Below are positions 1 through 64,000 of a stretch of DNA of 64,000 bases, piece by piece. The notes under the pieces are model-generated. The model was not told the DNA's origin, did no database searches, and saw only the letters and a list, made by a program, of their open reading frames with translations. Source of the stretch: a virus (Duplodnaviria; Caudoviricetes); IMG/VR virus record IMGVR_UViG_3300032038_000044, positions 25,221-89,220 of that record. One strand, 5' to 3'. Positions within the stretch are counted from its first letter, which is position 1. Each line of letters begins with the position of its first letter. Position numbers and translations under genes: made by a program.

Positions 1-101
1 AAGCCTTCATCTTCATCATCTATAAAAAACATACACCCTACTGCTAGACTTCCAAAATTTGTCTGTTTATTTTTCTTTCTATTATCTACTACTGTAACCA
101 T
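1..101 (-). CDS. hypothetical protein, 5' part (runs off window start)
   Basis: Manual translation MVTVVDNRKKNKQTNFGSLAVGCMFFIDDEDEG..., GGAGAG RBS upstream; not in ORF track. Confidence 0.55.
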   Translation of the reverse strand, partial: MVTVVDNRKKNKQTNFGSLAVGCMFFIDDEDEG

Positions 102-119
102 AATCAATCTCTCCTACTA

Positions 120-305
120 TTAAAAAATAGAATCTTGTAATTTAAGAATGTATTTATCACCATCAGAATCAGCCTTATCTAAATAAAGACCTAAATCTTC
201 ATGTTGAAAAGTATGTGGATTAACAAAATCATACTTAATCTCTATTTCTTTATTATAATTATTTGTATCACTAATTATACGCTGAGCTAATTCAATCGCT
301 TTCAT
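120..305 (-). CDS. hypothetical protein (start revised to MKAIELAQ)
   Basis: RBS AGAAGGAG before ATG at 305; ATGA overlap with upstream ORF. Confidence 0.6.
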   Translation of the reverse strand: MKAIELAQRIISDTNNYNKEIEIKYDFVNPHTFQHEDLGLYLDKADSDGDKYILKLQDSIF

Positions 306-481
306 GTTTCTCCTTCTACATACTGTGAATAAGGGCATACCTTGTAATTCCAGCCACAACAAGCCAATGCCCTGAACTCTTCTTCAGTTAAATCCTCATT
401 ATCTCCGCATTGTTCCACACATTGTTCACCTATTAAATATCTGCAATTTTTTCTAATAGTTTCTTTTTTTAGTATGGTCAT
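302..481 (-). CDS. small Cys-rich hypothetical protein (59 aa)
   Basis: Manual translation MTILKKETIRKNCRYLIGEQCVEQCGDNEDLTEEEFRALACCGWNYKVCPYSQYVEGET; GGAGTG RBS and a sigmaA-like promoter at about 507-545; below ORF-track cutoff. Confidence 0.6.
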   Translation of the reverse strand: MTILKKETIRKNCRYLIGEQCVEQCGDNEDLTEEEFRALACCGWNYKVCPYSQYVEGET

Positions 482-577
482 AATTTATCACTCCTTTTTT
501 TCTCTCTTATATATAAATTATATCAAATTTTTTTCAATAAATCAAAAAAAGACCTATCACCAAGATAGGTCTTATCA

Positions 578-1495
578 TTATTCTCCTAATATAATATTCT
601 TTGCTAACTTCATTGTAGTTGAACCACAAAACTTACCAAAATTTGGTATCATGGCTACAATTTCTGGCTCTTCCTTTAGACAGTCATTGTAAAGTCTGTG
701 CGGAAGGTCCCTAGCCACGATTGACATATCCTCAGGCGTCAATTCCGCAGGATAAACACCCTCGTCAATAGCCTTGCGAATATTCTTTTCTACTCTTACT
801 CTTGTTACAATAGTCTCAGTGAGCTTCTGAAGTCTTTCCTTTTCCGCCAATGCCTCAAGGTCAATTACCTTAGTCTTCATAGTCTCCTTAAAGTCATCGT
901 TGACAATCTTTAGGTATTTAGGCAGACGAATATTACCATCATTAAGCTTTGTCTGATTCTTAACAACGATACCCTCCTGTCTATCACCGTACATTGGTGA
1001 GTTCATGAAAGTCATACAATGCTCCCAAGAGATGAACTGACCTTCATAAAGCACATGAATATACTCAAGACCTGCCTTATGTGCAAAAATCTTGACTGAC
1101 TTCTGCGGAAGCCACTCTTCCTTCATTGTATCATAAATGTCATAGACATACCATCTCTTATAGAACTCCTTGTTGTAAACAATCTTGTTCTTGTTACCCC
1201 ACTCACCAAACACAATAAAGTTAGGATGCTTCTTAAACATATGTACTGCTGGCTCTGGTAATGTCATGATGAAATCATAGAATCCACCTAAGGTATTAGA
1301 AGGGTTAAGGTCCTGCTTTCTACTGCAAGCATGCATAGCCCCCGCTTCCGCATCCCAATAAGCTGATGCGTTAGAACCATCCCACTTCTCTGTAATCTGG
1401 ATTTCATCACCCACTTCAAAAGCACCGGTATTAGTCTTAACTAAACCGTTATCTCCTGACATTCTAATATGTTCAATATCAATAAAATGCTTCAT
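578..1495 (-). CDS. RNA ligase, Rnl2-like nucleotidyltransferase
   Basis: Motif I TEKWDGSN, IVFGEW, YVYDI, QEGIVVK, YLKIVNDDFKE; C-terminal helical domain; own promoter at about 1524-1555. Confidence 0.85.
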   Translation of the reverse strand: MKHFIDIEHIRMSGDNGLVKTNTGAFEVGDEIQITEKWDGSNASAYWDAEAGAMHACSRKQDLNPSNTLGGFYDFIMTLPEPAVHMFKKHPNFIVFGEWGNKNKIVYNKEFYKRWYVYDIYDTMKEEWLPQKSVKIFAHKAGLEYIHVLYEGQFISWEHCMTFMNSPMYGDRQEGIVVKNQTKLNDGNIRLPKYLKIVNDDFKETMKTKVIDLEALAEKERLQKLTETIVTRVRVEKNIRKAIDEGVYPAELTPEDMSIVARDLPHRLYNDCLKEEPEIVAMIPNFGKFCGSTTMKLAKNIILGE

Positions 1496-1618
1496 TATTC
1501 TTCCCTTTCTTTTCTTTATATATAAATTATATCAAAAATTTTATAAAAAATCAAAGAATGGTATATGTCAATACTATAACGATTATTTGGATAATATGGA
1601 TAATTGAATTAACCATAA

Positions 1619-1975
1619 TTAATGTACTCCATAAAATATTTCATCATCACCAATGGTGTAGTATATAGTGTTACCTTCTTTATCTATGATTTTAAGGCGG
1701 TCTTCACCTTCATAATGGATATTTCCGCTATATGAATGTATAAGATTGCCTTGCTTATCTGATATAGTTACAGATGTGTATTCGTCTTGGCGGGCTTGTC
1801 TATTACCTTCTCGTATAACAGAATATACAAAAAGAATAAAGAAAATAGCCATAAAAACTCCAGCTATCTTTTGGACTTTTACATTAGCACTATTCCCGCG
1901 TACACTATCACCACTAGCGCAACACTCAACAATAAAGCCTATAAATAAACCTAATATAGATATTAATATTAACAT
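1619..1975 (-). CDS. membrane protein, 2 TM plus small beta domain (paralogue 1, DUF5052-like by eye)
   Basis: Two hydrophobic segments, then VTISDKQGNLIHSYSG...KIIDKEGNTIYY. Confidence 0.6.
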   Translation of the reverse strand: MLILISILGLFIGFIVECCASGDSVRGNSANVKVQKIAGVFMAIFFILFVYSVIREGNRQARQDEYTSVTISDKQGNLIHSYSGNIHYEGEDRLKIIDKEGNTIYYTIGDDEIFYGVH

Positions 1976-2259
1976 TATTTTGTCTCCTTGATTATGTCTA
2001 TGTAATAAGTTTTATTGGTTTCTGTATCTGTAAATTTGACGCGGTTTCCGCTACTCGTCATGACTACGGCGGTATAGGTATTTTCTTTATCTCTCTCCTT
2101 GAAGTCCGCAATACCTAAAAAAACTATCATACCTACTAAAGATATGCAACAAGCGATTCCAGTAGTTTTCGCCATTTTACTTGAGGTTGAGCATATGAAT
2201 AAAGCAAAAAACACAAGGAAAAATATAAAACATATAAATGCAATACATTCTATAACCAT
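1975..2259 (-). CDS. membrane protein, 2 TM (paralogue 2, shortened)
   Basis: Two TM segments, then NRVKFTDTETNKTYY. Confidence 0.6.
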   Translation of the reverse strand: MVIECIAFICFIFFLVFFALFICSTSSKMAKTTGIACCISLVGMIVFLGIADFKERDKENTYTAVVMTSSGNRVKFTDTETNKTYYIDIIKETK

Positions 2260-2261
2260 AA

Positions 2262-2654
2262 TTACTTTACTCCTTTAACTACGTTTTCGCCCTTATCAAA
2301 ATAGTAATATACATCATTACCATTTGCATCTGTATAATGAATTCTATTATTTTCCGAATCTAAATATAAATCTTCACCTGAGAGTGAGTCTTTTAAAACA
2401 CCCTTTTTATCATATACTTCTATTACTTTATAGGTATGGTTATATTCACTTACAGCAACAAAAGGTGCTAAAAATGTAACTAATACACCAATTACGATGA
2501 CCCCACCCGCAATTACTGTTACGATACGACTGAGAAAATTAAGAAATGCCGACATAGCGTCGTCCATACATTCTGCTATTTCAAGTAAACCGAATCCCGC
2601 ACATAGAATAACAATACCTATCACAACTGCTAAAATAAAAATTAATACTGACAT
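2262..2654 (-). CDS. membrane protein, 2 TM plus beta domain (paralogue 3)
   Basis: Two TM segments, then IEVYDKKGVLKDSLSG...NRIHYTDANGNDVYY. Confidence 0.6.
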   Translation of the reverse strand: MSVLIFILAVVIGIVILCAGFGLLEIAECMDDAMSAFLNFLSRIVTVIAGGVIVIGVLVTFLAPFVAVSEYNHTYKVIEVYDKKGVLKDSLSGEDLYLDSENNRIHYTDANGNDVYYYFDKGENVVKGVK

Positions 2655-2992
2655 TTTACTTTTTCACCTTTCTTTAATACATAATATTCGACATTCCCGC
2701 CCTCAAAAACTAACTTTACAGTATCCCCATCAACAGAATAAGAAGTTACATGATAGTTCTCTGTTACATCTTCTTTTTCTATTGTTACTTTATAAGAGTC
2801 TGCCTTTGTATTATTTTCAACAATATAATGGAGTCCTTGGTTGACGAAAAATGAAGTTATTGCGGCACTGAGGACTATTAAAAATTTTCCTGCGAAACTG
2901 TCTATGTTTTCGTCAAAACCTAATGCAAAACATAAACCTACTACTATTGTGACAAGTCCAGGTATAAGTATATAAAGTATTGTTCCCATCAC
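2642..2992 (-). CDS. membrane protein, 2 TM plus beta domain (paralogue 4)
   Basis: Two TM segments, then YKVTIEK...DTVKLVFEGGNVEYY. Confidence 0.6.
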   Translation of the reverse strand: MMGTILYILIPGLVTIVVGLCFALGFDENIDSFAGKFLIVLSAAITSFFVNQGLHYIVENNTKADSYKVTIEKEDVTENYHVTSYSVDGDTVKLVFEGGNVEYYVLKKGEKVKCQY

Positions 2993-3528
2993 TTCTCATC
3001 CTCCCAGTTCTTTACATCAATACAGTTTGCGGCGGCGACGGCTAATGCAGCCCTATGGTTGTCTGGGGTAGTCCCAGCCGTGGCGTCCGCATAAATAGTA
3101 ATAGGTAAATGAGGGTACTGCGCACGAAGAATAAGGGCGTTACTGATGACGCAAATGTCTGTACACACGCCTACTATAACGATACCATCACTCGGTTGAA
3201 CAATATCAATATTAAAACTTCCAAAAGTTGCCTTTGGAATGAGTCTATGGCTTTTCGCAACTTCGGCGAGTTCGTCGACAATTTGCCATCCCCATTCATG
3301 CATTACACAATGTGTTGGAATTCTCTTGCCCTCTTCCATATCTTTATAGAACTGCGGAACATGAGTATCGGCTGTAAAGATAATACTCTGTCCTCTATTA
3401 TGGAAATATTCAACTACATCTTTTACTACCGGAACGACCTTTCTGGTCTCATCTGTTGCAAGGAGAGCGTTAGGCTCCGGTCCCGCAAAATCATTCTGCA
3501 TATCTATTACTATTAGTGTCTTATTCAT
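2989..3528 (-). CDS. pncA: isochorismatase-family cysteine hydrolase, nicotinamidase-like
   Basis: LIVIDMQNDF, DTH, HC...GW, K-TF-SF and catalytic GVCTDICV motifs. Confidence 0.8.
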   Translation of the reverse strand: MNKTLIVIDMQNDFAGPEPNALLATDETRKVVPVVKDVVEYFHNRGQSIIFTADTHVPQFYKDMEEGKRIPTHCVMHEWGWQIVDELAEVAKSHRLIPKATFGSFNIDIVQPSDGIVIVGVCTDICVISNALILRAQYPHLPITIYADATAGTTPDNHRAALAVAAANCIDVKNWEDEK

Positions 3529-4241
3529 TCGCGCCCTTTCTCCTTATAAAAATCTGGGTCTATTTTGTTTATTTCAGAAACAATTTCTCTAGCTGTTCCC
3601 TTTTCGCATCCCCATTGTGTATGTAATGCAGTTACAGGGTCTAAATAAAAATGAATACCATTAGTACAAACATTAAATCTATTAGAATCCCATAGATTTG
3701 CATATACATTATGTCCTACTGTATATTCTATATTTTGTCCTCTACTATGGAAACAATTGTGATAAATAGAATCATATTTTCCTATACCATATGTTTTATA
3801 CTGCGATATTCTATAAATTGATATTACTTTAGCCTTTTCCGCCCTGCATTTCTCACAAACTCCATTATTTGCTCTTGGTGTTTCTGCATCAATCTGTAAC
3901 TTAACTAAAAAGTCTAAATCATGAAACTCATTATAAAGTATTTTATATCCGTATATAACTTCATTCTGAGGACATTTTGATGGAATAAGTTTATCTAAAT
4001 ATTCCTTTACTTCAGGATATTCTATTATTGTATCAAAGTCAATATGAATATCTTTTTTACAGCTTGATAAATCAAGATTAAAAGTACAGTTAGTGTATAT
4101 ATTGCCAGTTAAATAAACAAATGAAGGTTTATTTATTTCAAAATGACAATTATTAAAAATACAACATGTTATATCTACTCCTTCACCTGGTCTTGTAAGA
4201 GTTATTATTTCATCTTTAAATTCACAACCACAATAATTCAT
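3525..4241 (-). CDS. pentapeptide-like N-terminus plus DUF5758-like domain (start revised to MNYCG)
   Basis: KCRAEKAKVISI...YTVG...WDSNRFNVCTNGIHFY matches the family from memory; GGAGGTGAG RBS before 4241. Confidence 0.6.
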   Translation of the reverse strand: MNYCGCEFKDEIITLTRPGEGVDITCCIFNNCHFEINKPSFVYLTGNIYTNCTFNLDLSSCKKDIHIDFDTIIEYPEVKEYLDKLIPSKCPQNEVIYGYKILYNEFHDLDFLVKLQIDAETPRANNGVCEKCRAEKAKVISIYRISQYKTYGIGKYDSIYHNCFHSRGQNIEYTVGHNVYANLWDSNRFNVCTNGIHFYLDPVTALHTQWGCEKGTAREIVSEINKIDPDFYKEKGRE

Positions 4242-4254
4242 AAACTCACCTCCA

Positions 4255-4404
4255 TTACTCCCCGAGCGAAGCGAGGAAACCGATACGTATTGCAACCTTG
4301 ATAAACATAACCATAAGGTAGGTTTCTCCATCATTATAGATGAGTGATACTCCTAAACCTGCGTTCCCGCGGTTGAGATTGTTTACTTTTACTCCAAATT
4401 TCAT
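4255..4404 (-). CDS. small hypothetical protein (49 aa; start revised to MKFGVK)
   Basis: AAGGAG RBS; promoter TTGAAA-17-TATAAT at 4474-4502 on the minus strand. Confidence 0.45.
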   Translation of the reverse strand: MKFGVKVNNLNRGNAGLGVSLIYNDGETYLMVMFIKVAIRIGFLASLGE

Positions 4405-4499
4405 AAACTCGCTCCTTTCAGTCGCTCGTTGAGTGACTCTTTTACCTCTTTTTCTTATTTCTTTTATATATTTATTATATAATAAATTTTTTTTAATTT

Positions 4500-5400
4500 C
4501 AAACTTTCCCGACCGAAGGGAGGAAACTACGTTGCTCATTGCGAGGTTGCGGGGAGGGTTGGTGATTTTGTCTGGTTTTTCATGATTTTTTGTTACATTT
4601 TCTTGAAGGGGAGATTGTAAAATTTATATAAAATTTTATTAATTTTTTATCTATTTTTTGTTGATATTTACATAACATTTTCTTGAGGTGGAGTCGAAAT
4701 AGAGTTTTGTGCAAAGTGTATAAATTTTTGTTTAGAATTTAGTTAATTTTTAGTTATTTTTACATAACTTTTTATTGGGGTGGAGTGCGCCTTCCTTAAG
4801 ACCCCTTATATCGACCTACCCTAGCCCAGAATTACGTCACGGTTCGGCTCGGATTCCTAATGTCGCCAGTCTCTTCCTACGAGCGTAGCGAGTGGTAGAG
4901 ACGGAGACACAAAGCGGAAACGCTTGCGTTTTCGCGCCCTAGTCACGCATAGTAATCACTTGAAATTTATTAAAAATTATGTTATAATTAAATGGGAGGC
5001 CTTTCTTAGCACGTAGAAATGTGACATTTTATTAACTGGGAGAGGAAAAATTTTTCCCGTGTTAATTAAAATAAGCACTTTTTAAAGCCAGGGTATATGA
5101 ATTTTCTTAACACTTTCATACCAAGGGTGTAAATATCCCCTAGGAAGATTAGTTAGCCCCAGATCTAGATTAATATAGACCCGGGTCCCGCAAGAAAAAG
5201 CAAGAGGGCAAATAGAAAACCCAAAGTAAAAAGTTGTAAAAAACTCAACTGGGTACGCAAGAAAAAAGTTGTAAATTTATCAAACAGGTATAATATAAGC
5301 AGTTGAAAAAATTACAACTTTTTTCATGATTTCTCATGGAAAGAAAAATGCAATCTTTTTTTGTAACAAGAGGGAAAAAATTGCATAAAAAGTTGGACAA
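4500..5400. other. long non-coding region, putative replication origin/control region
   Basis: Divergent strand switch, degenerate 80-90 bp AT-rich repeats, GNA mini-hairpins, AAAAAGTTGTAA iteron-like repeats. Confidence 0.45.
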
Positions 5401-5439
5401 TTTGCCTTTGCCCCCTATTACTAAAAATCATATTAAGTA
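5394..5439 (+). promoter_or_regulatory. phage-specific promoter-like motif copy 1 (TGGACAAT...CATATT)
   Basis: GG at 5395 to NATAT at 5429 = 34 nt, same as four other copies. Confidence 0.55.
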
Positions 5440-5464
5440 CAAAGTTCTATAAGGAGGAAAAAAT

Positions 5465-6154
5465 ATGAAAGAACTAAAATTAGGTAAAGTAAGTTTAAAA
5501 GAACTTGCAGAGTGGTTTGGTAAAGGCTATAGCGCAATCGTTCATAATAAAGAAGAATATTATAAAAAACTAGAAACATATTGTGATTTTGAAATTTTAC
5601 CATCCGGAAAAGTTAATATTACAGCAATTCGTACCCCTACATTCTCAGGTAGCGGGAATAAGCAAATTATAAAAGATAATTTTGTGAAAGAGTGGAATGA
5701 TAATGGTTTAGACACTGCTAGAAATGTATCTGAGAAAATTTTTGATAATAATGAAGACGACTTAACTATTACCAGAAGTACCGCATATACATACACATTA
5801 CAAGCCCGCAACGAGCTTTATAATAAGCCATTCTGCGGAAGAGGGGAGAAAGGTTGCTGTGAGTACGTATGGTGTGTTGACTTGGGAGAAGGGCAATTTA
5901 GAGAACTCAATGAGGATGAACAAAAGGTAAAAAATGACCTATTAAAGAAATATTTTGGCAACACAACAGAAAAGCAACTTATGGTAGAAGCTATGGTAAA
6001 GGCAGGAGAGATTACCGAGGCAGAAGCATTTAGCGTTCTAAAAGAAATGACAGGGATGAATCAAGCAGGATTCTTTGGCTTCTTAAAAGAACTTAGTGCA
6101 ACTCTACATTGTAGAGTAATAAAGGCTACTAAACTTATTAATTCAGCTTGGTGA
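5465..6154 (+). CDS. hypothetical DNA-binding protein (N-terminal HTH-like), possible replication initiator
   Basis: SLKELAEWFGKGYSAI HTH-like segment; AAGGAGG RBS; only rightward gene next to the iteron-like repeats; function inferred. Confidence 0.45.
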   Translation: MKELKLGKVSLKELAEWFGKGYSAIVHNKEEYYKKLETYCDFEILPSGKVNITAIRTPTFSGSGNKQIIKDNFVKEWNDNGLDTARNVSEKIFDNNEDDLTITRSTAYTYTLQARNELYNKPFCGRGEKGCCEYVWCVDLGEGQFRELNEDEQKVKNDLLKKYFGNTTEKQLMVEAMVKAGEITEAEAFSVLKEMTGMNQAGFFGFLKELSATLHCRVIKATKLINSAW

Positions 6155-6177
6155 GCGGGACAGGTCCGACACCAAGC

Positions 6178-6333
6178 TTATAGTATACCATAGCGCCGCT
6201 TCCGCTCTTTCTTCTTTTCCTCTTGTTGAAACTCCGGACCGAGACAAACATCGACGGAGACATGCCGTTTTGTCCTTTCTGAATATGGTTTTTCTTTATA
6301 AACAGACGATTCTTCTCCTAATTCTTATTTCAT
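6178..6333 (-). pseudogene. small ORF with in-frame TAA at codon 3
   Basis: ATG AAA TAA followed by 48 open codons in the same frame; consensus promoter TTGACA-17-TATAAT at 6393-6421. Confidence 0.3.
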
Positions 6334-6447
6334 TTCTCTCTTGTTTAGAACCTAGTAGATTTAAGAGGAGATTGAAAAATGCCTCCCGTTCTATTATATC
6401 ATATATTTTTTTATTTGTCAAGTAAGAATCTTACACCTACCCCTGGT

Positions 6448-6575
6448 CAAACAACTGGGCGGGATTGGCGTATATAGGGGTCCTTAGGAACCCGGTGAAC
6501 TGCTGACGTAGGCTAATTCCGGGAAAATATAGGTAAAAGGGCGACAAACAACTAGGTGAAAAATGCGTATATAGG
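6448..6575 (+). repeat. two 31-bp direct repeats CAAACAACT-N11-GCGTATATAGG
   Basis: 6448-6478 and 6545-6575, outer 9 and 11 nt identical. Confidence 0.8.
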
Positions 6576-6654
6576 CTAGGTTGGGGAGGGAATGGGGGCT
6601 GAACCGATGGTTTACGCCCCGCCCAGCACATTTTAGGAACATAAAACCACAATT

Positions 6655-6737
6655 TTTGTGCAAATTTCACAAAAAAATAATCCTAAAGTGCTAAAAATAA
6701 CGAAAATACTGGCAGTTTTGCACAAAAACTGCCAGCC
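6655..6737 (+). repeat. cassette unit A (partial): TTTGTGCA box plus 27-nt hairpin 6709-6735
   Basis: CTGGCAGTTTT-GCACA-AAAACTGCCAG followed by CC; no consensus rightward promoter. Confidence 0.75.
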
Positions 6738-6754
6738 AGACGCAAAAAAGAGGT

Positions 6755-7093
6755 CTATTCAACCTCTTTTCCACCAAATTTCTCTACAAAATCCTGAAAA
6801 CTGTTATAATCATAGTCATTTAGATAAAAATCTTCTAACTGGTTAAGTGTATAGTCTGTCTCAAAATAGTAAGCATAATACCCGCCATTCTCATAAGCAG
6901 ACTCCTCATCTTCGTCTATACACTCATAGCTCTCGATAAGACCCCATATAAGGTCGCCGCCAATATCTCGCGCAATCGCTGCAAAGCGGTCTGTAGGTTC
7001 ATCTGGTTCAAGCTCTATAAACGTATAGTCATTGATACCATGTAGCCCCTGATAGTTACCCTCACAAGCTACTACAAACAAAATCTTATTCAT
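6755..7093 (-). CDS. hypothetical acidic protein
   Basis: ORF with GGAG RBS. Confidence 0.65.
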   Translation of the reverse strand: MNKILFVVACEGNYQGLHGINDYTFIELEPDEPTDRFAAIARDIGGDLIWGLIESYECIDEDEESAYENGGYYAYYFETDYTLNQLEDFYLNDYDYNSFQDFVEKFGGKEVE

Positions 7094-7103
7094 ATCTTTT
7101 CTC

Positions 7104-7418
7104 CTAATCTAATTTCCTTATATTATCATATACCTCGTAATACTGGCGGAAGTCCTCGGTATAGAGTTCCAGCTCTTCCTCGGTGGGCTTGTCTGTTTGC
7201 GATACCCACACAAACCAGCCAGCATCTCTGGCAAGTCTGCGCTCCTTTTCTGACCTCGTATAATTCTTGATAAGGTCAGCCACTGTCATTATGCGCATGT
7301 CCGCATATCCGTACGTATCATAGATGAACCGCCATTCGCGCCAGTCCTTGTGTGTGCGCTTGAATCTATATGCTATTTTCTTCCACACCTTTCTCTTAGG
7401 TGTTTTACAACCGAACAT
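7104..7418 (-). CDS. hypothetical protein
   Basis: ORF with AAGGAG RBS. Confidence 0.65.
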   Translation of the reverse strand: MFGCKTPKRKVWKKIAYRFKRTHKDWREWRFIYDTYGYADMRIMTVADLIKNYTRSEKERRLARDAGWFVWVSQTDKPTEEELELYTEDFRQYYEVYDNIRKLD

Positions 7419-7443
7419 ATATTCTCCTTTTATAGGGGGCGCA

Positions 7444-7809
7444 TTACTTTGCGCCCTTAGCCTTTGGTGGTCTGTGCTTTGTCAACTTGAGTGTGTACTC
7501 TGTTGTACCTTGCTTAAATGATACCTCAACCTCGTTCTTAACTGATATATCCGTGACATCAGAGAACTGACCGAGGGTTTCCGCCATCTTCTCAATGAGA
7601 ACTTTCTTCTCTTCGTCTATCTTGCGGACTACATTTCTTTTCTTCTTTTCTGTTGTTGCCTGAACATAGGTTTTAATCTCTGTCGCGCCCTGTTCCATCT
7701 TTGCCATCTCTAAGGCTTCTTCCCTAGTGACTGGCTCTCCATCCTCTTCACATTCTTTCATAATCTGTGTAACGAGAACTTCAATATCGACTTCTTTCTT
7801 CTTTGCCAT
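7444..7809 (-). CDS. hypothetical protein
   Basis: ORF with RBS and upstream promoter (unit B). Confidence 0.7.
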   Translation of the reverse strand: MAKKKEVDIEVLVTQIMKECEEDGEPVTREEALEMAKMEQGATEIKTYVQATTEKKKRNVVRKIDEEKKVLIEKMAETLGQFSDVTDISVKNEVEVSFKQGTTEYTLKLTKHRPPKAKGAK

Positions 7810-7844
7810 ATCCTATTTCCTTTCTTTTTTTATTTTCTAAAAAT

Positions 7845-7890
7845 ATTTTATCATATTTTCAAAAAATTTTCAATAGTAAAATTGCACAAA
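7845..7890 (-). promoter_or_regulatory. cassette unit B (left half only): leftward promoter plus TGCACAAA box
   Basis: -10 at 7845-7850, box at 7883-7890, same 33-bp offset as other units. Confidence 0.65.
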
Positions 7891-7919
7891 AATTTTTTAA
7901 TTTTTTGGTTGGGGAAGAT

Positions 7920-8642
7920 TTAATCTTCCCACAACAGTTTACGCATCTTCTTATGCTGACGATAGCAATATGCCATAATTTCCTTTTCTATCATTACATC
8001 TTCAAGCCCAGTATGAGCCTCTGTGAAGTCATTATCTCCACTAATGAAACGATATAGAATCTCTGCGGTGAATCTAGGCTTACCAGTCTTAGTTGCATAT
8101 CCATTATCCTGGCAGAATCTGATATATGTAGGCATCTTACCCACAACATCCTTAGCCATCTTGAGCGTATCGCAAATCTTGATATTAGGGTTGAAGAAGT
8201 AGCGATACTTTGACTTTGTAAGCCATCTCTGGGTATTCTGAACTGTGCCATAATCAAATCGTGCATTGTGAGCATATATCTCCTCTACACCATACTTGGC
8301 AATAACTTCATTGAAGATTACCCAAATATTGTAAAATGATGTTAAAGTTCTACGACCTGCCTTAATATCTTCCCAATACATAGGAACTTTACTTGCGTAG
8401 TATGCGGACTTCATTAATTCCTTTTCATTACAGAATATATCAGCATTAACAAATGAAAATGCTTCATATACGTTACCACGCTTATCAACTACTGCAAATC
8501 CAAAGTCGTATGTAAACATATTCCACGGACTTACCTCTGTTAAACCTCTATCGAGTGGACAAGTTTCTGTATCAAATACAATCTTATATGAGATACGGTG
8601 GTCTATCCAACCATTGTGATGTTTGTTTTCAATTTTCTTCAT
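7920..8642 (-). CDS. DEDDh 3'-5' exonuclease (DnaQ/RNase T-like)
   Basis: ExoI VFDTET, ExoII AHNARFD, ExoIII AHTGLEDV. Confidence 0.85.
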   Translation of the reverse strand: MKKIENKHHNGWIDHRISYKIVFDTETCPLDRGLTEVSPWNMFTYDFGFAVVDKRGNVYEAFSFVNADIFCNEKELMKSAYYASKVPMYWEDIKAGRRTLTSFYNIWVIFNEVIAKYGVEEIYAHNARFDYGTVQNTQRWLTKSKYRYFFNPNIKICDTLKMAKDVVGKMPTYIRFCQDNGYATKTGKPRFTAEILYRFISGDNDFTEAHTGLEDVMIEKEIMAYCYRQHKKMRKLLWED

Positions 8643-8761
8643 TTCTTTTTTCTTATTCCTTTCTTTCTTTATATACTTATTATAGCATATCTTGGAACTC
8701 TTGTCAACAACTTTTTTATTTCTTTTTTTTTGTTGTCCGTTCCTTTGTTTTCTATATTAGT

Positions 8762-8917
8762 ATTGTACCATACTAGGTGAGGTTTGTATAGTAGGCAATT
8801 TGCACAAAATTTAGGGAAAATGGTTGAAAATTTTTGTGCATAATTGCCTCTTGACAAAATCCCAAGACTATGTTATAATGGAAAATACTCGCCTTTTTGT
8901 GTGCAAAACGGCGAGGG
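8762..8917. repeat. cassette unit C: divergent promoters, box pair 8801-8840, hairpin 8888-8915 (28 nt)
   Basis: TTGACA 8851, TATAAT 8874 (17-bp spacer). Confidence 0.85.
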
Positions 8918-8938
8918 CAGTATAACCCTCGCCCGTCA

Positions 8939-9232
8939 TTATCTAATCACGCTCCATTTTATAGGCTCTTCAATCTCAATTTTTACATCAAAGACTACAT
9001 TATACATACCATGATAACAATCATGTATTATATCCAAATCTTCTAAAACTTCTTCATCTGCTTCATTACATACTGTATAGACATTATTATCTGATGTATT
9101 CAAATAACAATTATCAGTAATTTTTAAACATAAAGTATCAGGCTTATCATCCCAGACAAAGAAGCCACAATCTAGCTCATAAAAAGCTTTTCTTTCAATT
9201 TTATTATCCTTTTTCTGTTCAAAATTTAACAT
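8939..9232 (-). CDS. hypothetical protein
   Basis: ORF with AAAGGAG RBS. Confidence 0.65.
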   Translation of the reverse strand: MLNFEQKKDNKIERKAFYELDCGFFVWDDKPDTLCLKITDNCYLNTSDNNVYTVCNEADEEVLEDLDIIHDCYHGMYNVVFDVKIEIEEPIKWSVIR

Positions 9233-9244
9233 ATATTATCTCCT

Positions 9245-9688
9245 TTATTTCTGCTCAATTATATCCATAGGGTCTCTTTCATCTAGAGATAGATGAATAT
9301 TACCATCATAATCTCTTTTAAGATGGAAGTAACCTACTTCATCACACCCATTAGTCATCATAAGTGACTGTAAGTCGTTCTCAATTATCATCAATCTAAC
9401 TGTTTTACCAATGCCATAGGCATATCCACATTCCCAGGCAGTACCTGTGTCTCCATATAGACCATGGCTAATAACCCAGACCTCATCAGCTCGTTGTATA
9501 TCTTCCACATCGTGCTGAAAGACCTTTAGCCCCCATTCCGCATTTGGCATATCCATTCCGCAGTCAACTTCAAAGTCCATTGGGAATATAGGTGTAATAT
9601 CCTCACGGGCGTCAAGTTCTGCTCTAAGGGTCTTTAGAATATCTCTTTCCGTATCATTGAAGAATGGACTAGCAATATATACTACCAT
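9245..9688 (-). CDS. nucleoside 2-deoxyribosyltransferase-like protein
   Basis: VYIASPFFN, DVEDIQRAD, DTGTAWECGYAYGIGK motifs. Confidence 0.85.
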   Translation of the reverse strand: MVVYIASPFFNDTERDILKTLRAELDAREDITPIFPMDFEVDCGMDMPNAEWGLKVFQHDVEDIQRADEVWVISHGLYGDTGTAWECGYAYGIGKTVRLMIIENDLQSLMMTNGCDEVGYFHLKRDYDGNIHLSLDERDPMDIIEQK

Positions 9689-9951
9689 TAGAATAAGCCC
9701 CCTTTCGTAAGCATTAGTGCGAGTGTTAGACCGGTAAATAATACATCCTTAATCTTATCACTCATAGGTCTGTTAAGTGAGAATGTTCTATATGACGCGA
9801 TAATATTCGCTACCAAATAACAACCCTGACCTAACATATAGTTTTTACCAACGAGAACCTGCCCACATATTAGACCTATCATAATAATATAGTTGAGATT
9901 CTCAAATGCGCGTCTTAAACGCTTTGCTTCACTTTCTTTTCTCTTGTTCAT
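9688..9951 (-). CDS. small membrane protein
   Basis: About three hydrophobic segments; stop overlaps the start of the next gene. Confidence 0.6.
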   Translation of the reverse strand: MNKRKESEAKRLRRAFENLNYIIMIGLICGQVLVGKNYMLGQGCYLVANIIASYRTFSLNRPMSDKIKDVLFTGLTLALMLTKGGLF

Positions 9952-9981
9952 ACTTTCTTTTCCTTTCCTTTCTATGTATTT

Positions 9982-10050
9982 ATTGTATCATAGGTTGATG
10001 TGTTTGTCTATTGTGCAAATTGTAGGAAAATGCGGACTTATTTTTGTGCA
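9982..10050. repeat. cassette unit D (degenerate): leftward promoter plus box pair, no hairpin
   Basis: TGTGCAAA at 10012 and TTTGTGCA at 10043-10050. Confidence 0.55.
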
Positions 10051-10068
10051 AAATTTAATTCAATTCCT

Positions 10069-10542
10069 TTATTTATCTTCTTCATTTCTTGCCCATTCTC
10101 CTAACTTCTCTAATATTTCCACAACACGTGGATGTTCATTTGCAAAGTACACAGCCCAAAAGGTTGCCGCCACTTCGTCAGGTAATTTAAAATATTCCGT
10201 CTTTAAAATAGCAACATAGCCATCTATATTATCATCTTCTAAGGCTTCAATAGCTTTTTCAATTTTCTCCTTTTCCGCCATTATTTCTTCCTTTTGTTCA
10301 TCAGATATTCTTGGAAGTGTTATTGAATGACCTATCTCGTGTAATATAGATAAAGCAAAAGGACAATTAACTTTATATCCAAAAGTTGATTCAATATCTT
10401 CATTGAAAGCCCTATCTTGAATTTCATCACAATTTACACGATATGTTAAAGTATCATCATTTTCATCATACTGAAAATCATCTCCCTTAACCACATTCTT
10501 AATATTGAAATTGCGCTGGATGTATAATTCTAATGTATTCAT
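10069..10542 (-). CDS. HExxH zinc-metallopeptidase-like protein (paralogue 1)
   Basis: SILHEIGH plus downstream PDEVAATFWA. Confidence 0.65.
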   Translation of the reverse strand: MNTLELYIQRNFNIKNVVKGDDFQYDENDDTLTYRVNCDEIQDRAFNEDIESTFGYKVNCPFALSILHEIGHSITLPRISDEQKEEIMAEKEKIEKAIEALEDDNIDGYVAILKTEYFKLPDEVAATFWAVYFANEHPRVVEILEKLGEWARNEEDK

Positions 10543-10566
10543 TTACTTATCTCCTTTCCTTATGTA

Positions 10567-10690
10567 TTTATAATACCATAAAATTAAGGAAAATGCAACC
10601 TAAAAAAATGCACAAAATCACATTTGAAATTTTGTTGAAACTGCCTATTGACAAAAAATTTTGCTCGACTCGAATGAAGTCGAGCAACCC
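10567..10690. repeat. cassette unit E (short subtype): boxes, TTGACA without -10, hairpin 10661-10687
   Basis: TTGCTCGAC-N9-GTCGAGCAA, 27 nt. Confidence 0.8.
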
Positions 10691-10710
10691 AAAGGTTGCT
10701 CTTACCTCAA

Positions 10711-11976
10711 TTAGAGTTCATTAATATGAAGATTGATGATTTCATCAATAGCCTCAATCATAGGTACATCTACTGAACTAATATTTACATTGTTTCTATA
10801 TCTAGCTTCAACAGTAGCACCCTGTTCCTTGTTGAAACGGCAAGTTAAATATGATTTATCTGGACTTCCAATCTTTCGTATAAAATAGATATAATTTCTA
10901 CCCTCAAGAATAGAGCCATCATAGTAATAACCAACACAGTTGTTCTGCTGACGACCCTCATCAATCTTTTCAGCTTGGTTCTGTGGTACAATTACTATAT
11001 ACCCATCAAGCTTATGAGTATTAATGAAGTTAAGCTTCTGTAACTGAGCGCTCAGTTCTTTATTTCTAAGATTTTCAAGTAAGTTTTCAGCGTTTCTAAT
11101 ATTTACCCCTAGCGTTCTATTTGTATCTAAAGTGAACTCAAGTTCTTCTTGTCGTAAATCATCTACAACATCTATGAGGTCTCTAAGAAGCTGACTTATA
11201 CCATTTAATCTCTCAAAACATATTGTATTTTCAATTACTTTTAATAATTGACTAGGTGGTAATATATCAACCATATTTTTATAATTGTTTCTTATATCAA
11301 GACACTGAAAGATAAAACCTCTCTCTTTAGCTGAATAGTTAGAATAATCTCTATCCACCTGACACCTAGAAATAGCTATGCGCCAATTTCTACCATGTAT
11401 ATCTAAATACCTAGAAAAATTTTTAGGCATAACTTTTGGGTCAAAATTGTTACTTTTTAGTTCTTCTATAATAGATTTAACTTCTGTAAAGCTAGTTGCA
11501 TAATTGAAAATCCATTCATAATCAAATAATTTAATAATATCATCAAAAGAATTAAAACCACAATCAACAGTCATTCTGTAATTACCAAAGTCATTTTCTT
11601 TTGTGATAAAATCATAAGAAAACCGTCTAATCATGTGCATATTTTGAGCTTCAAAATTTAATATGTTCTTATTTTTATAAAATGACCTATAAGGATTAAC
11701 TATAGCTATATCTTTAACTATCTCATGTAATGACTTCTTATTTGGGTCATGGTCAACTATATATTTAATAGGAGACGGATATTGTACCTTATATTCAACC
11801 TGAAGTCTCTCAAGACTTGCCTTTATTGCTGGAGCATTAACACTACTATGGTCTAACTGTTTACAACAACTCATAGAAAATAATGCAACATCAGTTGTAG
11901 TAAAATCATTTACTCTTGAAATGATTACCTTTAACATATTATCCAATTCTTTCTTTTCATAATAATTTAATCCCAT
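10711..11976 (-). CDS. PcfJ-like domain protein
   Basis: C-terminal IIVPQNQAEKIDEGRQQNNCVGYY...IYFIRK...LTC pattern. Confidence 0.7.
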   Translation of the reverse strand: MGLNYYEKKELDNMLKVIISRVNDFTTTDVALFSMSCCKQLDHSSVNAPAIKASLERLQVEYKVQYPSPIKYIVDHDPNKKSLHEIVKDIAIVNPYRSFYKNKNILNFEAQNMHMIRRFSYDFITKENDFGNYRMTVDCGFNSFDDIIKLFDYEWIFNYATSFTEVKSIIEELKSNNFDPKVMPKNFSRYLDIHGRNWRIAISRCQVDRDYSNYSAKERGFIFQCLDIRNNYKNMVDILPPSQLLKVIENTICFERLNGISQLLRDLIDVVDDLRQEELEFTLDTNRTLGVNIRNAENLLENLRNKELSAQLQKLNFINTHKLDGYIVIVPQNQAEKIDEGRQQNNCVGYYYDGSILEGRNYIYFIRKIGSPDKSYLTCRFNKEQGATVEARYRNNVNISSVDVPMIEAIDEIINLHINEL

Positions 11977-12037
11977 TTTTTATTACCTATTTCCTTTCTT
12001 TTCTTGTAAAGATTTCTTACCTCTTCCTTATGTATTC

Positions 12038-12190
12038 ATTATACTACCTCTACCCTCTAATGTCAAACAAAAAAATGCACAAATTGCGGGAAAACTTTTT
12101 GACATTTTTTATGCAAATTTCCTCTTGACAAAACCGCCTAGGTGTGGTACAATGTTGAATATTGGTCGCGACGCGCGCTAGCGACCAACG
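12038..12190. repeat. cassette unit F: divergent promoters, boxes 12076-12115, hairpin 12162-12188
   Basis: TTGACA 12125, TACAAT 12148. Confidence 0.85.
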
Positions 12191-12199
12191 CAATAAAAA

Positions 12200-12500
12200 A
12201 TAGCCACTATCCACCTATTGCAATCAGTGAATAATGACTATTAGTGCGTGGTAGCCAACCACTAGTATGCTCTTCAGCGCTATTAACCTATAACTAGGGC
12301 AGGTTTCGTCACGCAAGAAACCTACAAACTGCCTCAGTGACTTTAGCGAACACTGCTCCGCTGCCCCTATCTTATCCAAGTTGGCTAACGCTTGGATAAC
12401 TGCTACTGTCAAGAAGTGTGAGGATTCGGACCTCTAATCCCATATATGACACCCCTAGTTTGTAAGGGGTAGGTAGTCATTCCTACCCCTAGCACCTATG
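12200..12500 (-). ncRNA. candidate structured ncRNA/3' UTR containing a tRNA-like minihelix (12412-12456) and a predicted kissing loop
   Basis: 300 nt with no credible ORF, at least 5 hairpins, T-loop GAGG-TCCGAAT-CCTC stacked on an 8-bp stem. Confidence 0.6.
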
Positions 12501-12504
12501 AAGA

Positions 12505-12837
12505 TTACTCTGCGAGAGAGTAAGCTGACTTCTTAGCATCCTTTACGACCTTACCAGCCTTAATAAGTCTACCAAGAGAAGCTGTTACCTTTGGAACTGA
12601 GCCAAATGCTTCGACATCCTTTGCAAAGATATTTGTTGGTGACATAGGCTCTGTACCAAGTACGGCAAGTACCTTTTCATCAATATTAGCCTGAGCCTCA
12701 GCTACCTTTTCAGACTTACCTGAATACTTCTTCACGATAGACTCCTTGAGTGCCTCAAGACGCTCCTTAACCTCTGCATCATCAACAACCTCAATTGCTT
12801 TCTCAAGTGCTACTTTGTACGAAATTTTCTTTTCCAT
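12505..12837 (-). CDS. small basic protein with C-terminal winged-helix-like domain (paralogue 1)
   Basis: MSPTNIF...VPKVTASLGRLIKAGKVVK wHTH-like pattern; preceded by stacked promoters. Confidence 0.7.
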   Translation of the reverse strand: MEKKISYKVALEKAIEVVDDAEVKERLEALKESIVKKYSGKSEKVAEAQANIDEKVLAVLGTEPMSPTNIFAKDVEAFGSVPKVTASLGRLIKAGKVVKDAKKSAYSLAE

Positions 12838-12923
12838 AGTTTTTTCTTCCTTTCTTTTTTGAAAAATGTTTTTGTTTCTTTACATCTTTATTATATCAGA
12901 TGTTTTTTACTTTGTCAAGAGGT

Positions 12924-12969
12924 TTTTTGAAATTGTTTTCAAATCTCACTTTGGATTTGTTATCTTTTC
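12924..12969. repeat. 46/47-bp repeat copy 1 (copy 2 at 24140-24186)
   Basis: 43 identical nt around a 3-4 nt variable core. Confidence 0.85.
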
Positions 12970-13077
12970 TTTACCTCTTTACATTTACTATTATAGCAAA
13001 TGTTTTGAAGTTTGTCAAGAACTTTTTTTATTTTTTTAATTTTTATTTTTAAGTTCTTTCCTTCACTTCTTGATTAA

Positions 13078-13231
13078 ATTATAGCAAAAAATTTTTCAAA
13101 TTACAATTAGTAATGTTGCACAAATTTTAGGAAAAGCCATTGAAAAATTTTGTGCAATTTTTCACTTGACAAAAAGCCTGGGAGTGTGGTATAATGGAAA
13201 TATTGCGCGTTTCTTGAGAAAACGCGCAACC
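13078..13231. repeat. cassette unit G: boxes 13117-13156, hairpin 13203-13229
   Basis: TTGACA 13166, TATAAT 13190. Confidence 0.85.
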
Positions 13232-13259
13232 AAATAAAAAAGAGGGGTTACCCCCCTCT

Positions 13260-13460
13260 TTATCTGTATGTAACACACATAATCTGTTCTATATCAATGT
13301 AAAGTGGCATACTACCTTTAAGCCCTTCAAACGAATAACCAGTAATCCTGCCATTAGTAAGGTCTACCTTAGCATAATTACAACGTATGCGCAAAGACTT
13401 TCCATTTTTAAAAATGATTAATGCACTTTTTATCTTTTTATCTTTCTTTTTACCAAACAT
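13260..13460 (-). CDS. hypothetical protein
   Basis: ORF, stop/start overlap with upstream gene. Confidence 0.6.
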   Translation of the reverse strand: MFGKKKDKKIKSALIIFKNGKSLRIRCNYAKVDLTNGRITGYSFEGLKGSMPLYIDIEQIMCVTYR

Positions 13461-13972
13461 TAAAACATTCCTTCAAATCCAATAAGTTTAGCAAATTTTT
13501 TTGGCTCTTTTTGAATAAATCCATTATCCTGAAGAAACTCTTTACACTCTTCAATAGGTAGTCTTGATACTACCATATCTAATGTCCAATGCTCTAATAC
13601 TATTACTTCTTTTTTGAATTGAAAAACATCATAAGGCTTAAACTTTGTAGTATATATACCAAAGTCATCAAACTCAGCATAGTATTTTGGTTTACTTGAG
13701 AATAAACCAAATTTAACTTTTTTAGAAATGGTTATTTCTAATTTTTGCTCTAAAGCTGTTTTCCAATTAAAATAATCGTGGGCGGTATTATAATCACTTA
13801 TATCTATACCAAGACCAAATAATTCTTTAGCAGGAATTAATTTTGTATCGAAGCTCTCTGGTATTTCTCCATAGCGTGTTTTTGTTGTAATTATGCTATC
13901 AACCCAATCTGATGAAATAAATTCACCATTTTTTAAAAGTTTAATTTCTGTATAATAAATTCCTTTACTCAT
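13460..13972 (-). CDS. hypothetical protein
   Basis: ORF overlapping neighbours. Confidence 0.65.
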   Translation of the reverse strand: MSKGIYYTEIKLLKNGEFISSDWVDSIITTKTRYGEIPESFDTKLIPAKELFGLGIDISDYNTAHDYFNWKTALEQKLEITISKKVKFGLFSSKPKYYAEFDDFGIYTTKFKPYDVFQFKKEVIVLEHWTLDMVVSRLPIEECKEFLQDNGFIQKEPKKFAKLIGFEGMF

Positions 13973-14153
13973 ATTCCCTTATTTCCTTTCTTAATTTATC
14001 GCGGCGGCGACCCTTGCGCCCAGTCTTGTACTTTTCAGAGACCCAAGCGCCGTTTCCGCATTGGTATGGATTGAATTTTTCCATATCTATAAGTGACTTT
14101 TCAATACTATCCATCACTTGAATTGTTTCTCTTCTTTTTCTCTTGTGAGCCAT
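13965..14153 (-). CDS. small basic hypothetical protein (start revised to MAHKRK)
   Basis: AAGGAGATAAGGTTATG leader. Confidence 0.6.
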   Translation of the reverse strand: MAHKRKRRETIQVMDSIEKSLIDMEKFNPYQCGNGAWVSEKYKTGRKGRRRDKLRKEIREYE

Positions 14154-14194
14154 AACCTTATCTCCTTTACATTTATAATTATAGCATAATGCTT

Positions 14195-14707
14195 TTACTC
14201 TGTCAAGCACTTTCTATAAAATCTTTTTAATTCTTTTTTGATAAGATTGTCAAAGTGTAACACTTCTTTTCTGTTGTTGTGGATGTAGTCACAAGCCCAC
14301 TGAGTAGCCATAAGCTCATCAGCCAAGTGCCAGTAGTAGTTACCTATACTTGGTGTCCATTTTGGTTGCTTACTTAACATTTCCTTTACTTCATTACAGT
14401 AATCATCTTCACTACTTGTAAGATAATTCTGTGTCATAATGTGACCTACTTCGTGTAATAATGAAAGGGTAAAAATGTCAACACCATCAATGTTAAATTC
14501 TTCTTTTACAAAGTCCTTAAAAGCCTCGTCAGCTTTATTCTTCATAAGAACAGTATAGAATATTGTATTTGCATCATCGTGGCAACAACATAAGAAATCA
14601 TAACTGATTCCACCGCTATTACAACCAAAAGAAGTGATGTATCTATCGACAACCCTTGTAACCTTATGAAGTTCTTTACTAACCTTATTATCTATTCTCT
14701 TACTCAT
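14195..14707 (-). CDS. HExxH zinc-metallopeptidase-like protein (paralogue 2)
   Basis: SLLHEVGH plus ADELMATQWA. Confidence 0.65.
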   Translation of the reverse strand: MSKRIDNKVSKELHKVTRVVDRYITSFGCNSGGISYDFLCCCHDDANTIFYTVLMKNKADEAFKDFVKEEFNIDGVDIFTLSLLHEVGHIMTQNYLTSSEDDYCNEVKEMLSKQPKWTPSIGNYYWHLADELMATQWACDYIHNNRKEVLHFDNLIKKELKRFYRKCLTE

Positions 14708-14734
14708 AGGTCTTATCTCCTTCCTTATGTAATC

Positions 14735-14855
14735 ATTGTACTATGAATTGAGGGAATTGTCTAGTCGTCAGATTGCACAAAGTTCAAATCAAAAATTTGT
14801 TGAAATTGCCTATTGACATGAAATACTGTCCGGCGCGCTTGACGTCGGACAGCCC
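14735..14855. repeat. cassette unit H (short subtype): boxes, TTGACA without -10, hairpin 14826-14852
   Basis: CTGTCCG...CGGACAG, 27 nt. Confidence 0.8.
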
Positions 14856-14924
14856 AAACCATCAAAGCCCCCTACATTGCGTAGGGGGCTCTGAAAGGAA
14901 GGTATAAGGTTTTTCGTGTTAGAA

Positions 14925-14978
14925 AAGTGGGGAGGGGAGTTGCACCCCTCTAGCTAGGACTTTCTTCCTCGCCCACCT
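14925..14978 (-). ncRNA. tRNA-like element lacking an anticodon arm (54 nt)
   Basis: AGGTGGG/CCCACTT acceptor-like stem, AGGA-AGAAAG-TCCT hairpin, GAGGGG-TGCAACT-CCCCTC T-arm. Confidence 0.6.
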
Positions 14979-14983
14979 AGACA

Positions 14984-15322
14984 TTAGACAAGCTTGTAGC
15001 CTGTCTTTTTACCACTGATAGCAACCTTTTCAGCCTTGCCATCTGCAACAAGTCTTGTAAGTGATGCAGTAACCTTTGGTACTGAACCAAGTGCCTCAGC
15101 ATCCTTTGCGAAGATTGCAGTTGCTGACTGTGGCTCATCAGTAAGGACTGCAAGAACTGCCTCATCAACTGCTGACTGAGCCTGAGCGACCTTTTCTGAC
15201 TTTCCTGAATACTTCTTGACGATTGATTCCTTGAGAGCCTCTAATCTCTCCCTTACTTCCCCGTCTGCTACTTCCTCGATTGCCTTTTCAAGTGCTACCT
15301 TGTAACTCATTTTCTTCTCCAT
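14984..15322 (-). CDS. small basic winged-helix-like protein (paralogue 2)
   Basis: Clearly homologous to 12505-12837 (MEKK.SYKVALEKAIE, SVPKVTASL). Confidence 0.7.
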   Translation of the reverse strand: MEKKMSYKVALEKAIEEVADGEVRERLEALKESIVKKYSGKSEKVAQAQSAVDEAVLAVLTDEPQSATAIFAKDAEALGSVPKVTASLTRLVADGKAEKVAISGKKTGYKLV

Positions 15323-15527
15323 TTTTAATTACCTCTCTTTCTTTTTTAATGGATTTCTTTTTGTTTACATCTTTATTATAGCAAATTTTTTTAAGTCTGT
15401 CAACACTTTTTTTTATTTTTTTTAACAGACTTTAGAGGACTGTCAACCACCTAAAACAGTTAGCGTAGCCAACTTCCCACCGACCATCCTAGTAGTGCGG
15501 TTTCCGCATTTCCTCTTTACATTTATA

Positions 15528-15681
15528 AGTATAACAAATTTTAATTTTCTTTTCTATTGTTAAAATACACAAATTATAGGAAAAATCTTGGCTGTTTTTT
15601 GTGCAATTTTACTCTTGACAAAACTGCCAGGGTATGTTATAATGGTGAATACTGGGCATTTTGCGCGAAAATGCCCAGCCC
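15528..15681. repeat. cassette unit I: boxes 15566-15605, hairpin 15652-15678
   Basis: TTGACA 15615, TATAAT 15638. Confidence 0.85.
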
Positions 15682-15702
15682 ACTAAAGGCTAGGCATTGG
15701 AT

Positions 15703-16071
15703 TTAATCATCATAGCTAAAGTAGTAAACATCAACAACCTTTGTTTTCTCGAATCTTTCTCCATCCTCAGAAGTATAAACTACTGTTTCTTGTTTGCAAT
15801 CACAATAACTTTTTTTAAGTCTTACCCTTTTATCTGGAAAGGCTTTCATTAAGGCTTTTCCAATTAAACTGAGTCTTTCTTTAGGATTAAAACTACGGTC
15901 ATTGTCAATACTATTTTCTATTGTTTTTGATAGAACATAGTTACCAGTAAGTTTTGAAATATCTCTAGCAGTAAAATTCTGTGTATCGTCATTTTTTAGT
16001 TTCTTTAATGCAGATACTAATAAATCTAGTGTTTTTTCATTTATTTCTCTTAATGCTGTTCTTCTACTCAT
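15703..16071 (-). CDS. hypothetical protein, possible wHTH (start probably MSRR; track start 16098)
   Basis: FTARDISKLTG segment; GAAGAGG RBS. Confidence 0.55.
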   Translation of the reverse strand: MSRRTALREINEKTLDLLVSALKKLKNDDTQNFTARDISKLTGNYVLSKTIENSIDNDRSFNPKERLSLIGKALMKAFPDKRVRLKKSYCDCKQETVVYTSEDGERFEKTKVVDVYYFSYDD

Positions 16072-16630
16072 CCTCTTCACACTCCTCTTCATTATCATTA
16101 TACACTTCTTTTACTTTTTTTACAGCGCAAAAACAGTGTTCACTCTTACCTCTAAAAAGTACACTTCCATCATCGCCATAATATTTCTTTTTATTTGGCT
16201 TTAACTTGTATGTTACTTCATAACCGAGTTCTTCACTCTTCCAATAAGGAAGTTCACTTTGATGTATAAGTTTGCGCTCAAGTGTTTTAAGAGAAGTGAA
16301 ACTAATGTTTGCATTTTTATAAATCTCTTCCGGTGTAAAATACTCGCTAGGATTCTTTGCTAAAAATTCAAGACATTTTTTGTTTTCATCCTTAAGTATC
16401 ATACCTATGTACTCTGTAATCTCTGCCTCATTCATCTTAGTTAATAATGAAATAGTTGCAGGTTCAATATCATCTTCACCAACCCAAGCAGAAAAATTAT
16501 CATCTTCTACTAAATATTCTACCCTATATGTATATTCAGTATCAGTAATTTTGACAATTTGCCCCTCTAATAATCTACCTATTGACCTTGTCATAATAAC
16601 TTCGTCATTTACTTCATATTGAATTTTCAT
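16064..16630 (-). CDS. hypothetical protein, SH3-like N-terminus plus possible wHTH (start revised to MKIQYEV)
   Basis: YEVNDEV...GQIVKI...YRVEY pattern; FTPEEIY segment. Confidence 0.55.
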   Translation of the reverse strand: MKIQYEVNDEVIMTRSIGRLLEGQIVKITDTEYTYRVEYLVEDDNFSAWVGEDDIEPATISLLTKMNEAEITEYIGMILKDENKKCLEFLAKNPSEYFTPEEIYKNANISFTSLKTLERKLIHQSELPYWKSEELGYEVTYKLKPNKKKYYGDDGSVLFRGKSEHCFCAVKKVKEVYNDNEEECEEDE

Positions 16631-16683
16631 ATTTTTTACCTTTTCCTTTCTTTCCTTTATTATACGCTCTTGGCTTGAGGTTG

Positions 16684-17145
16684 TCAAGCCAATTTGCGTA
16701 AAATTTCAATAATATTTTCATTTGCATCAATGGTGTCGCCATTTTTCCAATTAACTCGGTTTGGTTCTTCATCATCAACTAAGATGCCTGTACCATATCT
16801 CTCACAGATAGCACTCTTATCAGTTCCGTATGGAACTATGATGACTTCATCAAGTAAGTCCATTATGAGATACTTTCTTAACCAATTCCTCTTTGCAAGG
16901 TCTATCTGCTGAGCATATATCTTATCACAACTTCTTGATAACCAAGATATAACTCCTAACTTATATCCCTTTGACTTGAGGTCAGCGAGAACTTCCAAGA
17001 ACTCAACAAGAGGATAGATAACCTTTGCTTTAACGTATGGGCGGACACGCTTGTTATTGAGGTCGTCTAACCAACCATCTACACCATAGAAGTCAGCGAG
17101 TGTACCATCCATATCAAACCATACCCATTTGCTTTCCTTATTCAT
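16684..17145 (-). CDS. HAD-superfamily phosphatase, 5'(3')-deoxyribonucleotidase-like
   Basis: Motif I WFDMDGTLADF, motif IV ILVDD. Confidence 0.8.
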   Translation of the reverse strand: MNKESKWVWFDMDGTLADFYGVDGWLDDLNNKRVRPYVKAKVIYPLVEFLEVLADLKSKGYKLGVISWLSRSCDKIYAQQIDLAKRNWLRKYLIMDLLDEVIIVPYGTDKSAICERYGTGILVDDEEPNRVNWKNGDTIDANENIIEILRKLA

Positions 17146-17178
17146 AACCCTTATCTCCTTTCCTTATCTTATGTACTC

Positions 17179-17342
17179 ATTATATACCCTTACACCCTAC
17201 CCCGTCAAGCATTTTCACATAAAAAATTGCACAAAATGCGGGAATGGCGGCGAGGGAACTTTGTGCAAGATTACCATTGACAAAACACCAAAGGGGTGGT
17301 ATAATTGAAAATACTGCCCGTTTGGAATGCGAACGGGCAGCC
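17179..17342. repeat. cassette unit J: boxes 17228-17267, hairpin 17314-17340
   Basis: TTGACA 17277, TATAAT 17300. Confidence 0.85.
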
Positions 17343-17365
17343 AATCACTCAAAAAAGGGGTAGAC

Positions 17366-17638
17366 CTAGGTCCAGCCCCTTTCCCGCTTTATTTCCTCAT
17401 AGCGTTTCTCATTTTCTTCTTTTATCTTCTCTTGGTCATATACTCTCATCTTGAGCTTAGTGTAGCCATACTTGTAAAGGTCAGCTTTAGTCCAGTACCT
17501 CTTTTGACAAATCTTGCCAAGCGCCTTTGGCTTGTAGTCGATTCCTTTATTCTTCAACCATTCTTTTGTTGGTACTTCGACTAATGTACTAACTGGCTTG
17601 TATCCTTTTGAACTAAAAACTGTAACCTGTACTTTCAT
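17366..17638 (-). CDS. hypothetical basic protein (start revised to MKVQVT)
   Basis: AGAGGT RBS. Confidence 0.6.
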   Translation of the reverse strand: MKVQVTVFSSKGYKPVSTLVEVPTKEWLKNKGIDYKPKALGKICQKRYWTKADLYKYGYTKLKMRVYDQEKIKEENEKRYEEIKRERGWT

Positions 17639-17699
17639 TACTTTACCTCTTTTCTTTTGATAAATCAATTATACCATACTTTGAATAGGGTGTCAACCC

Positions 17700-18104
17700 C
17701 TATTCAAGTTCAATGTATTGTATCGCATCAGCAACCTTCTTTGAATAATGACATTTCATAAAAGGGCTATTCACTGAATACTTGTAATTAGCAACCTTTT
17801 TGTTATACTCAGTAACCTTATCATAGAAAGTAGTTTTTGAAATATCTTCATAGGTTGATTTCATAGCTTTTGCCTGGGCTGTTAATGTTTGATACTCTAC
17901 TTGATATTCTGTTATTGTTTTATCTTGATTATACTTTGTGTGTACGTCTATAATATCTAAGACACTTATTATAAGTACAGCACCAAAGATGATACCAAAA
18001 AAGAGACATATAGTAAACGTCATATCTGCATCATTATGATATGCCCTAAACATAAGTACAACCATTAATAAAACTGCAATACCTGATAAAATTTCAATTA
18101 ACAT
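17700..18104 (-). CDS. membrane protein (2 TM plus coiled segment)
   Basis: Hydrophobic N-terminus; GTGAGG RBS. Confidence 0.65.
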   Translation of the reverse strand: MLIEILSGIAVLLMVVLMFRAYHNDADMTFTICLFFGIIFGAVLIISVLDIIDVHTKYNQDKTITEYQVEYQTLTAQAKAMKSTYEDISKTTFYDKVTEYNKKVANYKYSVNSPFMKCHYSKKVADAIQYIELE

Positions 18105-18119
18105 TTTCTTTACCTCACT

Positions 18120-18278
18120 TTACTTTTCATTCATTAAAGCCTTATATGTTCTATATATATAATCGGCTTTATGCGTATTTCTTACAAGTTCCTTAAACCA
18201 TACAACCCTTATAGAGTTCGCGCCATACTTGGCAACTAGGTCATTTATCAATTCGTCTTTTGTTATTTTCTTTTTCAA
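18120..18278 (-). CDS. small hypothetical protein (52 aa, TTG start)
   Basis: Manual translation MKKKITKDELINDLVAKYGANSIRVVWFKELVRN...; GGAAGGTGG RBS. Confidence 0.5.
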   Translation of the reverse strand: MKKKITKDELINDLVAKYGANSIRVVWFKELVRNTHKADYIYRTYKALMNEK

Positions 18279-18325
18279 TCTACCACCTTCCTTATTTTAT
18301 TCTTCTTTCCTTACCTTATGTACCC

Positions 18326-18481
18326 ATTATACACCCTCACCAATGTCATTACAAGGTGTAATAATGCACAAAATTGCGGGAGTTTCATCACTAATCTTTG
18401 TGCAACTTTCTACTTGACAAAACCACCCAAACCATGTTATAATAGAATTTACTGGTCGTTTGGAAAGCGAACGACCAGCCC
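18326..18481. repeat. cassette unit K: boxes 18365-18404, hairpin 18452-18478
   Basis: TTGACA 18414, TATAAT 18438. Confidence 0.85.
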
Positions 18482-18503
18482 AAGAAAGACTGGTCGTAAT
18501 TCT

Positions 18504-18923
18504 TCATAAGCAAAGAAAACTAAGTGAGTAAATATGGTTTGGCTCTAAATTTTCAAATGCTTTGCTTGTGTTAGGAAAAGCTGGAAGCCAGACAACGTCA
18601 TATCCCCAGATGCCACCATTAAGTGAAACATATCTTTGATTGTATAAAATTTGAAGAACATATTCAAAATTATTTTTTGGCGGTCTGCCTGGGCGATTCC
18701 TAGTTATTGGTTGTTTTAATTTTCTAATACCGGCAACTTTGTTTCTAAAAGGTGCAATAATATTCTTTATATATTCTCTCTCTTCTTCTGTGAGTACGTT
18801 TCTTCTTTCGCAAAGTGGAGCATCAAAGAAATTTTCTCTTGTATTACCATAGCGCCCCTCTTCTTTATCTTTTTTGGAGCGACCTTCATATCCAGTCCAC
18901 TCGATGTATTCTTTTTCTTTCAT
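18504..18923 (-). CDS. hypothetical protein, C-terminal domain shared with 19954-20379
   Basis: LTEEEREYIKNIIAPFRNKV...LPAF vs LDAVEKKYLSDVIRPFRSKI...LPYF. Confidence 0.65.
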   Translation of the reverse strand: MKEKEYIEWTGYEGRSKKDKEEGRYGNTRENFFDAPLCERRNVLTEEEREYIKNIIAPFRNKVAGIRKLKQPITRNRPGRPPKNNFEYVLQILYNQRYVSLNGGIWGYDVVWLPAFPNTSKAFENLEPNHIYSLSFLCL

Positions 18924-19193
18924 TTAAGCCACCACCTCTCTGCGTTCTGCCCTAAGTTCCTTAATTGACTTAGGACGCTCTTTCCACTTGCCAAGTTCAT
19001 CATCGAGTATCTGCTCAAAGACGCTTGGTCTATACACAAAACCCTCTTTGGCAGGTGTAATCGGTTTAAACTTACCCTTACAACCGAATGGCTCATTGAC
19101 CGGTACTAACTTGACCTGTTTAACAGTATCATTAGCGACCTCATTATAATTTGTTGTTACATCATTACCCTTTACATAAAATACAGTTCTCAT
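18924..19193 (-). CDS. hypothetical protein
   Basis: ORF with GTGAGG RBS and upstream promoter. Confidence 0.6.
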   Translation of the reverse strand: MRTVFYVKGNDVTTNYNEVANDTVKQVKLVPVNEPFGCKGKFKPITPAKEGFVYRPSVFEQILDDELGKWKERPKSIKELRAERREVVA

Positions 19194-19249
19194 ACCTTAA
19201 ATCCTCACTTTTATTTTTTTCTTTATTATATCATGGGGGTGACTAATTG

Positions 19250-19681
19250 TCAACCCTCATGTTCATTAATTTCTTTCTTAATTGCATTGATAGCAATTAA
19301 AATCTGTTCTTCAATAGTCGCACAAGTATTCTCATAGCTGAAAGATGTTTCATCCTTTATAGCCTCGATATATGACATTATCTCGCCAAGGTCGAAATAG
19401 TCCATCTCAAGCTTTGCAAGGTTAATACCCTTGACAATATCAAGACCATCTTCATCCTCACCCTCAAGGTATCCAACATACATCCAACGAGCATCCTCTT
19501 CTGATTCATCATAGAATGTAATATACATTCCATCAAGAAGATTGTCTATAACGACTTTATTCTGTGCAACCTTTTTAGCAATTTCTCTTAATAACTCACA
19601 AGCATTAACAAAAGCAACATTATATGCAAGTCTATCAAGCTCCTCATTATACTTCTTCATCATTTCTCCAAAAATACTCAT
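19250..19681 (-). CDS. hypothetical acidic protein
   Basis: ORF with AGGAAGG RBS. Confidence 0.65.
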   Translation of the reverse strand: MSIFGEMMKKYNEELDRLAYNVAFVNACELLREIAKKVAQNKVVIDNLLDGMYITFYDESEEDARWMYVGYLEGEDEDGLDIVKGINLAKLEMDYFDLGEIMSYIEAIKDETSFSYENTCATIEEQILIAINAIKKEINEHEG

Positions 19682-19716
19682 AATTTTGTACCTTCCTTCC
19701 TTAACTTTGTAAGCTA

Positions 19717-19872
19717 ATTATACACCCTAGCATGTAAATAAGTCATCTGACAAAATCACCAAAATAATGGGAACTTGTTTGTTAAAATTTGTATAATTTT
19801 CCCTCTTGACAAAACACCCTAACCTGTGGTATAATAGAAGCACTGCGCGTTTGAAGTGAAAACGCGCAGCCC
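19717..19872. repeat. cassette unit L: degenerate boxes 19756-19795, hairpin 19843-19869
   Basis: TTGACA 19806, TATAAT 19830. Confidence 0.8.
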
Positions 19873-19953
19873 AATCTCTCGGACTGCCTCGCTCTCACAC
19901 GACTTATTTTTGGTTAGGTAGTCGCCAAACCTAGACCTTAAAGGCGGTCGCGC

Positions 19954-20379
19954 CTATAACCCGAGGTCTTTTAGTGTGTACTTTGTTCCTATATCCATAC
20001 CTTTATACATATTGCTTTTGCCACTAAAGTATGGAAGGCAAACATGGTCTTTCTGAAGTTTAATCAGTATATAGTATTCACCAAAGCTGTGCTGTTTTGA
20101 AATGTATTCAATCTTACTTCTAAAAGGTCTGATAACATCACTTAGATATTTCTTCTCAACGGCGTCAAGCACCGGTGTGTGATATTCTTTGTTGAGAAAG
20201 TCCATTTCTCTTTTATCACAACTAACGCTATAACATCCATAATGCTCATCGTGACTACCCTCAATAACGCTCTTTAGAACTTCTCCGTCTATGTTATAGG
20301 CTAACACTTCCTTTACAAACTGTGGATGTTCTTTGATAATTACTTCAAAATTTGTCATTCTCTTATTCCTCACTCTCAC
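19954..20379 (-). CDS. hypothetical protein (paralogous C-terminus to 18504-18923)
   Basis: Shared motif, ends YTLKDLGL. Confidence 0.65.
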   Translation of the reverse strand: MRVRNKRMTNFEVIIKEHPQFVKEVLAYNIDGEVLKSVIEGSHDEHYGCYSVSCDKREMDFLNKEYHTPVLDAVEKKYLSDVIRPFRSKIEYISKQHSFGEYYILIKLQKDHVCLPYFSGKSNMYKGMDIGTKYTLKDLGL

Positions 20380-20680
20380 TTAATAATGTGTATGATACAT
20401 ATTTATCATCACTTTTCTTTGCAGTATCTTCGCAATCGAGCTTAACTCGAACCTCTGCCCCACACTGAAGCTCGTCTGAGTCAAACTCAATACGTTCTCC
20501 GTTGTTAGCAAGTACAGTAATCCAACCATTAACGTCAGTGATAACTGTGCCATCAACGTATCTATAATCTGTGGTTGCCTTGTATAATCTGCCAACTACC
20601 CATAAACCAGCTACTAATACAATAGTAGTAATAACTATACTAATGATACCGAATACTCTGTCAACTTTCTTTGTTTCCAT
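20363..20680 (-). CDS. membrane-anchored protein (1 TM plus beta domain)
   Basis: N-terminal TM helix; GTGAGG RBS. Confidence 0.6.
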   Translation of the reverse strand: METKKVDRVFGIISIVITTIVLVAGLWVVGRLYKATTDYRYVDGTVITDVNGWITVLANNGERIEFDSDELQCGAEVRVKLDCEDTAKKSDDKYVSYTLLSESEE

Positions 20681-20810
20681 AACCTTACCTCACTTATTTT
20701 CTTTAATTTATTATAGCAAATTTTTTTAAGTTTGTCAACAAGGGAATTACTAAGGTTGACTTTTCAAACTATGCTACTGAGTGCCATTCTGTTCCCTCTT
20801 GACATTATTA

Positions 20811-20965
20811 AGTATAACAAAACAAGAGAGAGAATACTACTGGCAAAATGCACAAAATTGCGGGAGGGGGCGACACCTAGGTTTGTGCATTTTTGCCATT
20901 GACAAAACCTCAGGACTGTGGTACAATGCAAATTACTGCACGCTTGGGGCGCGAGCGTGCAGCCC
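20811..20965. repeat. cassette unit M: boxes 20849-20889, hairpin 20936-20962
   Basis: TTGACA 20899, TACAAT 20922. Confidence 0.85.
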
Positions 20966-21013
20966 AATAAAAAATGGCTCGGAGTTTCACCGAGCCGTGG
21001 AGGAGGATTATGC

Positions 21014-21322
21014 CTAGCAGTAAACTAGGCTCATGTCTGCCCATTTTAGGATGCTGATTTGCTGACAATCTCTGCCGACTCTCAGCGCCTTTGTCTTGGT
21101 TGGTTCGCGGTGGCTTTTGTCGATGTAGTAAATGCCCTTGCTAAACCATACACCACAATTTCCATTGTATTCCTTGATGGCTTTCATAGCTTCCTCAGGT
21201 GTCTTGCACTCGACACCCTCTGTCGCTACTTGATAACCGGTCTTAAACTTAACGCGCTTACCATTCTTTAAAGTCATTCCGTCATCTTCCTTTAAGTTCT
21301 TAATACTTCTTACATTTATCAT
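21014..21322 (-). CDS. hypothetical protein
   Basis: ORF with AGGAAGG RBS. Confidence 0.65.
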   Translation of the reverse strand: MINVRSIKNLKEDDGMTLKNGKRVKFKTGYQVATEGVECKTPEEAMKAIKEYNGNCGVWFSKGIYYIDKSHREPTKTKALRVGRDCQQISILKWADMSLVYC

Positions 21323-21357
21323 AGGTTTGTACCTTCCTTTCCTTACCTTGTAACTAC

Positions 21358-21510
21358 ATTATAGCACGACACCCCACCGAGGTCCATAGGCAGATTGCAC
21401 AAAAATCGGGATACCCTTTAGCCTAAGTTTGTGCAAAATGCCCCTTGACAAAACACCCTGGGTGTGTTATAATGTGCGGCACTGCTCGCTGCGCAAGTTT
21501 GCGAGCAGCC
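21358..21510. repeat. cassette unit N: boxes 21396-21435, hairpin 21482-21508
   Basis: TTGACA 21445, TATAAT 21468. Confidence 0.85.
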
Positions 21511-21644
21511 AAACAAAAAAATAGGCTCCCGCCTCAGCGAGTGCCTATAAATTAGTGGTTTTTATCCCAGCCCACCCTGGTGGCTCATACTCTGTTTTAG
21601 TTGCGCCGATTACCTGGCTACAACAATTTGGAAGGTAGGTTATG

Positions 21645-21788
21645 TCAACCCACAGGAAGAACCTGTGGTGTTGTATGCTTATAGTAGTCCTTGAAGTCCT
21701 CTCTAGCCTTCTTCTCAACTCTTTCAGTTTCAAGCATTAAGAGCATCTTATCAAGTTCATCCATGTTATTATCAAATCCGTTCATCAT
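21645..21788 (-). CDS. small protein MDELDKML...REDFKDY (paralogue 1; start revised)
   Basis: Synonymous third-position differences vs paralogue 22341-22481 support this frame. Confidence 0.7.
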   Translation of the reverse strand: MMNGFDNNMDELDKMLLMLETERVEKKAREDFKDYYKHTTPQVLPVG

Positions 21789-21863
21789 AATTTTTATCCT
21801 CACTTTCTTCCTTAACCTTATGTCTACATTATACACTTTGTTGGGGGTGTTGTCAACACCTTT

Positions 21864-22082
21864 TTAGAAAATTCTTGTAAAACTTTTTCCGCTTTCAAAA
21901 GTACGGGTTGCACTGATTACCTTAGTTGTTGACTCATAACCAAGTACAGTAACCTTTCTGTTAGCTAATGCGCTAATGAAGTTGTCAGCATTGGCGTTAA
22001 GCTCCTTATTAGAGTTGAAGTTAATTCTCCTTGTCTTTATGCCGTTGCCATCTGTAAACTTAATAACTAAACTTGTCATCAT
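21864..22082 (-). CDS. hypothetical protein
   Basis: ORF with RBS. Confidence 0.6.
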   Translation of the reverse strand: MMTSLVIKFTDGNGIKTRRINFNSNKELNANADNFISALANRKVTVLGYESTTKVISATRTFESGKSFTRIF

Positions 22083-22116
22083 AACTGTTACCTACCTTTC
22101 CTTACCTTGTAACTAC

Positions 22117-22270
22117 ATTATAACAGAGGGTCAGAGCAAAATCCATATGTAAATTGCACAAATTTCGGGATGGTTTTTGCTTTACTATTGTGCAAAATCA
22201 ACAAACAAATATATCATATATCGCCTATATATCTAAAATGCGGCGCGTTTGGGGTGATAACGCGCCGCCA
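22117..22270. repeat. cassette unit O: boxes 22155-22194, no rightward consensus promoter, hairpin 22241-22267
   Basis: CGGCGCGTT-N9-AACGCGCCG, 27 nt. Confidence 0.75.
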
Positions 22271-22340
22271 ATCAAAAAAGGGCGCTATATGCGCCCCAGT
22301 GCGTGTTATTTGTTAGAGGTCACGCTCCCCGGAAGGTAGG

Positions 22341-22481
22341 TTATGCGCCAACCGGCAATATCACCGGTGTATGCTTCTTAGTATAGTCCTTGAAGTCCTC
22401 GCGCATCTTCTTCTCTACGCGCTCAGCCTCAAGCATCATCAACATTTTATCAAGTTCATCCATATTATCATTAGTAAACAT
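22341..22481 (-). CDS. small protein (46 aa, paralogue 2), not in ORF track
   Basis: MFTNDNMDELDKMLMMLEAERVEKKMREDFKDYTKKHTPVILPVGA. Confidence 0.7.
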   Translation of the reverse strand: MFTNDNMDELDKMLMMLEAERVEKKMREDFKDYTKKHTPVILPVGA

Positions 22482-22504
22482 ATTTTCAACCCTCTCTTCC
22501 TTAA

Positions 22505-22771
22505 TTATATTACATCTATATCTTTCAACTGCTCATATATATCCTTTAGAAAGTCTCTAGCCTCTTCTCTTGCCTTGTCTATAGAAGCCTCACTGCCGTA
22601 CGTCTCTGCAATATTCATTATTTCATTAATATAATGCTCAACTAAAGTTTCTATTTGTTCAAGACTTTCAAATGCTTTTGTATCATGATAAGTTTCACCT
22701 CTTGGTAATATAGTGCCATTTATTTTATCAACCATTTCAACTAAGTCATAATTTGTTAATATTCTGCTCAT
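22505..22771 (-). CDS. hypothetical protein
   Basis: ORF with RBS. Confidence 0.65.
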   Translation of the reverse strand: MSRILTNYDLVEMVDKINGTILPRGETYHDTKAFESLEQIETLVEHYINEIMNIAETYGSEASIDKAREEARDFLKDIYEQLKDIDVI

Positions 22772-22822
22772 ATATAACCTTCTTCCTATCTATTGGTAGG
22801 TAGGGGCTTACGCCCCTAGCCT

Positions 22823-22972
22823 TTATATTGTCTTAACACTTATGAAGATACTTAGTGGCGCTACGCGCTGGAGCTGTGTCTGTCTAAGCACTTCCAGCTG
22901 TGCGAGTAAAATATCCTTTGTTACCATATAAACATTGTTTTTAACGTCTTTAACCTTATATAATTTATTCAT
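22823..22972 (-). CDS. small hypothetical protein (49 aa), not in ORF track
   Basis: MNKLYKVKDVKNNVYMVTKDILLAQLEVLRQ...; AAGGTG RBS. Confidence 0.5.
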   Translation of the reverse strand: MNKLYKVKDVKNNVYMVTKDILLAQLEVLRQTQLQRVAPLSIFISVKTI

Positions 22973-23005
22973 AACCTTATTCACCTTTCTTTGTGGATAT
23001 ATGCC

Positions 23006-23305
23006 TTATAAGCATATATCCTCTAATATATCGCAGAACATATCATTGAAGCTTTCAAGCTCATCAATATATTCCTGTGAAACACCCTTATCGCTAATAC
23101 TAGATTCCATATATTCTATAATAGCATCACCATCAATGGCACTGTTCTGTTCTCTTATAGCATCCTCTATGAACTCTTTAAGAGTATCATATGATAGACT
23201 AAATGCCTTATAAGCATCTGAGTCGTGGTCGAACTCGCGTTCATTTTCATATATATTCGCTTTTTCCAAAAACATTTCTAGAAACAATCCTAGCAATTCT
23301 AACAT
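23006..23305 (-). CDS. hypothetical acidic protein
   Basis: ORF with AAGGAG RBS. Confidence 0.6.
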   Translation of the reverse strand: MLELLGLFLEMFLEKANIYENEREFDHDSDAYKAFSLSYDTLKEFIEDAIREQNSAIDGDAIIEYMESSISDKGVSQEYIDELESFNDMFCDILEDICL

Positions 23306-23363
23306 AACCTTATCTCCTTATTAATATCTATGTGGTAGGTAGAGGGCTTTCGCCCTCTAGCCT

Positions 23364-23759
23364 TTAGTATTCCATTGACTCAAGTTCATATGCCTCTAAG
23401 AGTGTAAGCTCTGACTTAACACACATTAAAGCATCAACTTCTGCTCTATATTTCAAAGTCTTTAACTTATTATTGTTACTTGGATTATAAAGAGCTAAGT
23501 CTATAAAACCCTCAAGTGCTCTCTTAGCCTCTTCAATAGCATTGCTAAGAGCTTCAAGAGCTTCCCATACCTCAAGCTCCTTGTCATCGTTAAAATATGG
23601 GTCTATATCGTCTTTATAATTAGATATTGCTATATATCTCGAGGCTCTAACCTCAGCTATTGCGCTGTCATCGCCAAAAGTGCGGACTGCGGCACGCCAA
23701 GCAAGTTCAGCTTCTTTGCTCATATTTTTTACAAGTTTCTGAATTGATTTCATTTCCAT
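23364..23759 (-). CDS. hypothetical helical protein
   Basis: ORF with RBS. Confidence 0.6.
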   Translation of the reverse strand: MEMKSIQKLVKNMSKEAELAWRAAVRTFGDDSAIAEVRASRYIAISNYKDDIDPYFNDDKELEVWEALEALSNAIEEAKRALEGFIDLALYNPSNNNKLKTLKYRAEVDALMCVKSELTLLEAYELESMEY

Positions 23760-23798
23760 AATATTATAACCTACCTTTCTTATCCTTAGTGGTAGAGG

Positions 23799-24032
23799 CT
23801 AAGCCTCTACCTTTATAAGTTTTTCTTCTATATCAAGCAATACGCTCTGTAAATCTACAAGAGTGTCGTTATATACAACCCCTAAATCGCTATATACTGC
23901 GCCGTCCTGGCAGTCTACATCGTCAAGGATCGCCTTGATAGCCTTAACGATTGGCTCAAGACTTGATTTAATGGCTTCAAGTTCTGCCTTTGTGTCTACA
24001 CTTCTAACAATAGTTTTTAATTCTTTGCTCAT
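23799..24032 (-). CDS. hypothetical helical protein
   Basis: ORF with RBS and upstream promoter. Confidence 0.6.
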   Translation of the reverse strand: MSKELKTIVRSVDTKAELEAIKSSLEPIVKAIKAILDDVDCQDGAVYSDLGVVYNDTLVDLQSVLLDIEEKLIKVEA

Positions 24033-24139
24033 AATTTTGTACCTACCTTTTTAATTTTTTTTGTAGTACCTCTTTACTACTCTTTAATTATACTGCTTTG
24101 TTTGTTGTTTGTCAACAACTTTTTATTTTTTATAAAGAT

Positions 24140-24186
24140 TTTTTGAAATTGTTTTCAAATCATCGCTTTGGATTTGTTATCTTTTC
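24140..24186. repeat. 46/47-bp repeat copy 2
   Basis: Matches 12924-12969. Confidence 0.85.
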
Positions 24187-24565
24187 CTTATCTTTATGAG
24201 TTAATTATAACATCAACCTTTGACATTGTAAAGCACAAAAAAGCATTTTATGGCATTTTTTGTTGATTTCATCGCTTTTCACAAAAACAACTATAACCTT
24301 TTGTGCATAATGCACAATCGTTCATCTGTTCGACTTTTTGAGGGCGGTCTCGCACAGCTGTTCGATGTTAGCAGAGGCTAACACTACGCCCCATTCATGG
24401 GGGGCGTACCTTATAGGAAAAATGGCGTAAAATCAACGTTTTTGACTTTTCCTGACCAACTACAGCACCAAAAATTACATCTGTAACAAGTTACGTCTGT
24501 TATTTCAATTACGATTCCTAATTACACCACAACAAAACGCAGTTTTGTTGTTTTTTCTATTTTCC

Positions 24566-24594
24566 TTGACATCCACCAAAATTTTTGGTATACT
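24566..24594 (+). promoter_or_regulatory. sigmaA promoter with internal palindrome ACCAAAATTTTTGGT
   Basis: TTGACA-17-TATACT; palindrome 24575-24589. Confidence 0.75.
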
Positions 24595-24646
24595 ATATAT
24601 AGATGGTGAGATAAATATCCATCAATAAACAACAGGAGATAAAACA

Positions 24647-25693
24647 ATGACTAATTTAACACGTCTTGATTTTTCTCTAGAAACAGCTCAAGAAAGAATA
24701 GACCAGGTAAACGAAGTACTAGCCAATGAAGCAGAATCAGCTAGTCCTAACAGACTCGAGTACCTGGCAGATTATATATTAGATGCGCCTGATACTAGAG
24801 AAAAAACAAAACCAAAGAACAGAAAGAAAACTATAAGCGCTCATGAAATCTCATATGAAGGCTTAGTAACTAAGTTCGAGAATGGTGAAGATGGTCTCTA
24901 CAATCTAACAATAGAGAATGATAAGAACATCATCCTCGCCCCAAAGACACCTATCACCCAAGAGGATATAGATGAAATTCCAGCCCTCAAAGAGCTAACA
25001 GATGCGATTGAGCAAATCAAATTAAAATGTAAAACTGCGAAAGGTACAACAGCCTACAACCTCCATCAGCAGTTAATCCAAATGTATAAAGACCGCTATG
25101 TAATTCGTAGTGCCTATAAACCAATAGGCTATTCAACAAATTACATTAAGTCAATATCAAACATTTCATTGGCGGGAACCGACGCTTGGGACGGTACTAA
25201 GGTAGAGTCAACCTCTGTTATCAGCCTTTACAACCGCGACCACGTATTATCCCTCCTAAATAACTATTCAAAAATAAAAGAAGATACCTACGGTGCCTTC
25301 TCAAAAGATATGCACTGGTTGATGGAAGACCTCGATACCTACATCGAAGAGGCCTTAGCGCCATTCCCGCTTTACAAACAAATCCTAATCTACAAAATAG
25401 ATAAATGTACCAATGCGGAAATCCATAAGAAATTACAAGAAGAAACAGGTCAAACATATTCAGAAGAACATATAAGTAATGTATGGTGTAATATAATTCC
25501 AAAATTAATAATAGAAAAAGCTACAGATGATTACCTCTCTTGGTATTACCTCAATAAAGAAAAAGGAAAGTACAAGAAATGCTCTAAGTGCGGGCAAATT
25601 AAACTTGCGCTTCCTCGTTATTTTTCATTGAATAAAGGTTCCAAAGATGGTTTATATACAATTTGTAAAGAATGTAGGCGGAAAAGGGGCTAG
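24647..25693 (+). CDS. putative transcription regulator (sigma-region-4-like HTH plus C-terminal CxxC..CxxC zinc finger)
   Basis: TNAEIHKKLQEETGQTYSEEHISNVW; CSKCGQ...ICKECR; first gene of the rightward module. Confidence 0.5.
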   Translation: MTNLTRLDFSLETAQERIDQVNEVLANEAESASPNRLEYLADYILDAPDTREKTKPKNRKKTISAHEISYEGLVTKFENGEDGLYNLTIENDKNIILAPKTPITQEDIDEIPALKELTDAIEQIKLKCKTAKGTTAYNLHQQLIQMYKDRYVIRSAYKPIGYSTNYIKSISNISLAGTDAWDGTKVESTSVISLYNRDHVLSLLNNYSKIKEDTYGAFSKDMHWLMEDLDTYIEEALAPFPLYKQILIYKIDKCTNAEIHKKLQEETGQTYSEEHISNVWCNIIPKLIIEKATDDYLSWYYLNKEKGKYKKCSKCGQIKLALPRYFSLNKGSKDGLYTICKECRRKRG

Positions 25694-25742
25694 ATAATAG
25701 TCCCTTCTTTGCGTTGAAGAAAAAGGAGTGATATTAAAATAA

Positions 25743-26993
25743 ATGGCAAATACAGAATTAGATAAAAGTAAAATATATTGTCCAAAGTGCGGAAAGACCA
25801 TGGCGGGAACTAATTTCTACACTTTAAAGAATGGACAGAAGGTAGACCTATGTAAAGGTTGCTTAACTATGCACGTTAATAACTGGGACCCAGAAACCTT
25901 CCTATGGATACTTGAGAAGTTTGATGTTCCCTACCTCCCATGGGAATGGAACAAGCTTCTAGATGAAGCATATAGAAAAGACCCCTATAAGATTACAGGA
26001 ATGAGCGTGCTTGGTAAATATTTAAGACTTATGAAATTAAAACAGCATCAGGAGTTTGGGTATGCGGATTCCGAGCGTTTACAAGCAGAACACACAGAGG
26101 TGATTGCTACAAACTCTGAAAACCTCAACACGGCGGAAAGCGAAGCTAGTGTTAAGGCGGCTTATGAAAATGGCGAAATCTCAAAAGCACAATTTGAAAC
26201 ATACCAACATCTCAATGCCCATGCGGAACCGGCGGCTGTCCCTCTCACACCTATGTCAGAGGCACCCACACCTAGCACTTCCGCAGCTGCTTATCCAGTA
26301 AATGACCACCCATATGAAGTTGTTCAACTTGAGGATATGAGTAAATATTTAACTGAAGATGATAAGCGTTATATGGCTCTAAAGTGGGGAATTTTTTATA
26401 CTGCGGAACAGTGGATAAAACTAGAAAAATTATATATTGACTTCACAGAGAGTTATACCATCGAGAATGCGGGAACCATCGACACACTAAAGCAAATCTG
26501 CAAGCTCTCTTTAAAATGTAACGAGGCACTTGACAGTGGAGATGTCGACAGTTATGCTAAGTTATCGAGACAATATGATGCCTTAATGAAGTCCGCAAAA
26601 TTCACAGAAGCACAGAATAAAGAAGGTAAGGTCGATGCATTTGATTCAGTTGGTTCTATTGTTCTATTTTGCGAAAAGAATGGCGGAAAGATTCCTAAAT
26701 ATGAAATTAAAGCAGACCTTGATGTTATTGATACTATCTTAAATGATAATAAGAAGTATCTTGATGAAGTTATAAAGAATGACCCTAATATTGAGAACTT
26801 AATTGAAGAGCATATCAAGAAGATGGAACTCCAGGCTAAACTTAAAGAAGAACAGCGTATTGCTAAAGAAAGAGTTCTTAATGGCGAACCTATTAAAACA
26901 ATAGAAGAGTTAACTGAAGAATATGATGAGTTTGCGGAAAAGGAATTAGAAGACCTAGAAAAGGATAGGAGAACTCAAGAAAATGACGAATGA
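25743..26993 (+). CDS. zinc-finger protein, probable terminase small subunit
   Basis: CPKC...CKGC; directly upstream of and overlapping terL. Confidence 0.45.
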   Translation: MANTELDKSKIYCPKCGKTMAGTNFYTLKNGQKVDLCKGCLTMHVNNWDPETFLWILEKFDVPYLPWEWNKLLDEAYRKDPYKITGMSVLGKYLRLMKLKQHQEFGYADSERLQAEHTEVIATNSENLNTAESEASVKAAYENGEISKAQFETYQHLNAHAEPAAVPLTPMSEAPTPSTSAAAYPVNDHPYEVVQLEDMSKYLTEDDKRYMALKWGIFYTAEQWIKLEKLYIDFTESYTIENAGTIDTLKQICKLSLKCNEALDSGDVDSYAKLSRQYDALMKSAKFTEAQNKEGKVDAFDSVGSIVLFCEKNGGKIPKYEIKADLDVIDTILNDNKKYLDEVIKNDPNIENLIEEHIKKMELQAKLKEEQRIAKERVLNGEPIKTIEELTEEYDEFAEKELEDLEKDRRTQENDE

Positions 26994-28788
26994 TTATGAA
27001 TATAGTAATAGTTTAAAAAGAATACTCTATGAAGATAGAGAATATGACTATTCTAGTTCACTTTGTCCTCTTGTTGGTTCTAACCTTCATAAAGTAGAAG
27101 TTACTGAAGAAAGAGTTAGAAGTTGTATGGATAGCATTAGAGATAAGATAGCTTTTTATAGAGTCTATCCTGATTTATTCATTGACGACATAAAAGGACC
27201 GGAAAGCGTATTCAAGTTCTATGTTTATCAGAGAGTATTCCTCCGTGCGGTGATGCGTCATCGTTATGTCTACGCTACATTCCCTCGTGCCTATTCAAAG
27301 TCGTTCCTAACCATGATGAGTCTCATGATTAAATGTATATTATATCCTAACTTACAGTGTGCGGTAACTACTGGTGGTAAGGAACAGGCGGCATCTATCA
27401 CCATTGCTAAGATAGAAGAAATTTGTCGTCTTATTCCACCTCTTAGTAATGAAATTAACTGGGCGCGTGGTGCTTCAAAGAAATCAAGAGACACAGTTGA
27501 ATATAAATTCAAGAATGGTTCAAGCATAGATATTTTGGCGGCAAAGGAAAGTTCCAGAGGTCAGCGTAGAAATGCACTTGTTATAGAGGAAAGTATTCTT
27601 ATGGATGGTGACATCCTTCATGAAATTATTGTTCCTACAACAAACGTCGATAGATTCCTACCTGATGGCTCTAGAGACCCTAAAGAGATGGCAAATAAAT
27701 CACAGGTATATATTACAACGGCGGGATGGAAGGGTACCTTCCCTTATGAGCAGATGATAGATACGTTAATCAACGCAGTAATAGACCCTGAGCAATATTG
27801 TGTAATGGGTGGTACATTCGATACCCCTGTTAAAGAAGGCTTACTAGAAGAAGACTTCGTTACAAAGTTACAGTTAGAGGGTACGTTCAATGCCAGCTCC
27901 TTCGATAGAGAATATCGTAGTGTGTGGGCGGGAGATGCGGAAAATGCTTATTACTCATCAGAAGCCTTTGATAAATGCCGTGTTTTACAATTACCTGAAT
28001 GGGAATATAGCGAGAGAAGTACAAAGACAAGTTATTATGTACTTGGAGTCGACGTTGGTAGACTTGGTTGTACTTCAGAAGTTGCTGTTATCAAGGTTGT
28101 ACCACAAATAAATGGACCTTCATTGAAGTCATTGGTAAACTTTTACTCGATGGAGGCTAAAGACTTTGAGGAGCAAAGTATTAAGTTAAAGCAGTTATAT
28201 TATAAGTATAGAGCGCGAACAATAGCAATAGATGCTAATGGTGTTGGTGCGGGATTGGTCGATTTCTTAACTAAGACCCAGATTGACCCGGAGACTAACG
28301 AGGAATTACCTCCATTTGGCGTCGAAGGCGGAAACCATGATGACGCGGCAACTCCTTATAAGAATGTTAAGGGCGATGGTGTTATCAAAGATGCGCTTTA
28401 TTTAATTAAGGCTAACTTACCTTTTAACTCAGAAGCACATACATATCTTCAGGCTCAAATCGTCAACAGAAAGATTAAATTCTTAATTGACGAGAGAGAA
28501 GCTAAGATGAAGCTTATGGATACAAAACGTGGACAGCACATGAAGGAAGAAGACAGAATAGGTCGTATCCAACCTTATGTATTAACTTCTATCCTTAAAG
28601 AGCAAATGATGAACTTAAAAGAAGATTCAGAACAAGGTGCATTAAATACAAGACTTAAACAAATATCTAAAAAGATACCGAAGGATAGATTCTCTGCTCT
28701 TGAGTATGGTTTATACTATGTCAAGCTGCAAGAGGACAATAAGAAACGTAAAAGAGTAAATATGGCTAAATTGTCATTATTTAATTAA
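26983..28788 (+). CDS. terL: terminase large subunit
   Basis: Walker A variant FPRAYSKS, Walker B LVIEES, ITTAG coupling motif, nuclease LGVDVG and KDRFSALEYG. Confidence 0.9.
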   Translation: MTNDYEYSNSLKRILYEDREYDYSSSLCPLVGSNLHKVEVTEERVRSCMDSIRDKIAFYRVYPDLFIDDIKGPESVFKFYVYQRVFLRAVMRHRYVYATFPRAYSKSFLTMMSLMIKCILYPNLQCAVTTGGKEQAASITIAKIEEICRLIPPLSNEINWARGASKKSRDTVEYKFKNGSSIDILAAKESSRGQRRNALVIEESILMDGDILHEIIVPTTNVDRFLPDGSRDPKEMANKSQVYITTAGWKGTFPYEQMIDTLINAVIDPEQYCVMGGTFDTPVKEGLLEEDFVTKLQLEGTFNASSFDREYRSVWAGDAENAYYSSEAFDKCRVLQLPEWEYSERSTKTSYYVLGVDVGRLGCTSEVAVIKVVPQINGPSLKSLVNFYSMEAKDFEEQSIKLKQLYYKYRARTIAIDANGVGAGLVDFLTKTQIDPETNEELPPFGVEGGNHDDAATPYKNVKGDGVIKDALYLIKANLPFNSEAHTYLQAQIVNRKIKFLIDEREAKMKLMDTKRGQHMKEEDRIGRIQPYVLTSILKEQMMNLKEDSEQGALNTRLKQISKKIPKDRFSALEYGLYYVKLQEDNKKRKRVNMAKLSLFN

Positions 28789-28796
28789 TGAATTCT

Positions 28797-28842
28797 TGGG
28801 CAGAGTCGTTTTAGACACTCTGCCTAATTTTCATATTACATA
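28797..28842 (+). promoter_or_regulatory. phage-specific promoter-like motif copy 2
   Basis: TGGGCAGA, CATATT at +34. Confidence 0.55.
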
Positions 28843-28860
28843 TGGATAGGAGGAATTTAG

Positions 28861-29217
28861 ATGAGAGCCAGTAGAGGCGAGATTAAAATAGAAGAAATCT
28901 TACAAGAAAATGGATTTATATTTGAAGAAGAATACTCTTTTCCAGATTTAGTTGCGGAATCAGGTAGAGCGCTGAGATTTGACTTTGCAGTATTCACTGA
29001 TGATGGAGATATAGATTTCCTTATCGAGTATCAAGGCGCGCAACATTATGAGTCTCGTAACCTTTATGGAGGTAAGAAGGGACTAATACAGCAACAGCAT
29101 AATGATAAGAAGAAAGTGGAATATTGTCGTAGACATGGGTATAAGTTATTAGTTATACCTTATTGGGATATTTCATTTGTTGATTATGATTATATTGTAA
29201 AAGCGGCTTATAATTAA
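28861..29217 (+). CDS. Vsr/DUF559-like PD-(D/E)xK endonuclease
   Basis: LRFDF...LIEYQGAQHY...NDKKK..YC...LLVIPYW. Confidence 0.7.
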   Translation: MRASRGEIKIEEILQENGFIFEEEYSFPDLVAESGRALRFDFAVFTDDGDIDFLIEYQGAQHYESRNLYGGKKGLIQQQHNDKKKVEYCRRHGYKLLVIPYWDISFVDYDYIVKAAYN

Positions 29218-29224
29218 AAGTGGG

Positions 29225-29253
29225 TTGACTTTTACCAAAATTTTTGATATAAT
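29225..29253 (+). promoter_or_regulatory. sigmaA promoter with internal near-palindrome ACCAAAATTTTTGAT
   Basis: TTGACT-17-TATAAT. Confidence 0.7.
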
Positions 29254-29279
29254 AAAATAAGTAAGGGGGTAAGTATTCT

Positions 29280-30917
29280 TTGTATAACAGACTTGATGAA
29301 ATTAAAAAAGAAGCTATTAAACAAAAAATCTCCTTAGACTTTGAAAAAATAAAAATGGGTATCCAAGAAGTTGATGATGCAGTCTTAAAACTTGGTTCTA
29401 CACAAAAAGCTAGACCTAATCTAGCAACTAAAGAGGTTGTTCTAAAAGCAATCGCTGATAAGGATGTAACTAAGTTAAGAGAAATTTCTGAATACTTCTG
29501 TGCGGTAAGCGGTATCTACTCAAGAATATTACGTTACATGGCTAACATGTATAGATATGATTGGTACGTTACTCCTTATGTTCTAGATGACAAAGTTGAC
29601 CAGAAGAAACTTGTTACTAAGTTTCAAGAGTCACTTAGATACTTTGATAATTTCAATGTCAAAAGACATTTTGGAGATATAGCTTTTAAAGTTCTGCGTG
29701 AAGGAGTTTACTATGGATATAAAGTTCCAATGAAGAACTCTTTAGGAATTCAAGAGCTAGACCCTAACTACTGTCGTTCTAGAATCCTTGACAAGGACTG
29801 GAACCCAGTTATCGAGTTTAATATGAGATATTTTGATGACAAGTTCCCTGATGTGCAAGAGAGAATGAAAATTCTCAAAATCTTCCCAAAGGAATTTGCC
29901 AAAGGATATATGGCTTACAAAAAGCAATCTGCACCAGATATACTTGGTAAGAAAGCTAATGGCTGGTATGTTTTAGACCCAGCTTGTACTGTAAAATTCT
30001 CTGCAACTGATAATGATATTCCATTATTCATTTCAGTTATCCCAATGCTCATTGACCTAGATGAAGCGCAGGGCATCAATAGAAAGAGAATGTTACAAGA
30101 ACTCTTAAAAATTGTCGTTCAAAAACTTCCACTTGATAAGAATGGTGAAATGATTTTTGACGAAGAAGAAATCCAACAATTTCATAATAATGCGGTTTAT
30201 ATGCTTTCAAAAGCTATTAACGTAAATGTTCTAACTACACTGGCGGACGTCGAGGTTGAAGACTTGGCTAGCGACCGTTCAGTACAGAATGACGACCTTG
30301 AGACTGTTGAAAGACAGGTTTACAATGAGAGTGGTATTTCACAATTAATGTTTAACAGTACCGGTAATATTGCTCTTACAATGTCAGAACTCAATGACGA
30401 GTCTACAATGTATAACTTAATCTTACAGTTCCAAGATTTCTTAAATGGAACAATTAAGGCATTTGATATTAAAAATAAAGTTAATTTTGGTATTCAGATA
30501 CTTTTAACAACTTGGTACAATTACAAGGATATGGCTAAGGCTTACAAAGAGCAGACACAACTTGGTTTCTCTAAGATGTTACCTGCTATTGCATTAGGTC
30601 AAAGTCAGAGTAGTATTTTAGCAACTGCTTACTTTGAGAATGATGTTCTTAACCTTGTAACTAAGTTCATTCCTCCATTAAGTTCTAACGTTATGAACGC
30701 GGAAGTGCTTGCAACACAAGGTCCTAATGGTCTAGGAACTGCGGCAACCGGTGGTAAGGGTATCAAAATCGAGAAACAGGATACCACAAAGGAGAGTGGC
30801 AACTCTCCAGCCGCCGCACCTAAAGAACAACCTACAGGTGAAGGTGCCGGTAGACCAGAAAAACCTGATAATGAAAAGTCTACAAAGACTTTACAAAATA
30901 TAGAGTCACAATCATAG
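29280..30917 (+). CDS. portal protein
   Basis: Position after terL, 545 aa, helical core with low-complexity C-terminus. Confidence 0.7.
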   Translation: MYNRLDEIKKEAIKQKISLDFEKIKMGIQEVDDAVLKLGSTQKARPNLATKEVVLKAIADKDVTKLREISEYFCAVSGIYSRILRYMANMYRYDWYVTPYVLDDKVDQKKLVTKFQESLRYFDNFNVKRHFGDIAFKVLREGVYYGYKVPMKNSLGIQELDPNYCRSRILDKDWNPVIEFNMRYFDDKFPDVQERMKILKIFPKEFAKGYMAYKKQSAPDILGKKANGWYVLDPACTVKFSATDNDIPLFISVIPMLIDLDEAQGINRKRMLQELLKIVVQKLPLDKNGEMIFDEEEIQQFHNNAVYMLSKAINVNVLTTLADVEVEDLASDRSVQNDDLETVERQVYNESGISQLMFNSTGNIALTMSELNDESTMYNLILQFQDFLNGTIKAFDIKNKVNFGIQILLTTWYNYKDMAKAYKEQTQLGFSKMLPAIALGQSQSSILATAYFENDVLNLVTKFIPPLSSNVMNAEVLATQGPNGLGTAATGGKGIKIEKQDTTKESGNSPAAAPKEQPTGEGAGRPEKPDNEKSTKTLQNIESQS

Positions 30918-30930
30918 GAGGAACGTATTA

Positions 30931-32316
30931 ATGAGTTATCTTAATATGCAATGTATTGGTGACCCAGAGTTTATTAATGTTACTTCAGTAAGTCCCTTAA
31001 TCTCCGAATGTGAGATTAAGGTACTTTACCTTGGTCAGAATAGAAATGGAAGCTTTATATCAAAGGAAGTAGCTACTAAAATGGCTGAAACACTTCCTGG
31101 TAGTCCTATCGTAGGTCACTACATAGAGAACAAGCAAGATTTTGGTGACCATGGTGAGCAACTTATCATAGACGATGAAGGGTTACGCTTTAACAAATTA
31201 ACAAAACCTTATGGATTTGTTGCTCCTACTGCTAGAATTTGGTTTCAGAAGTTTAATGAAACTGATATGATGGGTAATACAGTTGAAAGAGAATATCTTA
31301 TGACAACTGGTTATCTATGGACTGGTAAGTATCCAGAATGTAAAAGAGCGGTAGAAGAGGGAAATCCGCACTCAATGGAATTAGATGAAGAAACTCTTGA
31401 AGGAACTTGGGCAACACAGCCTGATTCTTATATGGAATTTTTCATAATAAATGACGCAGTATTCTCTGCACTTTGCATTTTAGGTGAAGATGTAGAACCT
31501 TGTTTTGAAGGTAGTGAAGTTACTGCACCACAGATTAGTTCTAAGTTTTCTGCTGATAGTCAGTTTAATAAAGATTTAGCAACTATGATGACACAGTTAA
31601 AGAATTTTATGTTACAAGGAGGATTTGATAAAATGGAAAATCAGAACGCTGAAAACACTGTAGCGCTTGAAAATCCAGATTCTTCTGCTATTGTTGATAA
31701 TAACGCTGAATATACAGTTGAGGCTGCTCCAGTAGCACCTGCTGAGACTGCAACTCCAGCACCAGAAGCTGAAAATTTTTCTGCTGAACTGGGCAACGCA
31801 AATGAAACTGAAACAGCTAACGCTGAAGTTAATGTGACAGAGGATTTTGCTAAAGAAGACGATAAGAAGAAAGAAGAAGACGACAAAAATTCTGAAAACA
31901 AAGAAGAGGATGATAAAAAAGAAGATGACAAGAAGAAAGAGGAAGAAGATAAATTCGCACTTCTTTCACAGTCATTAGAAGAGCAGAAAGCAGCTTATGC
32001 TGAACTTGAAGCTAAGTATCAGGCTCTTGTAGAGTTTAAGAATGAAGTAGACCTTGAGAAAAAGAATAAACTTATTTCTGAGTTTAGTTTCTTATCAGAA
32101 GAAGATTTAGCAGATGTTAAGGCTAATATTTCTAACTACAGCTTAGATGAAATTGAGTCAAAGCTTTCAGTTATTGCAGTTAGAAAGAAAGTTAATTTCT
32201 CTGCTATTGGTAATGATGATGAACAGGGCATTGTAAACCTTGACTCATTAAATAACATTGAAGATGATGGACAGCCTGCATGGGTTAAAGCCGTTCAGGC
32301 ACACTCAACTATTTAA
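30931..32316 (+). CDS. prohead protease/scaffold fusion
   Basis: Globular N-terminus (HSMEL, LCILG), acidic linker, coiled C-terminus; lies between portal and capsid genes. Confidence 0.6.
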   Translation: MSYLNMQCIGDPEFINVTSVSPLISECEIKVLYLGQNRNGSFISKEVATKMAETLPGSPIVGHYIENKQDFGDHGEQLIIDDEGLRFNKLTKPYGFVAPTARIWFQKFNETDMMGNTVEREYLMTTGYLWTGKYPECKRAVEEGNPHSMELDEETLEGTWATQPDSYMEFFIINDAVFSALCILGEDVEPCFEGSEVTAPQISSKFSADSQFNKDLATMMTQLKNFMLQGGFDKMENQNAENTVALENPDSSAIVDNNAEYTVEAAPVAPAETATPAPEAENFSAELGNANETETANAEVNVTEDFAKEDDKKKEEDDKNSENKEEDDKKEDDKKKEEEDKFALLSQSLEEQKAAYAELEAKYQALVEFKNEVDLEKKNKLISEFSFLSEEDLADVKANISNYSLDEIESKLSVIAVRKKVNFSAIGNDDEQGIVNLDSLNNIEDDGQPAWVKAVQAHSTI

Positions 32317-32339
32317 TAATAATATAGGAGGAAATAATA

Positions 32340-32942
32340 ATGGCATTCACAAGAAATGGCTATGGACAGATTGAACCTAATCAGTTATCTGCTCAGAAAA
32401 CAGGTCAGATTTATGCTAGTCTTCCACTTGATAGCGCAGTATCAGTTCTTGAGAATGGTACATTTATGTACTATAACTACGCAACTGGTAAAGTAACTGC
32501 TGATGGTGAAGGCGAGCCAATGTTAGTATATAACGAAATCAAGTTATATGATGATTGGAGAAATAGACTTAAAGACTTCGCTCTAATCAGAGTTGGTGAT
32601 AACTATGTTACATCAGACTTAGTTACAGATGAAATGAAGTATGATTCTGGTATTAATCCAGACCCAGCACACACAGAAGCTCCATATAGAATGGATGGTT
32701 TCGCACCAAGACTTTTCAAGACAAATGTTGGTGATATCTACACAACAAACATGGTTAAGGTTGATGGTACTGTTGATTACGCACAGGGCGATTACCTTGC
32801 ACCAGTTAAGGATAGCGCAAAGAAAGTTCTTGTTCTTGAGAAGAAGGACAGCAAGCCAGCTTCAGGTATGGTTTGGGTAGTTGCAAAGAGATACACAATG
32901 CCTGACGGTCAGCCAGGTGTTAAGCTACAGAGAATTCAGTAA
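32340..32942 (+). CDS. capsid decoration/stabilising protein
   Basis: Beta-rich, immediately upstream of MCP; synteny. Confidence 0.45.
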   Translation: MAFTRNGYGQIEPNQLSAQKTGQIYASLPLDSAVSVLENGTFMYYNYATGKVTADGEGEPMLVYNEIKLYDDWRNRLKDFALIRVGDNYVTSDLVTDEMKYDSGINPDPAHTEAPYRMDGFAPRLFKTNVGDIYTTNMVKVDGTVDYAQGDYLAPVKDSAKKVLVLEKKDSKPASGMVWVVAKRYTMPDGQPGVKLQRIQ

Positions 32943-32958
32943 GGAGGAGGAAAAAGAA

Positions 32959-34002
32959 ATGGCTTTAGAATACGCACAGTTAGTAGAGCTTGCAAAGGCT
33001 ACTGCAAAAGCAAATCCATCTGCTCCAACTTCTTATTCTTTTGGTGGAGCAAATCTTTCATATGAAGCTATGAACGCTACTCTTCGTGAAGAGCTTGAAG
33101 GTCTTGCTAGTACATATTCTCTTTACAGAGAGAATAAGAACGTAATCTTCTCACTTATCGAAGAGACAATCAATGACGTTCTTCCAAAGAAGGTTCTTGA
33201 TTCATATGGTCAGTTCGCTGAAATTAAAACATTTAATCAGGGTGACAAGCCTGTATTTACACAGAGAATTACTACAGCTTCTAAGCGTAGAGCAAAACAG
33301 TTCATCGGTAAAGTTGGTCTAGCTGGTCTTTACGAAGTATTCAGACTAGATGGTGCTACTTATGAAGTACCTACAAATGCTATCGGTGGTGCTGCACAGA
33401 TTGGCTTCGAAGAGTTCCTTGATGGTAGAGTAAACTTCGCAGACGTTCTTGACATCGTTCTTGAGGGTCTTGATGAGTGCATCTACCTTGAAATTGAGAA
33501 ACAGCTTCTTGGCGCAATCAACAACATCCAGAGTGCAAATAAGGTATCTAAGAACACATTTGATGAAAAGGAAATGGATAGACTTATCGCTATCGCAGAT
33601 TCATATGGTTCAAAGGCAGCTATTTATTGTACTTATGAGTTTGCTGCAACAATCGTTCCTGAGAGCGGTTGGGTTTCTGATGAAATGAGAAACCAGAAGT
33701 GGGCAAACGGTTACCTTGCTAACTACAAGGGACATAAGGTTATTGTTCTTCCACAGTCATTTGAAGATGAAACAAATGAAATCGAAGTAATTGACAATCA
33801 GTACGCTTGGATTATCCCACAGGGTACAGATAAGCCAATCAAGATTGCATTTGAAGGTGGAGCAATCGCTGAGGAGTATACAAACTATGACAAGAGTAAA
33901 GAAATTCAGATTTACAAGAAAGTCGGTGTAAGAGCAATCTTCACTCCAGACATCTGCGTATATCAGAATACTTCTCTTGCTAGACCAGTATATTCTGTAT
34001 AA
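32959..34002 (+). CDS. major capsid protein (start revised to MALEYAQ)
   Basis: GGAGGAGG RBS, about 347 aa, strongly biased codons, followed by terminator. Confidence 0.75.
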   Translation: MALEYAQLVELAKATAKANPSAPTSYSFGGANLSYEAMNATLREELEGLASTYSLYRENKNVIFSLIEETINDVLPKKVLDSYGQFAEIKTFNQGDKPVFTQRITTASKRRAKQFIGKVGLAGLYEVFRLDGATYEVPTNAIGGAAQIGFEEFLDGRVNFADVLDIVLEGLDECIYLEIEKQLLGAINNIQSANKVSKNTFDEKEMDRLIAIADSYGSKAAIYCTYEFAATIVPESGWVSDEMRNQKWANGYLANYKGHKVIVLPQSFEDETNEIEVIDNQYAWIIPQGTDKPIKIAFEGGAIAEEYTNYDKSKEIQIYKKVGVRAIFTPDICVYQNTSLARPVYSV

Positions 34003-34017
34003 GAGGTAAAATTGTAT

Positions 34018-34054
34018 AAGGGGAAGGATAGATATTCTTCCCCTTTTCTTTTTT
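34018..34054 (+). terminator. Rho-independent terminator
   Basis: AAGGGGAAG/CTTCCCCTT stem plus T-tract. Confidence 0.8.
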
Positions 34055-34077
34055 GAGATTACAAGGAGATAAAAATT

Positions 34078-34656
34078 ATGATAGATAAAATGAAACTAAT
34101 TCCTGTTAGAAATAGAAACAATGGTAGAACTGGATATTACCTACCAAACTCAAGAGCTAACAGAACATGGGAAAAGATAGGACAGGTTATGAACATTCCA
34201 TTTGGAGAACTCCAGGAACTTCAGTGGACAGATGGCGGAGACTTCATTCTAAAGAACCTTCTTGTTGTAGAAGATAAGGAAGCTCTAGCAGAACTTAATA
34301 TGAATGTCGAGCCAGAATATTTCTTTGATGATGCAGAAATTAAAGAAATCTTGTTAGGAACAACTCAAGAAAGCTTAGACAGACTTGAGGACTTATTAAA
34401 CTTTGCACCAACTGGTGTAATTGAATTAGCAAAAGATTTAGCAGTTAGTTTACAGATACCTGATACAAGAAAAAGAGATTTAATCTCGAAGAAGACAGGT
34501 TTTAACGTAAACAAAGCTATTGAAATAAAGGTTACTTGCGCGCCAGAAGAGACTGCGGAAACTGCTCCTGCAAAGCCAGAGAGAAAGGCTACAGTAGAAA
34601 GCGCTAAGACAGAGACACCTTCCGCACCAACTAGAAAGGTTGTCATAAAGAAATAA
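34078..34656 (+). CDS. head-associated hypothetical protein
   Basis: Synteny. Confidence 0.4.
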   Translation: MIDKMKLIPVRNRNNGRTGYYLPNSRANRTWEKIGQVMNIPFGELQELQWTDGGDFILKNLLVVEDKEALAELNMNVEPEYFFDDAEIKEILLGTTQESLDRLEDLLNFAPTGVIELAKDLAVSLQIPDTRKRDLISKKTGFNVNKAIEIKVTCAPEETAETAPAKPERKATVESAKTETPSAPTRKVVIKK

Positions 34657-34672
34657 TAAAGGAGGCAACGAT

Positions 34673-35236
34673 ATGGGTACTACGTCTTTTACCGTTGTCT
34701 ATGATAGTTTTTTTAACAGAGTAACAGATTCAATGTACGTTGATACTGATATGACAGAGGTTGAAGTTTTTGAACAGCTTCAACCTCTTTTAATAAATGG
34801 ACTTCATAGATTTGAATTCCCTAGATTTGACCTTTATGATTATGAAGAGGGTCAGCTAGAAGATGTCGGTATCTACAATGGATACGAGTCTGACTATAAG
34901 GATGCTACTATCATAGCGTGGGTTGGCGGACAGTTCAATTCAGAACTAACACAAGAAGAGATTAACATTCTCGCTCTTTGTATGGTTGTTGAATGGTTTG
35001 AAACTCAGTTAGCCAATACTGAATTAACAAGAGAGAAATACTCTGGTTCAGATTTTAAGTTTACTTCTCAAGCTAATCACATGGCTAAGTTAAAGAATAT
35101 GATAGAATATGCTGATAAAGACTTAAAGCATATGCAAAGACTTTACAAGAGAAGAGTAATGACTGAGAGCGGTGCTAAGTCTACTATGGCTATGATAATG
35201 CAGCCACCTACTTATGGTCTGGGAATAGACGAATAA
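34673..35236 (+). CDS. probable head-tail adaptor
   Basis: Synteny, helical, size. Confidence 0.45.
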   Translation: MGTTSFTVVYDSFFNRVTDSMYVDTDMTEVEVFEQLQPLLINGLHRFEFPRFDLYDYEEGQLEDVGIYNGYESDYKDATIIAWVGGQFNSELTQEEINILALCMVVEWFETQLANTELTREKYSGSDFKFTSQANHMAKLKNMIEYADKDLKHMQRLYKRRVMTESGAKSTMAMIMQPPTYGLGIDE

Positions 35237-35249
35237 GGAGGATTACATC

Positions 35250-35570
35250 ATGCACGTTACAATTTATAATGAGCCTATAACAGATGCGGTTCTTCTTAAC
35301 AACATAAATAGACTTAGTGATAGAATATTTAAACTTCTCCCTATGAGAGAAGAGGGCAGAGATTGGAACAACTCCTTACATAATCTATTAATAGAGATTG
35401 TGGGATTAAATAAGATATTAGAAGAAAGCGGTCAAACAATCTTATTTAATGTAATAATAAAGTTAAAGGCATTAGAGACACTCGATAAAGAAGATGATTT
35501 CTTTGATTTTAGAAAAGTTATCTTTGAGTGTTTAAGTCTAATGAACAAGTTGAAAAAATGGGTGGGTTAG
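35250..35570 (+). CDS. hypothetical protein (neck region)
   Basis: ORF with GGAGG RBS. Confidence 0.5.
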   Translation: MHVTIYNEPITDAVLLNNINRLSDRIFKLLPMREEGRDWNNSLHNLLIEIVGLNKILEESGQTILFNVIIKLKALETLDKEDDFFDFRKVIFECLSLMNKLKKWVG

Positions 35571-36448
35571 ATAACCTTAAATTTAGGCTTGGCTATTTAG
35601 GTAATACGCAGGATGACCGCAACGTAAAGAAAAAGTTATTGTCTTTACAATCTGCATTAAAAAATAGTTACCAAGCAGAATGGATACATTTAGATAATTC
35701 TGATGAAACTAAATGTAGATGTTTAATAAACCCCAATAAATTGACAGATGATATTGATAAGAAAATAATATCTATCGAGTTCTCTTATGGATTAAAAGAG
35801 GGCGACACTTTTTATTGGGATAGGACAGATAGTCATTGGCTGGTATATCTACAACAGTATACAGAGGAAGCTTATTTCAGAGCAAATATTGAACGTTGTG
35901 ATTATCAGTTTGATGTTAATGATAATAAATATTGGGTATATGTAAGAGGTCCAGTAGAAACTGATTTAGAATGGATGTCAAAACACAATATTGCTTTTAA
36001 CACAATGAACTATTCATTAGTATTAAATATCACAAAGAATGAAGAAACATTAGCTTTCTTCGACAGATTAAATATTGTCAAGTTTAATGGACATAATTGG
36101 AGAGTTGAGGCAACTGATAAATACTCACAGAAAGGTATCATTCAAGTATACCTAGGTGAATACCATGACAATGAAATGGCGGACGCCAAGGTTGAACCTC
36201 AACCAATAGAGAGTGAAATAAGCGGACCGCAGATAGTTCACTGTTACGACACTGGATTGGAGTATGCGGTGACTGGTGAGACCGAAGGTAGATGGGAGGT
36301 CGCTCCCGCATCTAAAGCTGTCATTGTTTCATCTACTTCTTCCTCTTGTTCATTAGACATTATTGCTAGTAGAAAATGTAAGATTACATTATCTTATATA
36401 ACAGATGATAGTAGGATTGATTTACCTATATCAGTAGAATCAATCTAA
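35558..36448 (+). CDS. probable head-closure protein with Ig-like C-terminus (start probably MGGLDN)
   Basis: Beta-barrel-like motifs (GDTFYW, NWRVEATD); synteny. Confidence 0.4.
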   Translation: MGGLDNLKFRLGYLGNTQDDRNVKKKLLSLQSALKNSYQAEWIHLDNSDETKCRCLINPNKLTDDIDKKIISIEFSYGLKEGDTFYWDRTDSHWLVYLQQYTEEAYFRANIERCDYQFDVNDNKYWVYVRGPVETDLEWMSKHNIAFNTMNYSLVLNITKNEETLAFFDRLNIVKFNGHNWRVEATDKYSQKGIIQVYLGEYHDNEMADAKVEPQPIESEISGPQIVHCYDTGLEYAVTGETEGRWEVAPASKAVIVSSTSSSCSLDIIASRKCKITLSYITDDSRIDLPISVESI

Positions 36449-36460
36449 AGGAGTGCGCTT

Positions 36461-37081
36461 ATGGGAAAAATGGGAAAATTCAATACTTATACAAATAGAT
36501 TTGAGTCAACCTTTTTAAGTGCTAACAAGGACACAGAAGAGATAATTAAAAGATTATTTGTAGATAATCCTTACAAAGAAGACTTACTTCGTCTATTGGT
36601 GGTTAATACACCAGATTGCTTAACTGATAGAACTAATTCCGCTTATAAAGCAAAGATTAGAACTATGACACCGGCAAAATTAAGACAAGATGGTTATCTA
36701 AAGTTATCTCCTAAGATTGGCTTAAAAGAGAACGAAGAAGCTAAAAGTTATATAATTATATCTTTTACAAGTTTTGTTCCAACTGATAATCACTATTATA
36801 GAGATTGCGTAATGACCATTGATATTCAATGTCCTATTGATGAATTTGAAATGGATAATTATGGTATAAGACCTCTAATGATAGCTGGTTATATTGACGC
36901 TATCCTCAATGAAAGTAAACTATCGGGTATAGGTACTCTTCAATTTGTTGGTATGTCAGAAATCACACTAGAAGAAAATCTAGGTGGTTACTGTTTAATG
37001 TATCAATCTACACATGGTGCAGATGATGTAATCCCTATTGAGGATGGTGAAGAGGATGAAGACGAACTACCTTCTATATAA
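36461..37081 (+). CDS. probable tail terminator/completion protein
   Basis: Synteny. Confidence 0.4.
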   Translation: MGKMGKFNTYTNRFESTFLSANKDTEEIIKRLFVDNPYKEDLLRLLVVNTPDCLTDRTNSAYKAKIRTMTPAKLRQDGYLKLSPKIGLKENEEAKSYIIISFTSFVPTDNHYYRDCVMTIDIQCPIDEFEMDNYGIRPLMIAGYIDAILNESKLSGIGTLQFVGMSEITLEENLGGYCLMYQSTHGADDVIPIEDGEEDEDELPSI

Positions 37082-37790
37082 CACAAAAATAGATATTCCT
37101 TTTGCTGAAATGGGTTGTAGTTTACACAACCCAACAGTAGAAGAGATAAGTCTTATAGGGGAAAGGGAGTTTCATATTGCGGTAGAGATGGTAATATCTA
37201 TACCAAAAAATTTACTAGACCAGGGCAAAGCTGTTTCAGAGGACATAACAGACTTTGATATATTTATGACGATGATAAACCATCAAGATTATAAAGAGTA
37301 TAAAAACTGTGTCTTAATGTTGTTTAGTTTACTTTTTGTAAATTGTTCTATAAAGGTCTTAAAAGACCATATAGAAATTATTGATGAAAATCAAGCAATT
37401 CATTTGCTAAATAAAACAAATTTTGAAGCTCTGCAAACCACATTCATTCATATGTTTAAGACAGAGAAAGAAGAAAAAGAAATGACAAAGCCCGCTGATG
37501 GGTTAGCAAAGAAGATTGCAGAAAAGATAGCCGCCGGTAAGAGAAAAAGAGAAGAAATAAAGGGGAAGAAAAACACCACTGATACTTCCGATATGAGTAT
37601 CTATAAAAGATACGCATCTATTCTTGCTGTTGGTGAACAAAAGGATATTAATATCCTTTACAAATATACTCCTAAACAATTAAAAGAGGAGTTTGAACGA
37701 TATCAAAAGAAGATTGCTTTTGATAATTATGTTGCCGCTCGATTAGCTGGTGCGACTGATATAGACGAACCAGAGAATTGGATGGAATAA
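37056..37790 (+). CDS. tail-region hypothetical protein (chaperone-like)
   Basis: Synteny; start uncertain (track 37038). Confidence 0.35.
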   Translation: MKTNYLLYNTKIDIPFAEMGCSLHNPTVEEISLIGEREFHIAVEMVISIPKNLLDQGKAVSEDITDFDIFMTMINHQDYKEYKNCVLMLFSLLFVNCSIKVLKDHIEIIDENQAIHLLNKTNFEALQTTFIHMFKTEKEEKEMTKPADGLAKKIAEKIAAGKRKREEIKGKKNTTDTSDMSIYKRYASILAVGEQKDINILYKYTPKQLKEEFERYQKKIAFDNYVAARLAGATDIDEPENWME

Positions 37791-37852
37791 ACAGTAAATA
37801 ATCTATAAAAGATTATTTCACATAACCTAAATACTTTAAGGAGGAAAATTGT

Positions 37853-38863
37853 ATGAAGTTTGGTTCAAGAGAGATTTGCGACGTAACTTTTAAAGCTACT
37901 GCAAATGGACAGAAAATTGGTACAAAGACTTTCAAAGCAGGTCAGCCTTGCTTCGGTATTGATACAGGTAGAACTTCAAGCTTAGAGCAGGGTACAACAA
38001 CTGTATATGCTCAGGGTGGTAAGGGTTATACAAGACTTATCGCTTGGGAAGGTGAGAAAACAATGACATTCACAATCGAGGATGCTCTTATCTCTCCTAT
38101 GGGTCTTGCAGTTCTTTCAGGTGCTGGTCTTATTAAGAACGGTGGTAAGGCAGGTCACACACACGCTCACATTACAACTACAGCTAACGTAGATGCTAAT
38201 GGTGTTGCTAAGGTTGACTTATCTGCACTTCAGGACGAGACAGGTCTTACAGAGAAGACACAGCAGGGTTCAATCGTTGCTAAGACTTCTTTCAATGTAT
38301 GTAAGACAACAGACGTTCCAGCTTACGCTACTGTACTTGACGGTTCAGGTGCTGGTATCGACTTTGTAGATAACATTACTATCACAGGTCAGACATCAGA
38401 AGAGTTTGCAGACGCTATTCTTGTTGATGCAAACCACGATGCAACATTCACACTTGCTAACAATGAAGATTATGAAGGAACTGGTAAGCAGTTTGCTAAC
38501 AAGACAGTTCAGTTAGACTTCTATGTAATCTTAACTCAGGGTGTTACTGAGATTGAAATTAAGCCAGGTGACTTCGGTGGATTCTTCTATATCGAGGCTT
38601 CAACTCTATTCCGTAGAGAAGATACAGGTCTTGACATGGCTGCTGAAATCATAATTCCAAAGGCTAAGGTTCAGTCTGGATTCACATTCAGCATGGCTGC
38701 AACTGGTGACCCATCAACATTCACATTCACACTTGACTGCTTCCCAGGCTATACACAGTTTGATAAGACAGTAAAGAGAATGTGCGTACTTCAGGTACTT
38801 GGTTCAGATGAAGATGCTGCTCAGGAGTCTGGTACTCATACAGACCACAAGCTTAGTGTTTAA
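37853..38863 (+). CDS. major tail tube protein
   Basis: TSSLEQG..TVYAQGGKG N-terminus, FSMAATGDPSTFTFTLD C-terminus, biased codons, terminator downstream. Confidence 0.65.
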   Translation: MKFGSREICDVTFKATANGQKIGTKTFKAGQPCFGIDTGRTSSLEQGTTTVYAQGGKGYTRLIAWEGEKTMTFTIEDALISPMGLAVLSGAGLIKNGGKAGHTHAHITTTANVDANGVAKVDLSALQDETGLTEKTQQGSIVAKTSFNVCKTTDVPAYATVLDGSGAGIDFVDNITITGQTSEEFADAILVDANHDATFTLANNEDYEGTGKQFANKTVQLDFYVILTQGVTEIEIKPGDFGGFFYIEASTLFRREDTGLDMAAEIIIPKAKVQSGFTFSMAATGDPSTFTFTLDCFPGYTQFDKTVKRMCVLQVLGSDEDAAQESGTHTDHKLSV

Positions 38864-38876
38864 TCATTAAGAATTG

Positions 38877-38913
38877 AAGGGGAATATCGAAAGGTATTCC
38901 CCTTATTTTTTTT
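38877..38913 (+). terminator. Rho-independent terminator
   Basis: GGGGAATATC-GAAA-GGTATTCCCC plus T-tract. Confidence 0.8.
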
Positions 38914-38925
38914 ATAGGAGAGGAC

Positions 38926-40551
38926 GTGTATTTTATGAGTTATAGAAGAAATTATATTCACTATTGCTTAGAAAATTATTATAAACAAGGCACTTTATTG
39001 ATGTCTAAAGATAAAGCACTAGAACATAGGTCACAACCTATACCACGTTTTGATAAAATAATTGGTGACCATTATGCAAAAATGTTAAGTGCTACTAAGA
39101 GAGACGCAAATGTAGATAAAGCAGCTATTGAAAAAAGATTAAATTACTTCTTTGGACTAGATGATGGTAAATCACAAGGCGAAGAAGAAGTAGCATCAGT
39201 TTTTAAAGGTCTCTGTGATGAAATGGCTAAAGAAGTTGAAAAACATGGGCAAAACTTTAATGTAAACACTGGTGCCGTTACTGAAAAAGGTAGTGGCGTT
39301 TCAGTTAGAATAAGTGGTAAAGAACGTCAGTACATAAGAGATGCTATGCGACATATAAATAGAAATGCAGCTTCTCAGGAGATAGCAACTGTATTACAAG
39401 ATACTAAAAAGCTAGAAAATAAATTAACACAATACGCAAATGAAATATCTAATGGTCTAGATAAAAGTCAGCTTTCTAAAATGGACCAAGAGATGTTAAA
39501 AGATATAGATACTGTAAAGAAATGTCTTGCTACATTAAGAAAATACAGAAAAAATAAAAGTAGAACAAATATAAATGATACGGCTAATGAAGCATACAAG
39601 ACATATGCGGAAACGCTAGGAAGAATACGTAAGAATTCAAGAGCTGGAGATTTATTAGTAGTTAAAGACGTTCAAGGTAAAGTTATAGAGTATGCTTTTT
39701 CATTAATGGAGAAAAATGTTAAAGACTTTACTAAAAACCATATAAATAGTATATACAACAGTAGCGATAAGAAGTATCAGCCTGTGGGAGCTACTAGTGA
39801 AGAGAGTATTGACCTAGAAGATTTAGCTATAGAAGCTTTTGGTGTGACTATGTCTGGTTTAGCAAAGGCTGGTGTAAAATTAAAGACTTATAGCGGAACT
39901 AGAAAAACTGATGCGGAATTCACTATTGGATACAATGATGATAAAGAAGATAAAATAAATCTTAGTTTAAAGTCTTATAAATTAAATAATAAAAGTAAGA
40001 AAATAAAACTTGTAGATAAAAGTACATTATTGGATATGTTATCTTTTGCTTTTAAGGATAATGAAGAGTTTTATTTTCATTATTTAAACCTAGCATCACA
40101 TGGGGTTAATTCTCTTTCTTCAGAGGCTAAAGCCGCCAGACTCAAGGCGGAGTATGCCGTATATCTAGCTTTAGGATATAAAGCCATGGCTGGCATTAAC
40201 AAACAAACTGAAGCAAGATATTTTGTAGTTAATGATACATCTACTATAGATAAGAATAGAAAATATAAAATTATTAATATACAAGATATGTTTAAGCAGT
40301 TAGTAAGTAAGAATATTGAAAAAAAGAATGATATAGATGGACTATTTGAAGTTTTTGATTTCAAAATTGGAAACAAAAAAACACTTCCTACTATTAGAAA
40401 TACATGGCATGGTAAGGAGAATAGGAGAGATGTTGAAGAGGCGGACGTCCGTATATCTTCCATAGTAAAATATTTAGCCGATACTCATGTTGAAGTATCA
40501 TTGATGAAAAATGCACTAAATACTTATTCAATGAAAGACGAAAAAGATTGA
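38926..40551 (+). CDS. 541-aa protein with C-terminal PD-(D/E)xK-like motif inserted in the tail module
   Basis: RKTDAEF...INLSLKSY; Lys/Asn-rich and AT-rich relative to neighbours. Confidence 0.45.
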   Translation: MYFMSYRRNYIHYCLENYYKQGTLLMSKDKALEHRSQPIPRFDKIIGDHYAKMLSATKRDANVDKAAIEKRLNYFFGLDDGKSQGEEEVASVFKGLCDEMAKEVEKHGQNFNVNTGAVTEKGSGVSVRISGKERQYIRDAMRHINRNAASQEIATVLQDTKKLENKLTQYANEISNGLDKSQLSKMDQEMLKDIDTVKKCLATLRKYRKNKSRTNINDTANEAYKTYAETLGRIRKNSRAGDLLVVKDVQGKVIEYAFSLMEKNVKDFTKNHINSIYNSSDKKYQPVGATSEESIDLEDLAIEAFGVTMSGLAKAGVKLKTYSGTRKTDAEFTIGYNDDKEDKINLSLKSYKLNNKSKKIKLVDKSTLLDMLSFAFKDNEEFYFHYLNLASHGVNSLSSEAKAARLKAEYAVYLALGYKAMAGINKQTEARYFVVNDTSTIDKNRKYKIINIQDMFKQLVSKNIEKKNDIDGLFEVFDFKIGNKKTLPTIRNTWHGKENRRDVEEADVRISSIVKYLADTHVEVSLMKNALNTYSMKDEKD

Positions 40552-40576
40552 CAACTACCAAAAATTTTGGTATAAT
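40548..40576 (+). promoter_or_regulatory. sigmaA promoter with internal palindrome ACCAAAAATTTTGGT
   Basis: TTGACA-17-TATAAT; palindrome 40557-40571. Confidence 0.75.
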
Positions 40577-40605
40577 ATAATTAAGAAATAAAAGGAGGAC
40601 TTATA

Positions 40606-41109
40606 ATGTCACAGATTACAGTTAATGGAGATACAATTAATGTAAAGGAATTTCTTCCAACAGACGAGAAGTATTCTTTTATCATGACTACAGTGAATGA
40701 GGCTACAGAGGAGGGTACTGGTCTAATTTCAGAAATTCTTTTAGACCTATTCTTCAATCTTAATATCATTCTTAAATATACAGATATTAAGTTTGGTGAG
40801 GAAGAGCAGAAGAATCCAGCAGACCTTTATGATAAGTTAATTGCGGACGGTGTGATTGATGCAGTTATTAAGGCGATTCCAGAGAAGGAATTTAGCACAC
40901 TCTTCAACTATGTAGAGAAGGAAGTAGGTAAGCGTGAAGCATACGCTAAGAGCATCGCTGGGGTTATTGGAAGCGCCATTTCCGCACTTCCAGAGGTGTT
41001 AGATAAAGTAAATGAAGAATTAAAAGACCTTGATACAGATAAATATTCTAATGTAATTGCATTTGCTAAGGCAAATGGTCTTTCTCTTGGTGCAAAAACA
41101 ACTGAATAA
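40606..41109 (+). CDS. probable tail assembly chaperone
   Basis: Directly upstream of tape measure; acidic, helical. Confidence 0.4.
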   Translation: MSQITVNGDTINVKEFLPTDEKYSFIMTTVNEATEEGTGLISEILLDLFFNLNIILKYTDIKFGEEEQKNPADLYDKLIADGVIDAVIKAIPEKEFSTLFNYVEKEVGKREAYAKSIAGVIGSAISALPEVLDKVNEELKDLDTDKYSNVIAFAKANGLSLGAKTTE

Positions 41110-41116
41110 AAAAGTA

Positions 41117-41162
41117 TGGGCAAAATACATTAAAATGATAGGCTTTACTATAATATATATTA
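41117..41162 (+). promoter_or_regulatory. phage-specific promoter-like motif copy 3
   Basis: TGGGCAAA, AATATA at +34. Confidence 0.55.
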
Positions 41163-41218
41163 TGGTGAAGCCTATTTTTTGTTTATATAGAAAAATAAAA
41201 TAAGGAGGAAAAAGGAAT

Positions 41219-44200
41219 ATGGCTGATAAGCAATATACCATTAAGGTTGGCTACTCTGTCGATGATTCAGGTCTTAAGAAAGTAAAACAAGACTTACAGA
41301 CAGTACAGGACATAGCTAATGAATTTAAGCTACTTGGAAAAGGCGATTATACTAAACAAATAAGTGCTTTAACTAATGCCTTTGATAAGAGTGCCAATTT
41401 TACATTAGGCAAGTTTGATTCAGGTAAGTTTGTTAATGAATTAAAGAAAAGTAAATTAACTGTTGACCAACTAAGAACTTCTCTTAACGCCATGTATGGT
41501 GATGGTCAAACTGTATTTAATCATATTGCTAAAGATGTATTAGATGCAAATATTCAGTTAAGACAAACACCTAAGTTTATACAAGAATTCCAAAGAACAT
41601 TTACTAACGTATTCAGATATAACTTAGCTGGTATGATTCAAAATGCTTTTACTGGTAGTTTCCAGCAAGCAATTGGATTTGCTAAGTCCCTTGATAGCTC
41701 TTTAAATGATATTAGAATAGTAACAGGCAAGTCCGCAGATGAAATGGCAAGATTCTCTAAAGAAGCTGCTTCAGCTGCTAAGTCTCTTGGTAAATCAACA
41801 ACAGACTACACTAATGCCTCATTAATCTACTATCAACAGGGTCTATCAGAAAATGAAGTTAAAGCGAGAACAGAAACCACTCTAAAAGCGGCTAACGTTA
41901 CTGGACAGTCTACAGACGCAGTATCTCAAGAATTAACTGCTGTATGGAATGGTTATAAATTAGTTGCCGATGAGACAGAAGCCGCTGTAGATAAGTTAGC
42001 AGCCGTTGCAGCTACTACAGCATCTAACCTAGAAGAGCTTTCTACAGGTATGTCAAAGGTAGCATCTGCCGCTAACACAATGGGTGTAGACTTTGACCAA
42101 TTAAATGCTCAAATCGCAACTATCATATCAGTTACTCGTCAAGCTCCAGAATCAGTAGGTACAGCATTAAAGACTATTTATGCTCGTATGTCTACTATCG
42201 AGGCTGGTGGTATGGATGAAGAGGGTAATACTCTTACATCATACACAGAGAAAATGAATAACTTTGGCATTTCTGTACTTGACCAGACAGGACATCTCCG
42301 TGATATGGGCGATGTTATGGAAGAGATTGGTCAGAAATGGCAATATATGAATAAAGAGCAACAAGTATCGCTTGCTCAAGCCATGGCTGGTACTCGTCAG
42401 TACAACAACTTAATGGCTTTATTCGAGAACTGGGATATGTATTCAAAGGCTTTAAATACATCTCAGAACGCTCTTGGTACATTACAGAAACAACAGAATA
42501 TCTATATGGATAGTCTTGAAGCTCATCTAAAAACTTTAGAAACAGCTAAAGAAGAAGTGTTCAATACTTTAATAGATACAGATAGTTTTAAAGATTTAAT
42601 AGATACTGTTACAACACTAACAGAAACACTTAATACTTTCTTTGAAACATTTGGTGGCGGATTAAATGGTATCATGGGTATGATGGCTATGTTTGCGCCT
42701 ATGTTTAAAACCCAAATTGCTGGTGGTATTACTTCTACTGTTGGTAATATAAAGAATTTCTTTACAAATAAGAACTTAATGTCTGCTCAAGCTGGTTTCG
42801 CGCAGAGTATAGGTGGATTAATGAACGATGACCCTGTCATGAACGCAGTATATCAGCAAAGAGCTTCTATTATAAATACTTTAAATGAGAACCACGCAGA
42901 AGCTTTCATGTCTCAAGAAGAATATGACGCATTTAAGAAACGTGGTGAAGCCTTATCTCTAAAGTCAGGTGCAGCTGCACAAAGTCAGCAAGAACTACTT
43001 GGTGCATTGACTAGTGATGAGTATAAGAAAATGTTTGGTGATGCTAATCGTGCATCAAATATGGCTTCAGGCTTCAAAGAGGCTGGAACTCTATTAGATA
43101 CAAATGACTTATCTGCTCTTAAGAAGAGTGTAACAGAAGCTAGAGACAATCGTTTATCAAATCTAGGATATAAAATACAAGATTTACAAACTCGAAGAGA
43201 TACCTTAAGTGAAAGAAAAGCCGCTTTACTTCAACTTGCAGATGAAAAAGATTTAAGAAAAGCAAAAGCTCCTAACGCACCTCAGCTAACTCAAGCACAA
43301 AGAGAGTTACAAACAAGTTTATTTGGAAATACAAACCTTAGCGGTGACCAGATAAGAAAGAAAACTGAGGAATTAGACCTTGATAAACAAATAGCTGAGA
43401 TTGACACTCAGATAGCTAGTGCTGAAAAAGAAAAGGCTACATATATTGAGAAGAGTGCTAAACTAACTCAATCTATGGAAGAAAAACTTGACATAGAGGC
43501 TAGAAAAGCAGCTTTTATACATGATGAAGAGTCTGGCATTGTAGAAGAAATTGAAAATCAAAGAAAAGATAAACTTGATATATATAACGCAACAGACCTT
43601 ACGGTAAATGCTTTAGCAACTGCTGCAGGTCTTTATTCTTCTATTGGTTCTATTACAGCTATTATCTCTGATGATACTGATTCAATAGGAGAAAAGATTG
43701 GTAAGTTATCTATGGTGCTTATGGCACAAGTTTTACCTTCTGTTGTTAGTCTTGTTAACTTTACACGGGAGATGAAACAAATGCAAGGCGCTGCAAATGG
43801 CGCTGTTGAAGGAAGTGCTAAAGGTGCTGCTAAAGAAGTGGCAAAGAAGGGTATCGGTGCTAAAATAGGTGCTACGGTAGCTTCTGCGTTAGGTCCTATC
43901 TTAGCTGTCGCAATAGGTGCCGCAGTTGTAGCTGGTTTTTTAAATGCTATTAATCAGCATGAAATCAAGAAACTTGAGAAGAAGGCTGAAAAAGCAAAAG
44001 AGGAACTTAAAAGAGCTACTGAACAATCTTCAAAGAGTAATGAAGAAGCTGAAGCTTTAAGACAAATTGAAGAAGGCTATGACGAATTACAGAAACAATT
44101 AGAAGATGGTTCTATAACAAAACAAGATGTTATAGACAAAACCTATGATTTATGTATTCAATATGGTCAAGAAGATTTAGCTGTTAGAGCATTGTGCGGA

Positions 44201-47200
44201 AGTTATGAAAACTTAAACGACCTTCTTGAAGAAAACTCAAAGAAGAAAAATGAGCAAGCAATCGCTGATTCAAAAATGGCGGTTGAAAGAGCTAAAGAAT
44301 CAGCTAAAGCTGAAGCAAAACTTTACAATAAAAAGAACAGCAGTTTCTTTGGACTTATTCCTAACAAGAAGAAGTCAGTAAGTGCTAGTGACGCAACTAA
44401 TTTAGCACTTAACTATGATGAAATTCAAGAATCTGTTCTAAAAAACCCTGACAGTAAAGAGTCTAAAGAGTATCTTAGACAATTAGAAGTATTAGGTGAA
44501 CAAGTAGATGTTATAAGAGCTGAATATGCATCACAGGCTGCCGCACAGATGTCTAATATCGGTTTGGATATGGACAACGGTGCTATCACCTCACAGGCTG
44601 CATATGTTGAAGCTTTAAAAAATGCTTGGACAAATAATTCTGATTTCTTTGCTTCTATTGGTTATGATGAGAAAGAATTCTATGATGAGTTCAATTCTCA
44701 AATGCTAAAGGATGAAGAGCTTTCATCATATGCTCAAAAGTATGGTATTTCACAGCAGATAGCTGATGAAGCTAAAATTTCTGCTGATGAGGTTAATGAT
44801 ATATTAAAAGATGCTGACACTGCTATGATACAATATGTATCAGATGCTTTATCAGATGGAGTTATTGAATCAAAAGAGTCTCTAGAAGAAATACTAAAAG
44901 AGTATGATGAATTTAGAGGCTACTTTGAAAAGAACCCAGTAAGAATGGGCATTGAGTCTGGACTTGCTCAGCTTGTAAAAGATGGAACAATAAGTGAAGA
45001 CACTATTGCACAAATTTTTTCTAACGGAAATATTGGCAATATGTCACAAGACCAGTTCTCTAGTGCGGACGTTGGTACTCAAACTGCTTCATTATTAACA
45101 GCACAGATATTTGATGCGCAGAATCAAGAACAAGCTAGAAAAGAAGCTTTAGAAGAGGCAAATAGACTTCTAAAAGAAGCTGAAGATAAACAGAGTGAAT
45201 ATGGCGGAATTGAGAAAACTCTTTCCGCTGAAGATATACAATCTGTATTTATACAACATCTAAAGAATAATAGTAGAAATGTTTATAATTATGATGCATA
45301 TGGTAATATGTGGTCACAAGCAGATTTATTAGAAAATATTACACCTGAAGATATTGCAGAAATAGCTAGAGCTTCAAAAGAAGGAAAGACAGACAGTCTC
45401 ACTGATAAACAAAAGCAAGACCTTGAAATAATTAAAAGTCAACTTGAAAAAGGACAACTTAATTATCAAGGAGATAGTTGGGAAGATTATGTACTTAATG
45501 ATTATAAAGTAACTGGCAATAAATCTAATTTAAGTCAAAAAGAAATAAAAGAAAATGAAAAATCAATACTTAGATATAAAAAGAAAGTTGATGAATTAAA
45601 GAAGGCAGAGCTAGATTATAAAAAGACTAAAGAGTCAGTTAATGCTGCATATAAGCAGACTGCTAATGATGTAGACCACTTACAATCACAGTATCAAGGA
45701 CTTGTTAATATTGTAAAAGACTACAATGATAACAATAAGCTTTCAGTTGATAATGTCCAAACATTATTAACTATGGATAATGCATTTGTAGCTAGTCTTG
45801 AATTCCAGGGCGACCAATTAGCAATAAATGGTCAGACATACGAAAGCTTAATGGACATCCAGAAAGCTTACATGAAGGAAGAAGTTCTTTCACAGATGAT
45901 TACAGACCTAGCTGGTCTATCACAGAAAAAAGCTATTGACTTATCTTATCAATTAGGCAATGCTCAAAAAGGTCTTTCGATAGATGTTGCTGAGGCATCT
46001 GCCGCAGCACAACAAGGTACTGTAGCATTTACTGAGTATGCATCTGCATTAGCTAAGGCTGCTGGAGTTGACCTTGGTAACATCTCAAAGGATGAAGCTG
46101 AATTCATCAAAGCCACTGAAAATAGGTTAAAGATGCTTGACGCTATGACATACTATGAAGATGAAAATAGTAAGTCAAAGAAGAATAAAGAAGAAAAGAA
46201 AGAATATGACGATGAGTTCGATAGATATTGGGATTTAAAGAAGGCAATAGATAAAGTTACTCAAGCAATTGAGAGACTTGATGAAGCACAGGAACACCTT
46301 CATGGTCCTGAACTTATCAAGAGTCTACAGAATGAGAATAAACTTCTTGAAAAACAGAAGGAGACTTATGTTGCTCTTGGTAAGGAACAAGAAAAAGAAG
46401 CTGAAGAACTACGCAAAAAGCTTGGTGATTCAGGGTTCTTATTCGACTCAGAAGGTCAGATAACAAACTATAAAGCACAAACTCAGCAGATGCTTCAAGA
46501 TATGCAAGCAATAACTGATAAGTTTAACCAAGGTGGTTATGACGAAGATAGTTATAATGCTGCACAGAAGAAGTATGAGAAAATAAAGAAAAATCTTGAA
46601 AGATATGATACATTATTCTATTCAGAAATGGTAGATAATGAGAAGAAGTTAAGAGAGATTGAAGATGCTGTTATAGATAATAACATGCAGGCTTGGGAGA
46701 CAGATATCCAGGTTAATTTAGACCTCTCTGAGGCTGAGAGACAGTGGAACGACTTCTTTAGAGATATACAGAGAGATTTCACTTTAGAGTTTGAAGATAT
46801 TAGTAAAAAGAATGCAGTTGGTAAGAAAGACTTTGATACTTATACTAGAGCCGGCGGAACTCTTGATACTAATATAAAAGCAATCCGAGATATTGAAGCT
46901 GATATGGATGCAATAGCTGCTGGTGGAACTGGTAAGTTAATCCATAGTATTGCGGAAGGTAGAGAGAAGGTTAAAGAGCTAGCTACTGACTACAGAAACA
47001 ATATCCAAGAAGTATACAACCTATATCAAGAAGCTTGGGAGAACTACCTAGCTACTATTGACCAAGGTTCTGCTAAACTTGAAAAGCTTATTAAAGAGTA
47101 TGATTTAATCAACCAGAAGTTAGAGTTCCAGAGTCAGTTAATCCAGCTTATCTATGGTAAGCAGGAATATGACCTAATGGACCAGTTCTATACTGCACAA

Positions 47201-49435
47201 AGAGTGAACTCTGAACAAGAAGTTGACTCATTAAGACAGCAAACAGAGATGTGGAAGAAGCTTTATGAAGAGGCTGACGAAGGCTCACAAGATAAAGCTA
47301 AATACTATGACTTATGGATTGATAAACAAAATCAATTAAATGATTTAGTCATTAAGCATATCGAAATGTTAAAGAATGAATATTCTAACACAGTAGAAAG
47401 TATTTTCAACAAGCTTGAAAAGACAATGACTAATAACAATACATTTAGTTGGATGAAAGAACAATGGGATTTAGCAAAGAAGTCCGCGGATGGTTACTAT
47501 GATGATGTTGAGCGTATCTATGAGCTAGAAACTATGGAGAATAAGTGGAAAGAAGCTATTGACAAAGCTGATTCTAACAAGAGTCAGAAGATGCTTAATG
47601 AACTTATGAATACTCAACTTGATTCATTAAGAGAGAAAGAAAAACTTAGTGAGTATGACATTACTCTTGCGGAGAAGAGACTAGCAGTAGCTAAGGCTCA
47701 GGCTGCATTAGATGACGCACAGAACGCTAAGAATACAATGAAGGTTACTAGAGGTACTGATGGTAACTGGAGTTATCAGTATGTTGCTGATGAGGATGAT
47801 GTACTTGCTAAACAGCAAGCATTATTAGATGCACAACATGAAGCTTATGAGTTTGCTAAGAAGTCTTGGGAAGATATGCAAGCTTCAATTATATCTGACA
47901 CTAGCGAAGCACTTGAATCTATCAAGAAACTTGAACTTGAAAAAGTTGGAGCTTCAGAAGAGGAAATTGCTTTAATAGATGAAAAGATAAGAACTATTGA
48001 AGAAACATATTGGGGTCCTGAAGGTATTATCACCCAGCATAAGCAGATGGCTGCCGAGCAAGAGAGAATGCTTAACGAGGAAACAGCAATGTCAGTCGTA
48101 ACTGCATACAATGTTGACCAAGCTGCATATGAACAGATGACTACTGAGGAGAAAGCCCTTCTAGATGAGTTAAGACAGAACCAAATCGATAGTATGCAAG
48201 ATGTATACTACAGTACTGATGAGGTATATAACTTACTCGCTGACGAGGCTGAAGCTACTAACGCTAGAAGTCTGGAGAGCTGGACGACCCTTTCCGCAGA
48301 AATCATTAGACAATGGAATAGTGATGACGAAGATAGTGTTAGAACTAATATTCTTTCTGCTCTTGGTCAATGTCAAGATGCATTAGTTGACTATGGTGCC
48401 TTCCTAGATATCCTAGCCGAAAAGGCTGGTATGGACTTTGGTGAGGCTGGTATCTCAGGTCAGATTGCGGAGGCTACATTAAGAACTGAACTTCTTAATG
48501 ACCAAACAGCTATTCTTGTTGAGACTATTGAAAGCGACCTTGCAAATGCTCTAGAAGTGTTTGAGAATATGCAAGATGAATGGATGAATGTTGCTGAAGA
48601 TACTCATACCGCTTACGAAGAGCTTGAAAATTATCTGCATACGGTCGGAACAGTTCGTCAAGAATTAGCTGACCTTGCACAGATAATTAACGAGATGCAA
48701 AATCTTGATATAGACCTTGCACTTAGCGTACCTAAAGGACCTGGAAACAAAGATAAAGATAATACTAATCCTTATGGAACTGATAATAATATAAGATTTG
48801 AAAACTATAGAGAAGGACAGATTGGTGCTTGGAATGTAGAGAAAGGTAATTGGGAAGCTATTGGTACAGAACAAATTCTTGATAATTACTTTAGTGATAA
48901 CGTTCTTAGAAAAGATTATCTTGGAATGACTAAAGAAGATTTTAGAAATATGTCAGAAGCTGAACAAGTTGCTTGGTTAAATCAACATTATGAAGATGTG
49001 GCAGCTACAGCGGTAGCAACTAACCTATTTGATACCATTAGTAGTAATAAAAGACCACTTCAGAATAATTTTTATAAAATTAAGCAATTCGATACAGGTG
49101 GCTATACTGGCGCCTGGGGTTCTGATGGTAGACTTGCTATTCTTGATGAGAAAGAGTTAGTATTAAACAAGGAAGATACTTCTAATATGCTTTCACTTGT
49201 TGATATATTAAGAGGTATTTCAAAGAGTGATGTTGAAAGTATGATGCAATTAGCATTTGCTGATGGTATCGTTGGAACTGCTGGATTTGGTGCTATTACA
49301 AATAGTTCAAGTTCAGTTGGTGGAAATACATTCAACATTACCGCTGAATTCCCTAATGCTAACGATGTAAATGAGATACGTCAAGCAATCCTTTCACTTC
49401 CAAACTTAGCTGCTCAATACATAAACAAGAAATAG
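41219..49435 (+). CDS. tail tape measure protein (TP901-like core), 2738 aa
   Basis: LDSSLNDIRIVTG...STTDY..ASLIYYQQG...VGTALKTIYARM core, long coiled-coil body, C-terminal FDTGGYTG motif. Confidence 0.9.
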   Translation: MADKQYTIKVGYSVDDSGLKKVKQDLQTVQDIANEFKLLGKGDYTKQISALTNAFDKSANFTLGKFDSGKFVNELKKSKLTVDQLRTSLNAMYGDGQTVFNHIAKDVLDANIQLRQTPKFIQEFQRTFTNVFRYNLAGMIQNAFTGSFQQAIGFAKSLDSSLNDIRIVTGKSADEMARFSKEAASAAKSLGKSTTDYTNASLIYYQQGLSENEVKARTETTLKAANVTGQSTDAVSQELTAVWNGYKLVADETEAAVDKLAAVAATTASNLEELSTGMSKVASAANTMGVDFDQLNAQIATIISVTRQAPESVGTALKTIYARMSTIEAGGMDEEGNTLTSYTEKMNNFGISVLDQTGHLRDMGDVMEEIGQKWQYMNKEQQVSLAQAMAGTRQYNNLMALFENWDMYSKALNTSQNALGTLQKQQNIYMDSLEAHLKTLETAKEEVFNTLIDTDSFKDLIDTVTTLTETLNTFFETFGGGLNGIMGMMAMFAPMFKTQIAGGITSTVGNIKNFFTNKNLMSAQAGFAQSIGGLMNDDPVMNAVYQQRASIINTLNENHAEAFMSQEEYDAFKKRGEALSLKSGAAAQSQQELLGALTSDEYKKMFGDANRASNMASGFKEAGTLLDTNDLSALKKSVTEARDNRLSNLGYKIQDLQTRRDTLSERKAALLQLADEKDLRKAKAPNAPQLTQAQRELQTSLFGNTNLSGDQIRKKTEELDLDKQIAEIDTQIASAEKEKATYIEKSAKLTQSMEEKLDIEARKAAFIHDEESGIVEEIENQRKDKLDIYNATDLTVNALATAAGLYSSIGSITAIISDDTDSIGEKIGKLSMVLMAQVLPSVVSLVNFTREMKQMQGAANGAVEGSAKGAAKEVAKKGIGAKIGATVASALGPILAVAIGAAVVAGFLNAINQHEIKKLEKKAEKAKEELKRATEQSSKSNEEAEALRQIEEGYDELQKQLEDGSITKQDVIDKTYDLCIQYGQEDLAVRALCGSYENLNDLLEENSKKKNEQAIADSKMAVERAKESAKAEAKLYNKKNSSFFGLIPNKKKSVSASDATNLALNYDEIQESVLKNPDSKESKEYLRQLEVLGEQVDVIRAEYASQAAAQMSNIGLDMDNGAITSQAAYVEALKNAWTNNSDFFASIGYDEKEFYDEFNSQMLKDEELSSYAQKYGISQQIADEAKISADEVNDILKDADTAMIQYVSDALSDGVIESKESLEEILKEYDEFRGYFEKNPVRMGIESGLAQLVKDGTISEDTIAQIFSNGNIGNMSQDQFSSADVGTQTASLLTAQIFDAQNQEQARKEALEEANRLLKEAEDKQSEYGGIEKTLSAEDIQSVFIQHLKNNSRNVYNYDAYGNMWSQADLLENITPEDIAEIARASKEGKTDSLTDKQKQDLEIIKSQLEKGQLNYQGDSWEDYVLNDYKVTGNKSNLSQKEIKENEKSILRYKKKVDELKKAELDYKKTKESVNAAYKQTANDVDHLQSQYQGLVNIVKDYNDNNKLSVDNVQTLLTMDNAFVASLEFQGDQLAINGQTYESLMDIQKAYMKEEVLSQMITDLAGLSQKKAIDLSYQLGNAQKGLSIDVAEASAAAQQGTVAFTEYASALAKAAGVDLGNISKDEAEFIKATENRLKMLDAMTYYEDENSKSKKNKEEKKEYDDEFDRYWDLKKAIDKVTQAIERLDEAQEHLHGPELIKSLQNENKLLEKQKETYVALGKEQEKEAEELRKKLGDSGFLFDSEGQITNYKAQTQQMLQDMQAITDKFNQGGYDEDSYNAAQKKYEKIKKNLERYDTLFYSEMVDNEKKLREIEDAVIDNNMQAWETDIQVNLDLSEAERQWNDFFRDIQRDFTLEFEDISKKNAVGKKDFDTYTRAGGTLDTNIKAIRDIEADMDAIAAGGTGKLIHSIAEGREKVKELATDYRNNIQEVYNLYQEAWENYLATIDQGSAKLEKLIKEYDLINQKLEFQSQLIQLIYGKQEYDLMDQFYTAQRVNSEQEVDSLRQQTEMWKKLYEEADEGSQDKAKYYDLWIDKQNQLNDLVIKHIEMLKNEYSNTVESIFNKLEKTMTNNNTFSWMKEQWDLAKKSADGYYDDVERIYELETMENKWKEAIDKADSNKSQKMLNELMNTQLDSLREKEKLSEYDITLAEKRLAVAKAQAALDDAQNAKNTMKVTRGTDGNWSYQYVADEDDVLAKQQALLDAQHEAYEFAKKSWEDMQASIISDTSEALESIKKLELEKVGASEEEIALIDEKIRTIEETYWGPEGIITQHKQMAAEQERMLNEETAMSVVTAYNVDQAAYEQMTTEEKALLDELRQNQIDSMQDVYYSTDEVYNLLADEAEATNARSLESWTTLSAEIIRQWNSDDEDSVRTNILSALGQCQDALVDYGAFLDILAEKAGMDFGEAGISGQIAEATLRTELLNDQTAILVETIESDLANALEVFENMQDEWMNVAEDTHTAYEELENYLHTVGTVRQELADLAQIINEMQNLDIDLALSVPKGPGNKDKDNTNPYGTDNNIRFENYREGQIGAWNVEKGNWEAIGTEQILDNYFSDNVLRKDYLGMTKEDFRNMSEAEQVAWLNQHYEDVAATAVATNLFDTISSNKRPLQNNFYKIKQFDTGGYTGAWGSDGRLAILDEKELVLNKEDTSNMLSLVDILRGISKSDVESMMQLAFADGIVGTAGFGAITNSSSSVGGNTFNITAEFPNANDVNEIRQAILSLPNLAAQYINKK

Positions 49436-49442
49436 AAATACT

Positions 49443-49475
49443 GGGGATAGAGAAATCTATCCCCTTTATTTTTTT
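49443..49475 (+). terminator. Rho-independent terminator
   Basis: GGGGATAG/CTATCCCC plus T-tract. Confidence 0.8.
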
Positions 49476-49520
49476 GGTTAAATTAGCTTAAACCCTATTA
49501 GACTAAATTGATATATTGTA
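49475..49520 (+). promoter_or_regulatory. phage-specific promoter-like motif copy 4
   Basis: TGGTTAAA, GATATA at +34. Confidence 0.5.
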
Positions 49521-52500
49521 TAGAGATTAAAAAGGAGGAAAATAAAGTGAGTGAATTACAGAATAGCTTACTTGAAGCCATTGGCTCATTAGCGGATTCT
49601 TCTGCAAAGAAGGTAAAGTCTCCCCTTATGGTCGAGGGTGAGGTCATTGCGCTAGATGACGCGAGTGTAGGTTTATATAGCATTAAATATTTAGACAATA
49701 TCATTAATGCTTATTCAACTAATCCTTCACTTACTTTTTCTATTGGTGAAATAGTTTATATATTAGTTCCAGATGGTGACTTAACTAAAACCAAGTTCAT
49801 AGTAAGTGCGGTTACACCTTCATCTAGTTTATATACTACTTCCGAAGATAATGATGATTATTTTGTTATTAGTGATAGTCTACTTGAGACATCAGATAGA
49901 ATATCATTATGTACATATAGAACAGAAACTAAAGTTGTAGAAGTAGAAAAGGCTAATTTTGCAGAGTTAATTAATAACTATCTTAAAGATGGTTATAGAA
50001 CTTTTGGTCTTAATATAAAAGTAAAAACAGATATTACTGATGTAAGACAAAGAGTTGCTGGTAATTATGGTTTAACTTTATATATTCCAACAATAGAGTT
50101 AAACGAAGCCGGTGAGCAAATACATACTTCAAGAACTTTTACTTTTGATATTAGAAATATTATTGGTAATCCATATGCTCTTAATGAGTGGACTAACCAA
50201 TATCTATATTTTACATTACCTGATGGTGTAAAGTATGATGATGCTTATGAACCTGCGGTTACAGCTTTCGTTACTGACTTCGTGCAAAATGGAGACCCTA
50301 CTATCCCTGATGATATCTTCATGAAGGATTTAGGTCTTTATGTAGTAGAGGCAGTTCCAGAAGAAGCTAAGACGGGTAGATACATTAACCTTCATGCAAG
50401 TGAGGGCAGATTCTTCCTAAAGGATGTAAGCGTAAAGAAAACTATTACACCTACATTATATATTAATGGTAATGTAAGTAAGTTAGATGGTAAAGATATT
50501 TATTGGTTTATTGAAGATTCTTCAGTTACATTAAACTCTTCTGAATGGACTTCACAAGGCGGAGTTGGTTGGAAGTGTTTAAACCCAAAAGAAAACGTAA
50601 TTACTAATGATGATGGCACAACATCATTCAATTATAATACAAAAATCCAGGAAATTGAAGTATTAAAGAATGAGGTAGTTACTTCAACACAATATAAGTG
50701 TGTTATTGTAGATGGTGATGATTATTCATCACAAACTATATTAATTGAGAACCTAGATAGTCCAATAGTTATCAATTTATATTCAGATAAGACTGATAAT
50801 GTATTCATTAAGGATACTGGTGATATAAATCTTTTCTGCGAAGTTGAGTATGCGGAAAAGGACCCTAGCGCTGCTCTAACCTACAATTGGGCTAGATATA
50901 ACAAGGCTGGGGAGATGTTAGATAATGATTTTTATGATATTATCAAGATAAATGAACAAGATGGGGACAAGTATTTAACTCAAATAGTATTCCCAGCTTC
51001 TTTCATTGAAGATAATATGAATATCATTAGTTGTACTGTATATTCTACTAAGCCAGGCGAAAGTAGAAAAATACTTGGTACAAAGAAGATATTATTAACA
51101 TCAATGACAAATAGTATGTATAATGTTGTTATTGAGAATAATGATGTTATATATAAATATGATGCGGACGGTGACTCACCTAGAGTTGCGAACTATGATG
51201 GTCCTGCATCTTCTGCTATCGATAGCGTAAAACCTTTTAACTTCAAGGTTTATAAATTAGATGGTAGTGAGTTATCAGAGACAGAATATCGTTTCTGTAA
51301 AACAACTTGGAGTTTACCAAAGCACTCAATGATGAGATTTGATAGTTCAATTCTTGCTATGGTAACCAGAGAAGATGCTGACTACTACTATATTGATGGT
51401 AATGGTAGACTCGATATTATTTATGATATTAAGCCAAGTTACCATGCTGAGTATGCTAATAATGATGTTTTATTAAAGATTGATTTTAATAAGACAATTA
51501 TGTATGCAACAGCTTCCGCAAAGTTCTTAAAGGATGGTATGAACGGAACCAATGGTTCTAAATACGCCGCTGTTCTTAAATACCAGGGTTACACTTATGG
51601 TGAGGGAGACCCTAGGGGCCTTTCCCGCAAATTAAGACTATGCTATGTTGCAAATGATACTTGGTATAAATATGACTATGAAACAGCTTCTTACATTCCT
51701 TTTGGTGATGTAAACTTTACTTTCAGTGTATTTAAAGATGGTGAACCAACAACTGATTTTGCTATTGGCGGTTGGGAAATGTTAGACCCTCTAGGTACTA
51801 ACCCATTCTTCAATATGACAGATGGTAAACTTACAGTAGCCTCTAATTGGGAAGATGCAACAGAAGAAAGCACTAATATAGTTAAATTAAAACTTCTTGT
51901 AGGTAATGATAGTGCTGCAATAGGAGATACAAGCGAAGAGCTTTATGTATATTATCCTATTGAAATTACAAGACTTAATGATATATCTTATCTTAATATG
52001 ACAGCTAAGCCTGTTATTGAAGGTGGTTTTGATTCTGTGCTTTATGCAACAGACGGAACAAATCCTAAATATAACAACAATACTCCATTTGAGTGTATTG
52101 ATGGTCTTTATGTTAATGATGTAAAAGATTATTATGATTATAAATGGTACGCATCAGAAAACTTAAATATATTAAGTACAGATGATGATAAAACTTGTAG
52201 TATAAAACCAATCACTAAATATGATAATGGTGTAACTAATAACTTTGTAAAAGTTAAGTTAGTAGTTGGTCAAGGTAAGATTAGTGAATTGGAAAATGAT
52301 AAACAAGCTTGTGAAGACACAATCGAGCAGTTACAGGCAGACAACTCATTTATAGATACAGAAAAGGCGTCATTAGAGACGGTTTCCGCTCTCTACAAAT
52401 ATGATGCATGGGTTAATGCACTCGCTGATGAAACAATTACAGACTTCTTAAATGTCAAGCTTGAGATAAATAATTACTTGTCTATTGGTAAAGATAAACT

Positions 52501-55033
52501 TGCCGAGATAGTTGAGTTCTGCTCTACTAAAGAAGGTATGAAAGAGTTATTTGATTATGAAACAATAGCAACAAGCAGTAATGCAGAAATTGATGCACTA
52601 AGAAACGAACTTTGGAAAGCTGGATTTACTACTTATGAATTAAGTAATATTACAAGTATTACAATCACTAATGTAGAACAGATTAAACAGACATATGGAT
52701 TTGGTGTATTCAATGCTCTTTCTCTATTGGTAACAGACTATAATACAAATGCTGGTTTATATAACAATAGAAAAGATAGTTTAGGAGATTGTGAAGATTT
52801 AGCAACTTACTATGAACAGAATGCGGCGTTTGTGGAGAGCTTAGATACCGCTGGTTTCTTAGACCCAACATATGCGAACAATGACCTACATAGTATATGC
52901 GCTAATGTAACTAACTACTTTAATTACTATACTGACCCTCAGTATGGTATTATCTCGGTTGAAGGTCTTAATTCAGTTCTAAATAATTTTTATGAATTGC
53001 TTAAAGAATATCTGGATAATGAAAAAATTTGTGATTTCAGATTAAATTATTATGATTCTAAAAAGGAAAATAATAATAGTGAGATTGCAAAGAATGAAGA
53101 AAAAATTGAAGCTATTAACGCTCAATTAGAGTTAGCGGAATCACTTTCTTATATTATACATATTAAGCCTATCTTATTTAGATATAACACTTATGAGATG
53201 TCTAATATCAATGGATGGGATGGAAATAAATTATATACTGGAGAGAATGACGAGTATCTTCTAGCACCTCAGGTAGGTGCAGGTGTTAAGAATGTAGATA
53301 ACACCTTTACTGGTATGGTAATGGGTATCCGCAAACAGAGCAATAAATCAGACGTTGGTTTATTTGGTTACTCTAGCGGTAGACAATCATTATTCTTAAA
53401 CGCTTTAACAGGTAAGTCTTCTTTTGGTATGAGCGGTAAAGGTCAGTTTATTATTGACCCTACTAATGATAGAGCTGAGCTATATTCTGGTAACTTCTAT
53501 CTAGACCCAGAGGGAACTCACGAGTCTGGTGAAGGTATGAAGATAGATTTAACTACTCCTGAGATACGTTGGGGTAATGGTAACTTCTGGGTTGATTCAG
53601 AAGGTACAATGCATGTCGGTGGTTCTGGTAAGGACACTGATGGCGACTTAGCGGGCTGGAGAATTGGTAAATATGAACTTTATGCAGAGGATTTAAAGGT
53701 AGTTCTTAATTCAAAGGGTAACGGCTATGCTAGTGACCCTAAACTTGCTACACTTGCTACATATGATGAACAAACTGGTATGTGGCTTGGTAATAGTAAA
53801 GATAAGGCTACTTATATCGGTCCAGATGGTATTAGTATCGGTAAGAAATTCCGTGCTGATAATAAAGGTACATTAGAGCTAGGTAATTTATCTGGTGCGC
53901 ATTGGAAGATAGATAGTGATGACTATGTAATGTTATATACACAACCTGATGATTGGGTAGAGCATTATGATAGATACTATTCTAGAACTTATGATGCGGA
54001 AGAGCATGAATGGGTATACACTAAGCTTGAAGAGTCTACAGCTTTCGTACCTGAGCAGTTCTTCAAGTACAATAAGAGAAGTTATATAGCTTATGCGACT
54101 GAAAGGTTCCTTGAGAGGGTTCCCGCATACAATGATAATAATGAGAAGATGAATAACCCTGATAAGTCAGTATATATTGGTACTGACGGTATCAGCCTTG
54201 GTAAGAAGTTTAAGGTTGATAATGAGGGTGTTATTGAACTAGGTAATATACTTGGTAAACACTGGAAAGTCAATGGTGATAACTATGGTTCTTATTTATA
54301 CTATGGCAAGATAGATGAGCCTAACCTTGGTAAACTTGAAAGCAATCTTCAAAAAGATACAGTTTATCTTGGTACGGATGGTATCATGCTTGGTAACCAG
54401 TTTGAAGTAAGTGCTAAGAAAGGTCTTGTTAAGTTAGGTGACCTTGAGAATGAGTTTTGGACTATAGATGCTAAGAATGGTAATACTTATATGTACTATG
54501 GTTACAATGACCCTGATTGTAGATATGCTAAACTAGATACTGGTGTATTTAGTAGAAAGAATATCTACATTGGTACAAATGGTATCCGTCTTGGATATAT
54601 GTTCATGGTTGACTCTGATGAAGGTAAACTTAGACTTGGTGACTTCCAAAAAGGTTATTATTGGACTTCCGCTTGTGTAGATAAGGGTGGTACAAGAAAT
54701 GAATCATTCTTATATATGTCAAGAACAAAGCGTAATAACTGGACATTCAGAGATGCTGATGTACTTGCTAACTACGTTGACCAAGAACAGTATGGCGCAC
54801 CTAGACATTTCAACGATATTATCATGGCAACAGATGGTTTCCGTGTAGGTAATGCTCTTATCTTACATAACTATTCTGGTGCTAGAAATAAATTCAAAGG
54901 TTATCTAATGGCAGATGACTTCTTCGTAGGAACATATAACCCAGATGGTTCAGTAACTTATGTACCATTCTCAGAGTACTGTAGTGGTGGTGGAGGCGGA
55001 AACCTACCATTAGCTGAAGCAACTGTATTTTAA
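49508..55033 (+). CDS. large tail tip/spike protein with C-terminal beta-helix-like repeats
   Basis: 1841 aa after TMP; OB-like N-terminus, central coiled segment, four YIG.DGI.LG repeats; true start probably GTG near 49547. Confidence 0.6.
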   Translation: MIYCIEIKKEENKVSELQNSLLEAIGSLADSSAKKVKSPLMVEGEVIALDDASVGLYSIKYLDNIINAYSTNPSLTFSIGEIVYILVPDGDLTKTKFIVSAVTPSSSLYTTSEDNDDYFVISDSLLETSDRISLCTYRTETKVVEVEKANFAELINNYLKDGYRTFGLNIKVKTDITDVRQRVAGNYGLTLYIPTIELNEAGEQIHTSRTFTFDIRNIIGNPYALNEWTNQYLYFTLPDGVKYDDAYEPAVTAFVTDFVQNGDPTIPDDIFMKDLGLYVVEAVPEEAKTGRYINLHASEGRFFLKDVSVKKTITPTLYINGNVSKLDGKDIYWFIEDSSVTLNSSEWTSQGGVGWKCLNPKENVITNDDGTTSFNYNTKIQEIEVLKNEVVTSTQYKCVIVDGDDYSSQTILIENLDSPIVINLYSDKTDNVFIKDTGDINLFCEVEYAEKDPSAALTYNWARYNKAGEMLDNDFYDIIKINEQDGDKYLTQIVFPASFIEDNMNIISCTVYSTKPGESRKILGTKKILLTSMTNSMYNVVIENNDVIYKYDADGDSPRVANYDGPASSAIDSVKPFNFKVYKLDGSELSETEYRFCKTTWSLPKHSMMRFDSSILAMVTREDADYYYIDGNGRLDIIYDIKPSYHAEYANNDVLLKIDFNKTIMYATASAKFLKDGMNGTNGSKYAAVLKYQGYTYGEGDPRGLSRKLRLCYVANDTWYKYDYETASYIPFGDVNFTFSVFKDGEPTTDFAIGGWEMLDPLGTNPFFNMTDGKLTVASNWEDATEESTNIVKLKLLVGNDSAAIGDTSEELYVYYPIEITRLNDISYLNMTAKPVIEGGFDSVLYATDGTNPKYNNNTPFECIDGLYVNDVKDYYDYKWYASENLNILSTDDDKTCSIKPITKYDNGVTNNFVKVKLVVGQGKISELENDKQACEDTIEQLQADNSFIDTEKASLETVSALYKYDAWVNALADETITDFLNVKLEINNYLSIGKDKLAEIVEFCSTKEGMKELFDYETIATSSNAEIDALRNELWKAGFTTYELSNITSITITNVEQIKQTYGFGVFNALSLLVTDYNTNAGLYNNRKDSLGDCEDLATYYEQNAAFVESLDTAGFLDPTYANNDLHSICANVTNYFNYYTDPQYGIISVEGLNSVLNNFYELLKEYLDNEKICDFRLNYYDSKKENNNSEIAKNEEKIEAINAQLELAESLSYIIHIKPILFRYNTYEMSNINGWDGNKLYTGENDEYLLAPQVGAGVKNVDNTFTGMVMGIRKQSNKSDVGLFGYSSGRQSLFLNALTGKSSFGMSGKGQFIIDPTNDRAELYSGNFYLDPEGTHESGEGMKIDLTTPEIRWGNGNFWVDSEGTMHVGGSGKDTDGDLAGWRIGKYELYAEDLKVVLNSKGNGYASDPKLATLATYDEQTGMWLGNSKDKATYIGPDGISIGKKFRADNKGTLELGNLSGAHWKIDSDDYVMLYTQPDDWVEHYDRYYSRTYDAEEHEWVYTKLEESTAFVPEQFFKYNKRSYIAYATERFLERVPAYNDNNEKMNNPDKSVYIGTDGISLGKKFKVDNEGVIELGNILGKHWKVNGDNYGSYLYYGKIDEPNLGKLESNLQKDTVYLGTDGIMLGNQFEVSAKKGLVKLGDLENEFWTIDAKNGNTYMYYGYNDPDCRYAKLDTGVFSRKNIYIGTNGIRLGYMFMVDSDEGKLRLGDFQKGYYWTSACVDKGGTRNESFLYMSRTKRNNWTFRDADVLANYVDQEQYGAPRHFNDIIMATDGFRVGNALILHNYSGARNKFKGYLMADDFFVGTYNPDGSVTYVPFSEYCSGGGGGNLPLAEATVF

Positions 55034-55053
55034 TAAAAAAGGAGATTACAAGG

Positions 55054-55236
55054 ATGGAAGAATTTAAGAATCAATTATTAGAGGTAGTTAATAATGCAAA
55101 GCTACCACCAGAAGCTATTTACTTTGTAGTAAAAGATTTCTACAGAGATATTATAGACACATATGAACAATATAAACTTATGAAAGAGGAGCAGGCTAAA
55201 GAGTCTGCTCCTAAAACAGATAAGGAGGAAGAATAA
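55054..55236 (+). CDS. small hypothetical protein
   Basis: ORF with AAGGAG RBS. Confidence 0.55.
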   Translation: MEEFKNQLLEVVNNAKLPPEAIYFVVKDFYRDIIDTYEQYKLMKEEQAKESAPKTDKEEE

Positions 55237-55237
55237 T

Positions 55238-55558
55238 ATGAGTTTAGCTTTTTATGGAGGATTCATTATTGCACTTTGTGCAGTAAGCACACTATTCACA
55301 GAAGCTATCAAGAAGTTCTGTGACAACGGTAAAATTAACTATGCTACAAATCTTGTTGCATTCATTTGTGCTTTTGTTGTTGGTATTTTGGGTTCAGTAG
55401 GTGTATATATCCTAAAGGACATTCCATTTACCCTTGACAACATTGTAGTTATAATTTTCACTGCATTCCTAATTTGGATGGGTTCAATGATAGGATATGA
55501 CAAGATTCTACAGTTAATAGACCAGATTAAAGAAATAATCACCAAGAAAGGTAATTAA
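55238..55558 (+). CDS. holin-like membrane protein (3 TM)
   Basis: Three TM segments, W.GSMIGYDK..Q.I.QI ending. Confidence 0.6.
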   Translation: MSLAFYGGFIIALCAVSTLFTEAIKKFCDNGKINYATNLVAFICAFVVGILGSVGVYILKDIPFTLDNIVVIIFTAFLIWMGSMIGYDKILQLIDQIKEIITKKGN

Positions 55559-55571
55559 TTTATATATAGAT

Positions 55572-55609
55572 GGGGGATACCGCATTTTGTGGTATCCCCT
55601 TATTTTTTT
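55572..55609 (+). terminator. Rho-independent terminator
   Basis: GGGGATACC/GGTATCCCC plus T-tract. Confidence 0.8.
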
Positions 55610-55654
55610 GGGCAAATTAGGTTAACAAACATGATTGCCCAGTAATATATATAG
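55609..55654 (+). promoter_or_regulatory. phage-specific promoter-like motif copy 5
   Basis: TGGGCAAA, AATATA at +34. Confidence 0.55.
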
Positions 55655-55688
55655 AAGAAGTTAAATATTCTAGAAAGGAGAAAATATA

Positions 55689-56126
55689 ATGATAGAAGCA
55701 CTCGAATCGTTAGGACTAACAAACATTGTTATCATTATATTAATCTTACTCTTTGGAATAAAGGAATTACTTGAGCTTATTGATTTCTTTAAGGGAAGAA
55801 ATAAGCAAGCCTTTCAGTCCGTGAAAGAGGAAGAAGAAATTAAACAGCTAATTAAGGATACTGCTGGGAAAATCACAGATATCCAAAAGCACTTTGATGG
55901 AGTTGTAGAAGAACATAATAAAACTTTAAAAATGCTTGTTGCTTCTGACAGAGACGATATTAAAGGCTACATCACAGAGAAATTTCATTATTTCACCGAG
56001 TTAGGTTATATTGATGACTTTTCAATGGAGGTTTTAGAAAGAAGATTTGAACATTACATAGCTGAAGGTGGTAATTCATTCATTGAAGCTATGATGAACC
56101 AATTAAGAGCATTACCAAGGAAATAG
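55689..56126 (+). CDS. holin-like protein (1 TM plus coiled coil)
   Basis: N-terminal TM; HY...GGNSFI C-terminal motif common in Bacillota phage lysis-adjacent proteins. Confidence 0.5.
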   Translation: MIEALESLGLTNIVIIILILLFGIKELLELIDFFKGRNKQAFQSVKEEEEIKQLIKDTAGKITDIQKHFDGVVEEHNKTLKMLVASDRDDIKGYITEKFHYFTELGYIDDFSMEVLERRFEHYIAEGGNSFIEAMMNQLRALPRK

Positions 56127-56142
56127 AAGGAGGAAAGAACCT

Positions 56143-57888
56143 ATGGCTAGCTTAACAATTTATCCACCAATCGTGGAGAGTTCTATGGACGCTTTTATCG
56201 CTGGGGACAATTCTAGCTGTAGAGTGTATTTTTCATTATCTAAGTTTAATGTTTATAGTGACTTTGATAATGTGCAAGTTTCTATTAAGAAGCAATCAAC
56301 TGGTACAACTATTGTAAAGAATGCTTCAAATGTTACAATAGATGGCGACACTTATTACACTGCTACAGGAATCATTCTTAATGTTCCAAAGCATCAGGTG
56401 TCAGGTGTTGAAAATTTATATTATGTTGATATTAAAAGCGGTTTGCTTGAAGAAGGTTGGGTTCCTGGTTGGATATGTTGCATGCAGTTAAGATTAAGTG
56501 CAGTAGCATATTCTGAGAGTGATGGAACCCAGTCTTCATGGTTGAATATCCATGGTGGTGACTTCTCAGAATGGTCGACTGTATGTATAGTAAAGGCGAC
56601 TGGAGAACCTACAATCACCATTCCCGCACTACAATATGAAGGAAATCATGATATGACTAATCCTTCTATTGTTGATAACTTAGATTTTATCGGAAGCTAT
56701 AAGAATGTAGATGACCCAACAGAGAATTTACATAGTTATAGAATCCTTTTATATAAAGCATCTGATATTAATAATTTATTAGAAGATACTGGAGTTTGTT
56801 ATCCAAAAGCAAGAAATCAGATTGAATACACATCACATATAGAACCATTAAATAACACAAACTATTTAATCTTCTTTATGTATGAAACAATCAATGGTTA
56901 CCAAAATACAATCTTACTTAAACCTGATGTAAGATACAGTGTTGGTGAAGTAATTCCATTTGAACTAATTCTTGCAGAAAATGATAGTAATATATATAAC
57001 ATAACAGCAGAACAAGAGGCTGATTATGGATTCATTGGTATTAAAGTATATGACCCTAACGACACAACTTCTAGTTTAAAGTTTGTTGTTAGAAGAGCGT
57101 CAAGTAGAGATAACTTCACAACTTGGACAGATATTAAGAGAATTGAATTAAACAACGAGAAAGTAAATGAAAGAGATGTTATTTGCGATTTCACAATAGA
57201 AAGCGGTGTTTGGTATAAATATGGTATCCAAACTATCACTGCGGACGGTACTAGAGGACCACTCAAGGTTAACGCCCTTCCCGCACTCCGCGAATTTGAA
57301 TACACTTTCCTATTGGGTGCAGATAACAAACAGTTAAGAGTATCACTTAACAATAACGCAGACAGTTACAAGATTAATACATCAGAGGGTATAACACCTA
57401 CAATCAATGGTAAGTTCCCTTATACTGGACGCTATGGAGATACTTACTACAAGTCATTTAATATATCTGGTTTAATTACATTCAATATGGATGAATACTT
57501 TGCTACTAAAGCAGATGTATATAAATATTCAAGCATTGTTACTTTATTTAATGAATATAACAATGAACACGATATAGACAAATATGACTTCATTTATGAG
57601 AAATACTTTAGGGATGCAGTTATGAATTTCCTTTATGATGGCAAACCTAAGTTATACAAATCTCAGACTGAAGGAAATATGATTATTAAGTTAAGTGGTA
57701 TTTCATTATCACCACAGCAGAACTTAAATCGTTTAGTTTTCTCATTCACAGGTGTTGCTACTGAAATGGCAGAATGTAATGAAGAAAACTTAAAGAAATA
57801 TAATCTACTTAATTTAGAAAGTAGAATAGGAGATAATATTAAATTAACCTCTATTACAAATCATACTAATCATGAGGAGGAGATTTAA
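56143..57888 (+). CDS. tail/baseplate protein with FN3-like domains and Dit-like C-terminus
   Basis: DFTIESGVWYKYGIQ FN3-like strand; TINGKFPY...SFNISGLI. Confidence 0.45.
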   Translation: MASLTIYPPIVESSMDAFIAGDNSSCRVYFSLSKFNVYSDFDNVQVSIKKQSTGTTIVKNASNVTIDGDTYYTATGIILNVPKHQVSGVENLYYVDIKSGLLEEGWVPGWICCMQLRLSAVAYSESDGTQSSWLNIHGGDFSEWSTVCIVKATGEPTITIPALQYEGNHDMTNPSIVDNLDFIGSYKNVDDPTENLHSYRILLYKASDINNLLEDTGVCYPKARNQIEYTSHIEPLNNTNYLIFFMYETINGYQNTILLKPDVRYSVGEVIPFELILAENDSNIYNITAEQEADYGFIGIKVYDPNDTTSSLKFVVRRASSRDNFTTWTDIKRIELNNEKVNERDVICDFTIESGVWYKYGIQTITADGTRGPLKVNALPALREFEYTFLLGADNKQLRVSLNNNADSYKINTSEGITPTINGKFPYTGRYGDTYYKSFNISGLITFNMDEYFATKADVYKYSSIVTLFNEYNNEHDIDKYDFIYEKYFRDAVMNFLYDGKPKLYKSQTEGNMIIKLSGISLSPQQNLNRLVFSFTGVATEMAECNEENLKKYNLLNLESRIGDNIKLTSITNHTNHEEEI

Positions 57889-59927
57889 TGGACAAGGATT
57901 TTTTAAAGAAATTAGATTTAGACCATGACAAGGTTATATATGTTAAATTGGTTGTTCTTGATAAAGAGGAACAACCAATTTCTTCAATTGAGGGTAGAGT
58001 CTCTCAAGGTAGTATCTCAATAACAGGTACTTCCGCCGTAAGAAGAACTTGCAACCTTACATTCTTAGCAGAGGAGACGGAGAATGATTTAACCGACATT
58101 GATAATCTGTTATCAATAGAAAAGAGAGTTGCAATATATGTAGGACAGAAAAATAATATAGATAGTAATTATGATGATATTATTTGGTTTCCAAAGGGTA
58201 TTTTCTTAATTACTCAACCTAACATTTCCCATACATTAACTGGTGTAACAATCAGTTTAAGCTGTCAAGATAAGATGTGCTTACTGAATGGTACAAGCGG
58301 AGGTGGGCTACCAACATCTATTACATTCCATGAGTATGACCAACTGATGGAGGATGGAAGTATAGAGGCAATCCCGCAAAGAATGTATGATATTATCCTT
58401 ACTCTTGTTCACAATTATGGTGGTATCCCATTAAGCAAAATTATTATTAATGACTTACCATTACAGATAAAGCAAATTGTAAGATATATTGGAAATGATA
58501 CATTGTATTATAATTCTAGCACTGGAGTTTATACAACCAATACTAATCTTTTAACTGACCCAGGTGAATGGAAAGGTTTTGACTTCAATGACGATGTCGG
58601 CTATGTTTACACCGATTTTATTTACCCTGGAAAACTTGTAAGCAACATTGGAGACAACGTATGTAGCGTACTAGATAAGGTATGTAAAGCACTTGGTAAC
58701 TTTGAGTATTTCTTTGATGAACAAGGTAATTTCATTTTCCAGGAAATAAAGAACTACTTAAATAATTCATATGACCCAACAGATGCTTATAGACTAGATA
58801 ACAATAGAAAAGTAGAATTAAATGAAAATGGATTATGTATCATGGATGGTACTAATTATAAATTAGATACTAAGACAAATACAAAGTCTGTTTATACATT
58901 TGATGATGATGTTGATTTAGTTGTAAGTTATAGTAATGCACCTAAGTATTCTAATATAAAGAATGACTTCCATGTTTGGGGTAAGAATGACAAAGAAACT
59001 TGTATTCATTATCATATGGCAATCAAGAAGAAGCCTACAATTATGAATACATATAAGGTTGTTTTCCTTAAAGATGAAGATGGTGAATATACAGGCAGAC
59101 TAAGATTAGCGGAGGATGGGGAGGTCATTCCTAATGATTCCCGCTTTGATGGAAGTAAGGCAGTTGTTAGTGGAGGTTCACTCAGAGGTGGTATAGCTGT
59201 TTTACCTACTAACTACGCTGGGTACGAAGGGGCGTCCGCCATTATAACAAGTGCAATAGCCACTAATTATACACCTAGTGACTGGCGAGCAGAATTATAT
59301 TTACAAGGTCTAACAAAAAAGAAAGAACATATAAGACCTGATGTATATGAACAAGAACTGTTAGATTTATTTGATGATATATACGATTTTAGACAGAAGA
59401 AGTTTAAAGCGGATATAGTTAATAAACCTAATGAATTAAATTACTTCTTTGATTATCTTGAACCTTCAGAAGAATTATATGACTGTTCTATTGATGCAAT
59501 AGATGCAAGAGTATATTCTTATCAACAAGACAAGATTAAAAGATTATATAATACAGATATACCAGACACAATTATTATCAATATTGCTGATGATGTTGAG
59601 AAACGTAGAAAGATTATTGATAGATGTGAACTGGAAGGACAGAGCTATAGTAATGTAAGTGAAGCTCTTTACAAGGATTTAGCAGAGTGTACTTATGGCT
59701 ACACCGCACAAGAAACAATGAGAGATTTATTATATCAATATACGAACTACAATGAAAGTATAACAATAAGTTGTATTCCTATATATCATCTTGATGTAAA
59801 CACAAGAATTACTGTAGAAGATAGAGCCTCTGGTATTTATGGAGATTACATTATTAACAGTATCACTTTACCTCTTGGTGGTGGTACAATGAGTATTAAT
59901 GCAAGTAGAGCATTAGAAAGGATATAA
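57888..59927 (+). CDS. tail hub/baseplate protein
   Basis: GSISITGTSAVRRTCNL, SCQDKMCLLNG, GDYIINSITLPL..GTMSI; TAATG coupling. Confidence 0.5.
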   Translation: MDKDFLKKLDLDHDKVIYVKLVVLDKEEQPISSIEGRVSQGSISITGTSAVRRTCNLTFLAEETENDLTDIDNLLSIEKRVAIYVGQKNNIDSNYDDIIWFPKGIFLITQPNISHTLTGVTISLSCQDKMCLLNGTSGGGLPTSITFHEYDQLMEDGSIEAIPQRMYDIILTLVHNYGGIPLSKIIINDLPLQIKQIVRYIGNDTLYYNSSTGVYTTNTNLLTDPGEWKGFDFNDDVGYVYTDFIYPGKLVSNIGDNVCSVLDKVCKALGNFEYFFDEQGNFIFQEIKNYLNNSYDPTDAYRLDNNRKVELNENGLCIMDGTNYKLDTKTNTKSVYTFDDDVDLVVSYSNAPKYSNIKNDFHVWGKNDKETCIHYHMAIKKKPTIMNTYKVVFLKDEDGEYTGRLRLAEDGEVIPNDSRFDGSKAVVSGGSLRGGIAVLPTNYAGYEGASAIITSAIATNYTPSDWRAELYLQGLTKKKEHIRPDVYEQELLDLFDDIYDFRQKKFKADIVNKPNELNYFFDYLEPSEELYDCSIDAIDARVYSYQQDKIKRLYNTDIPDTIIINIADDVEKRRKIIDRCELEGQSYSNVSEALYKDLAECTYGYTAQETMRDLLYQYTNYNESITISCIPIYHLDVNTRITVEDRASGIYGDYIINSITLPLGGGTMSINASRALERI

Positions 59928-59929
59928 TT

Positions 59930-60436
59930 ATGAAATTGTTAGCTTTAGATTTAAGTTCAAAATCTTCAGGTATTGCAATATTTGAAGATGGTAATTTAGT
60001 TAGATATGAATGTATTACTGCTACTGAAAAAGATTCTCTCGTTAGATTAGAGAAGATAACAGATAAGATTATGGATATATATGTTAAAGAAAATATAGAT
60101 GAAGTAATCATAGAAGATGTTATGCCAGATGATGTGGCACATAATCAAACTGTATTTAATGTATTACATTATTTACAAGCATCTGTTGTTTTAGGTATGC
60201 ACAGAATAAATCCTAGTGTTAAATATACTTTATTTACCGCTTCACATTGGAGAAGCTTATGTGGTATTAAAACAGGTAGAGGAATAAAGAGAGATACTTT
60301 GAAACTTGCGGATATGGCTTTTGTTAAGAGTAAATATAACTTAGATGTTAATGATGATATTGCAGATGCAATTTGTCTTGGTTGGGCTTACTTACACCCA
60401 CAGAAAGAATTTGTAACTACTAAGAAAGCATGGTAA
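59930..60436 (+). CDS. ruvC: RuvC-like Holliday junction resolvase
   Basis: LALDLSSKSSG, VIIED, DDIADAICLG. Confidence 0.8.
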   Translation: MKLLALDLSSKSSGIAIFEDGNLVRYECITATEKDSLVRLEKITDKIMDIYVKENIDEVIIEDVMPDDVAHNQTVFNVLHYLQASVVLGMHRINPSVKYTLFTASHWRSLCGIKTGRGIKRDTLKLADMAFVKSKYNLDVNDDIADAICLGWAYLHPQKEFVTTKKAW

Positions 60437-60472
60437 AAAAATAAAGGGGAGCTTTAATGCTCCCCATTTTTT
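60435..60472. terminator. bidirectional terminator between convergent modules
   Basis: A-tract, GGGGAGC/GCTCCCC stem, T-tract. Confidence 0.8.
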
Positions 60473-60983
60473 ATTGTGCAAAATCATATTTAATTTTTAT
60501 TGCAAAACTTCTTTCTTGACCTACTGTCAGTTGTATTGGCGTTTCTAAAACCTCTCTATAGATAAGGAATCTACCTTGTTCAGTATTATGTTGAAAGATA
60601 GGCTTAGATAAGCCAACTTCTTTTATTGTAAGGTCAGTTTTAGGTGTGCAAGTTACAATGAAAAAAATCTCAAGTGACCCATCTTCATATAGTCCATATG
60701 TTTTCTTAACTGTGTATGTATCAAAATCATTTGTTTGGTCTAATATTGACCCCATAGCATATTGGTCGTATTCTACTGGTGTATTTGATGTACCCAATTC
60801 TAATCTACTATAAATAATTTTATAGTTTTGTACATCATTTATATACCCATATGCGTCTGCAGTTAATGACCATGGTCGACCTTCAAAACTTTGTACCCTT
60901 GAAAAAGTGCGGTATTGCGGTTCCCTATTATCATCGCTATAATTCATAGCAAATATCATTTTTGTAAAATTCTTTAAAAACAT
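60471..60983 (-). CDS. tail-collar/fibre-like protein (DUF3751-like by eye)
   Basis: LELGTSNTP...LTIKEVGL...LIYREVL pattern. Confidence 0.45.
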   Translation of the reverse strand: MFLKNFTKMIFAMNYSDDNREPQYRTFSRVQSFEGRPWSLTADAYGYINDVQNYKIIYSRLELGTSNTPVEYDQYAMGSILDQTNDFDTYTVKKTYGLYEDGSLEIFFIVTCTPKTDLTIKEVGLSKPIFQHNTEQGRFLIYREVLETPIQLTVGQERSFAIKIKYDFAQ

Positions 60984-61555
60984 TATCCTTCCTCCTTTCC
61001 AAGTTCATAGAAAAGAAAGCCACCACTATCTTGTCCACGTGTTGCACTATGGTCTTTTTTATAGCGCATTTCCAAGATATAGTCTACTGGAAGCGAAATA
61101 AGCTCTATATCACCAGAATTTTCTCCACTTACATTTATCATATAGTTATCATCGCTTTGTTCTGGTATATCTCTTATAAGAATTGATAACCAGTCGTTAC
61201 CAGATTCTGAACTTACTATATAGTGAACTTTTAAATAAATAGGTTTATCACTAATATTCTTTATTCGTGTATAGCTTGATTGGTTGTCCCCAGTTGTTGG
61301 AGGACTATACATATCATGTCCATCATATTGGAATTTATCTTGAACACTAAAAGGTCTTTCATTAGAAGTTATTTCAAATCTTGAGTCGTTCTCAAAATAT
61401 AGAACATCACTATGTTCATAAATATCTTCTATCACAGTGAGAGACGAAGTTTTACCTTCGCCCCCACCCTCTACAACAGTGCCTTTATTATAATAAGCTT
61501 TTCCTTTTAAGAAGATAACACCAGGCTGTTTTTTATTTTGTACTATTTCTGCCAT
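60983..61555 (-). CDS. tail accessory protein, shared N-terminal anchor plus carbohydrate-binding-like domain
   Basis: QPGVIFLKGKAYYNKG; VSSESGNDWL...YKKD...GQD motif. Confidence 0.5.
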   Translation of the reverse strand: MAEIVQNKKQPGVIFLKGKAYYNKGTVVEGGGEGKTSSLTVIEDIYEHSDVLYFENDSRFEITSNERPFSVQDKFQYDGHDMYSPPTTGDNQSSYTRIKNISDKPIYLKVHYIVSSESGNDWLSILIRDIPEQSDDNYMINVSGENSGDIELISLPVDYILEMRYKKDHSATRGQDSGGFLFYELGKEEG

Positions 61556-61567
61556 GTTATTTCCTCC

Positions 61568-63265
61568 TTATGTTGTTTGTTTAGTATATTGTACTGTAAT
61601 ATAACCTTCATTTAGAGTACCCATTGATACTATATGAAAATGAAGTTTACCAGTTGTTTCATAATAGATAGCAAAAACTCCGCTTCTGTCACCACTACAA
61701 TAAGGTATAGGCATTACAGTATTTTGAATACCTTGTCCTTTTACAAAGCCATGAGCATCTATAAGATTGTCACAAGTAAAATTCATTTCGTAATTACCGC
61801 CACCTTGTGTTACATAACTTGTAATATCAAAAGTCTTTTCATAGATGTTCTTACCATCAATCCACTTACCTATAAATCGTTCTTCAGTGCTGTACACATG
61901 AATAGGGTCTGCAAGACCGCCATCAGAACGACCAACGCCTTCTGGAAGTGGTTCATCATTAGTCTTTGTATATTGAAGAATGAAATATTTAACTAAAAAT
62001 GGATATTCTTGTATCGCCACTAATGGCTGAACTCCTGGGTCTGTAGCAATATAGGCTTCAGGGTAGCATATCGCACTTGAATTACCAGAGATACAAGTAC
62101 ATTTTACAATATTATCAAAATTGTAACTTGTAGGGTCAGTTATTAAAGTACCTCCCCCTCTAGCACCAATATCTACACTCTCATCAAGTATGAATAACTT
62201 CTCGTATATAGGTCTACCATCATACCATATATCAACCATTTTCTCGGTTGTATCCAATCTATGCTCACCATTATCTATATCAAGGTCGTTAATATAGTAA
62301 GCAGTACCATTCATCTTCTCTGCATCAGATAATGCTAGATAATCTTGATAGCTGATTTCTTTACAAGTATTATTTACAATAAGAGTAGAATCAGTTCCAA
62401 CAAATTCTCTAACGTCTATATATACATAGAAGTATGTCGTGTAGTTACTTGGAGCGCCTGAAAATCCTACGCTATGAATTGGCATTTGGGTTATATCTAC
62501 AGTAAATTCATTCCAGATTTGGTTATCTTCACTGAACTTAAATCTAAGTCTAGTTGGTTTATGGTTTGACCACTCGGCACCACTTCCACTATTAGAATAA
62601 AGTAATAGATAAGGTGTTTTTTCTATATCTATAAAATCATTAAAAGTCCAACATAATTGAACTGGACTAGGATATGATGAATAGAATGGACCTGCCTTAT
62701 AAGTATTATATCCAAGAGTATATTGTACATCATTGAGAAAATATTCACTATAAACGGTTTTGTCAGGTGGATATACATCTACAAAATCTGCTTTTTCACC
62801 AAAATAAGCACCACTACCATAATTGTTAATAGTATCAACTTTGATATATTTAATTTTCTTAGTCCATTCAGGTAAATGATATTGTAATCTACCTATCTGA
62901 CTGAATCTATTATCTACACTATCAAGTGCCTCTTCTACGTTGTCACCACTTAAAATAGAAGGTGTGCTATCATAGCTTACTTCATCTGCGGAAGGTGTTG
63001 GAGTAGGTAATGTAGCTGGCACTACCATACCTGATGCGTTGACCTGCATTACTTTGCCTTCATTCTCTGTACCCTGGTCTACATCAAGTAACCCCAAGTC
63101 CGCAGATGTTTTGTTACCCGCAAGAGTAACGTCATTTATTGAAGGCTTATTCTCTAAATCATTGTAGTTAGTAGTTCCGCCACCACCAGCGCCGGCTCTA
63201 ACTACTTTATTTTTACCTGAATGTATATCTCCAGGTTGCTCATATGTTAAAACAACTTTACCCAA
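61568..63265 (-). CDS. tail fibre/receptor-binding protein
   Basis: GGGGTTNYNDLENKPSIN fibre motif; duplicated (Y)STEE..G.WIDG..IYEK domain. Confidence 0.7.
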   Translation of the reverse strand: MGKVVLTYEQPGDIHSGKNKVVRAGAGGGGTTNYNDLENKPSINDVTLAGNKTSADLGLLDVDQGTENEGKVMQVNASGMVVPATLPTPTPSADEVSYDSTPSILSGDNVEEALDSVDNRFSQIGRLQYHLPEWTKKIKYIKVDTINNYGSGAYFGEKADFVDVYPPDKTVYSEYFLNDVQYTLGYNTYKAGPFYSSYPSPVQLCWTFNDFIDIEKTPYLLLYSNSGSGAEWSNHKPTRLRFKFSEDNQIWNEFTVDITQMPIHSVGFSGAPSNYTTYFYVYIDVREFVGTDSTLIVNNTCKEISYQDYLALSDAEKMNGTAYYINDLDIDNGEHRLDTTEKMVDIWYDGRPIYEKLFILDESVDIGARGGGTLITDPTSYNFDNIVKCTCISGNSSAICYPEAYIATDPGVQPLVAIQEYPFLVKYFILQYTKTNDEPLPEGVGRSDGGLADPIHVYSTEERFIGKWIDGKNIYEKTFDITSYVTQGGGNYEMNFTCDNLIDAHGFVKGQGIQNTVMPIPYCSGDRSGVFAIYYETTGKLHFHIVSMGTLNEGYITVQYTKQTT

Positions 63266-63289
63266 AGTATATTACCTCCTTATCTATCA

Positions 63290-63934
63290 TTAAATAGGAA
63301 TTTCGTCAAAGACTTCCATTCCTACTCTTGAATATACTACATCATTTATTATATCATACATACAAGGTATGTTATTTATTAAAGCTGGTTTTAAATGACA
63401 ATATAAATTACCAGTTGAAATACTTTCAATCTTAAAGTCTAATAGATATGTACTTGGTGATATTTTTTGTTCAGCAGTACCATTTTCAATATTTCCATAT
63501 CCAATACCTATTAAGCTATAAAAATATGAAGGTGTATTATAGTTACATACTATTTCTCCATCTAGTTTATTCTTACCGTTGTCATTAATTATCATAGTAT
63601 GTTCGCCAACACTCCAAGAACCAAAAATATAAAGTCTATTACCGTCCGATGTATAATAACCATTTTGGAAGACTCCAAAACGAAGATAGTTATCATTCCT
63701 ACTATTTTCAAGAATAGCATTACCATTTTTATAGACTGTATCATGAAAGGTAACTATTACTTTATAATCAGGTTCTCCTACAGAATATGGTATATAAAAT
63801 CCTCCATTAAGGAAATGAATATATTTTTTAAAGACCAAACTTCCAGCTTCATTTACTTTACCTTTATTATAATAGGCTTTATTATTTAGAAAAATGACAC
63901 CAGATTGTTTATCACGTCTTACCATATTTGCCAT
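63290..63934 (-). CDS. tail accessory protein, shared N-terminal anchor plus lectin-like domain
   Basis: QSGVIFLNNKAYYNKG; C-terminal LKPALIN..PCMYDIIN. Confidence 0.5.
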   Translation of the reverse strand: MANMVRRDKQSGVIFLNNKAYYNKGKVNEAGSLVFKKYIHFLNGGFYIPYSVGEPDYKVIVTFHDTVYKNGNAILENSRNDNYLRFGVFQNGYYTSDGNRLYIFGSWSVGEHTMIINDNGKNKLDGEIVCNYNTPSYFYSLIGIGYGNIENGTAEQKISPSTYLLDFKIESISTGNLYCHLKPALINNIPCMYDIINDVVYSRVGMEVFDEIPI

Positions 63935-63946
63935 TCTTCCACCTCC

Positions 63947-64000
63947 TTATTTTTTATTTCCCCAAACAACTTCGCCATCTAGTTCTATGTATGTATTTAG
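63947..64000 (-). CDS. 3' end of a gene running in from beyond the window
   Basis: ...LNTYIELDGEVVWGNKK-stop, followed by GGAGG RBS of the next gene. Confidence 0.55.
   Translation of the reverse strand, partial: LNTYIELDGEVVWGNKK

Follow-up and report, generated by a model that had tools for sequence, protein, structure and literature searches.

A conserved-shape hairpin family at early-cassette junctions in a large clade of SPbeta-like gut phages

Hairpins and promoters of the early region

The window analysed here, a 64,000 nt portion of a phage genome of 89,220 bp, carries its early genes on the minus strand, and a family of imperfect palindromes, designated H, is dispersed between positions 6709 and 22267. 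Direct re-location recovered the thirteen copies listed in the initial annotation, twelve of which are 27 nt long (6709..6735, 10661..10687, 12162..12188, 13203..13229, 14826..14852, 15652..15678, 17314..17340, 18452..18478, 19843..19869, 20936..20962, 21482..21508 and 22241..22267) while one measures 28 nt (8888..8915), all being assigned to the gene (minus) strand. A covariance model of the 13 copies, searched against the whole 89,220-bp genome, returned the same 13 only, with E-values from 2e-4 to 4e-11 and all matches on the plus strand, the next-best matches having E > 0.3. The covariation previously claimed for the stems is real, as both sides have changed in 10 of 11 pairs and paired cells amount to 89.5% of the 13-copy alignment, a value reached in none of 500 shuffles, while slid alignment registers gave only 34–43% pairing. 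The stems comprise 8–12 bp and are GC-rich, with gene-strand folds of -11 to -15 kcal/mol. The suggested check of the family against Rfam was also run and no described family was matched: none of the Rfam covariance models reached its gathering score over the window, and the single match at E < 1 between positions 6500 and 22600 is at chance level.

Nine copies, all of type A (8888, 12162, 13203, 15652, 17314, 18452, 19843, 20936 and 21482), lie behind a plus-strand promoter, as had been reported. This backward promoter, P_L, is of the consensus sigma-A type, usually with a TG extension, and points against the minus-strand early genes, its -10 box ending 7–8 nt before the stem in all nine cases. 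It scores 12/12 against the promoter consensus at 8851..8879, 13166..13195, 15615..15643, 17277..17305, 18414..18443, 19806..19835 and 21445..21473, and 11/12 at 12125..12153 and 20899..20927. The plus strand behind these nine promoters holds no credible open reading frame, as stated in the initial annotation, because the local genes are on the minus strand. For the other four copies the first description is corrected here: those at 10661 and 14826 (type B) show TTGACA alone, 7 nt ahead of the stem, with the -10 box missing, while the plus-side promoters at 6709 and 22241 are degenerate. Furthermore, the hairpin is just one part of the repeat unit, which also comprises back-to-back promoters with inverted TTTGTGCA boxes. 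The second promoter of the unit, which is predicted to drive the minus-strand genes, is located ~100–130 nt beyond the H-adjacent promoter, past the inverted TTTGTGCA pair.

Read in gene direction, each junction consists of a stop codon, the putative main terminator of the cassette, designated T1, or an alternative hairpin overlapping H, a few bases, H itself, a U-rich tail and the divergent control unit. T1 is found at eight junctions, for example the long hairpin at 12199-12242 next to the 12162 copy, and those at 13237-13261, 14862-14894, ~17357-17379, 20976-20996, ~21523-21546 and 22279-22297, next to the 13203, 14826, 17314, 20936, 21482 and 22241 copies, respectively. The overlapping hairpin is found at the remaining five (8910-8933, 10682-10701, 15670-15698, 18471-18497 and 19866-19887), and the one wobble pair of that at 15670-15698 forms on the gene strand only. 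Folded as gene-strand RNA, T1 and H give two hairpins in tandem.

Distribution and conservation of the module across the clade

The sigma-like gene of the window phage is also present on at least 465 IMG/VR contigs of the same clade, and 1473 homologs of its protein were found. The clade is a large group of uncultured SPbeta-like gut phages; the host of the window phage is probably an uncultured Gram-positive gut bacterium of the Oscillospirales. The hairpin module is restricted to phages of the clade with the sigma-like gene; it is absent from the compared phages SPbeta, Phass-1 and Enterococcus phage VRE9_2, and in SPbeta neither TTTGTGCA boxes nor hairpins were found.

Among 195 distinct hairpin units surveyed across the clade, a left promoter is present in 77, a right promoter in 46 and neither in 100. 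The stem begins 7–8 nt after the -10 box for 76 of the 77 left promoters, a spacing that is kept across very divergent phages, and some relatives possess a co-directional promoter 2–3 nt from the stem. Type B accounts for 53 of the 195 units (TTGACA 5–7 nt from the stem, -10 missing). The hairpin itself is independent of the promoter: promoter-less copies have intact stems, and among 62 oriented loci the 18 hairpins of type B alone have stems no shorter than the 45 of type A alone. In L241, a relative whose sigma protein is 96% identical to that of the window phage, the ortholog of the 22241 copy has exchanged the closing pair C1-G27 for U1-A27, a compensatory change at a site with no consensus promoter. 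Judging from these comparisons, pairing is under selection even where the promoter is missing.

The orientation of H relative to the genes is strongly biased (79 versus 7 in 545 kb surveyed, of which 311 kb is coding on the minus strand and 34 kb on the plus strand), and its position is regular, the preceding stop codon lying a median of 46–87 nt away and the next start codon ~160 nt away on the other side. Units with at least four U residues among the 7 nt that follow the stem number 119 of 195 for the gene strand and 11 of 195 for the promoter strand; the window copies average 4.1 U residues in their first 8 nt on the gene strand and 0.8 on the other. The A-run to the left of H, which with CCAA forms its flanks, is conserved regardless of the upstream sequence. 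A terminator consensus scan flagged four of the 13 copies on the minus strand, including that at 6709 with its U-rich gene-strand tail, and none on the plus strand, and none of the window T1 hairpins was flagged as terminator-like on the plus strand by the same scan.

Within the hairpin, positions that are free and covary separate the conserved bases C1, G3, C6 and G7, and a loop of ~11 nt is present in most clade members, its G12 being conserved in one orientation (54 of 62). The same apical motifs recur on different stems, and the modal length is 27 nt, with lengths of 25–29 nt also present. Watson-Crick pairs account for 258 of 280 (92%) at unconstrained positions, with few wobbles on either strand.

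A candidate terminator and competing explanations

We propose, with moderate confidence, that the H copies represent Rho-independent terminator or insulator hairpins of conserved shape, one at the 3' end of every early cassette, that act on the minus (gene) strand. H has a GC-rich stem-loop and a U tract on the gene strand, and it lies where one transcription unit ends, ahead of the next promoter; all of these are features of intrinsic terminators. Placed there, it would halt polymerase that has read through T1, thereby sparing the next control unit, whose minus-strand promoter would start the next cassette, from entry and occlusion. This proposal coincides with 'insulators against read-through', one of several options raised in the initial annotation. 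Further support comes from the independence of the hairpin from the promoter, from its orientation relative to the genes and from the promoters of the P_L family: by sequence, those that would drive a gene lack the hairpin, a gene following within 200 nt of 42 of 67 hairpin-less promoters and of only 17 of 88 with a hairpin (Fisher p = 5e-8). At nine of the 13 junctions P_L would fire back at H, which sits at the P_L start site, so that H would form the 5'-terminal stem-loop of predicted P_L transcripts, which would continue in antisense orientation into the end of the preceding cassette. As P_L is found at only nine of the 13 junctions, it is best regarded as a frequent add-on and not as the reason for the hairpin; it may be a device for antisense or collision effects, or else the unused half of a symmetric promoter unit.

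Several features sit less comfortably with the terminator reading. Efficient intrinsic terminators seldom combine an 8-bp stem with an 11-nt loop, the first one or two tail bases are usually not U (often A or C), and the type A tail is only modestly U-rich (3.3 of 7, with 42% reaching the U-tract criterion), while the A-run of type B may simply be conserved bases following the TTGACA box. The window copies are on average more stable as plus-strand RNA (-15.3 kcal/mol) than as gene-strand RNA (-13.5 kcal/mol). A plain terminator role explains neither the modal 27 nt and the conserved C1, G3, C6, G7 and G12 nor the exact 7–8-nt spacing to a full-consensus promoter, and the need for a second, stereotyped terminator behind T1 is unaccounted for.

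The initial annotation interpreted the hairpins as a small-RNA system, in which about ten plus-strand hairpin RNAs of 45–90 nt are the functional product, each ending at the terminator of the neighbouring cassette. The family, its covariation and the orphan promoters have stood up, and plus-strand transcripts from the nine window promoters are likely. However, half of the clade hairpins (100 of 195), like four of the 13 window copies, lack an adjacent promoter, and the U tract is on the gene strand; production of small RNAs is not supported as the common function. The proposed 3' ends fare no better, since most neighbouring terminators have no U tract on the plus strand (present at T1 in three of 24 type A units), and the plus-strand RNAs would consequently not be short or defined.

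A wider version of this view, that plus-strand P_L RNAs are the functional product, with the 5' hairpin shielding them from 5' exonuclease, and act either as short small RNAs or decoys or as OOP-type antisense RNAs that pair with the 3' end of the mRNA of the preceding cassette and trigger its decay, appears rather unlikely to us. It draws on the fact that P_L is consensus in every element and kept in hundreds of phages, that the stem lies where transcription is expected to start, and that the -35 box, spacer and -10 box of the 20936 unit are conserved in L241 amid changed neighbouring bases, H itself being identical there. Furthermore, 71 of 88 hairpin-bearing promoters have no open reading frame behind them. 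A terminator-like plus-strand hairpin (24529-24551), preceding the late-operon promoter with no plus-strand gene upstream, is also consistent with such RNAs. Yet this version covers at most ~40% of the units, a convergent promoter being recognizable by sequence at the 3' end of the upstream gene in nine of 13 window and 77 of 195 clade units, and the promoter-less hairpins are intact and under selection. A plus-strand U tract follows H in only 11 of 195 units, and there is no match to an Rfam family. The G·U pairs originally cited in favour of the plus strand do exist in the 14826, 17314, 18452 and 20936 copies, whose plus-strand RNA is 3–5 kcal/mol more stable; the argument built on them nevertheless fails clade-wide, where no plus-strand wobble excess was found (3 versus 7 at stem positions, and 8 versus 11).

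The uniform shape could alternatively reflect recognition, as gene-strand RNA or extruded DNA, by a clade-specific factor, for example an antiterminator or a terminator-enhancing protein that times read-through of the early cassettes. This is an unlikely explanation in our estimation, although it would account for the modal length, the four conserved stem bases, the singly oriented G12, the apical motifs recurring on different stems and the restriction of the module to the clade with the sigma-like gene. A candidate binding protein was not found, lengths of 25–29 nt also occur, and the conserved bases could equally stem from common descent combined with selection that keeps stems GC-rich against an AT-rich genomic background. 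We entertain only tentatively the broader idea of a multi-copy regulatory system, be it a hairpin-capped antisense RNA for each early cassette (a many-fold OOP-like shut-off) or a set of uniform sites for a clade-specific RNA-binding read-through factor; if true, it would constitute an undescribed form of early-gene timing in a very large uncultured gut-phage clade.

That H is a DNA-level element, i.e., an attC-, REP- or MITE-type site or the centre of palindromic promoter duplications that travels along with the control unit and plays no part in transcription, is improbable: the nearly perfect Watson-Crick stems, the promoter-hairpin-promoter palindromes of some relatives and the cassette swaps with one end adjoining H are compatible with it, but the breakpoints fit homologous recombination in promoter sequence, the flanks lack the GTAG of REP or an attC-type core, and both the fixed orientation to the genes and the gene-strand U tract argue for a function in transcription. 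The 30 window and genome proteins scanned included no RAYT or integron integrase.

Relation to known systems and cassette exchange

The preferred terminator/insulator reading has a parallel in tandem or back-up Rho-independent terminators, in which a GC-rich stem-loop and a U-rich tract follow the stop codon and a first terminator. H shares the GC-rich stem-loop, the U-rich tract on the transcribed strand and the place after T1, but its loop is large, its first tail bases are often not U, some of its sequence positions are conserved and its tail extends into the start region of a consensus promoter that converges on it. Phage lambda OOP RNA (pO-oop-tO) is a single short antisense RNA that is convergent with cII and has its own terminator. 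The arrangement described here is similar in that a strong promoter faces the end of an upstream gene, whose 3' end the antisense transcript would overlap, but differs in that there are at least nine promoters per genome, most of which are not followed by a terminator for their own strand that would give a short, defined RNA (T1 carries a plus-strand U tract in only three of 24 type A units), and in that the hairpin is also present without the promoter.

The promoter-early stem-loops (PeSLs) of T4-type phages are composite terminator/promoter cassettes (PMC2839356, PMC4122927). The present units resemble these in being short, repeated and made up of a stem-loop plus an early promoter of host type; they, too, stand between small early genes whose function is unknown, and they are likewise sites at which related phages acquire, lose or exchange genes. 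In a PeSL, however, the stem-loop adjoins the gene-strand promoter, an arrangement not found in the window, where the promoter in contact with the hairpin points backwards and the one for the genes lies ~100–130 nt further along, past the inverted TTTGTGCA boxes; the present system also belongs to an SPbeta-like siphovirus of a Gram-positive gut host and has a stereotyped 27-nt hairpin. SPBRE, the repeated 15-bp operator bound by the SPbeta repressor MrpR (PMC10516654), is likewise a repeated regulatory element in early-gene intergenic regions of an SPbeta-type phage, but it is not a hairpin, and its analogue here, if any, may be the TTTGTGCA boxes.

The hairpin module is a fixed feature of early regions across this very large uncultured clade and offers a means of delimiting cassettes and transcription units in its genomes, and it would account for the sites at which relatives swap early genes. 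It also cautions that units consisting of an orphan promoter plus a hairpin need not be small-RNA genes, and it makes the retention, by many phages, of a full-consensus promoter firing back into the end of the previous cassette a question worth testing. The repeated control units would provide patches of homology at which cassettes are swapped between related phages. The evidence for exchange consists of single events and does not amount to a survey. Between the window phage and L241, one cassette has been swapped with one end adjoining H: the left breakpoint falls at P_L 21445..21473, and the H copy at 21482 and the cassette to its right are replaced. The breakpoints are consistent with ordinary homologous recombination in conserved promoter sequence, with H lying outside the homology. 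The related phages L270 and L280 differ by a 950-nt indel that is bounded by repeated promoters.

The hairpin family and its control unit

The initial annotation described a family of 13 imperfect palindromes, and all of these were recovered, at 6709, 8888, 10661, 12162, 13203, 14826, 15652, 17314, 18452, 19843, 20936, 21482 and 22241; twelve are 27 nt in length and the copy at 8888 is 28 nt. A covariance model of the 13 copies, searched against the entire 89,220-bp genome, returned exactly these 13, all on the plus strand and all within 6709-22267, and no further member was found, the next matches having E > 0.3. The proposed covariation of the stems was also upheld, as 89.5% of the cells are paired and both sides are changed in 10 of 11 pairs, a level of pairing reached by none of 500 shuffles, with slid registers giving only 34-43%. 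A search of Rfam returned no match to the family. Nine copies, as had been noted, start just behind a plus-strand promoter, at 7-8 nt past a -10 box and with promoter scores of 11-12 of 12. Those at 10661 and 14826 (type B) are preceded, at 7 nt, by a TTGACA box alone, with no -10, and those at 6709 and 22241 adjoin degenerate promoters. Use of the hairpin loop as the -10 of type B promoters was rejected by inspection, since no -10-like hexamer lies at 16-18 nt. A search of the window for partners of the hairpin arms gave chance matches only, apart from the local third arms described below. A tRNA-like minihelix, suggested by the CCA that follows the stem, was dropped because relatives often carry TCA instead and because the stem and loop sizes are unsuitable.

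The hairpin is part of a larger repeated unit. Read on the plus strand, this unit begins with the reverse complement of a minus-strand gene promoter and ribosome site, followed by a TGCACAA box, approximately 26 nt, a TTTGTGCA box, the -35 and -10 of the backward promoter, 7-8 nt and the hairpin, after which come CC(C)AA and the 3' end of the preceding minus-strand cassette. At eight junctions that cassette's own main terminator (T1) lies after the hairpin. At the other five, where there is no separate T1, an alternative hairpin overlaps the family member and uses its 3' arm, which together with the CCCAA flank pairs with a downstream copy of the 5' arm (8910-8933 at the 8888 junction, 10682-10701 at 10661, 15670-15698 at 15652, 18471-18497 at 18452 and 19866-19887 at 19843). 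On the gene (minus) strand the alternative hairpin is the first to fold and is the one present in the minimum-energy structure, and the single wobble pair of the one at 15652 is present on this strand only. Such a third arm is not general in the clade, being found in 1 of 70 cases, which is the window's own, and the presence of T1 made no difference to the tail of the hairpin in a test for compensation (4.0 versus 4.2). Between the back-to-back promoters of each unit at 8800-22200 (for example at 17228-17266), inverted TGCACAA and TTTGTGCA boxes accompany an A/T-rich CGGGA motif. These elements are conserved in distant clade members too, and may represent a candidate operator with a role analogous to that of SPBRE in SPbeta.

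Distribution among related phages

The window covers positions 25221-89220 of a genome that consists of one 89-kb contig. The window phage is an SPbeta-like siphovirus, as its terminase is YonF-like and YonG, YonD and YonB domains occur in its relatives. Its minus-strand genes run from approximately 24000 down through the hairpin region, and its plus-strand late genes start at 24647 with that of a sigma-like protein (24647-25693, plus strand; PHROG 5767), the C-terminus of which contains four invariant cysteines, C312, C315, C340 and C343 (numbering of alignment A3). Locus searches with single proteins (the PcfJ-like and the sigma-like protein) yielded no related loci, and clade contigs were gathered by a search with aligned sigma homologs. 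A total of 1473 homologs of the sigma-like protein were found in the database; genes for such homologs are carried by at least 465 IMG/VR contigs, among them those found via the promoter motif. The upstream part of the unit has matches in at least 118 IMG/VR stretches, and most of the matches listed display the order promoter, 7-8 nt, GC-rich hairpin of approximately 27 nt and CC(A)AA.

Sixty-two loci were oriented by their sigma-like gene, and in the 545 kb upstream of it coding sequence amounts to 311 kb on the minus strand versus 34 kb on the plus strand. The hairpin is oriented as in the window in 79 cases versus 7 in the opposite direction (p = 2e-16), as counted with a pattern that imposes no pairing at the variable positions; these free positions are nevertheless Watson-Crick paired in 258 of 280 cells. 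The family consensus has conserved bases at C1, G3, C6, G7 and, in the loop, G12, with an A-run to its left and CCA to its right, and outside the window the stem is mostly 8-9 bp with a loop of approximately 11 nt. No close DNA relatives were found among deposited phages, and the module is absent from the nearest cultured relatives, SPbeta, Phass-1 and Enterococcus phage VRE9_2 (sigma 36% identical), all three of which were checked. A pattern scan of genome contigs gave mostly chance matches, together with metagenome-assembled genomes of Oscillospiraceae, Ruminococcus and Acutalibacteraceae, and the hosts are probably gut Oscillospirales. In many higher-GC relatives (for example loci L055, L070, L021, L101 and L040) two full promoters flank the hairpin face to face; since their -10 boxes are only approximately 37 bp apart, RNA polymerase probably cannot occupy both simultaneously.

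Strand of action and proposed role

Judged from sequence features, the hairpin has about an even chance of being a Rho-independent terminator or insulator of stereotyped form, acting on the gene strand. At least four U residues occur in the first seven nucleotides after the stem in 119 of 195 distinct units on this strand, versus 11 of 195 on the promoter (plus) strand, and the mean tails in the window contain 4.1 and 0.8 U of 8, respectively. The A-run to the left of the hairpin is kept regardless of the upstream sequence. Lying behind T1 or overlapping its equivalent, and immediately ahead of the next control unit, the hairpin would shield that unit from read-through. In promoter-hairpin-promoter relatives the co-directional promoter would start inside the hairpin, and its transcript would therefore escape termination. 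Counted against a terminator are the large loop, the first tail bases, which are often not U, the weak tail of type A units (those with a full adjoining promoter), and the A-run of type B units, which may derive from the bases following the -35 box. Furthermore, a plain terminator accounts neither for the conserved shape nor for the precise distance between the hairpin and a full-consensus promoter.

Because of these points two alternatives were retained. The first, rather improbable, is that the functional product is the plus-strand RNA made from the backward promoter, as the initial annotation had proposed. The observation behind that proposal stands, but its small-RNA interpretation does so only in part, as five strand and promoter results speak against it. 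The backward promoter, invariably separated from the stem by 7-9 nt, is present in 77 of the 195 units, and a promoter on the right, co-directional with the genes and at a distance of 2-3 nt, in 46, but 100 have neither. Type B accounts for 53 units, and in the oriented loci its stems are no shorter than those of type A. At the ortholog of 22241 in L241, a related locus whose sigma protein is 96% identical, the closing pair has changed from C-G to U-A in the absence of a consensus promoter, so pairing is under selection without one. The scarcity of U-rich tails on the promoter strand likewise weighs against a plus-strand product. Counted over the whole clade, wobble pairs favour neither strand (3 versus 7 at stem positions, 8 versus 11 in a second count), so that as a strand test they are uninformative. 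The plus-strand G.U pairs reported in four copies are real and stabilize the plus-strand RNA in the window, but they are a local trait common to related copies. Discrete RNAs of 45-90 nt ending at the neighbouring terminator were not borne out: only 3 of 24 type A units have a T1 with a U tract on the plus strand, and none of the window's T1 hairpins was flagged as a plus-strand terminator. Plus-strand transcripts would therefore continue as antisense RNA.

The second alternative, slightly less probable again, is that the hairpin is recognized by a factor, for which the conserved shape, beyond the needs of a plain terminator, would argue. DNA uptake driven by the backward promoters, as in T7, was rejected because units in both promoter arrangements occur among relatives.

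A further observation against a plus-strand small-RNA system is that, within the family, gene-driving promoters tend to be free of the hairpin and hairpin-bearing ones to have no gene behind them (Fisher p = 5e-8). Where present, the backward promoter would generate transcripts that have the hairpin as 5'-terminal stem-loop and run antisense to the preceding cassette's end; it could serve antisense control or collision-enforced termination, or be the unused half of a symmetric promoter unit. The module, itself very widespread and undescribed, fits among known composite terminator/promoter boundary units, and its function is probably ordinary.

Cassette exchange and other features of the phage

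Comparison of the window with L241 revealed that similarity reaches the -10 of the backward promoter at 21473 and restarts at 22108, within the next gene's leader and promoter, and that between these two points the hairpin, T1 and genes are replaced. Similarly, loci L270 and L280 are distinguished by the presence or absence of a 950-nt cassette, each end of which is marked by a copy of a repeated minus-strand gene promoter (L270:830-870 and 1825-1850; L280:1340-1372), in which a short GC hairpin overlaps the -35 box, a feature of one sub-branch of the clade. Such exchange at repeated control sequences resembles the PeSL model, in which shuffling proceeds through recombination between them (PMC4122927, PMC2839356), although the unit geometry is not the same.

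A terminator-like hairpin with a T-run (24529-24551, plus strand) lies just upstream of the late-operon promoter (24566-24594), with no plus-strand gene upstream of it, and, from its position, could block antisense transcription arriving from the early region. Within the early region there is a single sizeable gene on the plus strand (5465-6154), beside the first hairpin; neither Pfam nor PHROG gave a match for it, and its product could be a candidate regulator of the control units. In the part of the contig upstream of the window, the initial ~5 kb (C1:1-5000) holds almost no ORFs with ribosome-binding sites, and may be a non-coding or terminal region. ARAGORN detected no tRNA genes in the window. 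The phage has an RNA-repair-like gene set, consisting of two RNA ligases, a Thg1-like tRNA-His guanylyltransferase and a metallophosphoesterase, located at L001:13790-14869, L001:15159-15938, L002:3220-4035 and 578-1495 of the window, all on the minus strand.

Follow-up and report, generated by a model that had tools for sequence, protein, structure and literature searches.

The window, that is, the whole stretch of DNA analyzed here, comprises 64,000 nt of an 89-kb phage record and includes a leftward early region of about 20 kb (4706-24307). This region contains many copies of an eight-base box, which is present as TGCACAAA or, in the opposite orientation, as TTTGTGCA. Exact boxes were found 27 times in the window, compared to 2.9 expected occurrences. 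A scan of the whole record, which had been proposed on the basis of the sequence-only reading, placed 23 of the 28 exact boxes in the early region, all 23 of them intergenic, and no boxes were found in the late region of the record. The 23 boxes are spread over about 16 intergenic units, showing that a short element is repeated at many promoter regions (Table 1).

Table 1. Boxed units of the early region and genes for candidate box-binding proteins (positions in the window; Nx, nucleotides between two elements)
Feature	Position	Strand	Description
Unit A	6655..6726	.	Convergent compact pair TTTGTGCA-N3-TTCACAAA (6655-6673) and single TGCACAAA (6719-6726); left edge of the early region
Unit B	7845..7890	-	Single box 7883-7890, N9, leftward TTGAAA-17-TAAAAT, predicted to drive the 121-aa gene at 7444-7809
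Unit C	8762..8879	.	Leftward TATACA-17-TACAAT; exact 40-bp pair 8801-8840; rightward consensus 8851-8879 (N10)
Unit D	10010..10050	.	Atypical; two boxes in direct orientation, ATTGTGCA at 10010 and TTTGTGCA at 10043, with AGGA between them
Unit E	10609..10616	-	Left box of a shortened unit; right box degenerate (TTTGTTGA); TTGACA runs directly into the hairpin
Unit F	12038..12153	.	Leftward consensus (N9); pair 12076-12115, right box TTTATGCA; rightward promoter 12125-12153
Candidate binder 1	12505..12837	-	110 aa; predicted long N-terminal helix (residues 21-59) and C-terminal winged helix-turn-helix
Unit G	13078..13195	.	Leftward TTGTAA-17-TATAAT (N10); exact pair 13117-13156; rightward consensus 13166-13195 (N9)
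Unit H	14735..14781	-	Single left box 14774-14781, N10, leftward TAGACA-17-TACAAT; shortened like E
Candidate binder 2	14984..15322	-	112-aa paralogue of the 12505 product, 74% identical
Unit I	15528..15643	.	Leftward TAGAAA-17-TATACT (N9); pair 15566-15605, left box TACACAAA; rightward consensus 15615-15643
Unit J	17179..17305	.	Leftward TTGACG-18-TATAAT at N19, one helical turn further out; exact pair 17228-17267; rightward consensus 17277-17305
Unit K	18326..18443	.	Leftward TTGTAA-17-TATAAT (N10); exact pair 18365-18404; rightward consensus 18414-18443
Unit L	19717..19835	.	40-bp geometry, degenerate TCACCAAA ... TTTGTATA at 19756-19795; GGGA kept; rightward consensus 19806-19835
Unit M	20849..20927	.	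Exact N25 pair 20849-20889; rightward TTGACA-17-TACAAT 20899-20927; leftward -35 very poor
Unit N	21358..21473	.	Leftward TGGACC-17-TATAAT (N9); exact pair 21396-21435; rightward consensus 21445-21473
Unit O	22117..22194	.	Leftward TGGATT-17-TATAAT (N9); pair 22155-22194, right box ATTGTGCA; no rightward -35/-10 found
Right-edge box cluster	24232..24318	.	AGCACAAA, TTCACAAA and convergent TTTGTGCA-N3-TGCACAAT (24300-24318); upstream of the sigma-factor gene, end of the early region

The exact arrangement TGCACAAA-N24/25-TTTGTGCA matched six times in the window and not once in 100 shuffled sequences. The sequence-only reading had assigned a span of 40 bp to nine units and of 41 bp to unit M. 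This was correct for the exact pairs of C, G, J, K, and N and for the N25 pair of M, and units F, I, and O keep the 40-bp span with one mismatch each, but the claim was overstated for unit L, which has the span but only degenerate boxes. A GGGA or AGGA motif just inside the left box, which had also been described, was present in all box-pair units examined. The boxes are 95% identical in pairwise comparisons within the window, compared to 34% for the inner 15 nt of the spacer. This difference supports the conclusion that the box is a selected DNA site, which is placed identically at both divergent promoters.

Every box is located 9-10 bp, and once 19 bp, upstream of a sigma-A-type -35 element, i.e., at about -52 to -45 of its own promoter or one turn further out. 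The distances claimed for the right boxes were confirmed: the rightward TTGACA follows at N9 in seven units and at N10 in one, and the respective promoters have consensus or near-consensus sequences. The equivalent claim for the left boxes could be verified for B, C, F, G, H, I, K, N, and O (N9/10) and, with an extra turn, for J (N19), but not for M, where a leftward -35 at N9/10 is missing and the closest fit is at about N7. The -35 hexamers of several leftward promoters are indeed poor (TTGTAA, TGGACC, TGGATT, TATACA, and TAGACA), and the boxed leftward promoters combine a weak -35 with an extended -10. A second class of leftward promoters is unboxed and has a perfect consensus, with A-rich tracts in place of the box. 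Behind the consensus TTGACA-17/18-TGnTATAAT lie predicted GC hairpins, whose stems covary freely, and T-runs.

Matches in IMG/VR and in Clostridia genome bins revealed that the unit is common to a wide clade of phages of 90-200 kb, represented by dozens of genomes. The order is sense promoter, box, GGGA core, box, consensus antisense promoter, and GC hairpin. The units separate small accessory ORFs in a plastic region and recur in relatives with different genes. Judged by sequence comparison, the unit is a clade-wide mobile cassette, a point that had been missed in the sequence-only reading. In 14 genomes with 212 boxes, divergent pairs were separated by N14 (20 cases) or N24 (43 cases) and convergent pairs, which were present in 4 of the 14 genomes, by N3 (5 cases), while the distances between box and TTGAC were 9 (52), 10 (10), 19 (17), and 20 nt (8). 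In the N14 units, the right box is shifted outward by exactly 10 bp, and the distance from GGGA to the -35 is constant at 33 nt. Therefore, the two boxes are two or three helical turns apart, and the GGGA core is one turn from the left box. As both the pair spacing and the box-to-(-35) spacing are quantised, all sites would share the same face of the double helix, which suggests that a protein dimer is bound there. The quantisation in whole helical turns across 14 genomes strongly implies a bound protein that would be able to act on both promoters of every unit.

The GGGA core is more widely conserved than the boxes, which had also escaped notice. In two relatives (G209 and G220), the cassette has its GGGA core but no boxes, and the promoters are still of the consensus type. 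With a box-independent anchor, exact boxes were found in 3-5 of 26 cassettes, and the GG of the core was nearly 100% conserved. Therefore, the boxes are dispensable in a part of the clade, and, at the level of sequence, the relatives show the box as an added layer on the cassette.

The cassette resembles those known from T4-type phages as promoter-early stem-loop (PeSL) cassettes (Arbiol et al. 2010, PMC2839356). Each is a small unit that recurs between genes and combines a strong host-type early promoter with a stem-loop (predicted in the present case), both are scattered among small non-essential genes of a plastic early region, and both are common to related phages with differing gene content. 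However, PeSL cassettes are one-directional and have no operator, whereas the cassette described here is bidirectional and contains a pair of inverted boxes together with a GGGA core, all in a fixed helical phase, and its antisense promoter is predicted to fire into a covarying GC hairpin. In addition, its carriers are large siphovirus-like Clostridia phages, not T4-type phages.

We hypothesized that the two boxes form one operator common to two back-to-back promoters of the host type (sigma-A), in a repeated cassette that separates early gene blocks, and consider the chances that this is correct to be evenly balanced. A dimeric DNA-binding protein would bind to the operator in the zone that is normally touched by the alpha C-terminal domains of RNA polymerase, and thus, it would act simultaneously on both promoters, the sense one for the genes and the antisense one for the hairpin. 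A position of -45 to -52 is unusual for simple repression, which counts against an operator. Because the sense promoters mostly have a poor -35 and the antisense promoters a perfect consensus, the most likely logic would be like that of the phi29 protein p4, in which one contact aids weak promoters and restrains strong ones. The p4 sites are located between the divergent promoters A2b and A3, and p4 recruits the polymerase to a promoter without a good -35 and, according to a review, represses early promoters via the alpha subunit (PMC2731898, with its reference Rojo et al. 1998, pmid 9594570). Both systems have inverted-repeat sites upstream of a divergent pair made up of a weak and a strong promoter, and the asymmetry observed here matches the p4 logic. 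However, phi29 has one such locus compared to about 15 copies here, the sequences differ, and for the cassette we infer the direction of regulation.

Upon binding, about 15 units would together switch transcription from antisense hairpins to gene blocks or in the opposite direction. The cassette may even be a portable, self-contained direction switch, in which one factor and a phase-locked operator flip about 15 loci at once between expression of antisense hairpin RNAs and of the adjacent gene blocks; since the cassette travels with gene blocks within a large clade of gut and rumen Clostridia phages, newly acquired genes would automatically be wired into the timing. In this full form, we regard the proposal as unlikely. 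To our knowledge, no transcription programme is known for the large uncultivated Clostridia phages of gut and rumen. The 40-bp operator with its conserved geometry (N3/N14/N24; N9/10 or N19/20) offers a testable handle on such a programme, and an ordinary sigma-A polymerase should be able to use the attached promoters. If the operator is read by one protein, this protein sets the early schedule of the whole phage clade, and the cassette would explain how shuffled accessory genes are regulated correctly. As a natural and compact device for control in two directions, the unit could also be of use to synthetic biology in Gram-positive bacteria.

The strongest alternative, albeit a somewhat improbable one, is that a global regulator from the Clostridia host binds to the boxes, through which early transcription of the phage would be tied to the state of the host. 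A precedent are the Spo0A (0A) boxes in early promoter regions of the phi29 family, which are read by a host protein (PMC2731898), and in both cases short boxes are found at phage early promoters through which a DNA-binding protein can switch them. However, the two boxes differ at two core positions (TGTGCAA here, TGTCGAA in the 0A box), no such strict pairing or phasing has been described for 0A boxes, and none of the three 0A-box words in the window falls within a boxed unit. Among phages with a protein identity of only 35-60%, the 8-mer does not vary, which would fit a conserved host factor equally well. Furthermore, in a profile-based screen starting from the 186 ORFs of a complete relative, the presence or absence of the box was not matched by any real protein family, and Enterococcus-infecting relatives have the same layout as well as the GGGA core and the winged-helix genes, but 0 boxes in 25 kb. 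In Clostridia genome bins, single boxes were found at N9-10 before T-box leaders, tRNA operons, and a TPP riboswitch, and 201 genomes of the host order contained 32 matches with the N9-10 spacing, compared to one for the reversed word. However, none of about 18 orthologous T-box promoters in an unbiased set from the host order had a box, the spacing in host genomes is broad with weak peaks only at 9, 18-20, and 29-30, in contrast to the sharp phage pattern, and we estimate that the number of database matches is close to chance for many consensus promoters combined with an AT-rich 8-mer. A 13-kb phage family that has no protein in common with these phages has the same N24 pair at its ends, but this is a single independent occurrence.

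It is quite unlikely that no dedicated regulator exists and that the box is a lineage-specific UP-like element, which would be contacted directly by RNA polymerase through its alpha subunits and would strengthen both promoters. The location at -52 to -45 is the zone of UP elements, and the consensus of the region, AAATTTTGTGCAAAAT, is similar to that of the E. coli UP element at the majority of positions. However, the G, G, and C positions of the box, which vary in relatives, are invariant in this genome and as conserved as the T positions, and this is not explained by recognition of A/T tracts via the minor groove. The box is carried by promoters with a weak -35, and in relatives without boxes, its place is taken by plain A/T-rich tracts, but the unboxed perfect-consensus promoters use A-rich tracts instead, and host promoters of the same order show A-tracts and not the box. 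Displacement by 10 bp is tolerated, in line with an UP element, but the fixed pairing of two boxes (N14, N24, N3) would be needless. Least probable is a mobile or recombining PeSL-like unit kept uniform by copying, with boxes that act in recombination or lack any separate function: about 15 repeats do lie between small accessory genes in many phages with differing neighbours, the spurious "protein families" of the screen were in fact repeated cassette DNA, and PeSL cassettes shuffle genes in T4-type phages (PMC2839356), but copying would homogenise the whole unit, including the divergent spacer and the freely covarying stems, and helical-turn quantisation is a signature of protein binding and not of recombination.

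For the operator, the sequence-only reading had postulated one phage factor that switches about 15 cassettes. The selected, identically placed box and the phased spacing imply a bound protein, but the phage origin of this protein did not gain support, as no family tracks the box; nevertheless, the factor is probably encoded by the phage. A parallel had been drawn to the 15-bp SPBRE motif of the Bacillus phage SPbeta, which is bound by MrpR, a protein with a tyrosine-recombinase fold that keeps the prophage silent (PMC10516654). In both cases, a short element recurs in some ten or more intergenic promoter regions of a large Firmicute phage, and in SPbeta it is read by one master regulator. However, it remains an analogy, because no MrpR-like or integrase gene was found: PF00589 had no match in this record (61% complete) or in four complete relatives, whereas all 14 control genomes matched, although a very diverged MrpR may escape the model. 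PF00239 also had no match in these five genomes. The phage is probably virulent, because no gene of either recombinase family was detected in the record or the four relatives.

Four genes had been named as candidates for the regulator. The 24647 product is a sigma-like factor, and the late region is free of boxes. For 5465, no match was found. The paralogues encoded at 12505 and 14984 are the best phage candidates, with a predicted coiled coil and winged helix. Their family is found throughout the clade, with 1-5 copies in all 14 relatives, including box-less ones, and also in the box-less Enterococcus phage VRE9_2. Both genes lie behind boxed promoters in this genome (2 of 2), but this was the case for none of 38 family members elsewhere. 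The 12505 product has a weak match to phrog_2440. Its AF2 model (pLDDT 87.5) has its best fold matches among the DNA-binding domains of MarR, IclR, Rrf2, Fur, and ArsR, and the C-terminal 65 residues or so superpose on the IclR, Rrf2, MarR, and ArsR domains with an rmsd of 1.3-3.0 A (Foldseek probability about 1, E about 1e-2). Both paralogues are thus predicted to have the three-helix bundle with a beta-hairpin wing of MarR-like winged-helix proteins and are putative DNA binders.

An 8-base box, TTTGTGCA, recurs between the early genes of this phage; TTTGTTCA, TTTGTGTA, and TTTGTGCG are variants of it. Single exact boxes occurred 27 times versus 2.9 expected, and 23 of the 28 boxes of the whole record fell into the early block at 4.7–24.3 kb of the window, all 23 of them between genes. 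The paired arrangement described in the sequence-only reading was recovered: the pattern TGCACAAA-N24/25-TTTGTGCA had six exact matches and none in shuffled sequences, and three further units had the 40-bp span with one mismatch. For unit L the span is kept, but the boxes are degenerate, and the claim for this intergenic site had thus been slightly overstated. Among the eight units with 24 nt between the boxes (N24), the pairwise identity was 95% at the 16 box positions versus 34% at the inner 15 nt. Therefore, the boxes are conserved in their own right, and not via recent copying of units. A literature search for the 8-mer retrieved only primers and unrelated matches.

The record is an 89-kb IMG/VR virus with an estimated completeness of 61%, and the window is its right-hand 64 kb, with genes for a sigma-like factor (phrog_5767), a terminase, a portal protein, and giant tail proteins. 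The nearest named relatives are Enterococcus and Brevibacillus phages of 134–142 kb, with 25–36% identity in the sigma-like protein; no GenBank phage matched the region in a megablast search. The early block consists of small genes with leftward transcription, which encode, among others, nucleotide-metabolism enzymes and many proteins of no known function.

Promoters flank the box pairs on both sides. A consensus scan confirmed that the right boxes lie 9 bp (once 10) upstream of TTGACA-17/18-TGnTATAAT. On the opposite strand, the left boxes lie 9–10 bp from a -35 that has an extended -10, except in unit J (19 bp) and unit M (about 7 bp). The two sides differ in strength: the leftward -35 hexamers are mostly poor, as had been noticed before (TTGTAA, TGGACC, TGGATT, TATACA, and TAGACA). 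Downstream of the rightward promoters lie short GC hairpins, whose stems covary, and then a two-way terminator. A search of Rfam with window positions 4000–25000 gave no match at E ≤ 0.1, and hence no family for the hairpins. Taken as a whole, the cassette is similar to PeSL cassettes, known from T4-type phages (PMC2839356), but it has a putative operator and an antisense promoter in addition.

Boxes at such positions might be read by a host factor instead of a phage protein, a possibility that we do not favor. Scanning 185,579 species genomes for box-N9/10-TTGACA-N16-18-TATAAT yielded at least 120 loci, and the listed ones were mostly from Clostridia bins. Phage-type pairs made up 13 of 129 sites among the listed matches, and others lay upstream of T-box leaders, tRNA operons, and a TPP riboswitch. 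In addition, in 201 genomes from the taxonomic order that includes Ruminococcus albus, a spacing of N9-10 gave 32 matches versus one for the reversed word. However, in the same genomes the whole spacing range of 0–30 was broadly filled with weak peaks, and none of about 18 orthologous T-box promoters chosen irrespective of the box carried it. In view of the broad histogram and these box-less promoters, we treat most of the single-box Clostridia matches as due to chance, which by our estimate is possible given the number of consensus promoters in the database.

The geometry of the sites points to a protein on duplex DNA. Spacings were counted in 14 clade genomes put together from fetched stretches (see table). 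In units with 14 nt between the boxes (N14), the right box is 20 nt from the -35, and the distance from the GGGA core to the promoter is constant at 33 nt. The centre-to-centre distances of the boxes are 11, 22, or 32 bp, i.e., whole helical turns in every case. No other observation argues as strongly for a protein that would lie on one face of the DNA beside both polymerases, and such a putative protein would most simply be a dimer with flexible reach. An alternative-sigma promoter, with the box or GGGA as -35 or -10, was rejected because N14 and N24 units differ by 10 bp in their GGGA-to-box distance and the late region lacks boxes. An RNA stem formed by the two boxes was rejected as well: it would have 8 bp with a loop of 14 or 24 nt, and quantisation in 10-bp steps belongs to duplex DNA.

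Box pair and core would thus form an operator for a dimeric, probably phage-encoded protein, placed in the alpha-CTD zone of both divergent promoters. As one promoter side is weak and the other is of consensus type, the p4 protein of phage phi29 is the best-fitting precedent. As described in PMC2731898 and in a review cited there, p4 recruits polymerase at a promoter that lacks a -35, and represses strong promoters via the same alpha contact. On this model, binding would switch polymerase between the gene blocks and antisense transcription of the hairpins, in concert at all units. The sites, their helical phase, the selection on them, and the promoter asymmetry are shown, whereas binding itself, which protein it is, and the direction of its effect are inferred; we give this mechanism an even chance of being correct. 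The suggested parallel to SPBRE and MrpR of SPbeta holds as an analogy of one element, many promoters, and one regulator (PMC10516654), but not as family membership. Neither the record nor four complete relatives contained a tyrosine or serine recombinase domain, and thus neither lysogeny nor an MrpR-like protein is indicated.

Locations and spacings of boxes, promoters, cassettes, and genes (window coordinates unless a genome is named)
Feature	Location	Strand	Details
Divergent box pair	14 clade genomes		N14 (20) or N24 (43), few at ±1
Convergent box pair TTTGTGCA...TGCACAAA	two in window, one at each edge of the early region		N3 (5, in four genomes)
Box to TTGAC	14 clade genomes		9 (52), 10 (10), 19 (17), 20 (8)
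Unboxed consensus promoters	6393-6421, 8679-8707, 12890-12918, 12990-13018, 14178-14206, 15375-15403, 20710-20738, 24087-24115, 24566-24594	leftward	
Shortened cassettes	10609-10693, 14774-14858		mutually 73% identical
Facing consensus promoters	G230 (relative), ~110.5, 111.7, 115.8, 118.2, 121.1 kb		~95 bp apart
Facing promoters, other relatives	G221, G231 (loci L453-L472, L399-L409)		
Altered unit	G221 ~99.56 kb, G231 ~145.9 kb		CGCACAAA ... TTTGTGCG
Box pairs in ~13-kb phages	L017, L028, L037, L054, L083, and some 30 other loci		IMG/VR sample 3300045988
Non-coding segment	4473-5000		
Three ~80-nt repeats	4615-4786		each ending in GGTGGAGT
Early gene	5465-6154	+	
121-aa protein gene	7444-7809	-	
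phrog_20187 gene	7920-8642		
Winged-helix genes	12505-12837, 14984-15322	-	
Winged-helix + phrog_20187 gene pairs	VRE9_2 (L241), 5869-7099 and 11423-12670		

The cassette is widespread in the clade. An exact-pattern scan of IMG/VR for the box pair found more than 116 loci, and many cassette-bearing contigs have early and structural genes in common with the phage under study. When 64 units were oriented via the GGGA motif adjoining one box, the far side consisted of box-N9-TTGACAAA...TGGTATAATGGAAAttcg and a GC hairpin in 49 cases, and the gene-side promoter followed at N9/10 or N19/20. To avoid ascertainment bias, the antisense promoter alone was then used as the anchor, which gave 26 true cassettes. 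In these, the GG of the core is conserved to nearly 100%, 36–37 nt upstream of TTGACA, whereas the right box is exact in three (nine within one mismatch) and the left box in five (13 within one mismatch). Hence, what stays invariant is the GGGA core, and the boxes vary by lineage. Two relatives of 140–180 kb (G209 and G220) have cassettes with the core and without boxes, and A/T-rich tracts take their place. Enterococcus phage VRE9_2 has the genome layout of the phage under study and no box in 25 kb; its two antisense promoter-hairpin units carry GGGAT or AGGAT 44 nt upstream of TTGACA, one turn further out than in the window.

In one unit present in two relatives, both half-sites are altered symmetrically, a change that a two-fold symmetric binder could produce. 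It counts as a single event because both genomes are closely related. The box pair was also found in linear phage contigs of about 13 kb with inverted terminal repeats, where TGCACAAA-N24-TTTGTGCA lies 17–20 bp from either end and is followed by N9-TAGACA. No protein common to these and the large phages was detected, even at the profile level. As they are one related family, they represent one observation, possibly due to chance; alternatively, the pair may serve a host factor at a replication origin, or the contigs may be satellites that respond to the same signal.

Pfam and PHROG scans of the small early proteins revealed no recognisable DNA-binding domain beyond the winged-helix paralogues 12505 and 14984. 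These had been proposed as regulators, and their family has one to five copies in each of the 14 genomes and two more in the Enterococcus phage. For the 12505 product, the AF2 model (pLDDT 87.5) has a helix of 39 residues and, after it, a winged helix-turn-helix, and superposes on the DNA-binding domains of IclR, Rrf2, MarR, Fur, and ArsR. Judged from this model, the protein could plausibly bind as a dimer to sites spaced by two or three turns. However, the family does not track the boxes. In a test for autoregulation, boxed promoters preceded the winged-helix genes in 2 of 2 cases in the phage under study and in 0 of 38 in its relatives.

A 121-aa protein seemed to track the boxes, as BLAST found it in boxed phages and not in the box-less G209. 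A profile search recovered it in 26 of 28 relatives, including G209 and box-poor ones, and the BLAST pattern was a sensitivity artefact. It is highly charged, has an invariant C-terminal YTLKLTKHRPPKK-like tail and more than 138 metagenome homologues, and its gene often adjoins a winged-helix gene. Its AF2 model (pLDDT 80) gave no informative fold match, and it had no match in Pfam or PDB. A jackhmmer screen of the 186 ORFs of the complete relative G205 revealed no genuine protein family that box-bearing genomes have and G209 and G220 lack; apparent cases were spurious ORFs over the cassette DNA itself.

A segment in front of the sole plus-strand gene of the early region, which had no family match, is non-coding and contains three repeats, followed by a GC-rich segment and a rightward promoter. 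No early protein is shared more widely in the clade than the phrog_20187 protein, which has only a weak exonuclease-like Pfam match and whose gene is twice paired with a winged-helix gene in the early region of VRE9_2.

Other leftward promoters form a second, box-less class with a perfect TTGACA-17-TGnTATAAT, an A-rich upstream tract, and a AAAAATTT(T) palindrome in the spacer, which may be a separate operator. The AAAAATTT motif is also present at the promoter of the sigma-factor gene, and is kept upstream of this gene in about a dozen relatives. In the two shortened cassettes the right box is degenerate, the -10 is absent, and the hairpin directly follows TTGACA. In some relatives, two consensus promoters face each other across one GC hairpin, which would thus be transcribed from both strands.

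Follow-up and report, generated by a model that had tools for sequence, protein, structure and literature searches.

tRNA-like folds in transcripts of a rumen phage: uncatalogued RNA elements and candidate processing sites

Two winged-helix genes and the folds behind them

The window is the whole 64,000-nucleotide stretch of phage DNA that was analysed, from a phage of the cattle rumen, and it carries on its minus strand two related genes, paralogue 1 (12505-12837, 110 aa) and paralogue 2 (14984-15322, 112 aa), which are 74% identical. From the open reading frame list and structure models, the first is a predicted winged-helix protein and the second combines N-terminal helices with a predicted C-terminal winged helix. 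The protein family has approximately 100 representatives and no Pfam family, and paralogue 1 weakly matches PHROG 2440 ('transcriptional regulator'). The AlphaFold2 model (pLDDT 85) places helices at residues 67-73, 75-78 and 81-93 and strands at residues 97-100 and 105-108, and the predicted structure of the flanking-gene protein contains a helix-turn-helix with a beta-hairpin wing. In Foldseek, every one of the best matches is a winged-helix domain (IclR/HmgR, Z-alpha, CymR, MarR and Fur), with weak E-values of at least 7e-3. The original prediction had described paralogous winged-helix genes, which the identity, the model and these weak matches indicate they probably are. A perfect sigma-70-type promoter (15375-15403, minus strand; 12/12 consensus, extended -10) precedes the paralogue 2 unit, and tandem promoters spanning 12890-13018 on the minus strand (13018-12990 and 12918-12890, both 12/12) precede paralogue 1 and, according to the promoter scan, would also drive its 3′ RNA. 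The two paralogues appear to be duplicated early genes.

Each gene is followed on its own strand by a short tRNA-like fold. Element 1 (12412-12456, minus strand) begins 48 nt past the stop codon of paralogue 1 (12505-12507) and reads directly as an acceptor/T-arm minihelix of 8 + 4 bp with the loop UCCGAAU. Element 2 (14925-14978, minus strand) begins 5 nt past the stop codon of paralogue 2 (14984-14986) and folds like a tRNA into three helices: an acceptor of 7 bp, a side hairpin of 4 bp and a T-arm of 6 bp whose loop is UGCAACU. The minus-strand read agrees exactly with the coordinates, helices, loops and stop distances first reported, as well as with the reported lack of an encoded CCA, which the tRNAs of this phage likewise do not encode. 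Despite the similarity of the flanking proteins, the two elements have different sequences. In both, the near-universal T-loop base U55 is absent (C in element 1, G in element 2), so that neither has the U54, U55, C56 and A58 set of a canonical tRNA, and position 1-72 is A-U, not G-C. The T-stem of element 1 is only 4 bp long, and an alternative hairpin competes with it in the minimum free energy fold. Folded alone, neither element is more stable than its shuffles (z of -0.36 for element 1 and -1.37 for element 2).

We scanned both strands of the window for a T-loop TNCRANY on a T-stem of at least 4 bp with 12 coaxial pairs. The two elements are the sole matches in 128 kb of strand, and 100 Markov-shuffled windows contain a mean of 0.45 matches, numbers to be read with the fact that the pattern was written after the elements had been seen, which makes the comparative evidence below the stronger. 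A third minihelix (6 + 6 bp) lies elsewhere in the genome, 7 nt past the end of a GOLLD-like match and with no winged-helix gene ahead, so that three copies of an approximately 12-bp acceptor/T-arm stack with a T-loop (8 + 4, 7 + 6 and 6 + 6 bp) are found inside non-tRNA transcripts.

As originally expected, ARAGORN and Rfam detect no full tRNA at either element. ARAGORN calls no tRNA or tmRNA in the window and none in six related loci, Rfam 15 returns nothing at gathering score in the window, and the Rfam tRNA model has no match at E up to 10 in 11900-15450; in other parts of the genome the same tools do detect 24 tRNAs. Among Rfam families, RF00233, the tymovirus tRNA-like 3′ element, alone gives any alignment, at 21.1 bits (E 0.25 in 3.5 kb), which is below its gathering score of 40 bits and does not make the elements members. 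The consensus T-arm of that family has the same UGCAACU loop, but the phage acceptor is not a pseudoknot, has no 3′-terminal CCA and is internal to a DNA-phage transcript. The GOLLD and ROOL models (RF02032, RF03087) have no match in 11900-15450, nor in the related contigs L002, L009 and L010, and both match elsewhere in the phage genome, directly after the tRNA array (ROOL, 261 bits; GOLLD-like, 108 bits, E 4e-29). The elements resemble tmRNA and bacterial YrlA Y RNAs in placing an acceptor/T-arm mimic without an anticodon arm within a larger structured RNA. Unlike in tmRNA, which ARAGORN does not find here, the acceptor strands are local, lying within 45-54 nt and not enclosing the RNA, and G3-U70 is not conserved, being A-U in L016. 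Unlike YrlA, the phage RNAs have no Rfam match, and the 89-kb genome record (approximately 61% complete) has no Ro/TROVE match. A literature search found no description of such phage elements. The tRNA-like folds are uncatalogued RNA elements.

Covariation and recurrence in related phages

The fold of element 2 is borne out by a model-fitted alignment of 11 sequences from related rumen-phage contigs, in which 90% of alignment cells are paired and 11 of the 17 pairs show compensatory changes, distributed over all three helices. The covariation score is 0.452, compared with 0.188 in shuffles; none of 500 shuffles reaches 0.452, and sliding the partners lowers the score to 0.193 or less. The T-arm is 100% paired, with covariation in five of its six pairs, and the fold arises independently when six relatives are folded. 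The window type, L010, L011-L013 and L026 all keep the loop UGCAAYU on stems of entirely different sequence, and G-U pairs are consistent with the gene strand only. Model R1 (element 2) weakly matches genuine phage tRNAs, and one phage tRNA-Glu carries the T-loop TGCAAAT, which resembles the loop of element 2.

Element 1 varies less. Its helices are near-invariant in four close relatives, where there are only two one-sided changes and pairing is always kept, and its loop is UUCGAAC in relatives. At its orthologous site, L009 and L010 have a near-complete cloverleaf with the canonical T-loop TTCGACT and a CAU loop. Support for the T-arm of element 1 thus comes from the in-genome paralogue behind the GOLLD-like RNA and from these cloverleaf orthologues. 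At the level of sequence comparison, the folds are shown to be evolutionarily continuous with the full cloverleaf. The term 'anticodon-less' accordingly holds for the window phage but not for L009 and L010, which have the CAU loop at the same site. Taken together, these comparisons support the conclusion that the elements are real tRNA-like folds under selection, on the gene strand.

Continuity with a cloverleaf in relatives is also what decaying, functionless remnants of tRNA genes would display, and the unremarkable stability of the individual elements and their position upstream of terminators would suit either such remnants or mere parts of terminator and antiterminator hairpins. We consider this improbable. 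The compensatory changes reach all three helices, the loop is fixed across lineages that share no stem sequence, and a frameshifting indel leaves the pairing intact, which indicates selection on the fold; moreover, the acceptor helix has no part in a terminator. Several other candidates were rejected. A small open reading frame on the opposite strand, which in L011 has a good ribosome-binding site and an ATG, sits in a different frame relative to the loop in L011 and in the window, a 1-nt indel in L016 shifts its frame while the RNA pairs are kept, and the G-U pairs again fit only the gene strand. A stop-codon readthrough signal was dismissed on the grounds that the post-stop extension is short and lacks conservation in a comparison of the window with L002, and an attP-type tRNA fragment on the grounds that neither acceptor strand is missing and that the loop departs from the standard one of tRNAs. 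An alanine-accepting minihelix is not supported, given the G3-U70 to A-U change of element 1 in L016.

The pairing of gene and mimic, originally proposed to be conserved, recurs in close relatives (L002, L003, L015, L016, L018 and L020), in the lineage of L009 and L010 and in L026, there behind a winged-helix gene that is only distantly homologous. It is not general: the copy behind the GOLLD-like RNA has no such gene, three winged-helix paralogues in L011-L013 end in plain terminators, and about 10 more distant homologues lack an element and are followed by a plain terminator or directly by the next gene. The pairing is thus recurrent but, because of these distant homologues, not obligatory. 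This bears on the suggestion that the winged-helix protein of the gene immediately upstream binds the fold, for autoregulation or to form an RNA-protein particle. The winged-helix fold binds RNA in some proteins, such as SelB and La, and both the predicted winged helix of the phage protein and a pairing that extends to the L026 homologue would fit such a role. We nevertheless judge it unlikely: the copy that follows the GOLLD-like RNA and the stand-alone one in L011-L013 have no such gene ahead, approximately 10 homologues are without any element, and the elements diverge while the proteins remain alike.

The larger RNAs that hold the folds

The folds recur in three kinds of transcript. Judged from an alignment of the window with L002, L016 and L018, element 1 is one domain of a covarying RNA of approximately 310 nt, RNA1 (12195-12504, minus strand), which makes up the 3′ region of paralogue 1. 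In this alignment 99.6% of cells are paired and 10 pairs show compensatory changes, a loop-loop contact among them. A 9-bp hairpin (12465-12490, minus strand), with one compensatory pair, separates the stop codon from element 1; in L009 and L010 an H-type pseudoknot appears, by eye, to replace this hairpin, recalling the pseudoknot upstream of the tymovirus element. RNA1 ends in an intrinsic terminator (12195-12245, minus strand) with a 17-bp stem, all 17 pairs of which are kept in the four sequences, followed by six U. A helix closing the 5′ end on the distal part was predicted in the window and L002 but is not kept in L016 and L018, and was dropped. RNA1 has no Rfam match, the GOLLD and ROOL models included.

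Element 2 heads a module in which the minihelix is followed by a spacer, a CU-rich tract and a terminator-like hairpin, and the region 14860-14983 folds at z -4.47. The CU-rich tract (14891-14909, minus strand) is predicted to be single-stranded and appears to resemble the 3′ tail of 16S rRNA (anti-Shine-Dalgarno-like). The closing GC-rich hairpin (14864-14890, minus strand) has a weak U-run in the window phage, and its sequence varies among relatives with pairing kept. The tract is identical in the window, L002, L015, L016, L018, L020 and L010, while the adjoining hairpins differ, and it occurs only twice in the 89-kb genome, each time after a minihelix and immediately before a hairpin, the second occasion being a module of the element 2 type that follows the GOLLD-like RNA. 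Its exact core, CCUCCUUUC, is found in the same arrangement in L011-L013 and L026, and by hand count the loop-to-tract spacing is 37 nt in both the window and L011. The L011-L013 module stands alone as a non-coding unit that has a promoter to itself and no winged-helix gene ahead, and the L011 copy folds at z -4.28; in L026 it stands behind the distant homologue. Wherever it occurs, the module has a functional RNA on its upstream side and a conserved piece with a hairpin on its downstream side. The elements were first described as minihelices, and they are indeed tRNA-like folds, on the gene strand and apparently selected, but they are not isolated, being parts of larger RNAs.

These features raise the possibility, which we regard as doubtful, that the uncut module is a riboregulator domain in which a tRNA-elbow mimic and a tract like the 16S tail tune translation in early infection, with the tract pairing to Shine-Dalgarno regions or docking on the ribosome or another elbow-binding partner. 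The tract is invariant amid changing hairpins and occurs only behind minihelices, its core and spacing are shared with distant lineages, the L011 module is self-standing, and the fixed loop sequence suggests a specific contact. Conversely, the predicted targets are generic: the best duplexes with ribosome-binding sites are only about 2 sd above average, the paralogues' own sites rank 31st and 38th of 115, and the unremarkable ranking by duplex energy led us to reject any specific target of the tract. Element 1 of the window type has no tract, and in L011 the tract may do no more than base-pair with the 5′ end of its own RNA, which is purine-rich. The broader proposal is rather unlikely, namely that elbow mimic, spacer, CU tract and hairpin constitute a new class of phage small RNA, released from the 3′ regions of mRNAs by processing of the tRNA type or transcribed from a promoter of its own, that would act on translation initiation through Shine-Dalgarno titration or through ribosome docking by a combined tRNA and rRNA-tail mimic. 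A tRNA mimic joined to a strictly conserved tract of this kind would offer phages a possible route to interfere with translation initiation.

Searches beyond the related contigs returned little. Searches of viral contigs with the paralogue alignment and with a 170-aa neighbour found no loci, two exact sequence patterns had no matches there, and blastn against a phage collection gave trivial AT-rich matches only. A loop-plus-tract pattern has 54 matches in bacterial and archaeal genomes, compared with a chance estimate of about 65, and none of the 54 combines a proper T-stem, a coaxial acceptor and a terminator; three of its four viral matches are chance occurrences in GC-rich DNA. The element family is small and confined to related rumen phages.

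Candidate sites of tRNA-type processing

The reading that we prefer, at a probability of roughly 40%, is that phage transcripts have incorporated the elements as structural modules of tRNA origin, which host tRNA-processing enzymes would read as cut sites. The modules would display the acceptor/T-arm stack and the T-loop elbow, the parts seen by RNase P, RNase Z and the CCA-adding enzyme, and a stack of about 12 bp is all that the two RNases require. The phage already relies on these host enzymes for its 24 tRNA genes, all of them without an encoded CCA. Cuts at the 5′ and 3′ edges of a module would act as punctuation, splitting the winged-helix mRNA or the GOLLD-like RNA on the upstream side from a downstream piece, which would be a structured RNA of approximately 250 nt after element 1 and, after element 2, a short RNA with the CU-rich tract and the terminator-like hairpin. 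This reading draws on the uniqueness and position of the elements, their covariation, the fixed loop and the gene-strand G-U pairs, together with the cloverleaf orthologue, the tRNA matches of model R1, the loop like that of tRNA-Glu, the shared lack of CCA and the placement of the modules. That the modules are cleaved, by which enzymes, and with what fate for the released pieces is what we infer from these observations. Counted against processing are the A-U at 1-72, the missing U55, the 4-bp T-stem of element 1, the unremarkable stability and the small family. In addition, a cut 5 nt past the stop codon would strip the paralogue 2 mRNA of a protective 3′ hairpin, and the strict conservation of the loop exceeds the need of simple RNase P hairpin substrates, so another partner could be involved.

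A decoy function, in which the folds would absorb a host defence or toxin aimed at the tRNA acceptor end or elbow, is the weakest of the three functions put forward in the original prediction, because the window phage has no anticodon loop to attack, which excludes anticodon nucleases. The elements do lie in early cassettes that the promoter scan suggests are strongly transcribed, and the phage invests heavily in tRNA biology (24 tRNAs, ROOL and the GOLLD-like RNA). The folds have no CCA end, however, and Pfam and PHROG searches nearby identified no defence or counter-defence gene; we regard a decoy as highly improbable.

Processing of the phage modules would have close counterparts. Plant mitochondrial t-elements and the mascRNA of MALAT1 and its MEN-beta equivalent follow the same cut-site logic, with RNase P and RNase Z cutting there and defining transcript ends; like the phage folds, they are non-decoding acceptor/T-arm folds in non-tRNA transcripts at the boundary of a functional RNA. 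They are organellar or nuclear, whereas the phage folds belong to a DNA phage of rumen bacteria, where cleavage is presumed, and one phage form has a CU-rich tract and a terminator-like hairpin attached. In the C4 antisense RNA precursor of phages P1 and P7, host RNase P matures a phage regulatory RNA via a tRNA-like fold; the phage elements differ in their unrelated sequence and context, and no antisense target was identified for them. In the literature, GOLLD and ROOL RNAs lie near tRNA islands, with tRNAs sometimes within the GOLLD linker. The present genome is similar, with a minihelix directly after the GOLLD-like match and ROOL and GOLLD-like RNAs following the tRNA array, but its folds are reduced mimics rather than full tRNAs, and two stand behind protein genes.

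Should tRNA-processing enzymes cut the modules, the phages of this group would be making non-coding RNAs from mRNA 3′ regions and trimming a GOLLD-type RNA, which would provide a handle on the maturation of GOLLD and ROOL RNAs beside tRNA islands. Punctuation of this style is known from organelles and MALAT1 and has not been described for phage mRNAs. In any case, two uncatalogued structured RNA families, the approximately 310-nt RNA1 and the element 2 module, join the few that are known from rumen phages. The stretch itself is found in bovine gut metagenomes; three runs catalogued as RNA, of which one is probably DNA, contain only small shares of it.

Two tRNA-like elements behind winged-helix genes

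The IMG/VR virus record comprises 89,220 bases, of which the window is a part, and the stretch 12100-15450 of the window occurs chiefly in bovine gut metagenomes. In a promoter scan, the minus-strand genes of this region form short cassettes, and every cassette has a perfect sigma-70-type promoter. Two tRNA-like minihelices lie on the same strand: element 1 (12412-12456) starts 48 nt past the stop codon of a 110-aa gene (12505-12837), and element 2 (14925-14978) starts 5 nt past that of a 112-aa gene (14984-15322). Both read exactly as in the original prediction. The flanking proteins are 74% identical, have few close relatives, and fall in a family with some 100 representatives (110-125 aa); they match no Pfam family and only weakly a PHROG 'transcriptional regulator'. 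An AlphaFold2 model (pLDDT 85) has three helices at the N-terminus and, at the C-terminus, a helix-turn-helix bearing a beta-hairpin wing, and the top Foldseek matches are winged-helix domains throughout, with weak E-values. The predicted structure thus supports the earlier description of these genes as winged-helix.

As anticipated, the window holds no full tRNA: ARAGORN called neither a tRNA nor a tmRNA there, and no Rfam 15 match to it reached gathering score. The sole Rfam alignment of interest, of element 2 to a tymovirus tRNA-like element, is sub-threshold (21 bits, gathering 40; E 0.25) and arises because the T-arm loop is identical. Folded alone, neither element exceeds shuffles in stability (z -0.36 and -1.37). 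A scan of both strands of the 64 kb for a TNCRANY loop on a T-stem of 4 bp or more, with 12 pairs stacked coaxially, returned only elements 1 and 2, with 0.45 expected; this pattern was composed after the elements were known, and the comparative evidence therefore carries the weight.

Conservation and covariation

Related phage contigs were gathered via proteins and one conserved DNA word. Element 2 lies behind the orthologous gene in six of them (L002, L003, L015, L016, L018 and L020), with a diverged form in L010, and its sequences, when folded individually, mostly yield the same three helices. A covariance model of 7 input sequences additionally detects the L010 form, an L011-L013 locus (E about 5e-3) and, at weak scores, genuine tRNAs of the phage. 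In the 11-sequence alignment, 90% of cells are paired and 11 of 17 pairs carry compensatory changes; the T-arm pairs in every sequence and covaries at five of its six pairs. The covariation score is 0.452 versus 0.188 when shuffled (0 of 500 as high), and slid partners reach at most 0.193. Fitting this alignment to the model biases it toward structure, but the changes are equally visible in the raw sequences. G-U pairs assign the fold to the gene strand, and the loop UGCAAYU is constant though the stems differ completely.

Element 1 is present in L002, L016 and L018, with the loop UUCGAAC in two of the three; its helices always pair, and variation is minimal. Its T-arm is supported by a paralogous copy within the genome, which has a nearly identical T-arm and a wholly different yet paired acceptor, and by the orthologous site in contigs L009 and L010, an almost complete cloverleaf that has a CAU loop as well as a canonical T-loop and is called by neither ARAGORN nor Rfam. 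By eye, both contigs also have a putative H-type pseudoknot directly past the stop codon (L009:485-510 and L010:2850-2880, plus strand), a position occupied in the window by a simple 9-bp hairpin.

Element 1 forms a single domain within a longer structured region, RNA1 (12195-12504, minus strand), predicted to share two tandem promoters with the upstream gene. All 310 nt from the stop codon at 12505 to a six-U run at about 12195 are shared with L002, L016 and L018, and the alignment contains nine helices with 99.6% of cells paired and compensatory changes in 10 pairs. In a loop-loop contact (12372-12399 with 12248-12262, minus strand; AGCCA/UGGCU), G-to-A in one loop is offset by C-to-U in its partner, giving AACCA/UGGUU in relatives. 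Downstream of RNA1, a 421-aa PcfJ-like gene (10711-11976, minus strand) is missing at the syntenic L002 site, where a 38-aa ORF and the 157-aa HExxH gene come directly next.

These comparisons indicate that the folds are tRNA-derived, with selection acting on the acceptor/T-arm stack and the T-loop sequence. That they are decay remnants or plain terminator parts is improbable, as the covariation speaks against it.

Other settings of the fold

Beyond element 2 lie a 15-nt spacer and a 19-nt CU-rich tract (14891-14909, minus strand) that is invariant in all relatives, L010 included, and adjoins a GC-rich hairpin of variable sequence. We take the tract to resemble the 16S rRNA 3' tail. Among its predicted pairing partners, the ribosome-binding sites of the genes that begin at 19681 and 21322 rank highest, but not decisively so. 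Directly downstream of this module in all relatives is a 170-aa HExxH gene (14195-14707, minus strand), a paralogue of a 157-aa one (10069-10542, minus strand); Pfam metallopeptidase matches to both proteins are sub-threshold only.

Outside the window, the record carries 24 tRNA genes (genome 1672-7729), none with an encoded CCA. One of the ARAGORN calls in L023, a stretch of the same genome upstream of the window, is a tRNA-Glu(CUC) (L023:1747-1819, minus strand) whose unusual T-loop, TGCAAAT (position 55 is G), is of the element 2 type. Directly after the array, an ORF-poor 1.6 kb matches ROOL (L023:1017-1606, minus strand; 261 bits, E 4e-60) and, below the gathering score of 150, GOLLD (L023:225-651, minus strand; 108 bits, E 4e-29). 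A third minihelix (L023:176-217, minus strand; 6 + 6 bp, loop UCCGACU) lies 7 nt past the end of the GOLLD match. About 90 nt beyond it, the CU-rich tract recurs for the only other time in the genome (L023:70-90, minus strand), immediately ahead of a strong terminator. According to the literature, GOLLD and ROOL elsewhere lie near phage tRNA islands, with tRNAs sometimes within the GOLLD linker.

In L011-L013, the module makes up a ~240-nt unit that has a terminator and a perfect promoter of its own (L011:4414-4690, plus strand, and the same in L012 and L013). It contains a minihelix with the loop UGCAAUU, the core CCUCCUUUC and a strong terminator (fold z -4.28), and its only ORF has 25 codons and lacks a ribosome-binding site. 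On the opposite strand, the L011 unit has a 26-codon ORF with a good ribosome-binding site and ATG, which is not conserved elsewhere. The three winged-helix paralogues of L011-L013 end in plain terminators. The 76-kb viral contig L026 encodes a distant homologue of the winged-helix gene (E 5e-14), and behind it lie about 330 nt of structured RNA that close with a cloverleaf-like mimic (7 + 5 bp, loop UGCAACU), the core tract CCUCCUUUC and a terminator. Rfam matched neither the L011-L013 nor the L026 module loci, and in bacterial and archaeal genomes totalling 596 Gb the loop and tract pattern occurred at chance level only.

The proposed pairing of gene and mimic thus holds in close relatives, L009/L010 and L026, but not for the GOLLD-like copy, L011-L013, or about ten more distant homologues, which are followed by a plain terminator or the next gene. 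Since some copies of the fold adjoin no such gene, it is doubtful that the folds are a binding site for the winged-helix protein.

Possible roles

The fold follows a protein gene, follows a GOLLD-like RNA or is part of a self-standing unit, and in all three settings it has a functional RNA upstream and a conserved piece downstream. Enzymes and RNAs specific for the top half of tRNA recognise it by the acceptor/T-arm stack and T-loop. Plant mitochondrial t-elements and MALAT1 mascRNA are processing or boundary modules for RNase P and RNase Z, and the simplest common role of the phage folds would likewise be a processing or boundary module for the host enzymes, on which the many CCA-less tRNAs of the phage already rely. 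We hold the probability of this role at roughly 0.4, because strict loop conservation and the attached CU-rich tract point to a possible effector role of the uncut RNA itself, an alternative that we consider rather unlikely. A decoy role is very improbable, as the folds have neither an anticodon loop nor a CCA end.

That tRNA mimics occur within other transcripts is already known. For the phage folds we found no literature description, and no Rfam family matching the elements, RNA1 or the relatives' loci.

Four perfect or near-perfect plus-strand promoters (12125-12153, 13166-13195, 15615-15643 and 17277-17305) oppose all neighbouring genes, each preceded by paired TGCACAAA / TTGTGCA boxes and immediately followed by a hairpin. 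They would yield short RNAs, or else antisense transcripts of the element-bearing 3' regions.

Follow-up and report, generated by a model that had tools for sequence, protein, structure and literature searches.

In MALAT1/mascRNA and in the tRNA-miRNA units of murine gammaherpesvirus 68, two functional RNAs made from one transcript are parted when RNase P and/or RNase Z cleave it at a tRNA-like fold. In plant mitochondria, t-elements are non-decoding tRNA-shaped folds that lie at mRNA ends; RNase P and/or RNase Z are proposed to cut there, and the elements so define transcript ends (Forner et al. 2007, PMC1920247). Mimics of the acceptor and T arms, accompanied by a D-loop-like strand, are also built into bigger RNAs such as tmRNA and the bacterial Y RNA YrlA, some of which are phage-encoded (Chen et al. 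2014, PMC4201824). Among phage-encoded RNAs, ROOL (RF03087) and GOLLD (RF02032) combine many helices, pseudoknots and conserved kissing loops with an association with tRNAs or tRNA-like elements, and both form RNA-only cages in which kissing loops are quaternary contacts (bioRxiv 10.1101/2024.12.08.627333). The pRNA of phage phi29 carries two complementary loops whose pairing builds its functional form, and its sequence drifts while its fold is kept (PMC2582624).

Here we describe a locus of a large uncultured phage for which these are the nearest parallels. The window, that is, the whole stretch of 64,000 nucleotides that was analysed, corresponds to bases 25221-89220 of an 89 kb IMG/VR virus record estimated to be 61% complete. 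Our analysis confirmed that its minus strand encodes a conserved, intricately folded non-coding RNA, which, judged from sequence comparison, appears to represent an RNA family new to Rfam 15, a phage structured RNA with a tRNA-like module. The features of the locus, in the order of the transcript, are the following.

12890..13018, minus strand: two tandem perfect TTGACA-17-TATAAT promoters, at 13018-12990 and 12918-12890 (promoter scan, 12/12 matches each, a match to the consensus only)
12505..12837, minus strand: 110-aa winged-helix gene, the context of the RNA (open reading frame list)
12195..12504, minus strand: whole non-coding RNA module, about 310 nt, beginning right behind the 110-aa gene's stop codon and reaching the terminator's U-run
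12465..12490, minus strand: P1, a 9-bp hairpin (12490-12482 with 12473-12465) 8 nt upstream of the minihelix (fold and alignment)
12412..12456, minus strand: tRNA-like minihelix, in which an 8-bp acceptor-like stem stacks on a 4-bp T-like stem with the 7-nt loop UCCGAAU
12372..12399, minus strand: P3, a 9-bp hairpin whose 10-nt loop, CGUUAGCCAA, carries the 5' partner of the loop-loop kiss, AGCCA (12386-12382) (alignment)
12335..12362, minus strand: proposed H-type pseudoknot, composed of S1 and S2
12362-12357 with 12350-12345, minus strand: S1, AGCGGA/UUCGCU, invariant, one of the two contacts returned by the blind scan described below
12355-12351 with 12339-12335, minus strand: S2, CAGUG/CACUG, 2 of 5 pairs doubly changed, 100% paired
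12301..12323, minus strand: P6, a 7-bp hairpin, AGGUUUC/GAAACCU (12323-12317 with 12307-12301) (alignment)
12294-12290 with 12283-12279, minus strand: P7, 5 bp (alignment)
12278-12269, minus strand: P8, 3 bp closing a GAAG loop, with a U-A (20) / C-G (5) exchange
12248..12262, minus strand: P9, a 5-bp hairpin whose loop UGGCU (12257-12253) is the 3' partner of the kiss (alignment)
12195..12242, minus strand: intrinsic terminator, a 17-bp stem rich in A/U and G·U pairs with a 10-nt loop and a U6 run
11976-10711, minus strand: 421-aa PcfJ-like open reading frame, downstream of the module (open reading frame list)

The module thus lies between the 110-aa winged-helix gene upstream and the PcfJ-like frame downstream. 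The AlphaFold model of the 110-aa protein (pLDDT 85) shows a C-terminal winged helix whose best PDB matches are wHTH domains of the IclR, MarR, ArsR and Zalpha types, all weak (E>=5e-3); the fold is a generic winged helix and is uninformative as a clue to RNA binding, an idea that we therefore dropped. A paralogue of the gene, 73% identical, is found at 14984-15322. The promoter scan returned a third perfect promoter at 12066-12038, serving the PcfJ-like gene, and none between the 110-aa gene and the module, which would therefore be a 3' extension of that gene's transcript. We infer that the two are co-transcribed from the tandem promoters, which would drive both. At its 3' end the module has a stable hairpin (-19.5 kcal/mol, z -5.5) followed directly by a U-run, as in an intrinsic terminator; a simple terminator scan missed it because the stem has too few G-C pairs. 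A 321-nt stretch has a minimum free energy z-score of -3.3, and 0 of 100 shuffles folded as well. As for coding capacity, no open reading frame in the module is conserved among the lineages compared, and a 62-aa frame opening with TTG in the window's module was set aside since it is not kept in the other lineages.

Close relatives of the 110-aa protein are present in a large protein collection, and their contigs, together with those of the cluster members, yielded the loci L002-L013, L235 and L246-L266. A scan with a 17-base motif gave 118 or more metagenome matches and 103 in the genome collection, where we estimate that about 140 would be expected by chance; nhmmer classed all of them as unrelated except two, L097 and L118, which were added. 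The resulting 34 homologous copies, 26 of them distinct, all come from metagenome contigs closely related to this phage and fall into about five lineages: window-type, L002, L005-type, L235, and L249, from which the pseudoknot segment is missing. BLAST against phage and plasmid collections gave no match, and IMG/VR scans with both flanking proteins, by protein alignment and with the conserved RNA motif returned only the window's own record. The covariance model built for the alignment (R1, 335 positions, 74 pairs) found no match in 3 genomes reached through the loci or in 151 genomes from the class of a Clostridiales MAG. Within the collections scanned, the family is narrow in distribution, confined to contigs closely related to this phage. 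The genes of the more distant winged-helix homologues P0010 and P0011 are followed by no more than a terminator or a hairpin.

The 34 copies were aligned with R1, and among the 26 distinct sequences standard pairing is kept in 98.2% of cells, a figure to be read with the knowledge that the alignment was fitted to our own covariance model and that the sequences represent only about five lineages. Both partners have changed in 104 cells, distributed over sixteen pairs, against 34.3 ± 4.0 in shuffles (0/500 reached the observed value) and 9-15 when the partners were slid; a smaller set of 13 sequences agrees with the pairing result. The fold contains 163 G·U cells and a single A·C cell, so it is a fold of minus-strand RNA and not of DNA or of the opposite strand. 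Between the window and L005, nucleotide identity is 74% in the gene, 98% in the minihelix, 39% in P3, 89% in the pseudoknot, 52% in P6 and 81% in P7-P9, a pattern in which structure is retained where sequence is lost and the minihelix is held at the sequence level. In the copies collected, the module always stands behind the same gene family, and the genes downstream differ (PcfJ-like, 157-aa, 151-aa, 85-aa and 83-aa). One identical protein (P0156) is accompanied by either of two versions of the 3' domain, which argues that recombination near the conserved minihelix moves this RNA domain as a unit.

The alignment supports P1, the acceptor/T-arm minihelix, P3, the CAGUG/CACUG helix, P6, three small hairpins and the terminator. 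The P1 hairpin, the tRNA-like domain, the 9-bp hairpin P3 and the hairpin P9 had all been described in a first-pass annotation made from the sequence of the window, and each was recovered on the minus strand at the positions listed above. P1 (-16.5 kcal/mol, z -3.7) is 100% paired, with one pair alternating between A-U (18) and G-C (8). In P3, 6 of the 8 aligned pairs show changes on both sides, the helix being kept despite the 39% identity noted above. Two further helices from the same annotation, CAGUG/CACUG and AGGUUUC/GAAACCU, are present as well, with both-side changes in 2/5 and 4/10 pairs, respectively; the second of them, P6, varies in length among lineages and is likewise kept at its 52% identity. 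In P7 pairing is 100%, and the changes are one double and two one-sided. The variation in the acceptor-like stem and in the terminator is one-sided only, and pairing is always kept; in the terminator stem, 7 pairs vary in this way at 100% pairing.

The minihelix begins 48 nt after the stop codon and is organized like a partial tRNA: a 14-nt D-loop-like linker with an invariant GGG is present, whereas there is no anticodon arm and no encoded CCA. It is 98% identical between lineages whose gene is only 74% identical, and its acceptor stem is 99.5% paired, with G·U/A-U and U-A/U·G variation. Taken alone it is thermodynamically unremarkable (z -0.35), and RNAfold prefers another inner hairpin over the 4-bp T-stem. 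That stem is invariant within the family, and support for the T arm comes from comparison with paralogous minihelices and with L238, a 50%-identical homologue of the gene behind which lie a hairpin and a degenerate full cloverleaf, the latter with a compensatory U-A in place of G-C in its T-stem. In many copies, a C occupies position 2 of the T-like loop, an unusual base there for a T-loop. The nucleotide preceding the minihelix can pair with the one behind the acceptor stem, which brings the stem to 8 bp, and this extra flanking pair could disturb RNase P.

A descriptor scan of the 89-kb record returned three such minihelices, against 0.07 expected, the two others being the following.

14978-14925: second minihelix, after the paralogous winged-helix gene (descriptor scan)
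219-174 in genome coordinates: third minihelix, its stem and loop almost unchanged, with extension to 6 bp (descriptor scan)

The third starts 6 nt after, directly 3' of, a GOLLD-like RNA that lies outside the window (108.5 bits, E 2e-28 in the Rfam search, under the gathering score of 150). The homologue L239 is also followed by a minihelix of the paralogue type, with the same T-loop. Behind the paralogous gene there is a minihelix but no long RNA, and therefore the minihelix cannot serve solely to release this RNA. The 24 true tRNA genes of the phage lack CCA, and in 23 of 24 the 3' trailer starts with U, as do the trailers of the minihelices; a CCA-less pre-tRNA with a trailer that starts with U is the type of substrate taken by RNase Z. 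From these arrangements it appears that structured RNAs and two regulator mRNAs of the phage are bordered by tRNA mimics without an anticodon. The presence of a tRNA-like acceptor/T-arm fold abutting an mRNA end is what characterizes a t-element-like signal, and the module has it.

The strand between P3 and P6 had been read in the first-pass annotation as part of a multibranch domain (12297-12366) closed by GGGCAG/CUGCCC. This part of the fold did not hold: the helix forms 6/6 pairs in the window and 3-5/6 in the other lineages, its 3' strand is changed even in the window-type copy L248, and it overlaps both S1 and P6. S1 encloses the 5' strand of the covarying helix S2, and we infer from this arrangement that the two would form a compact H-type pseudoknot whose first loop is 1 nt long and whose third loop, AAAGU, is rich in A. 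As S1 is invariant, covariation cannot test it. The whole pseudoknot segment is absent from the L249 lineage. Three other helices were considered and not adopted. A long-range helix proposed by RNAalifold between the linker and the U-tail of the terminator and a 3-bp AGU/ACU closing helix are both invariant and implausible, and a second small pseudoknot, between the P7 loop and the strand before P7, had a single G-C to A-U switch, of a kind that a blind scan finds in 351 column pairs.

The first-pass annotation had also noticed that the loops of P3 and P9 are complementary, AGCCA to UGGCU, and had described the RNA as tertiary-folded. The complementarity is exact in the window, and comparison with the homologues, whose collection had been proposed there as a check, bears the idea out: the loops are complementary in every aligned copy, and among the distinct sequences 98% of the cells of the kiss are paired. 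It occurs in the following forms.

Window-type: P3 loop AGCCA (12386-12382), P9 loop UGGCU (12257-12253)
L005-type: P3 loop AACCG, P9 loop UGGUU
L002: P3 loop AACCA, P9 loop UGGUU
L249: P3 loop UAACCA, P9 loop UGGUUA
L235: P3 loop UAACC, P9 loop GGUUA

Almost all copies other than the window-type have the form AACC(G/A)/UGGUU. Among distinct sequences 17 have A-U and 8 have G-C as the central pair, and at the flanks wobble alternates with Watson-Crick pairing (U·G/U-A and G·U/A-U). All 25 distinct copies in which both hairpins are present carry P3 and P9 loop variants that fit one another. The single compensatory pair is not significant alone with so few lineages; the blind scan mentioned above gave 351 column pairs that were equally "compensatory". 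A blind scan for complementarity is the stronger test of the kiss: across all 2850 pairs of unpaired 5-column windows, complementarity holds throughout the sequences for just three, namely the kiss and two overlapping windows of AGCGGA/UUCGCU. A competing partner for the P9 loop, the 3' strand of P6, with which it could form 7 bp in L005-type copies, was rejected, for the window-type and L002 copies cannot form that pairing. We conclude from these comparisons that a kiss, rather than a helix, probably closes the domain.

A search of Rfam, which had likewise been proposed as a check, matched no family. At gathering thresholds none of the 4227 families of Rfam 15 matched in the window, nor did any at E<=10 on the 800-nt region 11900-12700, and ARAGORN found no tRNA or tmRNA in the window and 24 tRNAs in the rest of the genome. 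The minus-strand fold being conserved, the RNA is indeed, as had been supposed, a non-coding RNA of an unnamed class. It is not a tRNA: the Rfam tRNA model has no match at E<=10, and only the acceptor and T-like stems are present. Nor is it a tmRNA, a possibility that had already been discounted by eye together with the hammerhead: a tmRNA has a 3' CCA, and its acceptor strands are set apart by a tag reading frame and pseudoknots, whereas here they lie only 29 nt from each other, no open reading frame is conserved, and both ARAGORN and Rfam were negative. The hammerhead, defined by an invariant core of CUGANGA and GAAA around three helices, can likewise be dismissed, as CUGAAGA (12277-12271) becomes UCGAAGG or CCGAAGG in homologues, where it forms a covarying 3-bp hairpin, GCAC stands where GAAA would be needed, and Rfam gave no match. 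ROOL, GOLLD and the other catalogued RNAs were also not recognized in the module by a search that did detect, elsewhere in the same genome, a full-length ROOL RNA (261 bits) in addition to the GOLLD-like RNA, both of them outside the window and directly after the tRNA island. The module is further distinct from both in its size, about 215-310 nt compared with about 580 and 800 nt, and in its position as a putative 3' mRNA extension in an early-gene cassette, outside the tRNA island.

With phi29-type pRNA the module shares its size class, the possession of two complementary loops and a sequence that drifts under a constant fold, but it has no Rfam match to pRNA and no conserved 5'/3' helix of the kind a pRNA-type fold has, the only candidates for one being 3 invariant bp. 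Neither the three-way junction, nor the small protein-primed podovirus genome, nor pairing between molecules, all of which characterize pRNA, was found here. In tmRNA and YrlA the rest of the RNA emerges at the site of the anticodon arm, whereas the minihelix of the module is a closed unit placed in series with what follows; moreover, the module has no tag reading frame and no Rfam match to YrlA, an RNA that joins a Ro60-binding stem to its tRNA-like module and has an rsr (TROVE) gene nearby, and neither a TROVE/Ro60 gene nor genes for a CCA-adding enzyme or RtcB were found in the 89-kb record (about 61% complete). An RNA ligase is encoded by the phage. The t-elements differ from the module in being organellar rather than phage-borne and in having no further structured RNA domain behind them; their cleavage rests on mapped transcript ends, whereas that of the module is a prediction. 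MALAT1/mascRNA and the gammaherpesvirus units are eukaryotic nuclear systems.

The reading that we favor, plausible although somewhat short of probable, is that the minihelix would be cut by host RNase P and RNase Z, freeing a folded RNA of about 215 nt that would act in trans. The transcript would run, from 5' to 3', through P1, the minihelix, a compact domain of about 165 nt and the intrinsic terminator, the compact domain comprising P3, the H-type pseudoknot and P6 to P9, with its first and last hairpin loops paired. The tRNA-maturation enzymes of the host would take the minihelix for a pre-tRNA, RNase P cutting on its 5' side and RNase Z one unpaired base beyond the acceptor stem. Cleavage would separate the regulator mRNA, which would then end at P1, from an RNA of about 215 nt extending from about 12411 to about 12195. 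This freed RNA, closed by the kiss and capped by the terminator hairpin, would be compact and nuclease-resistant, and it may act in trans on some partner. The use of tRNA-like t-elements to mark mRNA ends in plant mitochondria (PMC1920247) provides a precedent.

The same conserved loops could instead pair between molecules, such that the RNA self-assembles head-to-tail into dimers, rings or larger RNA-only particles, a prospect that we consider unlikely but take seriously, since covariation cannot separate intramolecular from intermolecular pairing. In its favor, the core of the kiss in most copies is AACC/GGUU, which we take to be the wild-type loop pair of pRNA. In ROOL, covariation had at first suggested that a kissing loop was a tertiary contact, and the contact turned out to be quaternary (bioRxiv 10.1101/2024.12.08.627333); full-length ROOL and a GOLLD-like RNA are both encoded by the present phage. 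In phi29, pRNA rings form by base pairing between right-hand and left-hand loops (PMC2582624). The geometry of the module, with its two loops at the ends of one string of helices, suits intramolecular ring closure as well, and the RNA has neither an Rfam match to pRNA, ROOL or GOLLD nor a pRNA-like 5'/3' closing helix or three-way junction. At about 215 nt, the RNA is also far below the cage-forming RNAs in size. A combination of both views, in which the module would be a third and much smaller "ornate RNA", excised at the minihelix and joined through its P3 and P9 loops into head-to-tail rings or RNA-only particles, seems to us rather unlikely.

Excision at the minihelix must also be weighed against a purely cis-acting 3' untranslated region, which would shield the regulator mRNA from 3' exonucleases and insulate the cassette, with nothing excised and no RNA acting in trans. 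The absence of a promoter of its own, the constant association of the module with one gene family and the stable hairpins P1 and terminator that flank it are all in keeping with such a role. Yet a simple terminator suffices in other cassettes and behind the distant homologues, and ten conserved helices, an invariant pseudoknot stem, a conserved kiss and many invariant unpaired bases exceed what such a role needs; the 98% conservation of the minihelix, in addition, is left unexplained. We therefore regard a cis role as the sole function as doubtful.

Quite improbable, in our view, is a conditional terminator, riboswitch-like or controlled by a protein, in which the state of the kiss would decide on read-through into the next cassette. 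P9 with its kiss loop lies 5 nt upstream of the terminator stem, and a segment of the terminator 3' strand recurs as AGUGG within or next to the P9 loop, so that the two could compete for the 5' strand. Against this, the downstream gene has its own perfect promoter and differs among copies, the terminator is long, stable and nearly invariant, and Rfam returned no riboswitch match. That the module is a decaying remnant, made of an old tRNA gene and a drifting spacer, or a DNA-level signal, with no RNA function selected, is extremely improbable: the degenerate cloverleaf at the same place in a distant homologue, the narrowness of the family with its few close lineages and the loss of the pseudoknot in one copy would fit, but six helices show compensatory changes, the 163 G·U cells against 1 A·C exclude a DNA-level palindrome signal, and the minihelix is more conserved than the adjacent coding sequence.

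Release of the RNA at the minihelix remains our preferred reading, and the module would add to the elaborate non-coding RNAs of phages a well-defined family without a model in Rfam 15. The family is unusual in its location at the 3' end of what appears to be an early regulator mRNA rather than in a tRNA island, in its predicted architecture, where a pseudoknotted domain closed by the kiss follows in series on a tRNA-like "cut here" module, and in its genomic company, as the phage also carries ROOL and a GOLLD-like RNA, the latter flanked by a minihelix too. Natural variation supplies ready controls, in the form of two loop haplotypes, a deletion of the pseudoknot and swapped 3' domains. If the loops pair between molecules, the module would constitute a minimal natural system of RNA self-assembly that enzymes of tRNA processing would excise from an mRNA. 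Should RNase P and RNase Z cut the minihelices, phages would be employing the tRNA punctuation known from mitochondria both to shape their early transcripts and for the release of structured RNAs.

Behind an identical protein (P0156 or P0161, homologues of the 110-aa winged-helix protein), the RNA carries the window-type 3' domain in some contigs and the L005-type, that of another lineage, in others (L254, L259, L262 and L246 compared with L255-L258 and L260). Because the domain type changes at, or just past, the conserved minihelix, these contigs point to modular recombination of the 3' domain. The T-like loop of the minihelix also occurs in two haplotypes, each of which is found with both 3' domain versions:

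Window 12424-12430 (columns 77-83 of A7, the alignment of RNA copies): T-like loop, UCCGAAU or UUCGAAC.

Loop positions 2 and 7 change together in these haplotypes and are unable to pair with each other, so that base pairing does not account for their linkage. Further variants are UUCGAAU in locus L249 and UUCAAAC in locus L008.

The L249 copy (L249:922-1228) is a natural variant in which the entire pseudoknot segment, about 29 nt, is missing while the rest of the RNA is retained; its loop-loop kiss consists of six Watson-Crick pairs. In locus L238, a homologue of the 110-aa gene with 50% identity is followed at 505-600 by a hairpin and by a full, though degenerate, cloverleaf that has a loop resembling a CAU anticodon and received no tRNA call from ARAGORN. 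This is a hint that a tRNA gene was the ancestor of the minihelices.

On the strand opposite to the RNA, a promoter is directed into the RNA region and is followed by a GC hairpin at 12162-12188:

Window 12125-12188, plus strand: conserved TTGACA-17-TACAAT promoter and 27-nt GC hairpin.

The -10 box reads TATAAT in L005-type copies versus TACAAT. The promoter would produce an antisense transcript of the terminator and perhaps also of the RNA itself.

The phage record (coordinates G000:C1) contains other structured RNAs and, within the window, an RNA ligase match:

G000:C1:225-651, minus strand, outside the window: GOLLD-like RNA (RF02032; E 1.9e-28; its 108.5 bits do not reach the gathering score of 150).
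G000:C1:1017-1606, minus strand, outside the window: full-length ROOL RNA (RF03087; 261.5 bits, E 2e-59).
G000:C1:174-219 (locus L267), minus strand, outside the window: third anticodon-less minihelix, with a 7-8 bp acceptor-like stem, a 6-bp T-like stem and loop UCCGACU.
Window 14891-14910, minus strand, with further occurrences at L239:1937-1958 and G000:C1:~78-90: pyrimidine-rich motif ACCUU...CUUUCAG.
G000:C1:1672-7729, minus strand, outside the window: 24 tRNA genes (ARAGORN).
G000:C1:3660-3732 and 3818-3897, minus strand, outside the window: two extra tRNA-like matches (Rfam).
Window 935-1408 (G000:C1:26155-26628), minus strand: RNA ligase match in a 317-aa open frame (Pfam RNA_ligase PF09414; 85 bits, E 3e-25).

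The third minihelix begins 6 nt beyond the GOLLD-like match, and a hairpin comes before it, as at window 12490-12412, where a hairpin is likewise followed by a minihelix. The pyrimidine-rich motif is similar to the anti-Shine-Dalgarno sequence at the 3' end of 16S rRNA and sits immediately ahead of the terminator that follows the minihelices of the paralogue type and of the GOLLD side. The ROOL and GOLLD-like RNAs adjoin each other in L267 and are directly preceded by the tRNA island, none of whose genes encodes CCA; the 3' trailer begins with T in 23 of the 24 ARAGORN genes. Together, the RNA_ligase match and the large tRNA set suggest that the phage has a capacity for tRNA repair.
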